A DNA stretch of 46,286 bases from Candidatus Micrarchaeota archaeon (GCA_041694885.1 JBGFRX010000013.1:1-46286), one strand, 5' to 3'; positions 1-46,286 are shown, counted from the stretch's first letter. Made by a program: numbers and translations. Notes: generated by a model from the letters alone, not told the origin.

Positions 1-43
1 GGGCAAGGAAAACGTCGAATGTGAGAAGGAAGCCCTTTTTCAT
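1..43 (-). CDS. 5' end of a class III signal-peptide (pilin-like) protein, truncated by window start
   Basis: Manual translation MKKGFLLTFDVFLA: KG|F plus hydrophobic run; start overlaps the stop of the 40..540 ORF. Confidence 0.6.
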   Translation of the reverse strand, partial: MKKGFLLTFDVFLA

Positions 44-540
44 CTAAACACCTTCAGGCGCACGAGCGCGAGCGAATTGTTCAGGGTGGAAAGGCGCTCG
101 ATTGTGAGGGTGGTGTTTTGGCCTGTGCTGTTGGCGCCAAAGGAATAAACCGGTTCGCTGTTGGAATTCAGGATTGTGATTGAAAAATTGTATTTGGAAA
201 TGCCGAGCCGGTCTTTCACCAGGGAGTAGTTGGTAGCCATGAGTGCGCTCACCTTGTTTTCGTCAAGCACGCCCATTTCGTATTCCATTCCATAGTTGTT
301 CACGGCGCTTTCGTTCAGGGTATGCCAGTTCGCCGGCTCGCCCCTGCTAAGAAGTTCCTCCATCGCGTAATACGCCTTCGTTTCCATGTCCTTTTTTTCA
401 ATTGAAAGCGCAACCCCTTCGTAGAAAAGGGAAAAGAGGGCGAGCGAGAGTATCAGGGCTGCGAGCATTCCGGTGATGCCGAAGAGCGCGTCAATAGTGG
501 AGAACTGGGCTTTAGAGCGCTTCAACTGAAACCACCCCAT
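40..540 (-). CDS. Class III signal-peptide (pilin-like) protein
   Basis: KRSKA|QFSTID then hydrophobic helix; operonic with similar genes. Confidence 0.7.
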   Translation of the reverse strand: MGWFQLKRSKAQFSTIDALFGITGMLAALILSLALFSLFYEGVALSIEKKDMETKAYYAMEELLSRGEPANWHTLNESAVNNYGMEYEMGVLDENKVSALMATNYSLVKDRLGISKYNFSITILNSNSEPVYSFGANSTGQNTTLTIERLSTLNNSLALVRLKVFR

Positions 541-943
541 ATGTGTTTTTTACTCTTATTCCCCCAAGAGGCACTTCGGTGTTGTTGGTCCTGTTCGTGA
601 GCAGGGGCCAGTCGTAATATGCGCTGCCCACGCGCACGTTGAGGAATCGTTGGTCTATGGAGGCGCTCGCGTTTTCCGCGCCTATATACACGTCCGCATA
701 TGCGCCGTCTCCTCCAAGGAAAACCGCGTTCATCGCAGAGCCGAGGTCGCGCGCAACCATGAACGCGTCCATGGAATTTTTCGCGTGCGCTATATTGACT
801 ATCTGGCCTCCTGCCAATGAAATGGACAAAAGGAAAACAATCAAAACCCCGGAAAGCACCATAAGCATTTCAGTGGATGCCTGCCCTCTCAGCTGTTTTG
901 CGTTATGGGTTTCGCGTTTTGGTTCCGCTTTCATCATAATCAC
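512..943 (-). CDS. Class III signal-peptide (pilin-like) protein
   Basis: RG|QASTEML motif (E at +5) then hydrophobic helix. Confidence 0.75.
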   Translation of the reverse strand: MIMMKAEPKRETHNAKQLRGQASTEMLMVLSGVLIVFLLSISLAGGQIVNIAHAKNSMDAFMVARDLGSAMNAVFLGGDGAYADVYIGAENASASIDQRFLNVRVGSAYYDWPLLTNRTNNTEVPLGGIRVKNTYGVVSVEAL

Positions 944-3900
944 TCCATTATCTGCGATTGATTGAGCGCATAGTCGATTGTGCGCGCTGAAATTGCAGTT
1001 CCGTTCGCATTGAGGATGGAGGCGTTGAGCACGCCCCAGTAGAATGTCTTGTTCATCTGCGCAAGGATTATCCTTCCTGCAGGGTTCGCGCCTATTTCTC
1101 CAAGCGGATTCACTTCTGCAGCTGCTGAAAAACGTGCAAGCGTCTGTCCGGTTGCCGAGGATACGCTGATTATGCTGCCCTGGGCGAAGCCAGTGGTGAT
1201 GTCGTGGGTGCTGCTGAGCACCTTCATCCTGTAATCCGACGCAGTTCCTCCTGTGGAGCCGGATGCGCCGAAATCAGCAGGCGCGTAAACGAGCGCATTG
1301 CCCAGGAACAGCATGCTCCTGTTCTTTGCAAGGAAAACGTCCGCCTTCGCACCCAAAAGCGCGGGCGGGTTGTTGCCCCAGTCCCCAAAAACCATTATCT
1401 TGTAAAACGATTCGTCCACTGCTCCGGAAGTGATGTTGGAAGCGTATGCACTATCCATGAACCACCTGTACGTGTACGTCTGCGAAGTGTTGGCATAGAG
1501 CTCCACGTAATCCAGAAGCATGTAGTGCTGCGCGTTTCCGCTCGAGGTATGGGTTATGCGCGCCACAGCCCTGCTGCCCTGCACGTATGATGAGGCGGGA
1601 AGATTGGAGAAGTTGTACCAGCGCAGCGTGTTGCTCGCGTCCAAACGCCCCAGGTTCACCCATGCAGAGGAAAAATAGTTCCACAAATAGAAATAGACCC
1701 CGTGGCCCACGCTTCCCTGGTATTTGCCGTACATGTTCACTGCGAATTTGCTCGCATTAGTGGAGATATTGGTGAAATTGAAGAAGAAATCGAATGCAGG
1801 TTCGGTTATGTCCGTTTCGTTTATTATCCATGAGGCGCCGCCCAGCGCGAACGTTGCAGTGTAATTGTTGATTGCTCCTGCTGAAATGTTCACTGCCTGC
1901 GATGAAATGAAAACGGTCTGCGAAGTGTTGGAACTGTTCTTCGAATTTGCCGTTATCCAATTCACCCAGTCGTTCTCAGAAGCAGTGGGGGTTGTTCCGT
2001 AATACACGAACAGGATTTCCTTATATACTCTGAAAGAATAGACCGAATTTCTGCTCGGGATTTCATCACTATCATAGCATGCGATCACTGCCTCATGGAT
2101 TCCCCTGGACAACTGGCCGAGCACAACGGTGATATTTTCGGAAGGCGAATCGTATGCGCCGTCTACTGCGCTCATCGGGTATATAAGCTCATTATCCAGC
2201 GTGAGCCAGCAGGAGGTTATGTTCTTGTTGCTGTTTGCGGAGCCGTTCGCGAACGCTCTTATGCTTATTGAAGGAGTGCTGCTGTATGCTGGCTTGGGCG
2301 AATGCACCACGTTCTGGATGGTGATGTTATTGTAAGGCGGCTTCGCATACACGCCCAGCGGAACGGAAACATTGTACATCGCGTCTCCAGAGAAAGTTAT
2401 GTTTCCATAATAGTTGCCCGTAGACGCGTTTTCAGGAATGGAAAGCAAGAGCTTCTTCAATAAACAGGAATTTGGCTGGAGCGGACCGCTTGAAGAAGTG
2501 TTGAACACCCATGAACCGGGTTCACCTCCGGAAGGTATGTAGGAGACGTTATTTATGGAAATGTTGATTGCGCACACCATGAAAGTTTCCGATGTATTTC
2601 CCCCCAACTTCAGGGAAACGTTCCAGCTGGTTGGCGAAACGCTCATGTTCTGCGCAATCACCTTCACTGTGTTATTTATCAGCTGGGAGTAGGCCAAGTC
2701 CCCGGAAACGTTTATGCTTCCGTAATAGGTTCCGGGCGATGCGGAAACAGGAACAGTCACTGTAAGCGTCTTGACTGCGCACGTGCCTGAATTTATCGGG
2801 CCTATTGGAGTTATGCCCGTTATCCAGGATGCGGTGCTTCCTGCAGTAGTGAAAGTTACGGTCGAGAGATAAAGGTTCTCCGTGCATATTATGAAGTCCT
2901 CGGTGCTGTACGCGCCAGGTCCGAGCGTTGCGTTCCAGGAAACAGGACTAACGGTCATACGTGGGGGAAGCACGCTCATGCTGATGGTAACGCCTATACT
3001 GAAGTTGTTGGTCGGAGTGACCGCTGAAACGTTCAAGGTGCCGTTGTAGATGCCAGTTGTAGTTAATTGAGGAACCACAATGGTGATGTTTTTTGAGACG
3101 CATTCCGAGACGGATATCCTGGGAATAGGGTCAAGATTCGACAGCCAGCTGCCCGGCCCGCCTGAAGAAGGCGTGAACGTTACGTTTGTTAGTGCCTGGG
3201 GGCCGTTTGTGCATATTATGAATGTCTGGGTAAGGTTTTGGCCCGGCCCCAAAACCGCGGACCATTCCAGTGGATACACGGTCATATTGGAAGGGATGGA
3301 TATCATTACTCCGATTTCGGCGTAGAGCGCAAGGTTCTGGGTGTCGTTTAACAGAGAGGAGTTTGCGTTGAATCTGATGCTGCCGGAATAGCCGCCTGCT
3401 ATGTTCGATGCGGAGAAAAAGAGAGGGATCGTCCTTTCTCCGTACGGAGCGAGAACGAACTCCAGGTCAGAAGAGGAAACGGAAAGCGCAATTGCGGAAT
3501 GCTGCCAGTTCACAAAGCCATGAACAGTTATACTCTCGTTTGCAACGTTCGTTATTTTCACGTACTTTGTCACGTTGGAATTCGGTATTATGGTTGTGGA
3601 AACAAGACTGGGACTCATCCGAAAGAGCGAATTTCCGAAATAAACAGAGTTGCCGCGGGACATTATCGTGACCTCGTGCGCGCCTGCTGCCTGCGGAAGA
3701 GTCCCGTAAGCGGGGAACTCGAGATTTTCCACATGATATGTTTCGCGGGTCTTGATCACAACGGAATCGTTCATTATTCCGGAGCTTTCCGGAGAATATG
3801 TGGAAGGAAGAATTATCGTCAAGGTCTTCGTCGCATCCTCTCCCTGCGTGTAAACGTCCCTTGCTGCTGTCGCAAGGTCTGCGACCGTCTTCTTCGCCTC

Positions 3901-4047
3901 CGCATTCTCCTTCTGTATTCCAATGGTTATAATCTGCTCGGAGACGATGAAAAATACGGCTGAGAGGACAACTATGCTGACCGCCAACACGAGCATGAAT
4001 TCCACGCTCACCTGGCCGGATAATGTTCTTTTTCTTTTATGCTCCAT
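940..4047 (-). CDS. Large pilin-like surface protein with tandem Ig-like repeats
   Basis: SG|QVSVEF class III motif; three ~105-aa repeats; many N-x-S/T sequons. Confidence 0.75.
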   Translation of the reverse strand: MEHKRKRTLSGQVSVEFMLVLAVSIVVLSAVFFIVSEQIITIGIQKENAEAKKTVADLATAARDVYTQGEDATKTLTIILPSTYSPESSGIMNDSVVIKTRETYHVENLEFPAYGTLPQAAGAHEVTIMSRGNSVYFGNSLFRMSPSLVSTTIIPNSNVTKYVKITNVANESITVHGFVNWQHSAIALSVSSSDLEFVLAPYGERTIPLFFSASNIAGGYSGSIRFNANSSLLNDTQNLALYAEIGVMISIPSNMTVYPLEWSAVLGPGQNLTQTFIICTNGPQALTNVTFTPSSGGPGSWLSNLDPIPRISVSECVSKNITIVVPQLTTTGIYNGTLNVSAVTPTNNFSIGVTISMSVLPPRMTVSPVSWNATLGPGAYSTEDFIICTENLYLSTVTFTTAGSTASWITGITPIGPINSGTCAVKTLTVTVPVSASPGTYYGSINVSGDLAYSQLINNTVKVIAQNMSVSPTSWNVSLKLGGNTSETFMVCAINISINNVSYIPSGGEPGSWVFNTSSSGPLQPNSCLLKKLLLSIPENASTGNYYGNITFSGDAMYNVSVPLGVYAKPPYNNITIQNVVHSPKPAYSSTPSISIRAFANGSANSNKNITSCWLTLDNELIYPMSAVDGAYDSPSENITVVLGQLSRGIHEAVIACYDSDEIPSRNSVYSFRVYKEILFVYYGTTPTASENDWVNWITANSKNSSNTSQTVFISSQAVNISAGAINNYTATFALGGASWIINETDITEPAFDFFFNFTNISTNASKFAVNMYGKYQGSVGHGVYFYLWNYFSSAWVNLGRLDASNTLRWYNFSNLPASSYVQGSRAVARITHTSSGNAQHYMLLDYVELYANTSQTYTYRWFMDSAYASNITSGAVDESFYKIMVFGDWGNNPPALLGAKADVFLAKNRSMLFLGNALVYAPADFGASGSTGGTASDYRMKVLSSTHDITTGFAQGSIISVSSATGQTLARFSAAAEVNPLGEIGANPAGRIILAQMNKTFYWGVLNASILNANGTAISARTIDYALNQSQIME

Positions 4048-4079
4048 CGCTTCACTTCGCGGTTTTTGGATTCGTCAGG

Positions 4080-4195
4080 GCATTTCGCGTTCCCGGTTCC
4101 GTTTCCTGCCCTTTGGACAAACGCGGTTGAAAAGCCAGCAGCTTTCCGCAGGAGGACTTTCGAAGCGCCGGAAACAGGAAACAGTCCGCAAATGC
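4080..4195. repeat. Heptamer-flanked multi-hairpin intergenic element
   Basis: Terminal GCATTT/AAATGC, GTTCC..GTTTCC vs GGAAACAGGAAAC arms, inner AAAGC/GCTTT hairpin. Confidence 0.55.
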
Positions 4196-4201
4196 AGCTG
4201 C

Positions 4202-5137
4202 TCATTTTATGGGTCCGAACACCTGGGCTTCCGGGAACACTATCACTCCCTTGTTGGTTATCGTGAACGGGCATATCTTCTCCAGATGGAAAGTGTCGCG
4301 CATCTTTATCACTTCGAGCGCCCGATTCCTCGAGAGCTCCTTGCGCAGGTAGTATGTGAGTATCACTCCGTCCGAGAGGAATATCGAGCGGTCCTGAGTG
4401 CGCTCCCACTCGGTCTCTCCAACTTCTGCTATGACGAGTGTGGTTATGCCCCAGCGCCTCAGTATGGTGAACAAGTCCAGTATTGCCTCGCTTTCCCTGT
4501 ATGCGTTCTCGAAAAGCAGAGTGTAGGAAGTTAGCGAATCAATCACCACGCGCTTCGCGTTTATCGCGTCTATCGTATCTTTTATCGAGCCGCCGCCTTC
4601 ACTCAGTATGCTGTCCACTTCGTGCGGCTCGTATTTTATGAACGCGAACTTGTTCTGCTCCTCCAATTTCTTCAAATCCCAGCCGAAAAGTTCCGCATGT
4701 CTGTAAATCGCCTCCTTGCTTTCGTTGAATGAGATGTATATTCCGTTCTCGCCGTATTTCGATATGCCGTTGTTTAGATACTGGAGCCCGAATATCGTCT
4801 TTCCGGTTCCTGCGCCTCCGGAGAGCATGACCGTGCTTCCGCGCACGAACCCACCCTGCACTATTTCGTCGAAGCCGTCTATTCCGGTCGGAACGCGCTC
4901 CACTTTTATCGCAGTTGCAAGCTGAACGAACGACAATTCCTCTCTGAGCTTTTTCGAGATGTCCGCGAATTTTCTTCTCACAGCTGCGGGCTTCGCGTCG
5001 TCTTTTGCAGGTGCAGTTGTCGCTGCTTTGCTCTGCGGAGAAGCCGCTGCCTTTGCCGCCTGCTGGACACCCTTCACAGGAACAGCTGAAAATTTCGCTG
5101 CAGCTGCTGCGCTCCTCGTTGCTCTCGGTTTTGGCAT
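4202..5137 (-). CDS. KaiC/RAD55-family ATPase (single domain) with Ala/Lys-rich N-terminal tail
   Basis: PTGIDGFD, Walker A GGAGTGKT, Walker B VVIDS, LEVIKMR; likely start at ATG 5137. Confidence 0.9.
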   Translation of the reverse strand: MPKPRATRSAAAAAKFSAVPVKGVQQAAKAAASPQSKAATTAPAKDDAKPAAVRRKFADISKKLREELSFVQLATAIKVERVPTGIDGFDEIVQGGFVRGSTVMLSGGAGTGKTIFGLQYLNNGISKYGENGIYISFNESKEAIYRHAELFGWDLKKLEEQNKFAFIKYEPHEVDSILSEGGGSIKDTIDAINAKRVVIDSLTSYTLLFENAYRESEAILDLFTILRRWGITTLVIAEVGETEWERTQDRSIFLSDGVILTYYLRKELSRNRALEVIKMRDTFHLEKICPFTITNKGVIVFPEAQVFGPIK

Positions 5138-5256
5138 GTGGATAAATTCGTTAGAAGATTTATAAGGTTTTGCGCCCAAGTTTCTCTCAGACCCAGAAGT
5201 TTCTGTAAAATGAATGCAAAGCGCGCAGTAGAGAAAGGTGCGAAGGTGCATAAAAA

Positions 5257-5658
5257 ATGGAAATGGTGGTATTCGTCCTCAATTTTGCGTCCGGAATCTC
5301 CATGCTGCTCGTAATCTATGCTGCGTACATGATGGTGAGCAACTCTAAGGGTGATTTCGCGAAGGCGTTCAAGATCATACTTGTGGGCCACACCCCGAGC
5401 GTGATGATACATCTGCTTGGCTCGCTTTCCTATTTCGGAATCGAGATAATTCCGTACGGAAAAGGCACGGCATACATCGCGCTCAACCTCTCTAGCCAGA
5501 TTATCAGCGCGCTCTCGGTGTTCATAGCGATATATGTGATAAAACGCGCGCTCTACGACAAAATAGAGAAATTCCTGACCCAGTTCAGAAAGAGCGGCGA
5601 AAGCCCTAAAGAGAGGACGGGAAACAAGAAAACAAGGAAGGGGAAGCGCAATGGTTAG
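5257..5658 (+). CDS. Small membrane protein (about 3 TM)
   Basis: Hydrophobic helices; paralog of the next gene. Confidence 0.7.
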   Translation: MEMVVFVLNFASGISMLLVIYAAYMMVSNSKGDFAKAFKIILVGHTPSVMIHLLGSLSYFGIEIIPYGKGTAYIALNLSSQIISALSVFIAIYVIKRALYDKIEKFLTQFRKSGESPKERTGNKKTRKGKRNG

Positions 5659-5968
5659 CGGCAATGCAATGCTCTACCTCTCAAGTGCGCTCGCGATAGT
5701 CATGGTGATCACATTCTCCTTTTACATGGTCAGGAACACGAAGGGAAAGATGAGCGAGGGCTTCAAGATAATGCTGCTCGGCCACATACCGATGCTGCTC
5801 CTCCGCGTCGCAGAATTCGCGCTCATCTGGTATGGGGATTATTCGGTAAGCGACCTCAAGCTTTCTTTCCTGGAGCAAACCACGCAGATTATTGCCGCGC
5901 TTTCCGTTTTCATCGCGATTTATATAATACGGAATATGGCTTTTGTAAAGCAGACGAGGCATGCCTGA
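5651..5968 (+). CDS. Small membrane protein, paralog of 5257..5658
   Basis: FKIMLLGHIP vs FKIILVGHTP; QIIAALSVFIAIY vs QIISALSVFIAIY. Confidence 0.7.
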   Translation: MVSGNAMLYLSSALAIVMVITFSFYMVRNTKGKMSEGFKIMLLGHIPMLLLRVAEFALIWYGDYSVSDLKLSFLEQTTQIIAALSVFIAIYIIRNMAFVKQTRHA

Positions 5969-6482
5969 GATGAAGGACTACGCAGAGCTGATGAAGAGAG
6001 TGGAAAACGGGGCCACGGTTAGCATACGCCATGACCAGAAGACGGAGAGCGCCCTCTTGGATGGGTTGATAAGCCGCAAAAAAACGCTCGGTGTTTACCT
6101 GACGACGAAGCAGCCGCACGGCAAGATAATCGAGACCCTGGAGAAGGAAGGGATAGATCACACCTCGCTGTTCTTTTTGGACACAGTAGGAAAGGAAGGC
6201 GCAAAGGAGGACAACGTGTTCATACTGCGCGACCCCTCGGATTTGACGGAGCTCTCGGTTGTGATAACCGAGGTCATGGAGAACGAGGGTATAACTTTTC
6301 TGATAATAGATACTGTGGGCGGGCTCGAGACCTATGCGGAGAGTACGAGCGCGAAAAAGTTCCTGCACGCGCTCGTTTCCTATGTAAAGAAGCTCGGCAA
6401 ATCGCTCGTGATGGTTTACGACGAGCAGGGGAGCAAGGAATTGATGGATTTTGCAGCACAGATCTCGGATTATAGAAAGTAG
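5961..6482 (+). CDS. Degenerate RecA/KaiC-fold protein lacking Walker A
   Basis: VYLT..P, FFLD, PSDLTEL, FLIID; no GKT. Confidence 0.65.
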   Translation: MPEMKDYAELMKRVENGATVSIRHDQKTESALLDGLISRKKTLGVYLTTKQPHGKIIETLEKEGIDHTSLFFLDTVGKEGAKEDNVFILRDPSDLTELSVVITEVMENEGITFLIIDTVGGLETYAESTSAKKFLHALVSYVKKLGKSLVMVYDEQGSKELMDFAAQISDYRK

Positions 6483-6485
6483 GGC

Positions 6486-6545
6486 AAAACACGGAACTCA
6501 ATCGGAAAGAGCACAGCTCTTTATCGATTTGCGGCCTAAAGTCGC
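6486..6545. repeat. Heptamers plus AAAGAGC/GCTCTTT hairpin between convergent genes
   Basis: AAAACAC GGAACTC then GAAAGAGC-ACA-GCTCTTT and GCGGC-CTAAA-GTCGC. Confidence 0.5.
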
Positions 6546-6561
6546 ATGAAATGCCGGACAC

Positions 6562-7128
6562 TCATGCGCTCAGTTTTTCCATCTGCGCAGTGGCGAGCGA
6601 AGATAGTGAAGTGGCGAATGTTTCAGGAAGCTCCTTGGAGGAGAAAAGCACCAAGTTTACATAATGCTGCTTGCACATCGCCGAAAGCGCGTACAGGAAT
6701 CTGGTCGTTGTGCGTTCGTCGTTGTAAATCAGTACCGAGGAAAGAGAATCGAGGAAAAGAAACCTGAAGTCGTGCATCTTCAGCATGCGGGAGAGCACTA
6801 CCATCAGCCCCGTCAGGTCTCCTGGGAACGATACGAAAAACGCGTTTTCCAGTTCCCCTGTCCTTTCGCCCGTGTGCGTAGAAATGACGTCTAAGAAAAG
6901 GAGGCGGTTCTTCTGATCTATGTCCTTGAACAGATCTGCGAGCGAATTTGCCGGTTTGTTGAACGTAACATAAACAGCGTCGCCCTTCTTCCTGACCAAA
7001 AACGTTTCCATTACCTTGAGAAGATGCTTGTTGTAGTTCAAAGTGTCCATGGACAGCATAAATGTTGAAGGGGAATGCGTCCGCACCAGCTTTTCGTCAA
7101 GCATATTTTCCGGTTCCATGCCTGCCAT
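6562..7128 (-). CDS. Degenerate RecA/KaiC-fold protein, paralog of 5961..6482
   Basis: VYVTFNKP, LFLD, PGDLTGL, FLFLDSL; likely start 7128 or 7119. Confidence 0.65.
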   Translation of the reverse strand: MAGMEPENMLDEKLVRTHSPSTFMLSMDTLNYNKHLLKVMETFLVRKKGDAVYVTFNKPANSLADLFKDIDQKNRLLFLDVISTHTGERTGELENAFFVSFPGDLTGLMVVLSRMLKMHDFRFLFLDSLSSVLIYNDERTTTRFLYALSAMCKQHYVNLVLFSSKELPETFATSLSSLATAQMEKLSA

Positions 7129-8212
7129 GATCCATTGTGATGACTGAAGAAATATTAAATACTTTCGAAAGGCCGGAAAAAAAGCGCACTGGCCGGTCCA
7201 TGTTCCCGTAAAGCGAGAGCATGGAGTCAAGACCTGCGTAGCGCGAGAACCGCGCAGTGAAGCGGAGTGCGAACTCCGGCTGGACAGCGAAAAAGGAACG
7301 CAGGAGCGTGTGCGCCAGCATGTCCTTTTCATTTTCCATTTTCCATTTCAATTCGTATTCCTGGGGCGAATGTGCATATAAACCGGCAAGCCGCGCTCCT
7401 GCGCTTCCGAAGACCACACCGCCTCCTGAAGATGACTTCACCTGGCCTGCTGCGTCTCCGACTAAAAGGACGTTGGTGCTTCCGAATGATTCTGCGATTT
7501 TTGCCCGCGGTTCTATCGGGATCAGCCGGCCCATGGGCTTTCCGCTCTCCTTTGCCCCGGTTTTTTCAATGAGGAAATCGAGCCCTTTCTTCATTTTTGC
7601 TGCATTGCCTTCGGTCGTGCCCATCCCTATTTCGGCCTCGTATTCGTTGTACGGAATGAGCCAGCCGAAAAATCCGGGAAACTTTTCGTTGTCGTAGAAC
7701 ATTAGGACTGTGTTTGGTTCGTCCGTGCTGATTTTCACCTTTGTTTTAAGGGTGAATGCGAATTTTTTTATTTTCGGAAAATTGAAATGATGGGCAGTAT
7801 GGGAAAGCGTGCCATCCGCACCAATGATGGTTTTCTGTTTACTGGCTTCGCAGCAGTGCGAAAACCTCTTGCCGTAAAAAATTTTTGCGCCTTCTTCTTC
7901 CGCGTTCTGCGCGAGCGCATGGTCGAAGGCAGCGCGGTCTATCACGCACGCGGTTTCCGCTTTTCGGTCTATGACGAACTCTTCTCCTGCGAAATCAAAC
8001 ACCGCGCGGCTTATTTTGTTTATCGTATAAGGCCTGTAATCAACAATGTCGGAAAGGGACTGGAGCCCTTCTTTTGAGACGAGGCCAGAGCAGTGCTGGG
8101 GATAGCCGGCCTTTTCATGCTCTTCGTAAACCTCCACTTCATGTCCGGCCCTCAGTGCTGAGATGGCAGCTACGCTGCCTGACGGACCGGCACCGATAAT
8201 TCGTACTTTCAT
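7097..8212 (-). CDS. Geranylgeranyl reductase-family FAD oxidoreductase
   Basis: IIGAGPSG, P.HCSG, IDR..FD, IIGADG, GWLIP, LVGDAAG; likely start 8212. Confidence 0.9.
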   Translation of the reverse strand: MKVRIIGAGPSGSVAAISALRAGHEVEVYEEHEKAGYPQHCSGLVSKEGLQSLSDIVDYRPYTINKISRAVFDFAGEEFVIDRKAETACVIDRAAFDHALAQNAEEEGAKIFYGKRFSHCCEASKQKTIIGADGTLSHTAHHFNFPKIKKFAFTLKTKVKISTDEPNTVLMFYDNEKFPGFFGWLIPYNEYEAEIGMGTTEGNAAKMKKGLDFLIEKTGAKESGKPMGRLIPIEPRAKIAESFGSTNVLLVGDAAGQVKSSSGGGVVFGSAGARLAGLYAHSPQEYELKWKMENEKDMLAHTLLRSFFAVQPEFALRFTARFSRYAGLDSMLSLYGNMDRPVRFFSGLSKVFNISSVITMDHGRHGTGKYA

Positions 8213-8247
8213 GCGTTGATATCTAAGATGAAATAAATAAATGTTAG

Positions 8248-8430
8248 TGGGAGAGCCCGGAATTTCACTGTTTCCAATTTCGCGTCTTTCCGATCGGAAC
8301 ACGATCGAAAAGAGCTTCGCTCTTTTCCTAGCTTGCAGCCGAATTGTCGACTGCGTGAAACCGGAAACTGTTTTGAACCGGGATAACCAGCTCCCAAAGC
8401 TGGCAGCATACCAGGTTGGCTCACTCTCCC
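8248..8430 (-). tRNA. tRNA-Pro(TGG) with a 110-nt intron at 59/60 (8262..8371)
   Basis: Acceptor GGGAGAG/CTCTCCC; anticodon arm CCAGC-TTTGGGA-GCTGG; BHB TTCA AA^A ... TGAA AT^T restores T loop TTCAAAT. Confidence 0.9.
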
Positions 8431-8557
8431 TTCAATGAAACTCGATCGTGACACCGTGTGGCGAATCCCCAACTAAAGTCCGTTTGGACGACGAATCGTC
8501 GAAAACAGGAAACCCGAAACCGCTTATTTGCAGCAGCGATTGTTTTAAAAGAAAAAT

Positions 8558-8817
8558 TGCGGCCGCCGGGGTTTTCAGTCAGTCCCGACGTTGCCCATGC
8601 CACCTTTTGAGGAGCTTTGGGCGTTCTCGGACGCTATCAGACCTTCCCATTCCAACCCAATCTGCTTAAATGAACAGATGAGATCCGATACCGTGGGCCC
8701 AAGGGGACACTTTTCCCTTGGATTGACATTTGAACCCGGGTCGCGGAATTGGCAATCCCGTATCCTACCATTGTCCGTCGCTCTAGCGTTATTAGAGAAA
8801 CCCTAGACTACGACCGC
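8558..8817 (-). tRNA. tRNA-Gly(GCC) with two introns: 32 nt at 15/16 (8771..8802) and 157 nt at 59/60 (8572..8728)
   Basis: Acceptor GCGGTCG/CGGCCGC; CGGGA-TTGCCAA-TTCCG; central helices GTCT/GGAC and TTCA/TGAA with 3-nt bulges. Confidence 0.88.
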
Positions 8818-8966
8818 AAATAGAATATTAGTTGCATTGTGTTGTCCCGAATTAACTCGCTCCTGCAAATTTGTTTTCATCGTCGCAACTCTTAATTGTT
8901 TCGTTTCTTCCTGTAAAAGGCCCCGGTCGCGTCAAAACTGGAAACCCGGAACTGGCAACCGCCTAT

Positions 8967-8999
8967 TGACGGGAAGTAGGGGAATTATAAACTCTTACT
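8967..8999 (+). promoter_or_regulatory. 33-bp BRE/TATA-like element, copy 1
   Basis: TGACGGGAAGTAGGGGAATTATAAACTCTTACT; 30/33 identical to 44927..44959. Confidence 0.55.
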
Positions 9000-9100
9000 T
9001 ACGTTGCGCGAACCCCTGGTCGTTGGTGAAGGCAGAGGTTATAAATTTAAGCTGGAATAAAAGTACGAAATATTCTGATTAGAATGGATAAGGTGAAAAA

Positions 9101-9715
9101 ATGACAAACGAAGTTGAAAAATTGCGGGAAGGGAACAGGAGATTTGCGGCAAATCAGCCGTCAGCAAAGGACCTTGCGAAAGCGCGGCTCGAAACGCAAA
9201 ACAGGCAGCAACCCTATGCGATAGTGCTTACGTGCAGCGACTCGCGCGTAGCGCCTGAGCACATATTCGACGCTGGGATAGGGGAAATATTCGTCGTGCG
9301 CACCGCGGGCAACGTCGTGGATAAGATCGCGCTGGGAAGCATAGAATACGCTGCAGAGCATCTGTACGTATCTTTGCTTGTGGTTATGGGGCATGAGAAG
9401 TGCGGCGCGGTGAAAGCAGCGTGGGAGGCAACAGAGTACGGAACAAGAAACACTGAACCGGGAACTGCCGGGGCACATGGCGGGCAGTCGAAAAACATAG
9501 CTGCGATAGTGAAGGCGATAATCAAATCGGTGAATAAGGCGAAAAGGAAAAACAAGACAGTGGAGGACGCGGCGAACGAGAATGTGAAAAGGCAGATCAG
9601 GGAAATCATGAGAAAAAGCCCGGCCTGCAAAAAGCTCGCTGAGGAGGGGAAGCTGAAAATCGTGGGGGCGAAGTACAAGCTCTCGGGCTGGGAAGTCGAA
9701 ATTATAACGAAATGA
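9101..9715 (+). CDS. Beta-class carbonic anhydrase
   Basis: CSDSR, R.AGN, GHEKCGAV zinc motifs. Confidence 0.95.
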   Translation: MTNEVEKLREGNRRFAANQPSAKDLAKARLETQNRQQPYAIVLTCSDSRVAPEHIFDAGIGEIFVVRTAGNVVDKIALGSIEYAAEHLYVSLLVVMGHEKCGAVKAAWEATEYGTRNTEPGTAGAHGGQSKNIAAIVKAIIKSVNKAKRKNKTVEDAANENVKRQIREIMRKSPACKKLAEEGKLKIVGAKYKLSGWEVEIITK

Positions 9716-9720
9716 ACCGC

Positions 9721-9743
9721 TCTTCTTTTTGTTTTTGTTTTTT
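9721..9743 (+). terminator. Oligo-T terminator
   Basis: T-rich run directly after the carbonic anhydrase stop. Confidence 0.5.
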
Positions 9744-9814
9744 ATGTGCGAAAAAGCAACCATTTTAAATCTCAGAAAACAGAATGATTCCACGAATTCC
9801 TAAGGTGGTTTCAT

Positions 9815-10225
9815 ATGATAAAGGAAGTGGTGGTCGTCTCAAAGGACAAGCTCGGACTTCTCGCAGATCTTTCCTACGTGCTCGCGAAGGAAAAAATAAA
9901 CATAGAGAACGTGGATGCGAACATTCTCGGGGAAAGGGCGGTCGTGCGGTTAGGCGTGCTGAGCGCCAAATACGAAAAGGCGAAAAGCGCACTCGAGCAG
10001 AACAGATACGAAGTGCTCCATGCTGATTCGCTTGTGGTGCGGCTCGAAGACAAGCCAGGTGCGCTTGCCGAAATGACGAGGAAATTGGCAGACGCGAAAA
10101 TAAACATACTGAACGCGCATGTGCTCTGGAAGCAGGGTGCATACGTCTTCGATTCCATAACTGTTGACAAACCGAAGGAAGCGAAAAAAGTGCTCGGAAG
10201 CGCGGTCGCGAACGGGAGCGGATAG
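9815..10225 (+). CDS. Tandem ACT-domain protein
   Basis: DKLGLLA..L...INI and EDKPGALA..L...INI. Confidence 0.85.
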   Translation: MIKEVVVVSKDKLGLLADLSYVLAKEKINIENVDANILGERAVVRLGVLSAKYEKAKSALEQNRYEVLHADSLVVRLEDKPGALAEMTRKLADAKINILNAHVLWKQGAYVFDSITVDKPKEAKKVLGSAVANGSG

Positions 10226-10306
10226 GGCCGGATTTTTCATGCATATAATCGGCATAGAGGATAATAGGCGATGGCGCAGGTTGAAACGATCTGGTGAATA
10301 CTGGTT

Positions 10307-11512
10307 ATGAGCGAAACGGAAGCGATGTACGGGCTCAAAAAGCAGCTGCGGAAATTAAGGGAGATAAAGGGCAGTGGCACTGAGCTCGTTTCCGTATATA
10401 TACCTGCCGGCTATCCGATACACGAGACCGCAAACAAGCTCAGGGAGGAGGTCAACCAGGCAGGAAACATAAAATCAAAGACAACGAGGAACAATGTGAT
10501 TGACGCGCTTGAGTGCATATTGGCAGAACTCAGGAAGTACAGGCAGACCCCTCCAAACGGGATGACGCTTTTCTGCGGGAACATCTCCGAGAACCCGGCG
10601 AAAACCGACATAGAATTGTTCGTACTTGAGCCGCCGCAGCCGCTGAACGTGAGCGTGTACAGGTGCGACAGCTGCTTTTTCCTCGAGCCACTTGAGCGCA
10701 TGTTGGAGGCGACAGACAGTTACGGGCTCGTGGCTATGGATGGAAGAGAGACCACGGTCGCCATTCTGAAGGGGACGCAGACGGTAATAGTGAAAAAGCT
10801 GCACTCCATGGCGCACGCGAAGATCAAGGTCGGTGGACAAAGCGCAAGGCGCTACCAGCGGCTCATAGAGGAAAGCATAGAGTATTATTACAAGCGCGTA
10901 GGCGAGGCGATGGATTCAGCGTTCCTTGGAAAAGTGAAGGGCATAATAATAGGGGGACCAGGACCCACGAAGGACTTTTTCCACAAGATGGCGCCTTACA
11001 ACTACCAGCACAAAATCCTCGGGCTTGTGGATACCGGATACACTGACGAGTACGGACTGCGAGAGATAGTCGCGAAAAGCGAACTGCTCATAAAGGAGCA
11101 GGAGGCGGTGAAGGAGCGCGCCCTTGTTGAACGGTTCATAAAGGAAGTTATGCACGGCGCGCTCGCCACCTATGGGGAAAGCGAAGTAAGGAAAGCGGTG
11201 GAGGCGAAACAGGCTGAAACCGTGCTTCTTTCCGAAGGGCTGAAATACGAAAAGGTGAAGTGGAAGTGTGGGAACTGCGGTAGCGAGGAAAGCAAAACTG
11301 TGGAAGGAAAGGTGGAGGAGAACATAAAATGCCCTTCGTGCGGCGGAAAGATGATCATCGAGGACGAGGAGCCGCTCATAGAGGAGCTTGCTGACCTTGC
11401 GAGGGAAATGGGGATAAAAGTCGAGATAATATCGGAAAATACTGCAGAAGGCGCGCAGTTCCTCTCCGGCTTCGGGGGAATAGGCACGTTCTTGAGGTAT
11501 AAAAAAAATTAA
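10307..11512 (+). CDS. prf1: Peptide chain release factor aRF1
   Basis: GTELVS, NIKS, YRCD..F, GGQSARR; Zn-ribbon in domain 3. Confidence 0.97.
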   Translation: MSETEAMYGLKKQLRKLREIKGSGTELVSVYIPAGYPIHETANKLREEVNQAGNIKSKTTRNNVIDALECILAELRKYRQTPPNGMTLFCGNISENPAKTDIELFVLEPPQPLNVSVYRCDSCFFLEPLERMLEATDSYGLVAMDGRETTVAILKGTQTVIVKKLHSMAHAKIKVGGQSARRYQRLIEESIEYYYKRVGEAMDSAFLGKVKGIIIGGPGPTKDFFHKMAPYNYQHKILGLVDTGYTDEYGLREIVAKSELLIKEQEAVKERALVERFIKEVMHGALATYGESEVRKAVEAKQAETVLLSEGLKYEKVKWKCGNCGSEESKTVEGKVEENIKCPSCGGKMIIEDEEPLIEELADLAREMGIKVEIISENTAEGAQFLSGFGGIGTFLRYKKN

Positions 11513-11955
11513 GCGGGCTTTTCAGATACGCTACATGGGACGGAGTAGTTCTGCAGCCCTATTTCAATCCTGTTTTTGTAGAAAGCAGTAGCGTTTCCGT
11601 ACCTTATGTAAAACGCAACTCCTGATTTTGAGAGTTCCTCGCAGTAAGAAGCACTCATGTTCGCGGAGTCGGACAGGCAGTTGTTGCTCTCGATAACGAA
11701 ATAGGAGACGTTCTTGGGCGCGAGCGCGATGCTGCCTGCGAGATCAATGCCGCACTGCATTATGGAATAGCGGGCATCCTCTGCTGCGTTGCGCAGGTCC
11801 GCGATTATGTACACCTTTTTTGCGGATGAAAGATCTTCCACGAACTGCGCGTACGTTCTTTGCACTTCGCCTGACGTGGGTAAGGTGAGGAAATAGTATG
11901 CGAACGCGAAGGAGATTAAGGCGAGCAGCAGCACTGTGAAATTTTTCATGTCCAT
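11509..11955 (-). CDS. Exported hypothetical protein with four Cys
   Basis: N-terminal hydrophobic helix; resembles the C-terminal domain of the neighbouring gene. Confidence 0.65.
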   Translation of the reverse strand: MDMKNFTVLLLALISFAFAYYFLTLPTSGEVQRTYAQFVEDLSSAKKVYIIADLRNAAEDARYSIMQCGIDLAGSIALAPKNVSYFVIESNNCLSDSANMSASYCEELSKSGVAFYIRYGNATAFYKNRIEIGLQNYSVPCSVSEKPA

Positions 11956-11988
11956 GATCTTACCGGCTGGCGCAAACGAATCGCAACT

Positions 11989-14040
11989 TTAAGAAGTGAG
12001 CTTGGCTGCTTCTGCGAACGGGCACACGTCGAAGGACCTACTGTCGCCAGTGATGTTCGCCTGCTTCGTGAGCAGCCCTGAGTAGGTGGAAGAGCGAAGG
12101 GGCGATGCGCTGAGTAATATGAGCGGCTTTACATTCGTGTCCAGGCAGCCGGGCACAGCAGTGCCGTTCGTCATCAGCGTGCACGCCTGCCCCTTGATTT
12201 CATAGACAGAGGTGGTTATTTTACTCTGGGCGAGCATGTCGGCAATTGAGGAGGCGCACGTTTTCATCGCGGCGAGCGTCTGTGCATCCTCATTGCCCGT
12301 CTCCTGGAGCGCTATAACCGCGTTTTTGGTGTACTTCACTATGTCCATGAAATCCTGGTACTCGAGCTTGCTCTGCGACCTGTCCAGGGAAAGGAATATG
12401 CCGAGCGAGACCAATGCCACCAAGAAAACAAGGAAGAGCGCAAGCCCCACAAGCACCAATTTGTTCATCGGCTTGGGCGAAATCGCATAATAGATCAGGA
12501 AAAGGAAGAGCACAACCGAAGAGAACGATGCGAACAGCATGGCGCTCAGCCCGAGCGGCAAATAGGGGGACCATTGCATCTTTTCGGCGTAGGTGAGCGG
12601 CCTGATCTGCACGAATAGGCTGTCCATGGCATCCACGAACTTGTTCGCCATTCCAGTGAACATGAATAACGTTTGAGTCGCGCTTGTCTTGGACACGAGC
12701 GCCTTCTCGTCCATTATGAGCGACTGGTATTTAAGCTGGATTTCATCATATTGAGTGGCAGTGAGCCCTTTTGTGAATTGCTGGTCTACGAGTATTTTCG
12801 TCTGCTTTATTATGTTCAGCTTCGTGACATCCTCAGGGGCGAGCGACTTGCTCTCTGCGAGGAAAAGGTATGTGGTTGCGATGCGGTAGGATGCGGAAAC
12901 GTTATCGTAAACCGCTTTAAGGGGCTCTATCGAGGAGTTGAGCGACTGTATTAATCTTGAATAGTCCACAAGCGAAACGTTGAATGTGGTGAAATTGCTG
13001 GAGTTTATGAGTGCCTCAATCTCGCGTTCCATTTGAGTGAAGGCTGCTAATTTGGCCTTTACGTTCGCATTGTCCACGAGCGCAAGTGCCTGCTCTGTCG
13101 CGTTCTTCACCGCAGCGCCCTGCGTCTTCACCGGAGTATAGACGGAAAGATAGTAGGCCTGCAACTTCGCATTTGCAGTTTGCACAAGCCGCAGCTGCGT
13201 ATTATTATATATTTTCTCGGCGATCTGACTGTGCTGCATCAGGGGAGCTATTTTCGCGGAAAGGCTGTTGAGTGTGCTCTCTGCCTTGCTTAGCGAAGCA
13301 TCGTCGAACTTTATATCCGGGCAGATTGCATAGCAGTTCTTGCTGACATCTGCGACCACAGGGCATGACTCGCCTTTTGCCGGATATCTCAAGGGCGTCT
13401 TTTCCAACTTGTTCTTGTACTTCTTTAGGGTAGAGATGTCATTCTTCAGCTGATTGATATAATCAGCTGTGTTGTCTGCATTCATGGTGTCGAGCTTGTC
13501 GAATACATTTATCATAAGAGTTTCAGTGCCGCTGCTCGAGAATGCGAAATCCTTCACTGGCTGGAAGAACATGTCCGGGCTGCTGCACCCGGTTGCTCGG
13601 ACGTATGCAGTGCACACCAGGCTTGCAACCTTATAGCACGAGGAATCGTCAACGCACGGGTAGATATGGAGAAATATCGCCTGCCGGCATGCATTTTCCT
13701 CTTTGCCTGGGAATCTCCCGCCGTCGTTCCTGCTCGCATTGTAGGCGAGGAAATAGGTTTTTAGCACAGTGATCTCGTTTGCGCTCACCGCGTATTTCGA
13801 GGAATAGTATTTCTTCAGCACTGATTCAATCTGGCTTTTTTCCGTCACGAGCTCCTCTTCTTTCACCAGGAAAGTCGGGGCGCCGCTTATATTTATTACA
13901 TAATACGAAATGTGTTCGAGCGTGAAGAATTCCTTCCCTATGTTCGCGTTCGTCTCGTTCGCTGCAAGGTACTGGCCGATGTCGAATGCAGAGGCGGATG
14001 CGACTAACAGCAGCAGGGAAAACAGCAGTACTGGTCTCAT
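11989..14040 (-). CDS. Large membrane-anchored exported protein (Cys-rich, helical, 2 TM)
   Basis: Signal peptide MRPVLL..ASA; Cys clusters; two TM helices; likely start 14040. Confidence 0.7.
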   Translation of the reverse strand: MRPVLLFSLLLLVASASAFDIGQYLAANETNANIGKEFFTLEHISYYVINISGAPTFLVKEEELVTEKSQIESVLKKYYSSKYAVSANEITVLKTYFLAYNASRNDGGRFPGKEENACRQAIFLHIYPCVDDSSCYKVASLVCTAYVRATGCSSPDMFFQPVKDFAFSSSGTETLMINVFDKLDTMNADNTADYINQLKNDISTLKKYKNKLEKTPLRYPAKGESCPVVADVSKNCYAICPDIKFDDASLSKAESTLNSLSAKIAPLMQHSQIAEKIYNNTQLRLVQTANAKLQAYYLSVYTPVKTQGAAVKNATEQALALVDNANVKAKLAAFTQMEREIEALINSSNFTTFNVSLVDYSRLIQSLNSSIEPLKAVYDNVSASYRIATTYLFLAESKSLAPEDVTKLNIIKQTKILVDQQFTKGLTATQYDEIQLKYQSLIMDEKALVSKTSATQTLFMFTGMANKFVDAMDSLFVQIRPLTYAEKMQWSPYLPLGLSAMLFASFSSVVLFLFLIYYAISPKPMNKLVLVGLALFLVFLVALVSLGIFLSLDRSQSKLEYQDFMDIVKYTKNAVIALQETGNEDAQTLAAMKTCASSIADMLAQSKITTSVYEIKGQACTLMTNGTAVPGCLDTNVKPLILLSASPLRSSTYSGLLTKQANITGDSRSFDVCPFAEAAKLTS

Positions 14041-14221
14041 GGGCAAAATTAACAATGCAATATTTAAAAACCGATGCAAAAGTTTGTAAAAATTCAGGTT
14101 TTTCCCATCTCATTAATTTCGCTGTTTAAGACGTTTCCTTGTCGTTGCAATCCGCGCCCCGCTTTCCCCTTCGTTCGCCCCCTATATGTTATTAAACCTC
14201 CTTTCGCCATGTTTTATCCTT

Positions 14222-15544
14222 ATGGTTTTAGTCGCATTAAAGGGAATAATAACCCGCGTTTACGGCAGAGGCCCGTTTGCCTATATGCTGCATGACGGGA
14301 TGCGCAGCTCGGAATTCGAGTCCCCGGAGTTCTTCCAGCCAGGAGAAAGCGTTAGCGTTGCGTGCGTCCGGAGCGAGCGCTCCGGAAAAACAATTCTGCT
14401 CGCTGAAAAAATGGAGAAGGTCGGGGATTTGTACGCTGAAGTGGAGCAGAAAATAATGGCATCATCGGCTTTGCGCAGCCCGGAGCGGTTCGACGGGAAT
14501 ATTGAAAAAATGAAAGAGGATTTTGAAAAATTTGCGCGTAAAATCCGCGCTGCGCAGCAGCTCGGCCGTTTCATAACCGTGAAGTTCCACGGCGATGCGG
14601 ACGGCATTTCTTCCGCGCTTATAGTGAAAAAATTCCTGCGCGCGACCTACGCCCAGCAGAATTCAGCCATATACTCGGTGAGGGATGCGATAAAGGATGC
14701 AGAGAAGACGACCCAGCAGTTCAAACCCCTCCTCGTACTGCTCGATTTCGGGAGCGGCGAAGACAGTGCGCAGGGCATTTCCCTTGCAAAAGCGGCTGGA
14801 ATAGAGATAATCAGCATAGATCATCACCCCCCCAATCCGTCTTCTGTTTCCTCCATTGCCTTTCGCATCAATCCCTGGGACACCGGTTGCGAAGACGGCT
14901 CGAAATACCCCGCCGGCTTTTTGTGCGCAGTGCTTGCCCGAATGCTCGGAATGGAAACCATGGCGCTGGAGAATATCGCGTGCGCAGGGGACAGGAGTAC
15001 AATCATCCCTCTTTCGCAGCAGGACAGGGATCGTGCGCTTGTTCTGGATTTTGTCGCGACCTATTCCGGCTTTGGGCACGGTTTGGATTTCTATTCAGAA
15101 GTACTCGCAAAGCACGAACTCTTCAGTTCCATACTTTCCCAGGCAAACGCGAAGCTGGAGGAGGCGGACCGGCTCCTGAAAAATGCCCTTAAAACAAAAT
15201 CCGCTCCGAGAGCAGAGATATGCTGGTTCAACTTTGACAGCATAGCTGAAAAAAAGGAATTTCCGAACAAGGGAAAGATAACCGGAAGAGTGCTGGAGAT
15301 AACGGGCAGGACAGGACCCATGCTCGTAATCGGCTATTCCAAAAAAACAATAGTGCTTCGTGCAAACGATAGCGCAGTGGCTAATGAAATAAAGGCGAAT
15401 GCAATAGTTGAGGAGATGAAAACCCGGCTCTCTGGCTTCGTGGAAAACGGGGGCGGCCATGCGCGCGCAGCAGCCCTCCGCGTGAAGGGAAGTTTCGAAA
15501 CAGCAGTTGTCGAAGAGATTATAAAACTGATCGAAAAGGCATGA
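14222..15544 (+). CDS. DHH-family RecJ-like phosphoesterase/nuclease
   Basis: HGDADG, LLDFG, IDHH, GGGH. Confidence 0.85.
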   Translation: MVLVALKGIITRVYGRGPFAYMLHDGMRSSEFESPEFFQPGESVSVACVRSERSGKTILLAEKMEKVGDLYAEVEQKIMASSALRSPERFDGNIEKMKEDFEKFARKIRAAQQLGRFITVKFHGDADGISSALIVKKFLRATYAQQNSAIYSVRDAIKDAEKTTQQFKPLLVLLDFGSGEDSAQGISLAKAAGIEIISIDHHPPNPSSVSSIAFRINPWDTGCEDGSKYPAGFLCAVLARMLGMETMALENIACAGDRSTIIPLSQQDRDRALVLDFVATYSGFGHGLDFYSEVLAKHELFSSILSQANAKLEEADRLLKNALKTKSAPRAEICWFNFDSIAEKKEFPNKGKITGRVLEITGRTGPMLVIGYSKKTIVLRANDSAVANEIKANAIVEEMKTRLSGFVENGGGHARAAALRVKGSFETAVVEEIIKLIEKA

Positions 15545-15578
15545 TTATAAGAATTATAGAAGAAACTGGAAACAGTTT

Positions 15579-15672
15579 GGGGCTGTGGCGTAACCAGGCA
15601 GCGCGGCTGGCTCCAGGTCCCGAAAGGGAGTTAAGCAACCAGCATGTTAGAGTTCAAATCTCTACAGCCCCA
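15579..15672 (+). tRNA. tRNA-Trp(CCA) with a ~21-nt intron near 37/38 (15617..15637)
   Basis: Acceptor GGGGCTG/CAGCCCC; GCTGG/CCAGC anticodon stem; TTCAAAT loop; oligo-T downstream. Confidence 0.85.
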
Positions 15673-15738
15673 CTAAAATTTTTTCTTTTTAAAAAAAGAC
15701 CAGCTCGCATTTATAAATAAAAGATACGGAGAGAAATC

Positions 15739-16467
15739 ATGGTAAAGCAGATAGACGAAATGAAGATTAAGTACCTCGACCCGAAGGTAAGGGCGCTCTG
15801 GGCGTTCAATGGAGTGGTGCTCGCGTTCCTGATGTGGTTGCTCGTCTCCTGGCTTTCGCAGCTCGCATTTCCAGACGGCATCTTAGAGGTGAACAGCCAG
15901 TTCTACCCGTTCATGTTCCTCATGATAATCGGCATCGTTCTCATTCCTTATCTGGTGTGGATAGAATTGAAGTACAGGACCTACACCTATTATCTCGCCG
16001 AGACCGAAATAATAATAAGGAGTGGGGTGCTGCGCATAGAGCGCATCACAATCCCGTTCGAGAAGGTGCAGAACGTCAATGTTTCCCGCTCCATTCTTGA
16101 GCGCATCTTAGGCCTCGCTACTATAAAAATAGAAACAGCTGGAACGATTCCGACCGAGGCGGAAGGTCTTATTCCAGGAGTGGGCAGCTACCGCGACGTT
16201 GTTGACGAGATATTGGAGCATATGAAGCACACGCACGCAGCAGAGCTCCGCGTACACGAGGAAACGGTCGTTCCGGAAACAACGAAAGCGCTCGAGGAGG
16301 AACTCGCTGCACTAAAGGACGAGATAAGGCGCCTGCGCGAGGAGAACGCGAAACTGCTCGCGAAAGAAGCGCCTCCACAAGCACTGGAGTTCGAAGGCGA
16401 AAAGTATAAAAAGCCACAGGAGAAAACCATTACTCCTCAAAAGAAGAAAAAGAAAAAGGAAGATTAG
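15739..16467 (+). CDS. Membrane protein with bacterial-type PH domain (YdbS/YdbT-like) and coiled-coil tail
   Basis: 2 TM, SGVL...TIPFEKVQNV, ILGLATIKIETAG. Confidence 0.8.
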   Translation: MVKQIDEMKIKYLDPKVRALWAFNGVVLAFLMWLLVSWLSQLAFPDGILEVNSQFYPFMFLMIIGIVLIPYLVWIELKYRTYTYYLAETEIIIRSGVLRIERITIPFEKVQNVNVSRSILERILGLATIKIETAGTIPTEAEGLIPGVGSYRDVVDEILEHMKHTHAAELRVHEETVVPETTKALEEELAALKDEIRRLREENAKLLAKEAPPQALEFEGEKYKKPQEKTITPQKKKKKKED

Positions 16468-16476
16468 GTGTGTCTT

Positions 16477-16659
16477 ATGAACTTTACAAAATACGAGCGA
16501 GCACGCATAATAGGCGCGAGGGCGCTCCAGCTCTATTTCGGTGCCCCTCCATTGGTTAAGCTATCGGAAAAAGGCGAGCTGAACTACATCTCTTTGGCTG
16601 AAAAAGAGTTGGATGAAAGCGTCATTCCGCTTGTTGTGCTAAGGGAAACCACGCCTTGA
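16477..16659 (+). CDS. rpoK: RNA polymerase subunit K (Rpo6)
   Basis: TKYERARIIGARALQL..GAP, A.KEL...IPL. Confidence 0.95.
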   Translation: MNFTKYERARIIGARALQLYFGAPPLVKLSEKGELNYISLAEKELDESVIPLVVLRETTP

Positions 16660-17290
16660 CCAGGATTACACTATAATTCAGCCCTTCTTCTTTCAGAACT
16701 ATTCTGGTTTTTTCATCCACCCATAGAGTCCTTTCATTATTTCCGAAAGCCCCTGATTCGCGCACTCTTACTTCGCAAGCCCTTCTTCCCATAATCGTTT
16801 TAACTGCTGTGCAGGCAGCTGAAAAATTGCTTATCGCCTCATGAGTGAGGCCATTGCGCAGCTCAGCCCTCCAACTAAAATTTTCTGAAATCGCAAGCAT
16901 CCAGGGAGAAAAGAAGAAAAATCCAGGAGGGGAAAGGCGCACGTTCGTTTCACCGTCCAGCCCGTCGTAGCTTATGCACGTGGAAAGATTGGAGCCCTCC
17001 AACAATACGGGAATGCAATTTCCCCGGGCGCCTGAACCGTTCTTCCAATTCATTGTCTTTCTTCCAAAAACAAAGGAAGCGTATCCGCTTTCATTGGCGC
17101 CGGAGTAATTATAGTAATATACAAGAGTAGCAGAACCCGGGGCTGAGAAATTCGCGTTCTTTTCCAGCTCATCTTCTGCAGTATAAGCCGGACTGAAGCC
17201 TGCTGCAAAAAACAGGAATGAAAAGGCCAGAAGGCCGGCCAAGAGCAGGAGCGAGAGCAAAAAGATATCTTTGAATTCAGATTTGGGCAT
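16622..17290 (-). CDS. Exported hypothetical protein
   Basis: N-terminal TM; C-terminal WVDEKTRIVLK beta pattern. Confidence 0.55.
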   Translation of the reverse strand: MPKSEFKDIFLLSLLLLAGLLAFSFLFFAAGFSPAYTAEDELEKNANFSAPGSATLVYYYNYSGANESGYASFVFGRKTMNWKNGSGARGNCIPVLLEGSNLSTCISYDGLDGETNVRLSPPGFFFFSPWMLAISENFSWRAELRNGLTHEAISNFSAACTAVKTIMGRRACEVRVRESGAFGNNERTLWVDEKTRIVLKEEGLNYSVILVKAWFPLAQQAE

Positions 17291-17328
17291 GAATAGGATT
17301 AGGAAAGAAAAGATAAAAAGGGGCTCTA

Positions 17329-18270
17329 TTATTTCACGGTTACGTTCTGCACAGGCGTCTCCTTTGCATTGCCTGCCTCGTCGGTGCATTTCACAGAGAA
17401 TGAATGCACGCCTGCTGATACCTGCGCGTTATAAACATAGCTGCCTATTCCAGAAGAGAGCTGGATCGTGGTTTTCTGCACTGTTCCGTCCTGGCTTATC
17501 TCGCACTCTGCGGAAGGGCTCACTGCGTCCCTTACGACAATGTTTACCTGCACTGCCCCGGTAAGTGGCGTAAGGACGTATGTGATTATGGGAGCGCTCC
17601 TGTCCAGCACAGTGCTCGCAAGCGCAATGTCGCTTTCACCTGCATTCCTGCACTGGTAGGCAACGAGCCGCTCCCCATCCCCTCCGGCGCTGAGAGTCCA
17701 CATCTTCTCTGTTTTATACGCTTCCCATGCCCCCCATTCCAAGTCCTCGTCGTTCTTGTATCTGCACTCCTTCGCGTCTTTTGCAGAAAGACGAAGAATA
17801 ATCTTATCGTTCAATGCGTATTTCCCACCTTCGTTTATTGCTATGGAAAGGCCGGATGGAATAAGGCGTGCAACCATTACTTCGAGCTGTTTGGTGTTTC
17901 CATCATCACTCGTATTCGCAACTGCGCGAATGGTATAGTAATATGTTCCAGGATGAACACTGTCCCTGTACCACAGAGCGTTTATCACCTCTGCATTCAG
18001 CTTCGTTCCAAGCGCTCCTGCTTCTGTGCTCCTGTAAACGTCGTATCCGTTGACTTCTCCGCTCTCTGATGCGTTCCACGCAAGCGAAACAGCGTTTCCA
18101 TCCACGATCGCGAAAACCGCAGGTACAGGTGCAATCACTTCTGCTGGCGACTCGGATATCAGCGCTATCGAAGAACTCGCGATGAAAATCAGGATCGCCA
18201 CTGCGACAATCAGCACATACCTGTCTTCCCTCACTCCATCCAAAAAGCCCTTCTCGCTTTTTCCAGCCAT
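17329..18270 (-). CDS. Fibronectin type III/Ig-like membrane-anchored protein
   Basis: VSLAW, GYDVYRS, YYYTIRAV; C-terminal KCTDEAGN. Confidence 0.75.
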   Translation of the reverse strand: MAGKSEKGFLDGVREDRYVLIVAVAILIFIASSSIALISESPAEVIAPVPAVFAIVDGNAVSLAWNASESGEVNGYDVYRSTEAGALGTKLNAEVINALWYRDSVHPGTYYYTIRAVANTSDDGNTKQLEVMVARLIPSGLSIAINEGGKYALNDKIILRLSAKDAKECRYKNDEDLEWGAWEAYKTEKMWTLSAGGDGERLVAYQCRNAGESDIALASTVLDRSAPIITYVLTPLTGAVQVNIVVRDAVSPSAECEISQDGTVQKTTIQLSSGIGSYVYNAQVSAGVHSFSVKCTDEAGNAKETPVQNVTVK

Positions 18271-18338
18271 AATATCACCACAATAGAAAAGTATTTTACA
18301 CGCAAATTATGAATTTCCATATTTTTAAAGCTTCTGAT

Positions 18339-18530
18339 TTATGAGACCTCGAATTCCTGCACAGGCGTCTCGCGCTCGTTTCCTGCCTCGTCGGCGCATT
18401 TCAGGGTAAAACTGTGCTTTCCTTCGCCCGTCTCTTGCGCGAATTCCACTCTTCCCTTGTTTTCCGAAATCCCCACTTCGAATTCGCTTTCTTTTCCATC
18501 AACTATTATTTTCGAATGGCCGGTTTCCAT
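18339..18530 (-). CDS. Mini-ORF duplicating the last Ig-like domain of 17329..18270 (small gene or remnant)
   Basis: HSFTLKCADEAGNERETPVQ vs HSFSVKCTDEAGNAKETPVQ; AGGTG upstream of ATG 18530. Confidence 0.55.
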   Translation of the reverse strand: METGHSKIIVDGKESEFEVGISENKGRVEFAQETGEGKHSFTLKCADEAGNERETPVQEFEVS

Positions 18531-18619
18531 TAGTGCACCTTTAAACACTAAAGAATATGCATTAACACATATTTAAAGGTATCGAAAACTGGAAAAATGA
18601 GGAGAAAAAATAAAGAAAT

Positions 18620-19615
18620 TTATGGAGTAGTAGAAACCCTAAACGCGAAGTTGCCGCTGTCCTCTTTCCAGATGTTTCCGTAGCCCTCTTTCGTGTCCAG
18701 AACAGCGCTCTTTCCGTCATAGTCGCTTCCTGAAACCCAGACAGGTTTGTTCGCACTTTCCTCGTCCAAGTAAACCACTATCCAGTACTTGCCTGGGGTG
18801 AGAAACACCCCATTCAATCCGTACGAGAATTTATACCATTGCGCAGCGCTGATGTCCCTTGCTGAAATGCGGCTGCTTTTTATCGCGCTTCCCGGTTTGT
18901 TGAAATTATCCTGTCTCAATTCCACTGCGAGCAGCACATCGTCCGGCTTTTTGTCTGCCTTGAGATAGATCGAAATGCGCCCTATACCTATATTGTTCGA
19001 TACGATGAACTGCTGGCCGCGCTTAAATTGTTTGCTTATTTCCTTTCCCCCGGCAGCAGCGGGCGTCCCTATGGGCATTATTTCGAACTGCTTCTCCATT
19101 GCATTGTTGTTAGCGGGTCCGTCTTCAATTACTTTTTCGTCCTCGAACAATTCGACAATTGCCTTGAGCCCGTGCGTTCCGTCACTGAGCGCGAGCCAGT
19201 TGAAATTCACGATTTCCGTTTGTTGCGGCACATTCACCGTCTTGCTTTCCATGAGCGTGGTTCCGTCGTAATAAGATACCTTATACCGCGAAGGTTTCTG
19301 CTTTCCTTCGTACGCTACCTTCACGCTCAGTGTGCTGTATTGCGAAAGCGTAGGGGTGCTCGTATTCAAAATCATGTCTTTTATTTGCAGATCGTAATTC
19401 GCGTATGTACTTTCAGCAGGCGGCTGCGCTATTTTTTCCGGACTTACGGGTGCAGCAGTTTCCTCTCCTCTGGAAGGCATGGTTGCGTTCGTCGTTTCCC
19501 CGGTCTGCATAACCGCGCCAGCGTCCGGAATCGATAGGTTCTGCGCTGGAGGTACCTGCTGCGTGCAGCCCAGAACCAGAATGCCCAGTGCTAAAACCAG
19601 AAGAAGCCCCTTCAT
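18620..19615 (-). CDS. Lipoprotein-like surface protein with CARDB-like domain
   Basis: LVLGC lipobox; DLQI..., E....NN motif. Confidence 0.7.
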   Translation of the reverse strand: MKGLLLVLALGILVLGCTQQVPPAQNLSIPDAGAVMQTGETTNATMPSRGEETAAPVSPEKIAQPPAESTYANYDLQIKDMILNTSTPTLSQYSTLSVKVAYEGKQKPSRYKVSYYDGTTLMESKTVNVPQQTEIVNFNWLALSDGTHGLKAIVELFEDEKVIEDGPANNNAMEKQFEIMPIGTPAAAGGKEISKQFKRGQQFIVSNNIGIGRISIYLKADKKPDDVLLAVELRQDNFNKPGSAIKSSRISARDISAAQWYKFSYGLNGVFLTPGKYWIVVYLDEESANKPVWVSGSDYDGKSAVLDTKEGYGNIWKEDSGNFAFRVSTTP

Positions 19616-19704
19616 ATTACCACCAAAAAGCCATTCTCTTGCATGGTTTAAAAGTTTGCGGATTATACGTTCTATAGCGTTTTTTGAAATTGAAAAGTGA
19701 ATAT

Positions 19705-21210
19705 ATGACTGACAAGCACTGGGTAGAGCAAATCGCGGAAGAGGTTATAGAGAAGAAAAAGCCGCCCTATTGTGTAGGCTCAGGCATGACTCCATCAGGG
19801 TCCCTGCATTTCGGTACGTTGTGCGAATTCCTCTACCCGGCGAAGATAAGGGACATGCTCGTGAAAAAAGGGAAGGAGGCGAAGTTCTATTTCTTTGCAG
19901 ATGTTCTGGACGCATTTGATTCCGTACCTGTTTCGATGCAACAATATGAAATGCAGCTTGCCCCCCATTTCGGAAAGCCGCTTGCGCACGTTCCAGATCC
20001 TACAGGTAAAACGAAAAGTTTCGCTGACCTTTACCTGGAAGAATTGCGCACAGTGATGGACAAATTCAGGACTGACTGTGAAATAGTGCCTGCGACAATC
20101 ACCTACTCTTCCGGGAAGATGGATAAATACGCGAAATTCTTCCTCGAGAACGGGAAGCAGATAAAGGAAATAGTGGAAAGGAGCAGCGGCGCAGAGCAGA
20201 AAAAGGACTGGTCCCCAATAATGCCAATATGCAAGTCGTGCGGCAAAATCGCCACCACGCGCGTCCTTTTCCATGATGGCGAAAATTACGAATACGCATG
20301 CGACAGGGATGTAAAATACACGAAGGGCTGCGGCAACAAAGGAAAGGATTCCATTTATAATCACAACTACAAAATCGTGTGGCGTTTGGACTGGTCTGCG
20401 CGCCAGGATGCATACGGAATAAGCTATGAGGGTGCGGGAGTGGACCACTTCACGAAAGGCGGAAGTAGAGACACATTGGAGGTGGTTTTCAGGGAGATGC
20501 TCAAAAAAGAGCCCTCAGTAGGATACAAGCACGGCTTCATACTGATAGAAGGGAAGAAATACTCTAAAAGCAAGGGAAGGGGGATTGGCATCTCTGACGT
20601 GATGAAATTGCTTCCCCCTGAAGTGATAACGTTCCTGCTCGTGCGCCCTGATTTGGAGAAGAACAAGGATATCACTCCTTCCAAAGAGAACATGTTGCGC
20701 ATGGTCGAGGAGTACGAGCAGTCGCAGGGATTTGCTGAAAAGGGCTTCGAAAATCTGGACAGGGCGGAGCGCAAGAGAGCCCTCGCATACTTCCTTTCCG
20801 GGAAAAGGCATTGGAAAGCCCCCTTCAGGGACATAATGATGTACCACTCAGTCCATCAGAACTGGAGCAGTGCCGGGAAATTATTGGGGGACGAGGACGG
20901 CGTGCGCTACCTCACTCCGTATTTGGAGGAATGGAAAAAGAGGGATTTCATACCAGACGAATTCAATTTCATCTATTCGCCGAAAAAGGCGGAAGGCACT
21001 GTGCGCGAATTGTTCTCTTCGCTTCCTGAAAATTCAAATGCAGAGGCGATACAGAATGCGATCTTCAATTTCGCGAAAACCAAAGGCATTGCTCCGGTGG
21101 ATTTTTTCAAGCAAGTATACCTGACGCTTATTGGAAAGGAGAGGGGGCCCCGGCTCGGGAAATTCATGTTTGCCCTGGGAATCGGGAAAGTCAAGAAGGA
21201 TGTGCTATAA
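19705..21210 (+). CDS. lysS: Class I lysyl-tRNA synthetase
   Basis: GMTPSGSLHFG, WRLDW, E..GVDH, KYSKSKG, GPRLG. Confidence 0.95.
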   Translation: MTDKHWVEQIAEEVIEKKKPPYCVGSGMTPSGSLHFGTLCEFLYPAKIRDMLVKKGKEAKFYFFADVLDAFDSVPVSMQQYEMQLAPHFGKPLAHVPDPTGKTKSFADLYLEELRTVMDKFRTDCEIVPATITYSSGKMDKYAKFFLENGKQIKEIVERSSGAEQKKDWSPIMPICKSCGKIATTRVLFHDGENYEYACDRDVKYTKGCGNKGKDSIYNHNYKIVWRLDWSARQDAYGISYEGAGVDHFTKGGSRDTLEVVFREMLKKEPSVGYKHGFILIEGKKYSKSKGRGIGISDVMKLLPPEVITFLLVRPDLEKNKDITPSKENMLRMVEEYEQSQGFAEKGFENLDRAERKRALAYFLSGKRHWKAPFRDIMMYHSVHQNWSSAGKLLGDEDGVRYLTPYLEEWKKRDFIPDEFNFIYSPKKAEGTVRELFSSLPENSNAEAIQNAIFNFAKTKGIAPVDFFKQVYLTLIGKERGPRLGKFMFALGIGKVKKDVL

Positions 21211-21420
21211 AATACAAACCGGTCATGCCTTTGCTTCCTTTGGATTGATGCCCGCAGTTATCTTTATAGCTTTTGCATAACAATCTTCTGCAAGCTCATT
21301 CTCACATTCGCTTGCAGGAAAAAGGAAGTGTTTCTGAATAAAAAAGCAGATTATAAAAACTCTAATCCCCATGTAAATAAATCACGCTGTCATAGGCGCA
21401 GCTTTGGAAAATATTTGCCT

Positions 21421-21492
21421 GGGCTGATAGATCAACGGCAGATCGCCTCTTTGGCGTAGAGGAGGCTGGGGGTTCAAATCCCCTTCAGTCCA
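21421..21492 (+). tRNA. tRNA-Ala(GGC), intronless
   Basis: Full cloverleaf; G3:U70; loop TTGGCGT. Confidence 0.93.
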
Positions 21493-21514
21493 TGTTTTTT
21501 CTTATTTGCAAAAA

Positions 21515-21739
21515 TCAGGAAGGCGAAATGAACACCACGCTGTCGCCCCTCAGGAGCACGGTGCCCACCCCTCTTTTCACTTCTCCGTTAACGAGCTGCT
21601 CCGCCTTCTCAAGCACGAGGTTCATGTGCACATCGTAGGCAATCATGGTGCCGCGGAATTCCACCCCGCCCTTCAGCCCTATTATCACAGTGTTGTTCAA
21701 CGAGCCGTTGAGCACGTCGAAAGGTCTTTTTTCTCCCAT
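21515..21739 (-). CDS. Sm-like archaeal protein (Lsm/SmAP)
   Basis: RPFDVL, G...AYDVHMNLVL, LRGD.V. Confidence 0.95.
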   Translation of the reverse strand: MGEKRPFDVLNGSLNNTVIIGLKGGVEFRGTMIAYDVHMNLVLEKAEQLVNGEVKRGVGTVLLRGDSVVFISPS

Positions 21740-21789
21740 TTCATTTCACCTCAAAAAATCAACTTTTTATTGTTTGTTTCTGCTGATTT

Positions 21790-22281
21790 TTAAACTTCTG
21801 CATTCTTCACATGCTCAGCAGCGCCCTGTCCTGCAGGCTTCATTATCACCACCACATCCGCGGTGTTCCTAAGCGCAACCGAGAATGCGGAATCGCTGGC
21901 AACTATTATCGCTTTTTTTGCGTACTTTTTCACCTTTCTGAGAACAGGTGTGAAGTCAGTGTCGCGGGTCATGAGCGCGAGCACATCTGTATTCTCGTCA
22001 ACCACGTATTCCATTGCCTCTATCGCCATCGTAACGTCCACGTCTCCGGTGGTTATTTCCGGCTCGAAGCCCTGGTTCACCATCGCCTCTATCAGCTTAT
22101 CCGAGGCGTACTGGTCCAAATAGACCTTTGCAACGCGTATGTCTCCGTATTTCTGCAATTCCTTCTTCACTTCCTTCAGGTCAATCCCTATGCCCTTTCT
22201 TATGCTGTTCGGGCCGTCTATGAGAAGCACCACCTGCTTCCTTTTCTGCCCCTTTCCGAAAATTCCGTCAAAAAAGCCCAT
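21790..22281 (-). CDS. NYN-domain (PIN-like) protein
   Basis: IDGPN, DVDV.MA, TRDTDF, L...AD. Confidence 0.9.
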   Translation of the reverse strand: MGFFDGIFGKGQKRKQVVLLIDGPNSIRKGIGIDLKEVKKELQKYGDIRVAKVYLDQYASDKLIEAMVNQGFEPEITTGDVDVTMAIEAMEYVVDENTDVLALMTRDTDFTPVLRKVKKYAKKAIIVASDSAFSVALRNTADVVVIMKPAGQGAAEHVKNAEV

Positions 22282-22285
22282 GCGC

Positions 22286-23005
22286 TCACCGCTGAATTTT
22301 TATCCCGAAGAAACCAGCCGCGTTTTTCGCCGTCTGCTCCGCAACAATTTTCCTGTCGATGCCCTTTGTTTCAGCTATGTATCCTATCGAGCGCTCGACC
22401 TCGTAAAAAGTCCGTACCACATAAGGCGAATCGGTTTCAACCAATAATTCATCTAACTCAAGGGAGTTTATAACCTTTCTTCTTTCCTTGGAATGGAGCG
22501 GAACTATGGAGATGAGCGCGCCCAAGTCGAGCGCCCTTTCCGCTTCCTCCAGAGTTCCGGAAAAGAAATGCATCATTATTCCCCTGTTCCATTTGCGTTC
22601 GCGCAGCATTTCTACTGCCTTTCCATTGTCCTCGCGCGAATGAATCACAATTGGAAGCCGCATCTCCTCAGCGAGCTCGAGCATCTTCCCGAACAACATC
22701 TCCTCGTCCTTCACCTGCTGCGGATTTTTCGCCCAGTGGAAATCCAGCCCGATCTCTCCTATCGCGTTCGGTTTGTGCTTTTTTATTTCCTCTATCCACG
22801 AATCCAGTTTCGAAATCCCCTCTTTCACAGCGGTCTGGGGAGCGATTCCCAAAGCATAAGGGAGTTCGTATTTTTTCGCGATCCCGGCATTCCTTATGTT
22901 CGAATGATGCGAATAGCCCACGGTTACCGGAAGCCAGCCCGGCCGTATCTCTATCTGTTCGTAGTCCTGGAGATGGCAGTGCGAATCGATTATTGGCAGC
23001 GGCAT
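22286..23005 (-). CDS. TatD-family hydrolase
   Basis: DSHCH, IGEIGLD, IHSR, HFFSG, ETDSP. Confidence 0.93.
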   Translation of the reverse strand: MPLPIIDSHCHLQDYEQIEIRPGWLPVTVGYSHHSNIRNAGIAKKYELPYALGIAPQTAVKEGISKLDSWIEEIKKHKPNAIGEIGLDFHWAKNPQQVKDEEMLFGKMLELAEEMRLPIVIHSREDNGKAVEMLRERKWNRGIMMHFFSGTLEEAERALDLGALISIVPLHSKERRKVINSLELDELLVETDSPYVVRTFYEVERSIGYIAETKGIDRKIVAEQTAKNAAGFFGIKIQR

Positions 23006-23020
23006 GGCATCACGTTGCGC

Positions 23021-23227
23021 CTATATTATGGATTGCCGAAGCGGAATAATGCTCGCCTGAAACATAAACGTCCTCGTCCAAGATGTGCGAACGAAAATGG
23101 CGGGGTTTTGCACGTACTCCTCCAGATAAGGCGCAAAGTCCGCGAGCGAACCATTTTCGCCCCCGAAAAGGATTTTGCATGCTTTCCCGAACTCCTCGTC
23201 TGATTTTTCAAAAACCGCTGACGACAT
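23021..23227 (-). CDS. Short hypothetical protein or gene remnant
   Basis: Fills the intergenic gap; TTTATAAA upstream; protein-like first 40 aa. Confidence 0.35.
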   Translation of the reverse strand: MSSAVFEKSDEEFGKACKILFGGENGSLADFAPYLEEYVQNPAIFVRTSWTRTFMFQASIIPLRQSII

Positions 23228-23299
23228 GAGAACGTTTATAAATCCTAAGAATATTAATTGTTACGCATAATTTTGCGAAATCGAATTCGGTGAAAACTC

Positions 23300-23692
23300 A
23301 TGAGCGAGAAAATTTTTGCCTCAGCGAAGGATTTGAAAGAGGGGAAATACGTCCTCATAGAAGATATTCCGTGCAGGATAGTGGAAATCGAGACATCCAA
23401 GCCCGGGAAGCACGGAGCAGCGAAGATGCGCGTGACCGCGATAGGGATTTTCAACGGCCAGAAGAAAACCCTCCTTACTCCGAGCGACCAGGATGTGGAA
23501 GTGCCGATAATCGAGCGCAAGAATGTGCAGATAATGAGCGTGAGCGGCAAGACAGTGCAGGTAATGGATGCCGAGACGTACGAAATATACGATCTGGGAC
23601 TACCGGACGAATTGCTCGCGAACGCTGCTGCGGGCAAGGAGGCCGAAGTACTCCAAGCGATGGGAAGGAGGAAAATGGAAAGGATAAAATGA
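23300..23692 (+). CDS. eif5a: Translation factor aIF5A
   Basis: SKPGKHG hypusine-site motif. Confidence 0.96.
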   Translation: MSEKIFASAKDLKEGKYVLIEDIPCRIVEIETSKPGKHGAAKMRVTAIGIFNGQKKTLLTPSDQDVEVPIIERKNVQIMSVSGKTVQVMDAETYEIYDLGLPDELLANAAAGKEAEVLQAMGRRKMERIK

Positions 23693-23697
23693 TTCAT

Positions 23698-24030
23698 ATG
23701 GACGCTAAAATAATAAAAACGAACGAGAACGCGATTCTAGGAAGAAAGGAGATAATCGCCTCAGTTTCATTCGACAAGGCGACTCCGAACAGAAAGGAGA
23801 TGAAGGAACTGGTCTGCGGGAAGATAGGCGCGAATCCCGACAGCACGGTAGTGCGCGAAGTGAAATCGAAATTCGGGACGAGGGGTATTGATGCAGTGCT
23901 GCACGTTTATGCCTCAAAGGATGCCGCTCTGGCGGCCGAGCCGGGGTACATACTCATAAGGGAAGGCATGGCCGAGAAGAAGCCGAAAAAGGAAAAGAAG
24001 AAGACAACTCCGGCAGCTGCGAAGAAATAA
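23698..24030 (+). CDS. rps24e: 30S ribosomal protein S24e
   Basis: ENAILGRKEI, TPNR, KFG; true start 23689 or 23698, not 23290. Confidence 0.9.
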   Translation: MDAKIIKTNENAILGRKEIIASVSFDKATPNRKEMKELVCGKIGANPDSTVVREVKSKFGTRGIDAVLHVYASKDAALAAEPGYILIREGMAEKKPKKEKKKTTPAAAKK

Positions 24031-24043
24031 CTGGTGATTACCA

Positions 24044-24217
24044 ATGGCTGAGAAAGAGGATACGAAAAAGCCCGCAGTACCGGCGAAAAAGGAAAAGAAA
24101 AAGGCCGGACCGTACAAACCGGGAAAATGGTGCCCGAAATGCGGGGCAGGAGTGCGGCTCGCAGAGCACAAGAACAGGCGCTCGTGCGGAAAGTGCGGAT
24201 ATTTCGAAAAGAAGTGA
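24044..24217 (+). CDS. rps27ae: 30S ribosomal protein S27ae (absent from the ORF track)
   Basis: Manual translation ...[24 protein letters not shown]; follows S24e. Confidence 0.92.
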
Positions 24218-24223
24218 AACGAA

Positions 24224-24964
24224 ATGGACCGCGATCTCTTTCTCGTGATATCGCTTACCTTCTGCCTCCTGGTTTTCTTCAGTTATCTTCCCAACCTCCA
24301 GTTCCTTTACCCCTACGAAATAGCAATCGCATTCATTTTCCTGCTCATAACCGCGATCGTGTTCAATCTGGAGCGCATGCTCGTTTCGCTTTTCATTTTG
24401 CTCACATTTTCCTGGCTCCACAGTGCTCTACCTTACGTTGTCGTGATCGAGGTCCACCTCGCGATGTTCTTCCTCGCTGTCTTCCTCCTGCGCGAGGAGG
24501 AGATTTACGGATTTTTCACCGAGAACTCGAACAGCGCTGGGAAAATCGCGAAAAGCGCGCTTCACGGAATCGGTCTTTTCGCAACAGTTTTTCTTCTAGT
24601 TCTCGGCTTTTCGTTCGTCCTCTTCCTCCTTGGGTTCGAGCCGGACACAGCGCAGGTGTACGCACGCATCGTGGAGCTTCCCCTTTACATCCTCCTGTTC
24701 GCATTCCTGTTCGCACCTGTGAGCGAGGAAGTACTATTCCGCGGATTCCTCGCAGAAAGATACGGCATCTTCATCTCCGCGCTCGCATTCTCCATTTCCC
24801 ATGTATTTTACAATTCCAAATTCGAGCTTGCGGGTACGTTTTTGATAGGGCTCGCATTCGCGTATTATTTCAAAAAGCAGAGGAACATCGTGGCGTGCAT
24901 GATTGCGCACTCGCTTTTCAACATTTCCTCCATAGCTCTTATGTTTATGGCAGGCAGGGGGTAA
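24224..24964 (+). CDS. CPBP (CAAX/Abi) intramembrane metalloprotease
   Basis: EEVLFRG, F...H, H.LFN. Confidence 0.9.
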   Translation: MDRDLFLVISLTFCLLVFFSYLPNLQFLYPYEIAIAFIFLLITAIVFNLERMLVSLFILLTFSWLHSALPYVVVIEVHLAMFFLAVFLLREEEIYGFFTENSNSAGKIAKSALHGIGLFATVFLLVLGFSFVLFLLGFEPDTAQVYARIVELPLYILLFAFLFAPVSEEVLFRGFLAERYGIFISALAFSISHVFYNSKFELAGTFLIGLAFAYYFKKQRNIVACMIAHSLFNISSIALMFMAGRG

Positions 24965-24965
24965 T

Positions 24966-25937
24966 ATGATTACTTTGGGAATAGAATCCACTGCGCATAC
25001 GCTCGGAATAGGGATAGTCGAAAATGGGGAAGTGCTCTCCAATATTTACGATATGTACAGGTCGCCCAGTGGAGAAGGCATGCTTCCCCGGAACGCAGCA
25101 GACCACCATTCGGAATATTTTGCGCGCATCCTGAAGATGAATCTGGAAAGTGCAGGGCTAAAACTGCGCGATATTGATTTGATAGCGTTCGCTCAGGGAC
25201 CGGGGATAGGCGCCCCTTTGCGCATGGGAGTAGTGATGGCGAAATACCTCGCGAAAAAATACGATAAACCCATAATAGGGGTGAACCACTGCTACGCGCA
25301 CGCGAAAATAAGCGAGCACCTTACAGGCCTGAAAAATCCCCTTTATCTGTATTTGAGCGGAGGAAACAGCCAAATACTCGCGGAGAAGTGCTCCAAGTTC
25401 CGCGTTTTGGGAGAGACGCTGGACATAGGCATGGGAAATTTATTCGACGCTTTCGCAAGGAATATCAGGCTGGAACACGCGCACGGCTCCGCGCTCACGG
25501 AGCTTGCGAAAGGAGGGAAATACGTCGAGCTCCCTTATTCAGTAAAGGGGATGAACCTCGTTTTTTCCGGATTGCTTACCCATGCGAGCCGGCTGGCGAA
25601 AATGCATGGCAAGAAAGATGTCGCCTACTCATTGATGGAAACCGCTTTTGCGATGAGCTGCGAGGTCACGGAGCGGGCATTATTTTTGACCAAAAAGAAA
25701 AAATTAGTCGCATGCGGAGGGGTTGTGCAGAATAGGAGACTGCAGGAAATGCTTCGCATAATGTGCGAAGAGGATGGAGTTGAGTTCGGGGTTGCTCCTG
25801 ATGAATTCAACAGGGATAATGGGGCAATGATTGCTTATGCAGGACAGTTGCTTTATACGAAACAGGGAACTCAAAACCGGAAAGCTGTAGAGGATTGGGA
25901 AGCGATACAGGATTACAGAATAGATCAGATTAGATGA
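24966..25937 (+). CDS. kae1: KEOPS t6A synthase Kae1
   Basis: GIESTAHT, GPG, VNHC.AH, LSGGN, GETLD, DNGAMIA. Confidence 0.96.
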   Translation: MITLGIESTAHTLGIGIVENGEVLSNIYDMYRSPSGEGMLPRNAADHHSEYFARILKMNLESAGLKLRDIDLIAFAQGPGIGAPLRMGVVMAKYLAKKYDKPIIGVNHCYAHAKISEHLTGLKNPLYLYLSGGNSQILAEKCSKFRVLGETLDIGMGNLFDAFARNIRLEHAHGSALTELAKGGKYVELPYSVKGMNLVFSGLLTHASRLAKMHGKKDVAYSLMETAFAMSCEVTERALFLTKKKKLVACGGVVQNRRLQEMLRIMCEEDGVEFGVAPDEFNRDNGAMIAYAGQLLYTKQGTQNRKAVEDWEAIQDYRIDQIR

Positions 25938-26310
25938 GTTCCTCCATCTTCCTCCCCCCCATCTGCGTCCTTTCCCAATTAATCGTGAACGACTTTTCAT
26001 TTTCAGCAAAAAGCGAAAGCGGGATAAAGAACCACTCCTTCCTGTTCCTGCGCCATCCGACGTAAGTAGTAATGCCCGTATTTTCCTCCCATTTTTTCAG
26101 GCCTAAGAATTGCTCCTTGTCCAGGCCCAAATGCTCCTTTTCGTGCGCCTTCGCCTCGATTGCGTACTGGTTCCCCCTCTTGAAAAGCAGTATGTCCGGG
26201 GAAAGCGAGCTGACTCCGCTTCCTGCTGCACGAATTACAGAATAGCCGTTTTCAGTGAAATAATGGATAAGCTCTCTTTCAGCGCGCGAGCCCTTTCCAT
26301 AGCCGTACAT
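25930..26310 (-). CDS. hjc: Holliday junction resolvase Hjc
   Basis: KG.RAEREL, VIRAAGSG, PD, IEAK. Confidence 0.92.
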   Translation of the reverse strand: MYGYGKGSRAERELIHYFTENGYSVIRAAGSGVSSLSPDILLFKRGNQYAIEAKAHEKEHLGLDKEQFLGLKKWEENTGITTYVGWRRNRKEWFFIPLSLFAENEKSFTINWERTQMGGRKMEELI

Positions 26311-26331
26311 GCTCTGCACTCTCTTCAAAGA

Positions 26332-26727
26332 TTAAAAAACGAGTACTCCGTCCTCTGCATCAACCTGTACTTCCTGGTCATCCTTAAGCACTTTGAAAAG
26401 GTCCTTTTCCATCTTGTCGAGCATCGGTATTCCGGAAATTATGGCACCTACTGCGATTATGGGCTCTGCTTCCGAGTTTATTATTGCCGCAGGTGCCTTT
26501 CCATTCTTCTTCAATTGGAGCATCACGTAGGAGCCTACGGTTGAACCCTTTCCGTGCGGAAACACAAGCACACTTCCTGAGACGTTTTTGCCCTCTATTG
26601 CATGGCCCTTCTCTATCACTGTTCCTGTTTTCGGATCAACTCCCCCTAAGAATGAGATCGCATCCCTGCTTATCAGGACTTTCCCTGTTGCCTTGCCCCG
26701 TGCAATGACTCTTCCCTTTATCTGCAT
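26332..26727 (-). CDS. Phosphomevalonate dehydratase small subunit (AcnX swivel domain)
   Basis: SFLGGVD..TG, GKGSTVGS; cluster context. Confidence 0.9.
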   Translation of the reverse strand: MQIKGRVIARGKATGKVLISRDAISFLGGVDPKTGTVIEKGHAIEGKNVSGSVLVFPHGKGSTVGSYVMLQLKKNGKAPAAIINSEAEPIIAVGAIISGIPMLDKMEKDLFKVLKDDQEVQVDAEDGVLVF

Positions 26728-27890
26728 ATTATGTCACCTACGTTTCCGAAGACCACCTTCTGTTTGCACAATGACGAGAGGTATTTGGCCGCCTTTCCTG
26801 AATTGCAGCCAGTAACCCTGTATCCCATCTCTTCGAGAGGGCACACCACCATGCAGGTGTCTGCAACAACCCTGCCGCCCGCTTTCTCTATTGCTGCAGT
26901 GTATCCAAGTCGGTCTGATATTTTTTTGGTTGCGCGTGCAGTGCACACCCACAAATCGCAATCAAGCGTCTTGCCCTTCACCAGCTCCGCGACTTCCTTT
27001 ATTTCCTGCACCGAAGCATGCGGGCAGCCGATGGTAATCAGGTCCGGTTTAGCGCCGGAATTGAGCCCTTCCTTAGATTCCTTAAGTTCTTTTTCAGTAA
27101 ACGCGATTTTTTCCGGCTTGTCCGAAATCCTGAATTCAGGAGTTGTCCCTTGCACATTGAAAAGCGCCACAGAGCCGGATGCAGCCATCGCTGCGCCCAG
27201 CCCCTTGAGCTTGTCCTCGCTTGCATTTCTTATTCCAGTAAATGCTGGATTCCGGTTTTTGATTACCGGCCCGAGATAATTGCCCATTGCGCCAAAATCA
27301 GCGCTTGTCCTTAGATCTGCTTCCACCTCAACGACAAAATTACAAACCCTGTTCCTGTCCAGATGGAAACCGTATTCAGGAGTTACTCCGCATATAGCAG
27401 CAGCGAGCGCGCTCGGTCCGCCTTCCCGATTGGTGCGTGCGCCGAGAACCGAATTCGCGAATGCAACAGCAGAGCTCTCTGACCATGCGATGTGCTCTCC
27501 AACCTTTGGCCTGAGCCCGATTAAGTAAGGAGTGCATGTACAAGTCATCGTTATTCCAATAGAGGCGTACGCATCAAGGACTTCTATCTGCTTTTTTGCG
27601 AATTCCTCCGGAATCTTCATCTCCTTCCATTGCTCCCTGTCCATGCCTGCAGGATTGAGGAAAGACGGTATCTTCACTTTCGCACCACTTTTAGACATGC
27701 GCTGGAGGTATTCCAGCCCAGCATCCCCGATTGTTTTATAGGAAACACCTGCTATCTGGGCTGAGCTTATCGGTATCATCCTTTCCGCGCCATAGATTTT
27801 CCCGAGCGCGATGAGGATTTCCATGGACTGGCGCGCCGCCTCGCCCATTTCGCCATTGTATATCTTCTGCTCGGTTTTTGAGAGCATCAT
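26718..27890 (-). CDS. Phosphomevalonate dehydratase large subunit (aconitase X)
   Basis: GVSY, TCTPY, WSESSAV..ANS, GCPH, DTC. Confidence 0.9.
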   Translation of the reverse strand: MMLSKTEQKIYNGEMGEAARQSMEILIALGKIYGAERMIPISSAQIAGVSYKTIGDAGLEYLQRMSKSGAKVKIPSFLNPAGMDREQWKEMKIPEEFAKKQIEVLDAYASIGITMTCTCTPYLIGLRPKVGEHIAWSESSAVAFANSVLGARTNREGGPSALAAAICGVTPEYGFHLDRNRVCNFVVEVEADLRTSADFGAMGNYLGPVIKNRNPAFTGIRNASEDKLKGLGAAMAASGSVALFNVQGTTPEFRISDKPEKIAFTEKELKESKEGLNSGAKPDLITIGCPHASVQEIKEVAELVKGKTLDCDLWVCTARATKKISDRLGYTAAIEKAGGRVVADTCMVVCPLEEMGYRVTGCNSGKAAKYLSSLCKQKVVFGNVGDIICR

Positions 27891-29197
27891 TCCCGCACCT
27901 GCAAATAGTCCTCCGGGTTCACCTTCATCCATTCGGCTTTCCCGAAATTCTTGCCGTGCGCAACGAGCGGCTTCGTTGCATCCATACCCATTTTCGAGGT
28001 GGTGTACGTGTGCGGATCAGCAGAAGGGTCGAGCGAGGAGCCTTTTTCGTTTTCCTTTATCATCAGCCCTTTGCCCGCCTGAAGCCGCGTTGCAACGGCC
28101 CATTCAACAGAATTCGTATCGTAAATATCTATGTCATCGTCAACAACTATCACGTGCTTGAGGGACTTGTGGCCTTTGAAAGCCGCTTCTATCGCATTTC
28201 TTCCATCATCCTTGTTCTTCTTTTTTATCGCTACAACTGCATGAAGCCAGGAGCAGCCGCCGGGCGTTATGTTCACGCCTCTGCACTCGCACACCTTGCC
28301 CACTTCATTGAATATCGTCGGCTCGCGTGGTAGGCCCATCAGGATTTTGTGCTCCAATGCACCTGGAAGCAACGCATGGTATATGGGATTTTTCCTGTGG
28401 TGCACTTTCGTGATTTTCATAACACGCTGCTTTCTCACTATGTCATAGGTTTCGGTGAGGTCTATGAACGGTCCTTCGTCCGCCATTTCGTTCATGATCC
28501 TGCCTTCGAATGCGAATTCAGCGTCACTAGGCACTTCTATTCCATTGCCCAGCCGCACCGTTTTGAAGGGCATGAGCGAATTCGCGATTTCCAGTTCGTC
28601 TTTTCCCAGTTCGATGGAAGTCGCGCCTGCAAGTAACACGTTTATCGGCGCACCTATTACGAACGCAACGTCTAATTCGCCCCCTGCCTTTTTTATATAC
28701 TCGTTTAAATGCCTTGGGAGTATCCTCATTACGACCCTGTCTTTTCCAATGACCATCATCCTGTGGAAGGAGCAGTTCCTTCCCAATTCACTGTCCTGAG
28801 CTATCACCACTCCCGCGGACAGATATGGTCCGCCGTCTTTTTCTGCATGGAACAGAATTGGGTATTCGGAAAGGTCAACTTCCTTTTCGGTAATTTCAAG
28901 CACAGGGCCTGTTTTCACGAGTTCGGGCTTGCTCGGACTGTTTATCGCCCGCGCGATTCTCAGGATAAGCTCACCTTTCCTTATTCCAAGACAATCGCAA
29001 ATAAGTTCGCGGGTGGAAAAAAGGTTTCCCGCAACTCGCGCATCCGGATTCTCCTTTATTTTTTCGCTATAAACTGCTTTTCCGTCCAGCGCCTTGAGCA
29101 CTCCTGCGAGCTCGAGATGCTTTGATATGGGTTTTTTCAAGTCGATAATTTTGCCTTCTTTCCTCAATTGCCCGATAAAATCCCTGAAACTTTTCAT
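27887..29197 (-). CDS. UbiD-family decarboxylase (putative anhydromevalonate phosphate decarboxylase)
   Basis: DGGPY, EGPF, VVDDDID; adjacent to AcnX and UbiX. Confidence 0.9.
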   Translation of the reverse strand: MKSFRDFIGQLRKEGKIIDLKKPISKHLELAGVLKALDGKAVYSEKIKENPDARVAGNLFSTRELICDCLGIRKGELILRIARAINSPSKPELVKTGPVLEITEKEVDLSEYPILFHAEKDGGPYLSAGVVIAQDSELGRNCSFHRMMVIGKDRVVMRILPRHLNEYIKKAGGELDVAFVIGAPINVLLAGATSIELGKDELEIANSLMPFKTVRLGNGIEVPSDAEFAFEGRIMNEMADEGPFIDLTETYDIVRKQRVMKITKVHHRKNPIYHALLPGALEHKILMGLPREPTIFNEVGKVCECRGVNITPGGCSWLHAVVAIKKKNKDDGRNAIEAAFKGHKSLKHVIVVDDDIDIYDTNSVEWAVATRLQAGKGLMIKENEKGSSLDPSADPHTYTTSKMGMDATKPLVAHGKNFGKAEWMKVNPEDYLQVRE

Positions 29198-29730
29198 TTG
29201 CCCCACCTTTTCATGAGTTTGTGCTTTATTCCAAGCTGGTCGAGCACCCTTGCAGTCATGAAGTCAACTAGATCGTCAATTTTTTTCGGGTTCCCGTAGA
29301 AGCCGGGCGATGCGGGCATAATCACTCCTCCTGCAAGCGCAACTGTTTCCATATTTTTTATCGTTATGAGGGAGTAAGGAGTGTCCCTTACCACCAGAAT
29401 CAGATTTTTCCTTTCCTTCAGCGCCACTTCAGCAGCCCGGGTAATGAGCGATTTGCCCACTCCGTTTGCTATTTCGCCCAGTGTCTTGAGCGAGCACGGG
29501 ACAACCACAACTGCGTCAGGTGGATTGGAGCCAGACGTATAAGGACAATAAAAATCGAATTCTTCGTAATCCGCCCCGGGCAGCGCTTCCTTCTCCGCTT
29601 CCGCGACTTTTTTCGCACCCGAACTGACTACGACCTTGCAATCCACTCCGTTCGTTGCCTTGAGCGCCGAGACAAGGCGCCTGGCATATCGTATGCCAGA
29701 AGCGCCTGTTATCGCAACTAGAACTCTCAT
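29194..29730 (-). CDS. ubiX: Flavin prenyltransferase UbiX
   Basis: ITGASG, SGS, PCS.KTL, R.TP, PGFY. Confidence 0.93.
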   Translation of the reverse strand: MRVLVAITGASGIRYARRLVSALKATNGVDCKVVVSSGAKKVAEAEKEALPGADYEEFDFYCPYTSGSNPPDAVVVVPCSLKTLGEIANGVGKSLITRAAEVALKERKNLILVVRDTPYSLITIKNMETVALAGGVIMPASPGFYGNPKKIDDLVDFMTARVLDQLGIKHKLMKRWGK

Positions 29731-29780
29731 AAATTCAGTTCCGCGAACCTTTATTAAATCCTTTTCGGCAAGATAAACCC

Positions 29781-30539
29781 ATGAAAATACTGAAGATAGG
29801 GGGCAGCTTCATAACTAAAAAATCCGGCTACCTGGAACTGGAAACAGGAAACCTTGCCCTGTTCACCAAAACAGTATCCGGAATATGGAAAAAAGGGATT
29901 CGTGACTTCATACTCGTTCACGGCGCCGGCTCGTTCGGCCATGCGCTCGTCCTGAAATACGGCATAAACGATGGTGTGAAGACAAGGGAGCAGAAAATCG
30001 GCTTTGCAGATACCCACGCCTCGTGCAGCGAACTGTCCATGCGTCTGGTGCATGCGCTCATAAAGGAAGGCGTGCCTGCAATATCCCTGCCGCCCGCAGC
30101 AGTGCTCGAGCAGAAAAAAAAGCGCATTTCGAAATTCAACGATGTGCTTGTGAGGGCCTACTCGAGGGCTGGTTTCCTGCCTGTTCTTTACGGAGACATG
30201 GTCCCGGACAGCGCACTCGGCGGCTCTGTCTGCTCCGGGGATCAGATAGTTGCCTATTTGGGAAAAGATGTGGAATTCATAGTGCTTGCAACAAGCGTGG
30301 ACGGCGTGCTTGATGATAATGGCAAGGTTATTGCGAAAATAACCTCCGATAATTTCGAGGAAGTCAAAAAGCACCTGAAAAAAAACGATAAGGACGTTAC
30401 AGGTGCAATGGAAGGGAAACTTAAGGAACTTCTTGCCTTGGACACCGTTTCCTATATTGTGAATGCGGCGCATCCGGAACGGCTGGAGGCGCTCATGCTC
30501 GGAAGGAAGGCGATTTGCACGGAAGTGCGGAAAAACTAA
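29781..30539 (+). CDS. Isopentenyl phosphate kinase
   Basis: LKIGGS.IT.K, HGAGSFGH, SGD, DVTG.M.GK. Confidence 0.9.
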   Translation: MKILKIGGSFITKKSGYLELETGNLALFTKTVSGIWKKGIRDFILVHGAGSFGHALVLKYGINDGVKTREQKIGFADTHASCSELSMRLVHALIKEGVPAISLPPAAVLEQKKKRISKFNDVLVRAYSRAGFLPVLYGDMVPDSALGGSVCSGDQIVAYLGKDVEFIVLATSVDGVLDDNGKVIAKITSDNFEEVKKHLKKNDKDVTGAMEGKLKELLALDTVSYIVNAAHPERLEALMLGRKAICTEVRKN

Positions 30540-30564
30540 GATTTATCTGAACCAAACGGATAGT

Positions 30565-31227
30565 ATGGTAAGCATCAAATGGCTCACACCATCTCTTTTG
30601 GAAAAAATTATGCGCGAGGCGGGAAAAAGAGGCGCGCCCGTATTCAAAATCAGCTCATTCACCAAAAGGGACAAATTCAGGTCCTTGGTTTTCACCGTCC
30701 TTTCCGCAAGGACAAAGGATAAAACCACCATCAAGGCGTGCAGAAAATTGTTTGCGGAATTCAGGAATGCGGAACAGTTTGCTGTTGCGGATGGAAAGCA
30801 AATCGAAAAACTGATTTACGGAGTTGGTTTTTACCGCACAAAGGCGAAACATATAGTTGAATTGGCGAAAAAACTGAACGAGGAGTTTGGGGGAGAAGTT
30901 CCGGCTGATTTCAACTCTCTTATTTCCCTGCCCGGAGTCGGAAGGAAAACCGCAAACGTGGTTTTGGCGCTCGTGTTCGGAAAAAATGCGATAGGGGTGG
31001 ACGTGCACGTGCACCGTATTTCCAACCGCCTCGGAATAGTAAGGACGAAAAGACCGGAGGAAACGGAAAAGGAATTGGTGAGGATTATTCAAAAAAACCT
31101 GCACAGGACTCTAAACATTGCGCTTGTTTCCCACGGCCAGACAACCTGCTTGCCCAAGGTTCCTTTCTGCTCGCGCTGCGTTATCAGGGAATACTGCAAA
31201 AGAATTGGAGTGAAGAAGTCAGGATGA
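30565..31227 (+). CDS. nth: Endonuclease III
   Basis: LPGVGRKTA HhH, VDVHVHR, Cx6Cx2Cx5C. Confidence 0.95.
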   Translation: MVSIKWLTPSLLEKIMREAGKRGAPVFKISSFTKRDKFRSLVFTVLSARTKDKTTIKACRKLFAEFRNAEQFAVADGKQIEKLIYGVGFYRTKAKHIVELAKKLNEEFGGEVPADFNSLISLPGVGRKTANVVLALVFGKNAIGVDVHVHRISNRLGIVRTKRPEETEKELVRIIQKNLHRTLNIALVSHGQTTCLPKVPFCSRCVIREYCKRIGVKKSG

Positions 31228-31333
31228 GCTGCGAAAGCTATAAAAATTGTTTCAGCAGGCAGGTTATTCTGGAGTTTCAGCAAAATTCGTTACGGTCTTG
31301 CTTTTCGCAGCAAAACCCTCCACTTTGCTAAGA

Positions 31334-31456
31334 TGCAAGGAGCAGGATTTGAACCTGCGTAGCTGCTAGAGCACCAACCCCTGAAGCTGGCACGTTTGGC
31401 CTCCGTTTCAAAACCCGGAACTCGAAACGGATTTGACCGGGCTCCGCCATCCTTGC
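31334..31456 (-). tRNA. tRNA-Leu(CAG) with a 37-nt D-loop intron (31396..31432)
   Basis: Acceptor GCAAGGA/TCCTTGC; long variable arm; GGTC AA^A ... GGCC AA^A splice motif. Confidence 0.9.
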
Positions 31457-31490
31457 GCTTTATTTTCTCTTTCCTCGTTAAAATGATCTC

Positions 31491-31543
31491 CTGTTTCCCG
31501 TCTCCAGTTCTGAATAGGACGCGAGACAGAAAACGGGAAACCG
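31491..31543. repeat. Heptamer inverted repeat in the tRNA-Gln/tRNA-Leu spacer
   Basis: GTTTCCCGT ... ACGGGAAAC arms with 7-nt periodicity. Confidence 0.6.
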
Positions 31544-31578
31544 TCCAATTCAGCAAGCCAGCCGAATAAAACAACCTT

Positions 31579-31690
31579 TAGCCCCGACCGGATTCGAACC
31601 AGTGTCACAAGGTATCTCCGAAACCGGAAACCCGAGAGAGGAAACCGTTTTTCCAGAGCCTCGTATCCTTGACCGCTAGACTACGGGGCT
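31579..31690 (-). tRNA. tRNA-Gln(CTG) with a 39-nt canonical 37/38 intron (31614..31652)
   Basis: Acceptor AGCCCCG/CGGGGCT; CTCT GG^A ... GGAG AT^A. Confidence 0.92.
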
Positions 31691-31771
31691 TTCAGTAGCA
31701 ATATAGAATAATAATATTATCCTGCAAACGTTTTTATATTGTATATCGGAAATACAGCCAAGGTGGTAATA

Positions 31772-32554
31772 ATGTCTTTGGAATCTTTAGCGACGTGCGC
31801 AATGCCCATAGCGATCGCCGGCGGGATAGTCCTTTTGGGCGCGATAAGGATAATCATGCAGTACGAGGCAGGAGTGGTTTTCACTTTGGGAAAGTACTCG
31901 GGCATAGCGAATCCGGGCCTTAACCTGATAATTCCGGTTATACAATCAATAAGCACAGTAGATACGAGAATCCTTACCATAGATATCCCGAAGCAGGAAG
32001 TGATGACAAAAGACAATGTTCCGCTCGGAGTCAATGGAGTTGTATTCTATAGGGTGGAGGACCCCGAAAAGGCGGTGCTCAAAATACAGAACTACCACTA
32101 TTCGATTTCGCAGTACGCGCAGACCGCGCTCAGGGACATAGTTGGGAGTAAGGACATGGACACCGTGCTCACCAATAGGGACGAGGTCGCGAACGAGATA
32201 AAGGCCATAGTGGACAAGGAAACCATTGAATGGGGAGTTGACATCACAAATATAAAGATACAGGACATTGAGCTTCCTGCAGACATGAAAAGGATAATGG
32301 CGAAGCAGGCGGAAGCTGAAAGGGACAAGAGGGCGAAGATAATAGAAAGCGAAGGCGAGCTCCTTGCTTCGGAAAAGGTTTCACAGGCGGCGAACCTCCT
32401 TGCCAAAACCCCTGGCGGCTTGCACCTGAAAACGCTGCTCACAATCTCCAATGTGGCTGCGTTCGACGGCAACTCCATCGTTTTTGTCACTCCCATAGAG
32501 CTGCTCGAATCGCTCAAGGGAGTAGCTAGCTTAGGAGACAAAAAGAAGATTTAG
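31772..32554 (+). CDS. SPFH/stomatin-like protein, copy 1
   Basis: YE.GVVFTLG, PGL, QEVMTKDNV, QAEAER. Confidence 0.93.
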   Translation: MSLESLATCAMPIAIAGGIVLLGAIRIIMQYEAGVVFTLGKYSGIANPGLNLIIPVIQSISTVDTRILTIDIPKQEVMTKDNVPLGVNGVVFYRVEDPEKAVLKIQNYHYSISQYAQTALRDIVGSKDMDTVLTNRDEVANEIKAIVDKETIEWGVDITNIKIQDIELPADMKRIMAKQAEAERDKRAKIIESEGELLASEKVSQAANLLAKTPGGLHLKTLLTISNVAAFDGNSIVFVTPIELLESLKGVASLGDKKKI

Positions 32555-33601
32555 CTCCCTGTTTTGAGGGCAAAATATGATGAGTGCAGTCAGCGGATTC
32601 CTCAAGGACAGGAAGAACGTCATTCTATTGGTCCTTTTCGTACTTTTCGTCGTACTTTTCGTAGCAGGCGAATTCATATATTCCGCATATGTAGAACTAA
32701 TACTACTCTTCGCATTCCTCGTGTTCGGAGTACTTTCCATTATATGGAAGAGCAAGCAGGCGCGCCGCCTCACGCTTACCCTGCTGCTCGTGCTCTTGTT
32801 CCTAAAGTTCGGCATTGATTTCTTAGGGGAAACCAGTTTGTTCGTAGCAATCGTAGGCGGGATAGTCCTTTTGGGCGCGATAAGGATAATCATGCAGTAC
32901 GAGGCAGGAGTGGTTTTCACTTTGGGAAAGTACTCGGGCATAGCGAATCCGGGCCTTAACCTGATAATTCCGGTTATACAATCAATAAGCACAGTAGATA
33001 CGAGAATCCTTACCATAGATATCCCGAAGCAGGAAGTGATGACAAAAGACAATGTTCCGCTCGGAGTCAATGGAGTTGTATTCTATAGGGTGGAGGACCC
33101 CGAAAAGGCGGTGCTCAAAATACAGAACTACCACTATTCGATTTCGCAGTACGCGCAGACCGCGCTCAGGGACATAGTTGGGAGTAAGGACATGGACACC
33201 GTGCTCACCAATAGGGACGAGGTCGCGAACGAGATAAAGGCCATAGTGGACAAGGAAACCATTGAATGGGGAGTTGACATCACAAATATAAAGATACAGG
33301 ACATTGAGCTTCCTGCAGACATGAAAAGGATAATGGCGAAGCAGGCGGAAGCTGAAAGGGACAAGAGGGCGAAGATAATAGAAAGCGAAGGCGAGCTCCT
33401 TGCTTCGGAAAAGGTTTCACAGGCGGCGAACCTCCTTGCCAAAACCCCTGGCGGCTTGCACCTGAAAACGCTGCTCACAATCTCCAATGTGGCTGCGTTC
33501 GACGGCAACTCCATCGTTTTTGTCACTCCCATAGAGCTGCTCGAATCGCTCAAGGGAGTAGCTGGCTTAGGAGACAAAAAGAAGAATTAGCCCCCTGTTT
33601 T
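31820..33601 (+). repeat. Near-identical direct repeat of ~745 bp (31820..32565 and 32856..33601), offset 1036 bp
   Basis: Direct comparison; differences seen only near the ends. Confidence 0.9.
32577..33590 (+). CDS. SPFH protein copy 2 with a SecD-derived N-terminus (chimera)
   Basis: First ~88 aa match the SecD N-terminus at 42169; the rest matches copy 1. Confidence 0.88.
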   Translation: MMSAVSGFLKDRKNVILLVLFVLFVVLFVAGEFIYSAYVELILLFAFLVFGVLSIIWKSKQARRLTLTLLLVLLFLKFGIDFLGETSLFVAIVGGIVLLGAIRIIMQYEAGVVFTLGKYSGIANPGLNLIIPVIQSISTVDTRILTIDIPKQEVMTKDNVPLGVNGVVFYRVEDPEKAVLKIQNYHYSISQYAQTALRDIVGSKDMDTVLTNRDEVANEIKAIVDKETIEWGVDITNIKIQDIELPADMKRIMAKQAEAERDKRAKIIESEGELLASEKVSQAANLLAKTPGGLHLKTLLTISNVAAFDGNSIVFVTPIELLESLKGVAGLGDKKKN

Positions 33602-33718
33602 TATTCTTTTTTATCCTGATTCTATTATTTCAAACACAGAAGCGAAATTGAAACCCCGATGTTCAGTCATGCCGAACAGACAGTCGCAACAGGCGACTGG
33701 AAAGAGGGAACTTTTCCC

Positions 33719-33790
33719 GGGCTGGTAGATCAACGGTAGATCGCGTCGTTCGCAACGACGAGGCTGAGGGTTCGAATCCCTCCCCGTCCA
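33719..33790 (+). tRNA. tRNA-Ala(CGC), intronless
   Basis: Cloverleaf, G3:U70, CGTCG-TTCGCAA-CGACG; one U5:C68 mismatch. Confidence 0.9.
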
Positions 33791-33850
33791 TATTATTACC
33801 AGTTACTGTTTCCGGTCCATTTTGAAATCAGCATTCAGATTTTCCAGCAT

Positions 33851-34906
33851 TCATTTTATGTAACCCTTCTTCACCAAATACTCGGCAACTAATATCTCCC
33901 CTTTCGCAGCGCCTTTCTTCGTATTATGGGAAAGCACCACGTATTTGATCCCGTTCGGGAAAACGTCGTCCTTCCTTAGCCGGCCTACAGTGATGCTCAT
34001 CCCATTGTTTGCATCCCTGTCTCTTCTCGGCTGGGGCCGGTTGTCCTCGTTCCTGATCACAATGCTTTCCCCAGGCGCAGAAGGCAAATCCCCGAATTCC
34101 TTTCTGAATCGTTCGTTGAATTTCGCAATCGCTTTCCTGTAACCATCAGGCGTGCACTGCTTCTCCGTTTCCACGAAAACGGTTTCCGTATGCCCTTCGC
34201 GCACGTTCACTCTCGTGCACGTGCAGCTCACCCTGAATGCAGCGTTTTTCGTCCCATTACCAAATATTTTCACAGTTTCCTTTTGCACTTTCTCCTCTTC
34301 TTTTGCAATAAAAGGGATGAGATTGTCTATTATATCCAGGGAAGGCACGCCCGGATAGCCCGCGCCAGAAAGCGCCTGCATCGAAGTCATGAACACATTC
34401 TTTATCCCGAATTCATCGTAAATTGGCTTCAAGCTTACTGCAAGCCCCACAGTAGTGCAGTTCGGTCCAGGAACCACAAATCCCTTCCAGCCCCTTTTCT
34501 TCTGGGTTTCAATCAGGCCTGCATGTTCCACATTCACTTCAGGAATGAGGATGGGAACGTCTTCGTCATACCTGAATGCAGAGGTTGTGCTTATCACCGG
34601 CTTCTCCTTTGCGCATTTTTCCTCTGCATCGCGCGCAATCTCCCCAGGAAGAGCGGAAAATATTATATCGTACTGCTTGAGGTCGTCCCCTATTTTGGCG
34701 ACATCCTTTACAACCATCGCGGCTATCCCCGGCTCCATGTCCCCATCCTGATGCCATGTTGCTGCTTCGGAATATTTTTTCCCCGCCGATTTCTCCGAAG
34801 CGTAAAGCCCTGTTATTTCGAACCATGGATGGTTCCTGCACACCTCTATGAACTGCTGTCCAGCAACCCCGGTAGCCCCCAATACCGCACATCTGTATCT
34901 TTTCAT
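33851..34906 (-). CDS. asd: Aspartate-semialdehyde dehydrogenase
   Basis: GATG..GQ, PEVN, PNCT, QALSGAG, EEEK, HNT..GAA. Confidence 0.95.
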   Translation of the reverse strand: MKRYRCAVLGATGVAGQQFIEVCRNHPWFEITGLYASEKSAGKKYSEAATWHQDGDMEPGIAAMVVKDVAKIGDDLKQYDIIFSALPGEIARDAEEKCAKEKPVISTTSAFRYDEDVPILIPEVNVEHAGLIETQKKRGWKGFVVPGPNCTTVGLAVSLKPIYDEFGIKNVFMTSMQALSGAGYPGVPSLDIIDNLIPFIAKEEEKVQKETVKIFGNGTKNAAFRVSCTCTRVNVREGHTETVFVETEKQCTPDGYRKAIAKFNERFRKEFGDLPSAPGESIVIRNEDNRPQPRRDRDANNGMSITVGRLRKDDVFPNGIKYVVLSHNTKKGAAKGEILVAEYLVKKGYIK

Positions 34907-34940
34907 CAAAATCACCACCCGTGCTTCGTTCGTTTTTGCC

Positions 34941-36140
34941 TTACCTGTTGAGCACTGTCCCAAGCAGTTCTACTCCTTCCTTTATCTTCTCTTCCTTTTG
35001 CGTAATCGCAATCCTCACGTATCCGTCGCCGTATTCCCCGAACGCGGTGCCGGGCGTGACAACCACTCCTTTTTCGAGCGCCTTCATCGCGAATTCCATC
35101 GGCTTCATCCCAGTGCTCCGTATATTCACCCACACGTAGAAAGTCCCCTTCGGCTTTTTCGCAGCAAGCCCTATCCTGCTTAGCCCGCTCACGAGCGCAT
35201 CCCTTCTTTTCGCGTATTCGCGGAATATTTCCTCTACCTCCCCAGGTTTCTTCCCATCCCTGTAGGAATCGAGCGCAATTGCCCCTGCTTTCTGTATGTA
35301 AACGGGAACTCCGGAATCGATGTTTTCCTTCGCCTTCCCCAAGCCCTTTACTATTTTTTCGTTTCCCACCGCAAAGCCAAGTCGGTCGCCGGTCATGCAG
35401 AATGTTTTGGAAAGCGAATGGAATTCCATAACCGCGTCCTTTTTCATGTCTGCGACCTCGAAAATGGAAGGAGCGACATAATCGTCAAATGTGAATTCCG
35501 AGTATGCATTGTCGTAAGCAAGGACTATCTCATGCTCCCTGCAGAATTCGAGCGCCTCTTCCAGAAATTTCTTATTGCACACAGCTCCAGTAGGGTTGTT
35601 GGGATAATTGAGGAACATGAGCTTCGCCTTCTCCGCGTCCTCTTTCTTCACCGCATCCAAATCCGGTAGAAAATCGTTTTCCTCGAACAAAGGCATCTTC
35701 ACTGCAATTCCGTCGGAAAGTATCGTAGTTCCATTCGCGTAAACCGGATAGCCGGGATCAGGGCACAGCACAATATCTCCAGAATCCACGAGTGCCCTGC
35801 CGATGTTCGCGATTGCTTCCTTCGCGCCTATTGTCGCGACTATTTCGCTCCGCGCATCCGCATGAACTCCAAATCTCTTTCCCATGAACCGCGAGACCGC
35901 CTCCCTGAAAAACAGCTCTCCTTCATAGGAAGGGTAGTTGTGATTTTTCGGCTCAGACGCTTCCTTCGCAAGCGCGTCTAATATGAATTTGGGAGTTGGA
36001 ATGTCCGGATCCCCCACTGCGAGCGAAATTATCGCAGTTCCTTTCTTTATCTGCTCCTGTTTCAACCGGTCTAAGTCCGCAAATGGATATACGGGCATCC
36101 TCTCCAGCCGCTTCGCATATACGCTCTTCATCGTTTCCAC
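34941..36140 (-). CDS. dapL: LL-diaminopimelate aminotransferase-like PLP enzyme
   Basis: GDPD, NYPNNPTG, DNAYSE, HSLSKT..MTG.R, NIDSG; in dap operon. Confidence 0.8.
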   Translation of the reverse strand: METMKSVYAKRLERMPVYPFADLDRLKQEQIKKGTAIISLAVGDPDIPTPKFILDALAKEASEPKNHNYPSYEGELFFREAVSRFMGKRFGVHADARSEIVATIGAKEAIANIGRALVDSGDIVLCPDPGYPVYANGTTILSDGIAVKMPLFEENDFLPDLDAVKKEDAEKAKLMFLNYPNNPTGAVCNKKFLEEALEFCREHEIVLAYDNAYSEFTFDDYVAPSIFEVADMKKDAVMEFHSLSKTFCMTGDRLGFAVGNEKIVKGLGKAKENIDSGVPVYIQKAGAIALDSYRDGKKPGEVEEIFREYAKRRDALVSGLSRIGLAAKKPKGTFYVWVNIRSTGMKPMEFAMKALEKGVVVTPGTAFGEYGDGYVRIAITQKEEKIKEGVELLGTVLNR

Positions 36141-36178
36141 ATTTCCATCAGATATTCATTCGCTCTTTCCATTCCAGC

Positions 36179-37495
36179 TCATTCTCCCAATTTGAATTCC
36201 TCGTGTATGGCGCGTATGCATTCGTCAACGCTCTCCTGCCGTATTATAATCGTAATGTTCGAGTCGGTTGCCGCCTGGGATATCATCTCTATATTTACCT
36301 TGTTCTTTGCGACCGAGTCGAAAATGCGCGCAGATGTGCCCACGCTTCCCCTTATCCCTTCGCCTACGACACCAATTGCTGCGAACCCCGTCTTTATCCA
36401 GAATTCGCTCACGATTTTGGAGGGCATGTCGTCGAGTGTTTTCCTCACCTTTTCAGCATCACCCTCGTCCACTGTGAAGGAGATATTGACCTGGGAAGTG
36501 GCGATGGTGTCTATGGATACGCCGTTGTCAGCCACCACGTTGAATATTTTCGCAGCAACTCCAGGCATGTTGACCATCGCACTTCCCTTCACATTCACTA
36601 TCGCGATTTTCTTCTTCGCCGCTATGGAAGTTATTATCCTGTCCGAATTCTCCTTCCTTTTCTCCACTATGCGCGTTCCGTTCGCAGAAGGATCGAACAC
36701 GCTCTTTATCTGTGCGGAAATCCCAGAGCCCTCGAGCGGGTCCATGGTTCTCGGATGAAGTATCTTCGCGCCCATGTATCCGAGCTCCTTCGCCTCTTCA
36801 AACGTTATCTCGTCCAATTTCTTCGCGTCCTTCACCACGCGCGGGTCTGCTGTCATGAAGCCTTCTACGTCCTTCCAGATTTCCAGCACGTCCGCTCTGC
36901 TAGCCACAGCGACCACGGCAGCGGAGTAGTCCGAGCCGCCCCTGCCGAATGTGTTTACATTGCCTTCTGAATCCACGCCGTAAAATCCGCTTATCACGAG
37001 CGTCCTTTCCTTTATTTTCGGAATAACATTTTTTGCGAAATTCGTTTTCGTCTTCTCCATCACGCAGTTTGCTCTCTCGAACTTTCCATCAGCGACTATG
37101 CCGCACCGTTCCGCGTCCATCGTCTCAGCGCTTATTCCGTGTGAATTGAGGTATTCGGAAACAAGGATCGCGCTCAGCCGCTCCCCGAACGAGGCGATGC
37201 GCTCCTTCCTCTCCATCCCATTCGTTTTTTCGGAAAGCAATTCAGAAAGTTCGGAGAATTTCCTCCCGAACATCTCGTCCTCGCTATCGAAATACGCCTG
37301 GTGCATTTTCCTGAGTTGCCCGCTTATGTCCTCGCCTTTCGCATAAGCGTTGAGCAGCATGTCCGTTACTCCGTTGAGCGCAGACACCACCAAGATGTTC
37401 TCGCGCCCGAAATTCATCTTCACGATTTCAACGAGGATTTCGAGATCTTCGCGGTTCCGCAGAATCCCCCCGCCTATCTTAAGCACAGCGCGCAT
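36179..37495 (-). CDS. lysC: Aspartate kinase with two ACT domains
   Basis: KIGG, VVSA..GVTD, GERLS, GRGGSD, ADPR. Confidence 0.94.
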   Translation of the reverse strand: MRAVLKIGGGILRNREDLEILVEIVKMNFGRENILVVSALNGVTDMLLNAYAKGEDISGQLRKMHQAYFDSEDEMFGRKFSELSELLSEKTNGMERKERIASFGERLSAILVSEYLNSHGISAETMDAERCGIVADGKFERANCVMEKTKTNFAKNVIPKIKERTLVISGFYGVDSEGNVNTFGRGGSDYSAAVVAVASRADVLEIWKDVEGFMTADPRVVKDAKKLDEITFEEAKELGYMGAKILHPRTMDPLEGSGISAQIKSVFDPSANGTRIVEKRKENSDRIITSIAAKKKIAIVNVKGSAMVNMPGVAAKIFNVVADNGVSIDTIATSQVNISFTVDEGDAEKVRKTLDDMPSKIVSEFWIKTGFAAIGVVGEGIRGSVGTSARIFDSVAKNKVNIEMISQAATDSNITIIIRQESVDECIRAIHEEFKLGE

Positions 37496-37502
37496 TCTTC
37501 GT

Positions 37503-38495
37503 TCACCTTTCAGTCCTGTCCGAAATGGCAATCAGGTCCGCAAGCACGGCACTCGCGGTCTCCATTTCTCCGGCGCCTTTCCCCACGAGCGTGAGTGGCC
37601 CTGCCATTTTCGTTTCAAGGGTTATCGCATTGAGCGTTCCGTTTATGGATGCAAGAGGATCAGAAACCGGGACAAAGCACGGCGCAACTTCCATATTTCC
37701 GTCTGCGTCCGCAGAGCAGATCAATTTAATCCTGTAATTCTGCGATGCGGCCAATTCAAGTATCTCGGGCGTGATGCGCGAAATTCCCGTCCTCTTCACT
37801 TCAGAAAAGGACGCGCTCTTTCCGAATATCGCGTTCGCTACTATTGCGAGCTTCGCAGCAGCATCTATCCCCTCCACATCGTAGGAAGGGTCCTTTTCCG
37901 CAAACCCGAGCTGCTGCGCCTCCCTGAGCACGCTTTCGTAGGGCATCTTCTCCTCAAACATCCGCGAAAGGATATAGTTGGTGGTTCCATTGAGTATTCC
38001 CTTCACCTTGGAGACCCGGTCTGCCCTGAGATAATTGTTCGCAGTTGCGAAAATCGGTATCGCGCCTCCCACAGTCGCCTCGAACCTGAAAATGCACCCA
38101 TTCTTCTTTGCAAGCGAGTTGAGTTCGTGGAAATGGAGTGCAAGCGGGCCTTTATTGGAGGTTACGAGGTGCTTCTCCCTTGCGAGCGCTGTCTTCATGT
38201 ACGTATAAGCCGGCTCAGCGTCCTTGAGGTTGGTAGTAGTTAGTTCCACGAGCACGTCATATTCCGCATCCTGCACAATCTCAATTGCCTGCTTCTGCAC
38301 AAACCCTGCAAGCTCGGATATTTTCCTTCCCGCAGCGGTTTTTTTCAATTCTTCGGCAGCAATCCCATCTTTTGAATAGAGATATCCGGAAGAGGACGCT
38401 ATTCCGCACACGATGAATTCCTTCCTCTGGAAAAGCGCCTTGAGCACCCCCTTTCCCACTGTGCCAGTTCCGAGTACGAGAAGTTTCAGCGTCAT
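37503..38495 (-). CDS. hom: Homoserine dehydrogenase
   Basis: G.GTVG, VTSNK, EATVGGAIP, GILNGTTN, AEKDP..DVEG.DAA.K. Confidence 0.95.
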   Translation of the reverse strand: MTLKLLVLGTGTVGKGVLKALFQRKEFIVCGIASSSGYLYSKDGIAAEELKKTAAGRKISELAGFVQKQAIEIVQDAEYDVLVELTTTNLKDAEPAYTYMKTALAREKHLVTSNKGPLALHFHELNSLAKKNGCIFRFEATVGGAIPIFATANNYLRADRVSKVKGILNGTTNYILSRMFEEKMPYESVLREAQQLGFAEKDPSYDVEGIDAAAKLAIVANAIFGKSASFSEVKRTGISRITPEILELAASQNYRIKLICSADADGNMEVAPCFVPVSDPLASINGTLNAITLETKMAGPLTLVGKGAGEMETASAVLADLIAISDRTER

Positions 38496-38547
38496 TGTCG
38501 CATCACAATGCAGGTTTTTAGTTTCCAGTTTAGAGTTTCGCATCCTT

Positions 38548-39042
38548 CTATTCCACTGTCTTTATGAGCATGAGGTTGTTCTGGCTGCACACTTCCTCTA
38601 TTGTTCTGAGCGCCCTCGAAACAATTTCGTCGTCTTCAGTGTCGAATGTGATGAGCGCACTGCTCTCCCCGCTGTGCGATGGCATGTTCACCGAGAATTT
38701 GGACACGTTCGCTCCGAGCACATCGACTTTCCTGACCATCGTCTCCACGCTCCTGGTATGTATTATATGCCCGACAATGCCCACGGTTATGCGCCTGAGC
38801 TGCGCTAGTTTTCCGAGCGATATGACTTTCCAGCTGTCTTTCCTGAGCAGCGCTGACAACCGCTCGAGCGCCTCCTTTCCCACGATAGCGAACGTTACTA
38901 TCACTGGCATATGAGAGTTCGTCTTCTTTCCGTGCATGTGCGTGACACTCGTAATGTTCGCGTTCACCTCGCTCAGCACATCCAGGAGCTTCCTGAGCTG
39001 CCCTGGCTTGTCCTCCAATTCAACTTCAAGCGACGCTTTCAT
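38548..39042 (-). CDS. ACT-domain regulator associated with homoserine dehydrogenase
   Basis: EDKPGQL, ANI.SV.H, VGHI; directly upstream of hom. Confidence 0.85.
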   Translation of the reverse strand: MKASLEVELEDKPGQLRKLLDVLSEVNANITSVTHMHGKKTNSHMPVIVTFAIVGKEALERLSALLRKDSWKVISLGKLAQLRRITVGIVGHIIHTRSVETMVRKVDVLGANVSKFSVNMPSHSGESSALITFDTEDDEIVSRALRTIEEVCSQNNLMLIKTVE

Positions 39043-39094
39043 CTTCTTGGCACCTGATGGTTCCAGTTCAACAAATGATCAGCTAACTCTGTAG

Positions 39095-39856
39095 TTATAT
39101 CCCTAATACATCGTTCATGCTATAAACTTTTCCTCCTATATTCCTGGAGGCAATCCACTTTATCGCCTTCACGCACCCCCTCGCGAACGCGTCCCTGGAA
39201 TGCGCGGAATGCCTTAGTTCTATTTCCTCGCTGTTTCCTACGAACCAGATGGAATGCATCCCTACTATGTCCCCTGCCCTCACCGCATGCACCCCTATCT
39301 CATTCCTCTTTCTCGGCATCATCCCGTTCCTTCCGTAAACAAACTCATCGTTCTGCGCCCGCGCTTCCTGTATGACTTTCGCCACCTTTACAGCCGTTCC
39401 GCTCGGCGCATCCTTCTTCTGATTGTGGTGCCATTCTATAACTTCAACGTCGTAGTCCCTCAGTTTCGCGGCCATCTCGCCCGCAAATTTGAAGAATAGA
39501 TTGACACCTACGGAGAAGTTTGGGGCAAGAAGCGCAACCGCATCCTTTTCCTTTACCGCATCTTCAATTTTTTTCATCTGCTCCGGAGTGAACCCAGTCG
39601 TACCTATAACCAGCTTCTTTCCATCAGCAATTATTTTCGGAACGGATTCAGAAGCCGCATGCGCATTTGTGAAATCCACGACCACTTCCGCATCCCTTAT
39701 CGCTTCGGAAATTTTGTCGGGCGTGTAAATCGGATAAGCTGCTTTCCCCCCATTCAACTCCACTCCTGCAACTATCCGTATTTCCGGATCTTCGGCAGCA
39801 ACCTGCGCAGCAGCAGCGCCCATTTTTCCCAGTCCAATGAATGCAACCTTTATCAT
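39095..39856 (-). CDS. dapB: 4-hydroxy-tetrahydrodipicolinate reductase
   Basis: GKMG, DFT, GTTG, E.HH..KKDAPSGTA. Confidence 0.96.
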   Translation of the reverse strand: MIKVAFIGLGKMGAAAAQVAAEDPEIRIVAGVELNGGKAAYPIYTPDKISEAIRDAEVVVDFTNAHAASESVPKIIADGKKLVIGTTGFTPEQMKKIEDAVKEKDAVALLAPNFSVGVNLFFKFAGEMAAKLRDYDVEVIEWHHNQKKDAPSGTAVKVAKVIQEARAQNDEFVYGRNGMMPRKRNEIGVHAVRAGDIVGMHSIWFVGNSEEIELRHSAHSRDAFARGCVKAIKWIASRNIGGKVYSMNDVLGI

Positions 39857-39900
39857 TTAATCACCAACAATTTCGGGTTTTTTATCTCCGGTTCCGTAAA

Positions 39901-40809
39901 CTATATTTTGCCCAGATTTTTCAACTCAACCCTGAGCTTCTCCCTTCCTCCGGCAGTCATGGGAATGAGAGGCAGGCGCATGGGATCCGCCTCTATCACG
40001 CCCATCATCTCGAGCGCTGCCTTCACAGGCGCTGGATTCGTCTCTGAAAAAAGCGCCTTTATCATCGGAAGTATGGAAAAATGCATCTCCATCGCATTTT
40101 TCCAATCATTCCTTTTCACCGCGTCGTAAATGTCCATGAGCTCCTTTCCGACCACGTGCGAAACAGCGCATATGCCCCCATCTCCTCCGAGCGCGAGCGT
40201 CGGGTAAACCATCTGGTCGTCGCCTGCGAGAATGTAGAACTTCTTCCCTAATTTTCTTGCTCCTCCCATCACGTCCATGGTCATATCCATGTTCCCGCAC
40301 GCGTCCTTGAGCCCTATCACGTTTGGATTCGTCTTCGCGATATCCAGAATCACCTTCGGCTCTATATTCTTTGCAGTTCTTCCTGGAATATTGTATATGA
40401 AGAGCGGCTTATTGGTTGCCGAGGCAACCGCCCTGTAATGCGCCGCCATTCCTTCCATCGTGGGCTTGTTGTAATATGGTCCCACTATCAGGAAAGAGTC
40501 AGCGCCCAGTGCATCTGCCTGCCTCACCTTTTCCACAGCAGTAATAGTATTATTAGTCCCTGCTCCTGCCATAACCGGAACCTTTTCCTTCGCCTCTTCC
40601 ACGGAAATTTCAATTACCCGCGCCCATTCCTCCTTGCTCAATACAGGGCTTTCTCCGGTAGTTCCGCAGGGCACAATGCCAATACATCTCTGCTCCTTCA
40701 GCACAAATCTTATCACGTTCCTGACCCCTTCCTCGTCCACCTTTTCGTCTTTTCCAAAAGGCGTGACGATGGGGCAGTGTATCCCAGAATAGTCGTGCAT
40801 AATTCCCAC
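39901..40809 (-). CDS. dapA: 4-hydroxy-tetrahydrodipicolinate synthase
   Basis: VTPF, GTTGES, PYYNKP, YNIPGRT, GLKD, NPAPVK. Confidence 0.96.
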   Translation of the reverse strand: MGIMHDYSGIHCPIVTPFGKDEKVDEEGVRNVIRFVLKEQRCIGIVPCGTTGESPVLSKEEWARVIEISVEEAKEKVPVMAGAGTNNTITAVEKVRQADALGADSFLIVGPYYNKPTMEGMAAHYRAVASATNKPLFIYNIPGRTAKNIEPKVILDIAKTNPNVIGLKDACGNMDMTMDVMGGARKLGKKFYILAGDDQMVYPTLALGGDGGICAVSHVVGKELMDIYDAVKRNDWKNAMEMHFSILPMIKALFSETNPAPVKAALEMMGVIEADPMRLPLIPMTAGGREKLRVELKNLGKI

Positions 40810-40822
40810 CTCTAAGCTATTG

Positions 40823-40883
40823 GAAGCTATAGCTTCGTAAGCGTTATATTAATAACTTTTGTTATAAAAATGACAATTTGTCA
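40823..40883 (-). promoter_or_regulatory. dap operon promoter region with palindromes
   Basis: TTTTTATAAC on the - strand (40861..40870), flanked by GAAGCTATAGCTTC and TGACAA-T-TTGTCA. Confidence 0.45.
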
Positions 40884-41089
40884 GAAATTCGTTAATATCT
40901 AATATAATTGCAATTGTTAACTATGCGTTGTTGCACAACTTGCGCGAGTCATAGTCATAGCTGAAAGTAATCGGGCATGCAAAACGAAAAACTGAAGAAA
41001 GACAAACCCACAAGTCGCTGGAGAAAAACGCGCTTTTTTAAAGTTGCCCGACTAAAACAGATTACTTTTGTTTACTGCAGTGATTATCG

Positions 41090-42172
41090 ATGATTCCCAA
41101 CATCTACGAAGGCGATTATCGCAAGCTGATCATCTTTCCGCTCGTGCTCCTTCTGATATCCATCTATTTCATCCCGCAGATAAAGTTAGGCGTGGACTTT
41201 ACAGGAGGAACACTGATAATCCTGGATCTCACAAAAGCTGTTGATGCGGAAGAACTGAAGGCGAACCTTGCGAATGAAGGCATAATGGGCTCGATTAAGA
41301 CATACAATACGAGCTTTGGGCCCAAGGCGGAAATAGAAATAGGACAGAACCCGGATTTGGTGAACGCGGACAAGTTGCGCGACGAATTCAACTCGAAATT
41401 GGACGAGGTCTCGCTGCTCGAAGCCCAGTCGAACATTAATTCTTCCTTGCTCGGAAGCTATCTGGAGGAAAAGAAGGCGCTCAACAATATCTCGGATTCT
41501 TTATTCCAGTTAGCCGCAAGATCCGGAAATGCAGAAGACATAGAGAATCTAAACGCCCTGAAAACCGAAACACTCAACGCCTACTATATGGTGTATGATA
41601 ATTACAAGAATTCCATTTCCGCCTCAATAGACAAATACGTGGATTATTCTTCGTTCAGCGTGCAGAGCGTGAGCCCGGCTCTGAGCGCACATTTCATAGA
41701 AAATGCGATAAAGGTCGCGCTGTTTGCAGCAGTTCTCTCGACGATATTCGTATTCATATTCTTCCGCACGCTCATACCGAGCGTCGCAGTGATATTTGGA
41801 GCTGCGAGCGACATAATAATCGCATTGGGGGCGATGGGCCTTCTGGGAATTCCGTTCACGCTCGCGTCCTTCGCCGCTTTGCTCGTAATTTTGGGCTTCT
41901 CGCTCGACACGGACATATTGCTGACAATGCGGCTGCTCAAGCGCGCAGGCGACCCGAGGCAGAGGGCCTTCGACACCATGAAGACAGGACTTACCATGAG
42001 TGCAACCGCGTTCTTCGCGTTCTTCATTCTTTATCTTGTGGGGCTCTACACCCACATTTCAATCTATTCCGAGATTTCAGCAGTTGCGCTCGCAGGCCTT
42101 TTCGGGGACGTGTTCGCAACCTGGGGAATAAACGCAGTAGTGGTGCTTATGCACGTAGAGGGCAAAATATGA
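41090..42172 (+). CDS. secF: Protein translocase subunit SecF
   Basis: LGVDFTGGT, GFSLDTDILLT. Confidence 0.93.
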   Translation: MIPNIYEGDYRKLIIFPLVLLLISIYFIPQIKLGVDFTGGTLIILDLTKAVDAEELKANLANEGIMGSIKTYNTSFGPKAEIEIGQNPDLVNADKLRDEFNSKLDEVSLLEAQSNINSSLLGSYLEEKKALNNISDSLFQLAARSGNAEDIENLNALKTETLNAYYMVYDNYKNSISASIDKYVDYSSFSVQSVSPALSAHFIENAIKVALFAAVLSTIFVFIFFRTLIPSVAVIFGAASDIIIALGAMGLLGIPFTLASFAALLVILGFSLDTDILLTMRLLKRAGDPRQRAFDTMKTGLTMSATAFFAFFILYLVGLYTHISIYSEISAVALAGLFGDVFATWGINAVVVLMHVEGKI

Positions 42173-43839
42173 TGAGTGCAATCAACGGATTCCTCAAGGA
42201 CAGGAAGAACGTCATTCTATTGGTCCTTTTCGTGGTTTTCGCTGCAGGCGAATTCATATATTCCACATATGTGGGACTAATACTGCTCTTCGCATTCCTC
42301 GTATTCGGAGTACTTTCCACTGTATGGAAGAGCAAGCAGGCGCGCTTCCTCGCGCTTTTCCTGCTGCTCGTGCTCTCGTTCCTGAACATAGTGGCGAATG
42401 GAGTGAAGTTCGGCATTGATTTCTCAGGGGGAACCCGTTTGCCCGTAGTGCTCGAAAAAGCGGTGAGTGAGGACACGATGGGCGAGATACTCTCGATAAT
42501 AAAGAACCGCGCCTCAGTCCTCGGCCTTACAGAGGTGAAGGTGCGCGCAATAGGGAACTCGCAGATAGACGTTGAAGTTCCAGGAACCGACGAGAACCTG
42601 ATAAGGACCATAGAAAATGTGCTGAGCCACCAAGGGGTGTTCCAGGGAATAGTGGACGGAAAGGTCGCCCTAAGTGGAGAGGATATTCTTCCAGGAACCA
42701 TATACTCAGTTCCTCCTTCAGGGCTGAGGGACGCAGACTGGGGGGTGAGCTTCTCAATAACCAGGACAGGGGCTGAGAATTTCGCAGACGCAGTGAAAGG
42801 GAAAGCAAACTATCCGCTCTATATGTTCCTCGATCGCCCGAGGGCTGCGGCAATATTCATTTCAATGGAAGATCTGAAAGGGGAGAAAACCATTTCGGAC
42901 AAAGACGCGCCCGGAATCGCGGACAAGGCGCTAAAGTTGGAAGGCATGGACATCCAACTCCATATCCTGGACGATTTCAATTTCTCAGAAGCGAACATTT
43001 CAGCGAACGGGACCAAAGCGATAATATCCGCGTCCTTAGACAGCGAAACAAAGGAGAAAATAAGGGCGCTCGGGTTCAACCTGAGCGAAGTGCAGAATAT
43101 AAGCCCCGTAATCCGCGCATCCACTTCCTTAAGGAGTTTGGCAATAGAGCGCTGGGAAGCGATAGGCCTTCTTTCCGCGCCTTCCCTTTCCCCTGATATA
43201 ACCTTAGGATTACCTTCGTACAGCTACACGATAAGCGGCTCTACCCAGGGCGCTGGAAGCGAGCGCGCTGCGAACGCACAGGAGGAAGTGAAAAAGATAA
43301 CCTCGATATTGAAAGGCGGCTCCCTCCCAGTGCAGATTTCCATAGGAAGCAGGATTTCCATCCCCGCGCCGCTGGGGCAGCAGTTCCTCCAGTTGAGCGC
43401 TTTCGGAGTAATAGCCGCAATAGTCGCAATCTCTCTTTTCGTTTCCCTCAGATATATGCGACTGAAGATAATCGCGCCCATACTCGCGGTGAGCATTTCC
43501 GAACTGGTGATACTGGTTTCTCTCCTTGGCTCATTCACAATAGACCTCGCGACAATGGCAGGCATCCTGGCTGCAATCGGAGTGGGGGTGGACGCGCAAA
43601 TAGTGATTACTGACGAATTGCTTAAGAAAGAGGGAAAGAACCACGAGGAAAAATTAAACTATGCGTTTGACATCATAACGACCGGCGTAGTCGTGGCAGT
43701 GGTTGCGATGGTTCCGCTCCTTTTCTCAGGGATGGTCGAAGTGATTGGCTTCGCGCTCTCCACCATAATCGGCTCGCTGCTCGGTTTCATGATATCGAGG
43801 CCGGTTTACGCGCTGCTCGTGGAAAGAATAATAGAATGA
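42169..43839 (+). CDS. secD: Protein translocase subunit SecD
   Basis: FGIDFSGG, VEVPG, LKGGSLP, GVGVDAQIVITDE. Confidence 0.93.
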   Translation: MMSAINGFLKDRKNVILLVLFVVFAAGEFIYSTYVGLILLFAFLVFGVLSTVWKSKQARFLALFLLLVLSFLNIVANGVKFGIDFSGGTRLPVVLEKAVSEDTMGEILSIIKNRASVLGLTEVKVRAIGNSQIDVEVPGTDENLIRTIENVLSHQGVFQGIVDGKVALSGEDILPGTIYSVPPSGLRDADWGVSFSITRTGAENFADAVKGKANYPLYMFLDRPRAAAIFISMEDLKGEKTISDKDAPGIADKALKLEGMDIQLHILDDFNFSEANISANGTKAIISASLDSETKEKIRALGFNLSEVQNISPVIRASTSLRSLAIERWEAIGLLSAPSLSPDITLGLPSYSYTISGSTQGAGSERAANAQEEVKKITSILKGGSLPVQISIGSRISIPAPLGQQFLQLSAFGVIAAIVAISLFVSLRYMRLKIIAPILAVSISELVILVSLLGSFTIDLATMAGILAAIGVGVDAQIVITDELLKKEGKNHEEKLNYAFDIITTGVVVAVVAMVPLLFSGMVEVIGFALSTIIGSLLGFMISRPVYALLVERIIE

Positions 43840-44009
43840 ATTCCCATTGCTCCGCACGATATGCTCATCACGATTTGACTCCTTTCCAGAAGGAAATCGC
43901 AGTTAAGATAACCAATTCAAGGTACAGAAACTTTTATCTTTGCTTCGTGGATATCGAACATGCGCCCAAAACCACTTTTCTGGGTAACTTTCGCCACTCG
44001 ATAAGATAA
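43836..44009 (+). CDS. Possible 57-aa ORF coupled to secD
   Basis: ATGA overlap with the secD stop; fills the gap before pyrH; no recognisable motif. Confidence 0.25.
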   Translation: MNSHCSARYAHHDLTPFQKEIAVKITNSRYRNFYLCFVDIEHAPKTTFLGNFRHSIR

Positions 44010-44028
44010 TTCGTCCGCGCGCCTCAAC

Positions 44029-44715
44029 TTATTCCTTCACAACTGTCCCTGAATGGGACTTTCCCCCAATCGCCTTCTTCACGTCATCCAGATTCCTTCC
44101 ATTCACGAAGTGCGTTTCAATTCCAGAGCGTGCTATGATTTTACATGCCAGAATGTCGAATACGAAATTCGTCCCTGCTTTCCTCTCATCCCACTTCATC
44201 GCAAGCGCGATCAGATCCGTGTAATGCAGTTTGGAATATTTTTTTGCGTTCGGGTTGATTCTTGGATTCGAGTCATAAACAGCATCTACATTGCTCATGT
44301 TCACCAATTTTTTCGCATGAAGCGCTTCCGCGAGCAGTGCAGCATCCGCATCAGTGGTTATTCCGGGAATAGTCCCGCCCATCACCACTGTCTTATAGTT
44401 CGCCGCCTCCTTCTTCGCCTCCCAAAAATTGAAAATCACGTTCGGATAGGCATTTTCCCTGAGCGCATTTATCACGAGTTTCGCATTCTGCCTCGTGCTC
44501 ATGATGGCAATCTCGTCCGCTTCGAATTCATTCGCGCCCAATTCGCGAGCTGCCTGCGCATAAACCCTTGCGCTTTTTCCGCCCCCTGCCACGATTCCGA
44601 AATTGCACTTGCTTTCCTTCAGGATCTTCGCCAGCTTTCTCAAATATCCAGCATCAGGCGTGCCTTCTGGATTTAAAACGCCTCCTCCGAGCGAAAGAAC
44701 CATCCATTCGGTCAT
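44029..44715 (-). CDS. pyrH: UMP kinase
   Basis: SLGG, GGG..AR.Y, D.IAI, MGGT.PG.TTD, NVD.VY. Confidence 0.94.
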   Translation of the reverse strand: MTEWMVLSLGGGVLNPEGTPDAGYLRKLAKILKESKCNFGIVAGGGKSARVYAQAARELGANEFEADEIAIMSTRQNAKLVINALRENAYPNVIFNFWEAKKEAANYKTVVMGGTIPGITTDADAALLAEALHAKKLVNMSNVDAVYDSNPRINPNAKKYSKLHYTDLIALAMKWDERKAGTNFVFDILACKIIARSGIETHFVNGRNLDDVKKAIGGKSHSGTVVKE

Positions 44716-44926
44716 TTTTTCACCTATGAAAAAATGAATTCTGGCCGGACTGCTGGCCAGATATCCATAAAATCACCTTTCTCAATTCGTTCGTGTATTT
44801 TTTAAAGGTGATTGGGCAGAAAGCAAACCGACTTTTCGATATTTTTACTTTGCAGAGCTCGATAAATGCGTACGATGGTTTTTCGCGCTATAGGAGCAAA
44901 TTAATCCAGGACAAACAGCCATTTAC

Positions 44927-44959
44927 TGACGTGAAGTGGAGGAATTATAAACTCTTACT
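44927..44959 (+). promoter_or_regulatory. 33-bp BRE/TATA-like element, copy 2
   Basis: TGACGTGAAGTGGAGGAATTATAAACTCTTACT, ending 15 nt before ATG 44974. Confidence 0.6.
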
Positions 44960-44973
44960 ATGATAACATCGCC

Positions 44974-46286
44974 ATGCGAATGCGAGTCCCAGAGCGTGCG
45001 TTTTTCGTTTTCTTGGCGTTTTTGCTGTTTTCTTCTGTTCTGCACGCTTCATACCAGAATATAGTAATAAATACTCCTGGTCTCGTCTCCTACTGGAAGA
45101 TGGACAACAACTGGAACGACAGCAAAAGTGCGAATCACGGCACAAGATATGGGATAGGGGATGAAGTTCCTGCCATGACGAATTATACCACTCCGAGCGG
45201 AGTTGTCAGCTCTGACAGCGAATATTCAGGATACTTCGCATGGTATGCCTTTGATAATAATATTAACAACACTCTTTGGAGTTCCAATTGGCCAACTTCG
45301 CCGCCGTGGTGGATAAAATACGAATTTCCCTCAGAGAAAATAATCAAGCAATATACTATCAGAGCAAGGAACCCCGCAGACCCCTACCCAGTTGACTGGA
45401 AGCTCCAGGGCTCGAACGATAATAGCACTTGGAACGACCTTGACACGCGGACAGGGCAGGTGTTCACCGCGCTTGAAAAAAAGACATTCAATTTGTTAAA
45501 TAATGTTGCGTATAAATATTACAGGATTTATGTGACGGCAAGCAACTCAATGCAATCCGTTACTATTGGTGAGATAGAACTGATAGGAGACGGCTTCGGC
45601 CCAGCCAAATACGGCTCTGCATCAGGGAGTTTTGATGGCTTAGACGATTACGTAAGTGTCCCGGACTTTCTTGACCCCACGATCGGGGATTGGTCTTATG
45701 AAATGTGGATTAAGCCTGCATCTCTGCCAAGTCCTTCACAATATGCTGCAGGATTATTGAGCCAGGTTAACAATGACCAGAATTGGGCAATCTACGTTTA
45801 TAATGATGGAAAAATAGCTATAGGCAAAGCAGGAATTAACGAAATTGTAAGCTCTGCTGGAGTAATAACTGCAGGAGCCTGGCATTATATTGTTGTTATC
45901 AAAAACGGAAGCACGACAACAATCTATGTTAACAATAATCCTGTAGCATCGAGTACAATGGCGGTGTGGACAAATACTGCTAACCCATTGAGAATTGGGG
46001 GCTATGTATATGGTGGCACTCCATATTATTTCAATGGCTTTATAGATGAGGTTGCTATATACAATGTATCGCTGAACGCATCCACCATAATGGAGCATTA
46101 CACCGAAGGAAAGCCGCAAATACGATTCGTACCTCCCACCCCTGCCAACAATTCAACCCTTTATGCGAATTCAGTTTACGTGAACACGAGTGTGAACGGA
46201 ACAGGAAACCTTTCCGCATTCATCGACTTCAACCGCTCCCTTGTGGGCTACTGGAGCTTCGACAACATAAGCGGAACAACGGTTTA
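44974..46286 (+). CDS. Secreted LamG-like jelly-roll protein with a nested discoidin/F5-8C domain; runs off the window end (absent from the ORF track)
   Basis: Manual translation open to the end: signal peptide, GLVSYWKMD, AWYAFD..WIKYEF..WKLQGSND..YKYYRI, FDG.DDYV, WHYIV, FNG.IDEVAIY, second LVGYWSFD. Confidence 0.85.
   Translation, partial: MRMRVPERAFFVFLAFLLFSSVLHASYQNIVINTPGLVSYWKMDNNWNDSKSANHGTRYGIGDEVPAMTNYTTPSGVVSSDSEYSGYFAWYAFDNNINNTLWSSNWPTSPPWWIKYEFPSEKIIKQYTIRARNPADPYPVDWKLQGSNDNSTWNDLDTRTGQVFTALEKKTFNLLNNVAYKYYRIYVTASNSMQSVTIGEIELIGDGFGPAKYGSASGSFDGLDDYVSVPDFLDPTIGDWSYEMWIKPASLPSPSQYAAGLLSQVNNDQNWAIYVYNDGKIAIGKAGINEIVSSAGVITAGAWHYIVVIKNGSTTTIYVNNNPVASSTMAVWTNTANPLRIGGYVYGGTPYYFNGFIDEVAIYNVSLNASTIMEHYTEGKPQIRFVPPTPANNSTLYANSVYVNTSVNGTGNLSAFIDFNRSLVGYWSFDNISGTTV

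Follow-up and report, generated by a model that had tools for sequence, protein, structure and literature searches.

The window analysed here is a 46,286-nt stretch of the genome of a Candidatus Micrarchaeota archaeon (GCA_041694885.1 JBGFRX010000013.1:1-46286), in which runs of a degenerate heptamer occur on both strands in spacers, in protein-coding ORFs, and around and within tRNA genes (Table 1). The consensus of the 7-nt unit is S-R-R-A-A-C-N, which corrects the GAAACCG proposed in the initial annotation, and the typical element consists of exactly four head-to-tail units with a C directly before the first unit.

Table 1. Heptamer arrays and associated features in the window
Feature	Position	Strand	Context
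Array, four units	895-920	-	5' end of ORF 512-943 (no family match); not in the initial annotation
Array, three units	4082-4100	-	Spacer between ORF 940-4047 and KaiC-like ORF 4202-5251; not in the initial annotation
Two perfect units, GAAACAG GAAACAG	4171-4184	+	Spacer between ORF 940-4047 and KaiC-like ORF 4202-5251
Weak two-unit site	6486-6499	+	Directly after the stop of ORF 5961-6482
Clean two-unit site	8357-8370	+	798-nt non-coding stretch 8303-9100
Array, three units	8502-8520	+	Non-coding stretch 8303-9100
Array, four units	8934-8959	+	Non-coding stretch 8303-9100
Array, four units, sense	9440-9465	+	Inside beta-carbonic anhydrase ORF 9101-9715; translated GTRNTEPGT
Clean two-unit site	15562-15575	+	4 nt upstream of tRNA-Gly(CCC) 15579-15673; A/T-rich stretch upstream of the units
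Array, four units, sense	25859-25884	+	Near 3' end of Kae1/TsaD ORF 24966-25937
Array, three units, sense	29834-29852	+	Amino-acid-kinase-family ORF 29781-30539; translated LELETGN; not in the initial annotation
D-loop intron (37 nt) of tRNA-Leu(CAG)	31395-31431	-	Gene ~31335-31456; array 31403-31430 forms a hairpin
Inverted pair	31493-31541	-, then +	Between two tRNA genes; GTTYY arm 31493-31511 (-), then RRAAC arm 31516-31541 (+)
Anticodon-loop intron (39 nt) of tRNA-Gln(CTG)	31614-31652	-	Gene 31579-31690
Array, four units, sense	about 38512-38539	-	5' end of homoserine dehydrogenase ORF 37503-38543
Doubtful degenerate site	39868-39895	-	dapA-dapB spacer; two non-adjacent good units

Seven of the 13 sites listed in the initial annotation are arrays of at least three units, and the other six are weaker (31620 to 31647, three clean two-unit sites, one weak site and one doubtful site). 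In particular, the array at 31620 to 31647 (plus strand), which reads GUUUC in the sense of tRNA-Gln(CTG), has three good units out of four and was missed by the three-unit window scan because its third unit is GAGAG. Tandem Repeats Finder flagged one of the 13 sites (4170 to 4184), because the units are degenerate. The array at 895 to 920 precedes the start of homology to relatives and therefore probably lies in a 5' leader; the one at about 38512 to 38539 precedes the start of homology as well, in the spacer after an ACT-domain ORF. Orthologues of the beta-carbonic anhydrase vary in length at the position of the array, a shorter partial array occupies the Kae1/TsaD position in three genomes of the same genus (G004, G005 and G007) and none is present in two others (G002 and G003), while the array in the amino-acid-kinase-family ORF is shared with G004. 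The ends of the tRNA-Leu(CAG) intron are ambiguous, given a flanking CAAA repeat. As the initial annotation had proposed, arms on opposite strands pair with each other: the stretch from 31395 to 31440 reaches -18.4 kcal/mol, a value equalled by none of 200 shuffles, and the inverted pair at 31493 to 31541 forms a hairpin of -21.8 kcal/mol (z = -2.4).

The scan of the window for at least three consecutive units, each within one mismatch of RRAACNSRRAACNSRRAAC, returned 14 three-unit matches, whereas 100 dinucleotide-shuffled versions averaged 0.09 and never exceeded 1. Over the whole host genome (922 kb), 188 28-mers matched at least 18 of the 20 core positions, compared with 0 to 3 in ten fifth-order Markov simulations, and same-strand GAAAC-to-GAAAC spacings of 7, 14 and 21 nt occurred 76, 49 and 33 times, those of 5, 6, 8, 9 and 10 nt 4 to 10 times each. 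The dispersed degenerate family is real, at about 100-fold above chance, and the composition-matched background that could have dissolved it left this enrichment in place. Genome-wide, merging yields 183 arrays, with 3, 4, 5, 6 and 7 units in 56, 102, 16, 4 and 5 of them, respectively; a preferred size of four units (102/183) is not the copy-number pattern of a slippage repeat. A C precedes unit 1 in 90 of the 102 four-unit arrays, and the N columns are approximately uniform. Some 180 to 340 copies of the element are carried by a 0.92-Mb genome of the Micrarchaeota (DPANN), without replication-like polarity along the contigs and with random-like spacing (CV 1.1).

The arrays sit wherever extra sequence is tolerated, as the initial annotation had supposed: in spacers, in surface-loop-like variable parts of proteins, in tRNA flanks and in tRNA and 16S rRNA introns. 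ORFs contain 80 of the 183 arrays, and those internal to ORFs form the largest class (71/183, 57 sense and 14 antisense); they fall in variable protein parts, and the sense ones translate to hydrophilic ETGNPKP-like loops. Array-bearing genes have no common theme (FtsZ, ribosomal L3/L2, POR, transketolase, purL/Q, argG/H and FEN1, among others). Furthermore, array orientation tracks the transcript context. Of the 37 arrays located up to 60 nt before a start codon, 30 have the sense orientation and 7 the antisense one (p = 2e-4), seven of the 30 sitting in N-terminal extensions; short spacers between co-directional genes carry the sense form in 11 of 11 cases; tRNA 5' flanks have 10 sense and 3 antisense arrays, and tRNA 3' flanks have 6 antisense and 3 sense; and solitary arrays in tRNA introns read GUUYY. 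About 11 to 12 arrays lie in the approximately 1.1 kb of tRNA introns, compared with 98 in approximately 106 kb of other non-coding DNA, that is, they are about 10 times denser in the introns.

Regular stems result from the in-register pairing of inverted arrays and are found in tRNA introns and, beyond what the initial annotation had suggested, in 16S rRNA introns. The pairs have one preferred order (13 versus 4 overall, and 10 versus 0 at gaps of up to 10 nt), in which a GTTYY array is directly followed by an RRAAC array. In the relatives, the tRNA-Gln(CTG) genes of G002, G005 and G007 are uninterrupted at the anticodon-loop site (ARAGORN calls the G005 gene, of 73 nt, and that of G002), G007 having a different, T-loop intron; the syntenic tRNA-Leu(CAG) gene of G005 is uninterrupted as well (88 nt, ARAGORN), and three 16S insertions of the host genome (G000) are absent in G003 and G004. 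The exons are contiguous in these orthologues, as expected of protein-spliced archaeal introns, putatively of the bulge-helix-bulge type.

It is possible to hypothesize that the arrays act at the RNA level. Following the logic of TRAP/HutP, a ring-shaped or multi-domain RNA-binding protein would recognise AAC triplets at 7-nt intervals in introns, in leaders and between cistrons, and would adjust translation, the folding of the RNA or the structure of introns, while hairpins formed with complementary GUUYY arrays would hide the sites. The strand rules, which follow the transcript (30:7 near starts, 11/11 in operon spacers, and the tRNA flanks), and the stems made by paired arrays in tRNA and 16S introns are consistent with this mechanism, for which an analogue has been published. 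TAACTGA direct repeats of marine Beggiatoaceae, some Cyanobacteria and Bacteroidetes, for which an RNA-binding logic of the TRAP/HutP kind was proposed, are direct heptamers containing AAC, present in 169 sets of 2 to 6 copies per genome, a number similar to ours; they are intergenic, mostly just upstream of start codons, with some in ORFs, and have no evident mobilising mechanism, as in our case (MacGregor 2015, PMC4679880). Different from those repeats, mostly a few nucleotides from start codons, 30 of our 183 arrays lie in the sense form within 60 nt; in addition, our units are degenerate, and the association with introns and tRNAs and the hairpin pairs are not described for TAACTGA in the accessible part of that source. 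Moreover, ORF-internal arrays (71/183) outnumber the 37 that lie up to 60 nt before a start, the downstream genes have no common function, sites are poorly conserved even between array-rich species, array density differs 30-fold within one genus, and a cold-shock domain, one proposed binder, was not found in G000 and G004. We regard an RNA-level role as unlikely.

Adjacent units of one array share 1.68 of 4 variable positions, compared with 1.72 between arrays, which is not the likeness left by slippage. Pairwise array distances approximate those of a column-shuffled null, with no identical pairs; one three-unit block is shared (0.4 expected) and no four-unit block, and array flanks hold no conserved information except the C at position -1. 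The arrays are neither slippage repeats nor copies of a master sequence. In fact, array C15:43905 aligns residue by residue with equal-length non-array sequence in G004 and G003, and array-free orthologous ORF sites have unchanged length in 6 of 14 (G004) and 10 of 19 (G003) comparisons. The remaining lineage-specific ORF arrays (8/14 versus G004 and 9/19 versus G003) carry extra residues, about 2 to 20 and of no fixed length, and an in-frame hairpin insertion of 57 nt is found at C5:8979. Arrays arise both by in-place substitution and with small insertions. The proposal of the initial annotation that the family propagates itself by copying or transposing is at odds with the lack of within-array likeness, shared blocks, identical arrays and conserved flanks and with in-place substitution origins.

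A selfish mini-insertion, in line with the self-propagating system of the initial annotation, may nevertheless be considered, in which an enzyme would add or insert about 28 nt from a degenerate template at breaks or nicks, harmless copies would persist, and extension of both 3' ends at a break would yield GTTYY-then-RRAAC pairs. The preferred order of the inverted pairs agrees with this mechanism, as do the extra residues at about half of the lineage-specific ORF arrays, the insertion at C5:8979, the array-bearing introns of G000 that are absent from the orthologous tRNA-Gln, tRNA-Leu and 16S genes of relatives, and the bursts of arrays in some species. However, some arrays have formed in place without length change and with residue-by-residue homology, inserts vary between 2 and 20 residues, flanks are not conserved and variable positions not shared, and neither a Y1 transposase nor a reverse transcriptase was found in array-rich genomes. 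We hold such an origin to be clearly unlikely.

In line with the initial annotation, which saw no mobilising enzyme, searches of the array-rich G000, G004 and G005 recovered neither a Y1 transposase nor a reverse transcriptase domain. The Y1 transposase (PF01797) is present in the array-poor G003 and G015, whereas none of G000 to G007, the eight members of the genus, gave a match to the reverse transcriptase (PF00078), and none of 41 genomes matched the ComEC domain (PF03772), archaeal control genomes likewise having no match. None of these domains, nor the cold-shock domain, correlates with array density, and a gene family that co-occurs with the repeat, for which the initial annotation had suggested a search, did not emerge among the four. 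Alba was rejected as an autoregulated array-binding factor, upstream arrays being present in G000 alone and in 0 of 4 relatives. A contrast of gene content, which is confounded by clade, gave 104 G000 genes matched in the array-rich G004 and unmatched in the array-poor G003, too large a set to single out a factor. A candidate 73-residue protein with a faint zinc-ribbon hint gave strong matches in G000, G004 and G005 only, and was not found in the array-rich G016, G020 and G034.

Genomes of the genus carry between 6 and 212 arrays each, an approximately 30-fold range; in other families, 15 of 16 genomes have 0 to 2 and one (G034) has 124. The motif is confined to a single family and, outside it, one further lineage of the same order. 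Site conservation is poor even when array-rich species are compared: 8 of 29 alignable ORF arrays are retained in the array-rich G004, and the same holds in a synteny-based comparison of spacers, which covered about 17 arrays. The arrays are not fixed as ancient sequence in relatives; such fixation would have spoken against the initial annotation. A metagenome scan for close strains gave a best protein identity of 75%. Among public sequencing runs, two contig runs of low coverage contained parts of the stretch, and no RNA run did. In four pairs of shared arrays, AAC is kept at 46 of 48 positions, a figure that is circular, as the pairs were picked as arrays, and that we did not use as evidence.

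The motif could also exist without a dedicated binder, as a by-product of context-dependent mutation or repair bias, or through selection for generic properties, namely, spacers that are A-rich and unstructured, and hairpins built of modular 5-bp helices. The in-register pairing of inverted arrays and the lack of self-complementarity in the sense form are compatible with this possibility, as is the occurrence of three HhH-GPD glycosylase genes in G000 and G004, none being found in the AT-rich, array-poor G003. However, generic properties would not call for an invariant AAC, units in a 7-nt register, a number of four or a C in front, and GAAAC outside arrays is just mildly enriched (2714 genome occurrences of GAAAC, compared with ~1800 expected from a hand estimate based on base composition), which leaves this explanation very unlikely.

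The cyanobacterial STRRs are tandem heptamers of one fixed sequence family in intergenic DNA, and the arrays resemble them in being dispersed 7-nt units. In the Nostoc tRNA-Leu(UAA) intron, degenerate 7-nt repeats (Class I TDNGATT and Class II NNTGAGT) build the P6b stem; as in our case, these are degenerate units in a tRNA intron whose complementary runs form a stem-loop, with length changes by whole units (PMC4476775). The STRR analogy of the initial annotation, apt in form in view of the P6b heptamers, does not extend to membership, considering the Micrarchaeota host, the degenerate units and the 80 of 183 arrays in ORFs. Different from the cyanobacterial repeats, the arrays belong to an archaeal host with introns that are putatively protein-spliced (bulge-helix-bulge type) rather than group I, prefer a size of four units, occur also in ORFs and rRNA introns, and have units that are not near-identical within an array.

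REP/REPIN sequences with their RAYT and the Rickettsia palindromic elements are short and dispersed, with hairpin doublets and in-frame translated copies, all features that the arrays share. However, single arrays are not palindromic, copies share the motif alone, and no Y1 (RAYT-type) transposase was found in G000, G004 and G005. MITE-like copy-and-paste, in which the copies of a master would share variable positions, flanks, terminal repeats or target duplications, does not fit the uninformative flanks, the shuffled-like distances and the shared blocks at chance level. Viral contigs contained more than 131 array-like stretches; in the 80 loci read, many are an identical heptamer repeated (e.g., GAAACAA or GAAACCC), a minority are degenerate (e.g., L326, L354 and L394), and no tblastx similarity to three Micrarchaeota genomes was found at E 1e-6. 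We took these stretches as a different phenomenon. A full-text literature search for such repeats in Micrarchaeota or archaea gave no matching report, and we know of no over-represented signature motif of this type in archaea.

The uptake sequences of Pasteurellaceae (USS) and Neisseriaceae (DUS) comprise hundreds of copies of a motif with a conserved core and free positions, in both orientations and at lineage-specific densities. They occur in ORFs where tolerated, lie in variable protein parts of bacterial proteomes, form hairpins after genes as inverted pairs, and originate by substitution rather than transposition. The arrays likewise amount to hundreds of copies of a single motif, lying in either orientation with no replication polarity and at lineage-specific densities, with hairpin pairs, tolerant ORF parts and frames, and a substitution origin, although about half of the cases also involve insertions. 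Different from USS/DUS, with a single 9- to 12-bp core, the array is a four-fold 7-bp one, shows a transcript-related strand bias outside ORFs and is strongly enriched in stable-RNA introns.

The reading that we favour, although with less than even confidence, is that the arrays are a recognition motif of this lineage, maintained by a sequence-directed bias, for example in uptake, recombination or repair. A 20-position motif cannot arise in place at many unrelated, poorly conserved sites without a directional force, which leads us to infer a factor specific to the lineage, probably oligomeric, that would read four RRAAC cores spaced 7 apart. As with the uptake sequences of bacteria, such a factor would tilt the fixation of DNA variants, either by a bias in repair or by a preference in uptake or recombination; the sites and the strand that survive would then depend on local selection. 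Because tRNA and rRNA genes offer high-identity anchors, recombination would import arrays most readily into their introns and flanks, which may explain the density in tRNA introns.

Several observations run against a recognition motif kept by such a bias. If the drive acted purely on DNA, arrays outside ORFs should have no preferred strand, but a bias is seen near starts and in operon spacers; the enrichment in tRNA introns, the GUUYY reading of solitary intron arrays and the random-like spacing point the same way. About half of the lineage-specific ORF arrays carry 4 to 20 extra residues, which also fits insertion. That no ComEC domain was found counts against the recognition motif weakly, because archaeal controls are without a match as well. 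A bolder version, which we consider improbable, is that the arrays would be the first archaeal genome-wide "self" signal, read by the import, recombination or repair machinery of DPANN and spread by biased fixation, with the side effect that introns would be seeded in, or carried into, tRNA and rRNA genes via recombination at conserved exons.

Uptake sequences, Chi and HIP1 are over-represented signature motifs, and each has pointed towards a component of the machinery that handles DNA. The present genome, tiny and of symbiont type, devotes several kilobases to one strict motif and tolerates nine-residue loops in housekeeping proteins and interrupted tRNA and 16S genes, which implies a strong directional force and a putative reading factor. 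The arrays may serve as bait for finding this putative factor, as a marker of the lineage in metagenomes, and as a test case for intron gain in archaeal stable-RNA genes.

Arrays are considered here as head-to-tail runs of the 7-nt unit S-R-R-A-A-C-N (core RRAAC, typically four units), called sense when the RRAAC form lies on the transcript strand and antisense when the GUUYY/GTTYY form does. The 7-nt register reported by the initial annotation was recognized at all 13 of its sites in the window, even though unit quality is uneven: seven sites were confirmed as arrays by the three-unit search pattern RRAACNSRRAACNSRRAAC (at most one mismatch permitted), four are two-unit runs only, 31620-31647 has three good units out of four, and 39868-39895 is doubtful. 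The same pattern gave 14 matches in the window, compared to a mean of 0.09 and a maximum of 1 in 100 dinucleotide shuffles, and revealed three further arrays (895-920, 4082-4100, and 29834-29852). Since the units are degenerate, Tandem Repeats Finder reports only 4170-4184 among the 13 sites. The expected period-7 spacing and motif enrichment were also borne out in the whole source genome, G000 (GCA_041694885.1; 922,512 bases, 41 contigs, 93.6% complete; the window is contig C23), where GAAAC recurs on the same strand at distances of 7, 14, and 21 nt in 76, 49, and 33 cases, respectively, versus 4 to 10 for neighboring spacings. When positions were scored for four RRAAC cores in a 7-nt register (maximum, 20), 188 reached at least 18/20 and 34 reached 20/20, compared to 0 to 3 and 0 to 1, respectively, in ten 5th-order Markov simulations.

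Merging in-phase matches resulted in 183 arrays in G000, with 3, 4, 5, 6, and 7 units in 56, 102, 16, 4, and 5 cases, respectively. In the 102 four-unit arrays, the AAC columns conform in 88 to 101 cases, the two columns ahead of AAC are purines, and base use at the last remaining unit position is near uniform. Ninety of them have a C immediately ahead of the first unit; later units are preceded by C or G, with C favored for units 2 and 3 and G for unit 4. The flanks carry no information in this profile, which left out longer arrays by construction. Slippage was rejected as the origin, since adjacent units within an array are no more alike (1.68 of 4 variable positions in common) than units of different arrays (1.72 of 4). 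Pairwise array distances track those of a column-shuffled null apart from a slight surplus of distances 1 to 2 (12 versus ~3), and no pair is identical; among the 127 arrays of at least four units, shared blocks of two, three, and four units number 59 (39 ± 7 expected), 1 (0.4 expected), and 0, respectively. Given the lack of identical arrays and shared four-unit blocks, and the near-chance number of three-unit blocks, copying and pasting from a master was likewise discarded. It follows from the likeness and block-sharing statistics that the array family behaves as independent instances of one profile.

In agreement with the earlier remark that no mobilizing enzyme is visible, neither Y1 transposase nor reverse transcriptase domains were found in G000 or in the array-rich congeners G004 and G005. 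The ComEC domain had no match in any of 41 genomes, nor in the archaeal control genomes, and a search for the cold-shock domain in G000 and G004 gave no match. A set of 104 G000 genes has matches in G004 and none in the array-poor congener G003, a contrast confounded by clade.

Within the family, 18 of the 24 genomes other than G000 contain the four-unit pattern without mismatch, as does 1 of 16 genomes from other families in the order. With at most two mismatches allowed (reversed-pattern control in parentheses), we counted 161 matches (13) in G000, 212 (8) in G004, 190 (0) in G005, 136 (35) in G020, 89 (16) in G016, and 124 (25) in G034, which belongs to another family of the order; the other congeners, G001, G002, G003, G006, and G007, have 7, 23, 15, 6, and 12, respectively. 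Array density swings 30-fold among congeners. Positions scoring at least 18/20 number 44 in the whole genome of G003 and 247 in that of G004. The GC content is 0.36 in G003 and 0.54 in G004 (~380 kb each) and 0.49 in the whole G000 genome; it is possible that repair-gene loss (see the glycosylase genes in the table), AT drift, and low array count are linked. Three short G000 contigs (C18, C26, and C40) have a GC content of 0.33 to 0.35, versus ~0.49 in the remaining assembly; they may derive from a foreign source or from mis-binning. Separately, IMG/VR viral contigs (L319 to L398) unrelated to G000 by tblastx contain tandem runs of 4 to 13 GAAACNN heptamers, with identical units in many of the runs; these lie in >131 stretches of very different GC content, a count far above chance for a 20-base pattern.

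Presence or absence at orthologous sites, on which the initial annotation had placed weight, proved variable. Among 54 ORF arrays of at least four units, 29 sites could be aligned in G004 and 26 in G003: an array (at least 17/20) is present at 8 and 2 of them, partial at 7 and 5, and absent at 14 and 19, respectively. At the sites with no array, G000 is longer by at least 4 residues in 8/14 (G004) and 9/19 (G003) cases and unchanged in length in 6/14 and 10/19. The clearest origin in place is C15:43905, where AELETLNAKLE (G000), AELKTLGVELK (G004), and NDLNSLNVKMN (G003) align residue by residue. Insertions at array sites span 2 to 20 residues, and at C5:8979 a 57-nt in-frame hairpin pair has been inserted; the counterparts of the window's Kae1 gene in relatives have a shorter partial array or none. 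The AAC identity of 46/48 in four shared array pairs is an ascertainment effect and not evidence of conservation. In syntenic spacers, about half of the G000 arrays have some array in the G004 counterpart, operon-spacer arrays are mostly G000 specific, and none of four relatives has arrays upstream of the Alba gene. The Alba extension of G000 contains a 4-unit and a 7-unit array and is not shared with relatives; therefore, the true start probably lies just after the second array.

Because the strict motif appears in place at unrelated, poorly conserved sites, housekeeping ORFs included, its origin needs a directional force. An insertion process could be invoked, which we consider improbable; in the form of transposition, and as the "self-propagating" system originally proposed, it is disfavored by the absence of both copying signatures and a fixed insert size. 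Among known systems, uptake sequences and similar signature motifs come closest in logic. By analogy, it is possible to hypothesize, although tentatively, that the arrays are a signature motif brought to fixation by a bias in uptake, recombination, or repair.

The gene calls used for array placement are crude (in-house, codon-usage-trained ORF caller; 877 genes, 88.5% of the genome); on this basis, 98 arrays are intergenic, 80 lie in ORFs, and 5 lie at ORF edges, with densities of ~0.9 array/kb in non-coding versus ~0.1/kb in coding DNA. Inside ORFs, 57 of the 183 arrays are sense and 14 antisense, the former encoding hydrophilic peptides (e.g., ETGNPELET and KTQNPKPET) and the latter VSGFGFRVP-like ones. 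A further 33 lie inside or within 150 nt of tRNA genes; 30 sense arrays are located either in the 60 nt preceding a start codon or in N-terminal extensions ahead of homology, and 7 antisense ones are likewise upstream of a start codon. Another 9 antisense and 5 sense arrays follow a stop codon by no more than 60 nt; 1 is antisense at an ORF N-end without homologue, and 27 are otherwise intergenic. In spacers of at most 90 nt between co-directional genes, the array is sense in 11/11 cases. The 5'-proximal arrays precede assorted housekeeping genes (FtsZ, ribosomal L3 and L2, POR, transketolase halves, purL/purQ, argG/argH, FEN1, HisG, Alba, and others), and the gene content of the window is unremarkable (KaiC-like, carbonic anhydrase, aRF1, LysRS, Sm-like, Kae1, Hjc, a mevalonate-pathway block, aspartate-family genes, and SecDF).

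Features of the window and of related loci
Feature	Location	Strand	Remarks
tRNA-Gln(CTG)	window 31579-31690	-	39-nt intron, mostly array
tRNA-Leu(CAG), neighbor of tRNA-Gln(CTG)	window		37-nt D-loop intron; its hairpin is an array
16S rRNA gene	G000:C20:10646-12716 (outside window)		2071 nt versus 1478-position model
tRNA leader ...GAAAC..tgtcagcgcatca...	G000 C35 (~27,800-28,000), C27 (~1,300)		shared leader lying ahead of several tRNA 5' ends; in C35 duplicated along with partial tRNA copy
tRNA-like stretch	window 8690-8818	-	by eye resembles tRNA gene with >1 intron; called by neither ARAGORN nor Rfam
Non-coding stretch	window 8303-9100		798 nt; holds three or four of the 13 sites
AcnX large and small subunits, UbiD-like, UbiX-like flavoprotein, kinase	window 26332-30539		looks like archaeal modified mevalonate route; 72-80% identity in G004, no match in G003
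HhH-GPD/Ogg-type DNA glycosylases (three genes)	window 30463-31227; L453:1460-2077; L461:831-1466		matches in G004, none in G003
Alba gene	L469:17-553 (G000:C25:3716-4252)		apparent 88-residue N-terminal extension

ARAGORN with introns and Rfam gave ~34 tRNA genes in G000, ~19 of them interrupted. Arrays are present in about 10 introns, where GUUYY comes first and an RRAAC array is often next. The suggestion that heptamers supply tRNA intron stems holds. Sense and antisense arrays number 10 and 3 in tRNA 5' flanks, 3 and 6 in 3' flanks, and 3 and 8 inside the genes. Neighboring opposed arrays are ordered GTTYY-then-RRAAC in 13 cases versus 4 in reverse (10 versus 0 at gaps of at most 10 nt), and pairs in the former order fold into regular stems. 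The tRNA-Gln(CTG) intron is missing from the G002, G005, and G007 genes; that of G007 (L199, contig C3) has no anticodon-loop intron and has instead a ~90-nt insertion in the T-loop region, and therefore intron positions differ between congeners. The syntenic tRNA-Leu(CAG) gene of G005 is uninterrupted, and in G002 and G003, introns with GTTTC arrays occupy the same D-loop site of other Leu/Ser-type genes. The 16S rRNA gene has three insertions (108, 220, and 113 nt), presumably introns, which the G003 and G004 genes lack; the third holds a GUUYY/RRAAC hairpin. No 23S match was found in the G000 assembly.

The analogy with cyanobacterial heptamers stands as a likeness in form: heptamers build the stem of the Nostoc tRNA-Leu intron (PMC4476775), and the arrays also resemble TAACTGA repeats (PMC4679880), from which, as from the Nostoc heptamers, they differ in host, four-unit architecture, ORF copies, and putatively protein-spliced introns. 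Our literature search found no description of such repeats for Micrarchaeota or archaea.

Uptake-type bias alone does not account for the way in which array orientation follows the transcript outside ORFs, nor for the tenfold intron excess. For this reason, two other readings stay under consideration, namely, the insertion process and an RNA-binding role of the arrays, the latter being rather unlikely in our judgment. Biased fixation, RNA binding, and insertion need not exclude one another. In the mechanism that we tentatively favor, biased uptake, recombination, or repair would fix the arrays, and local tolerance would then filter the sites.
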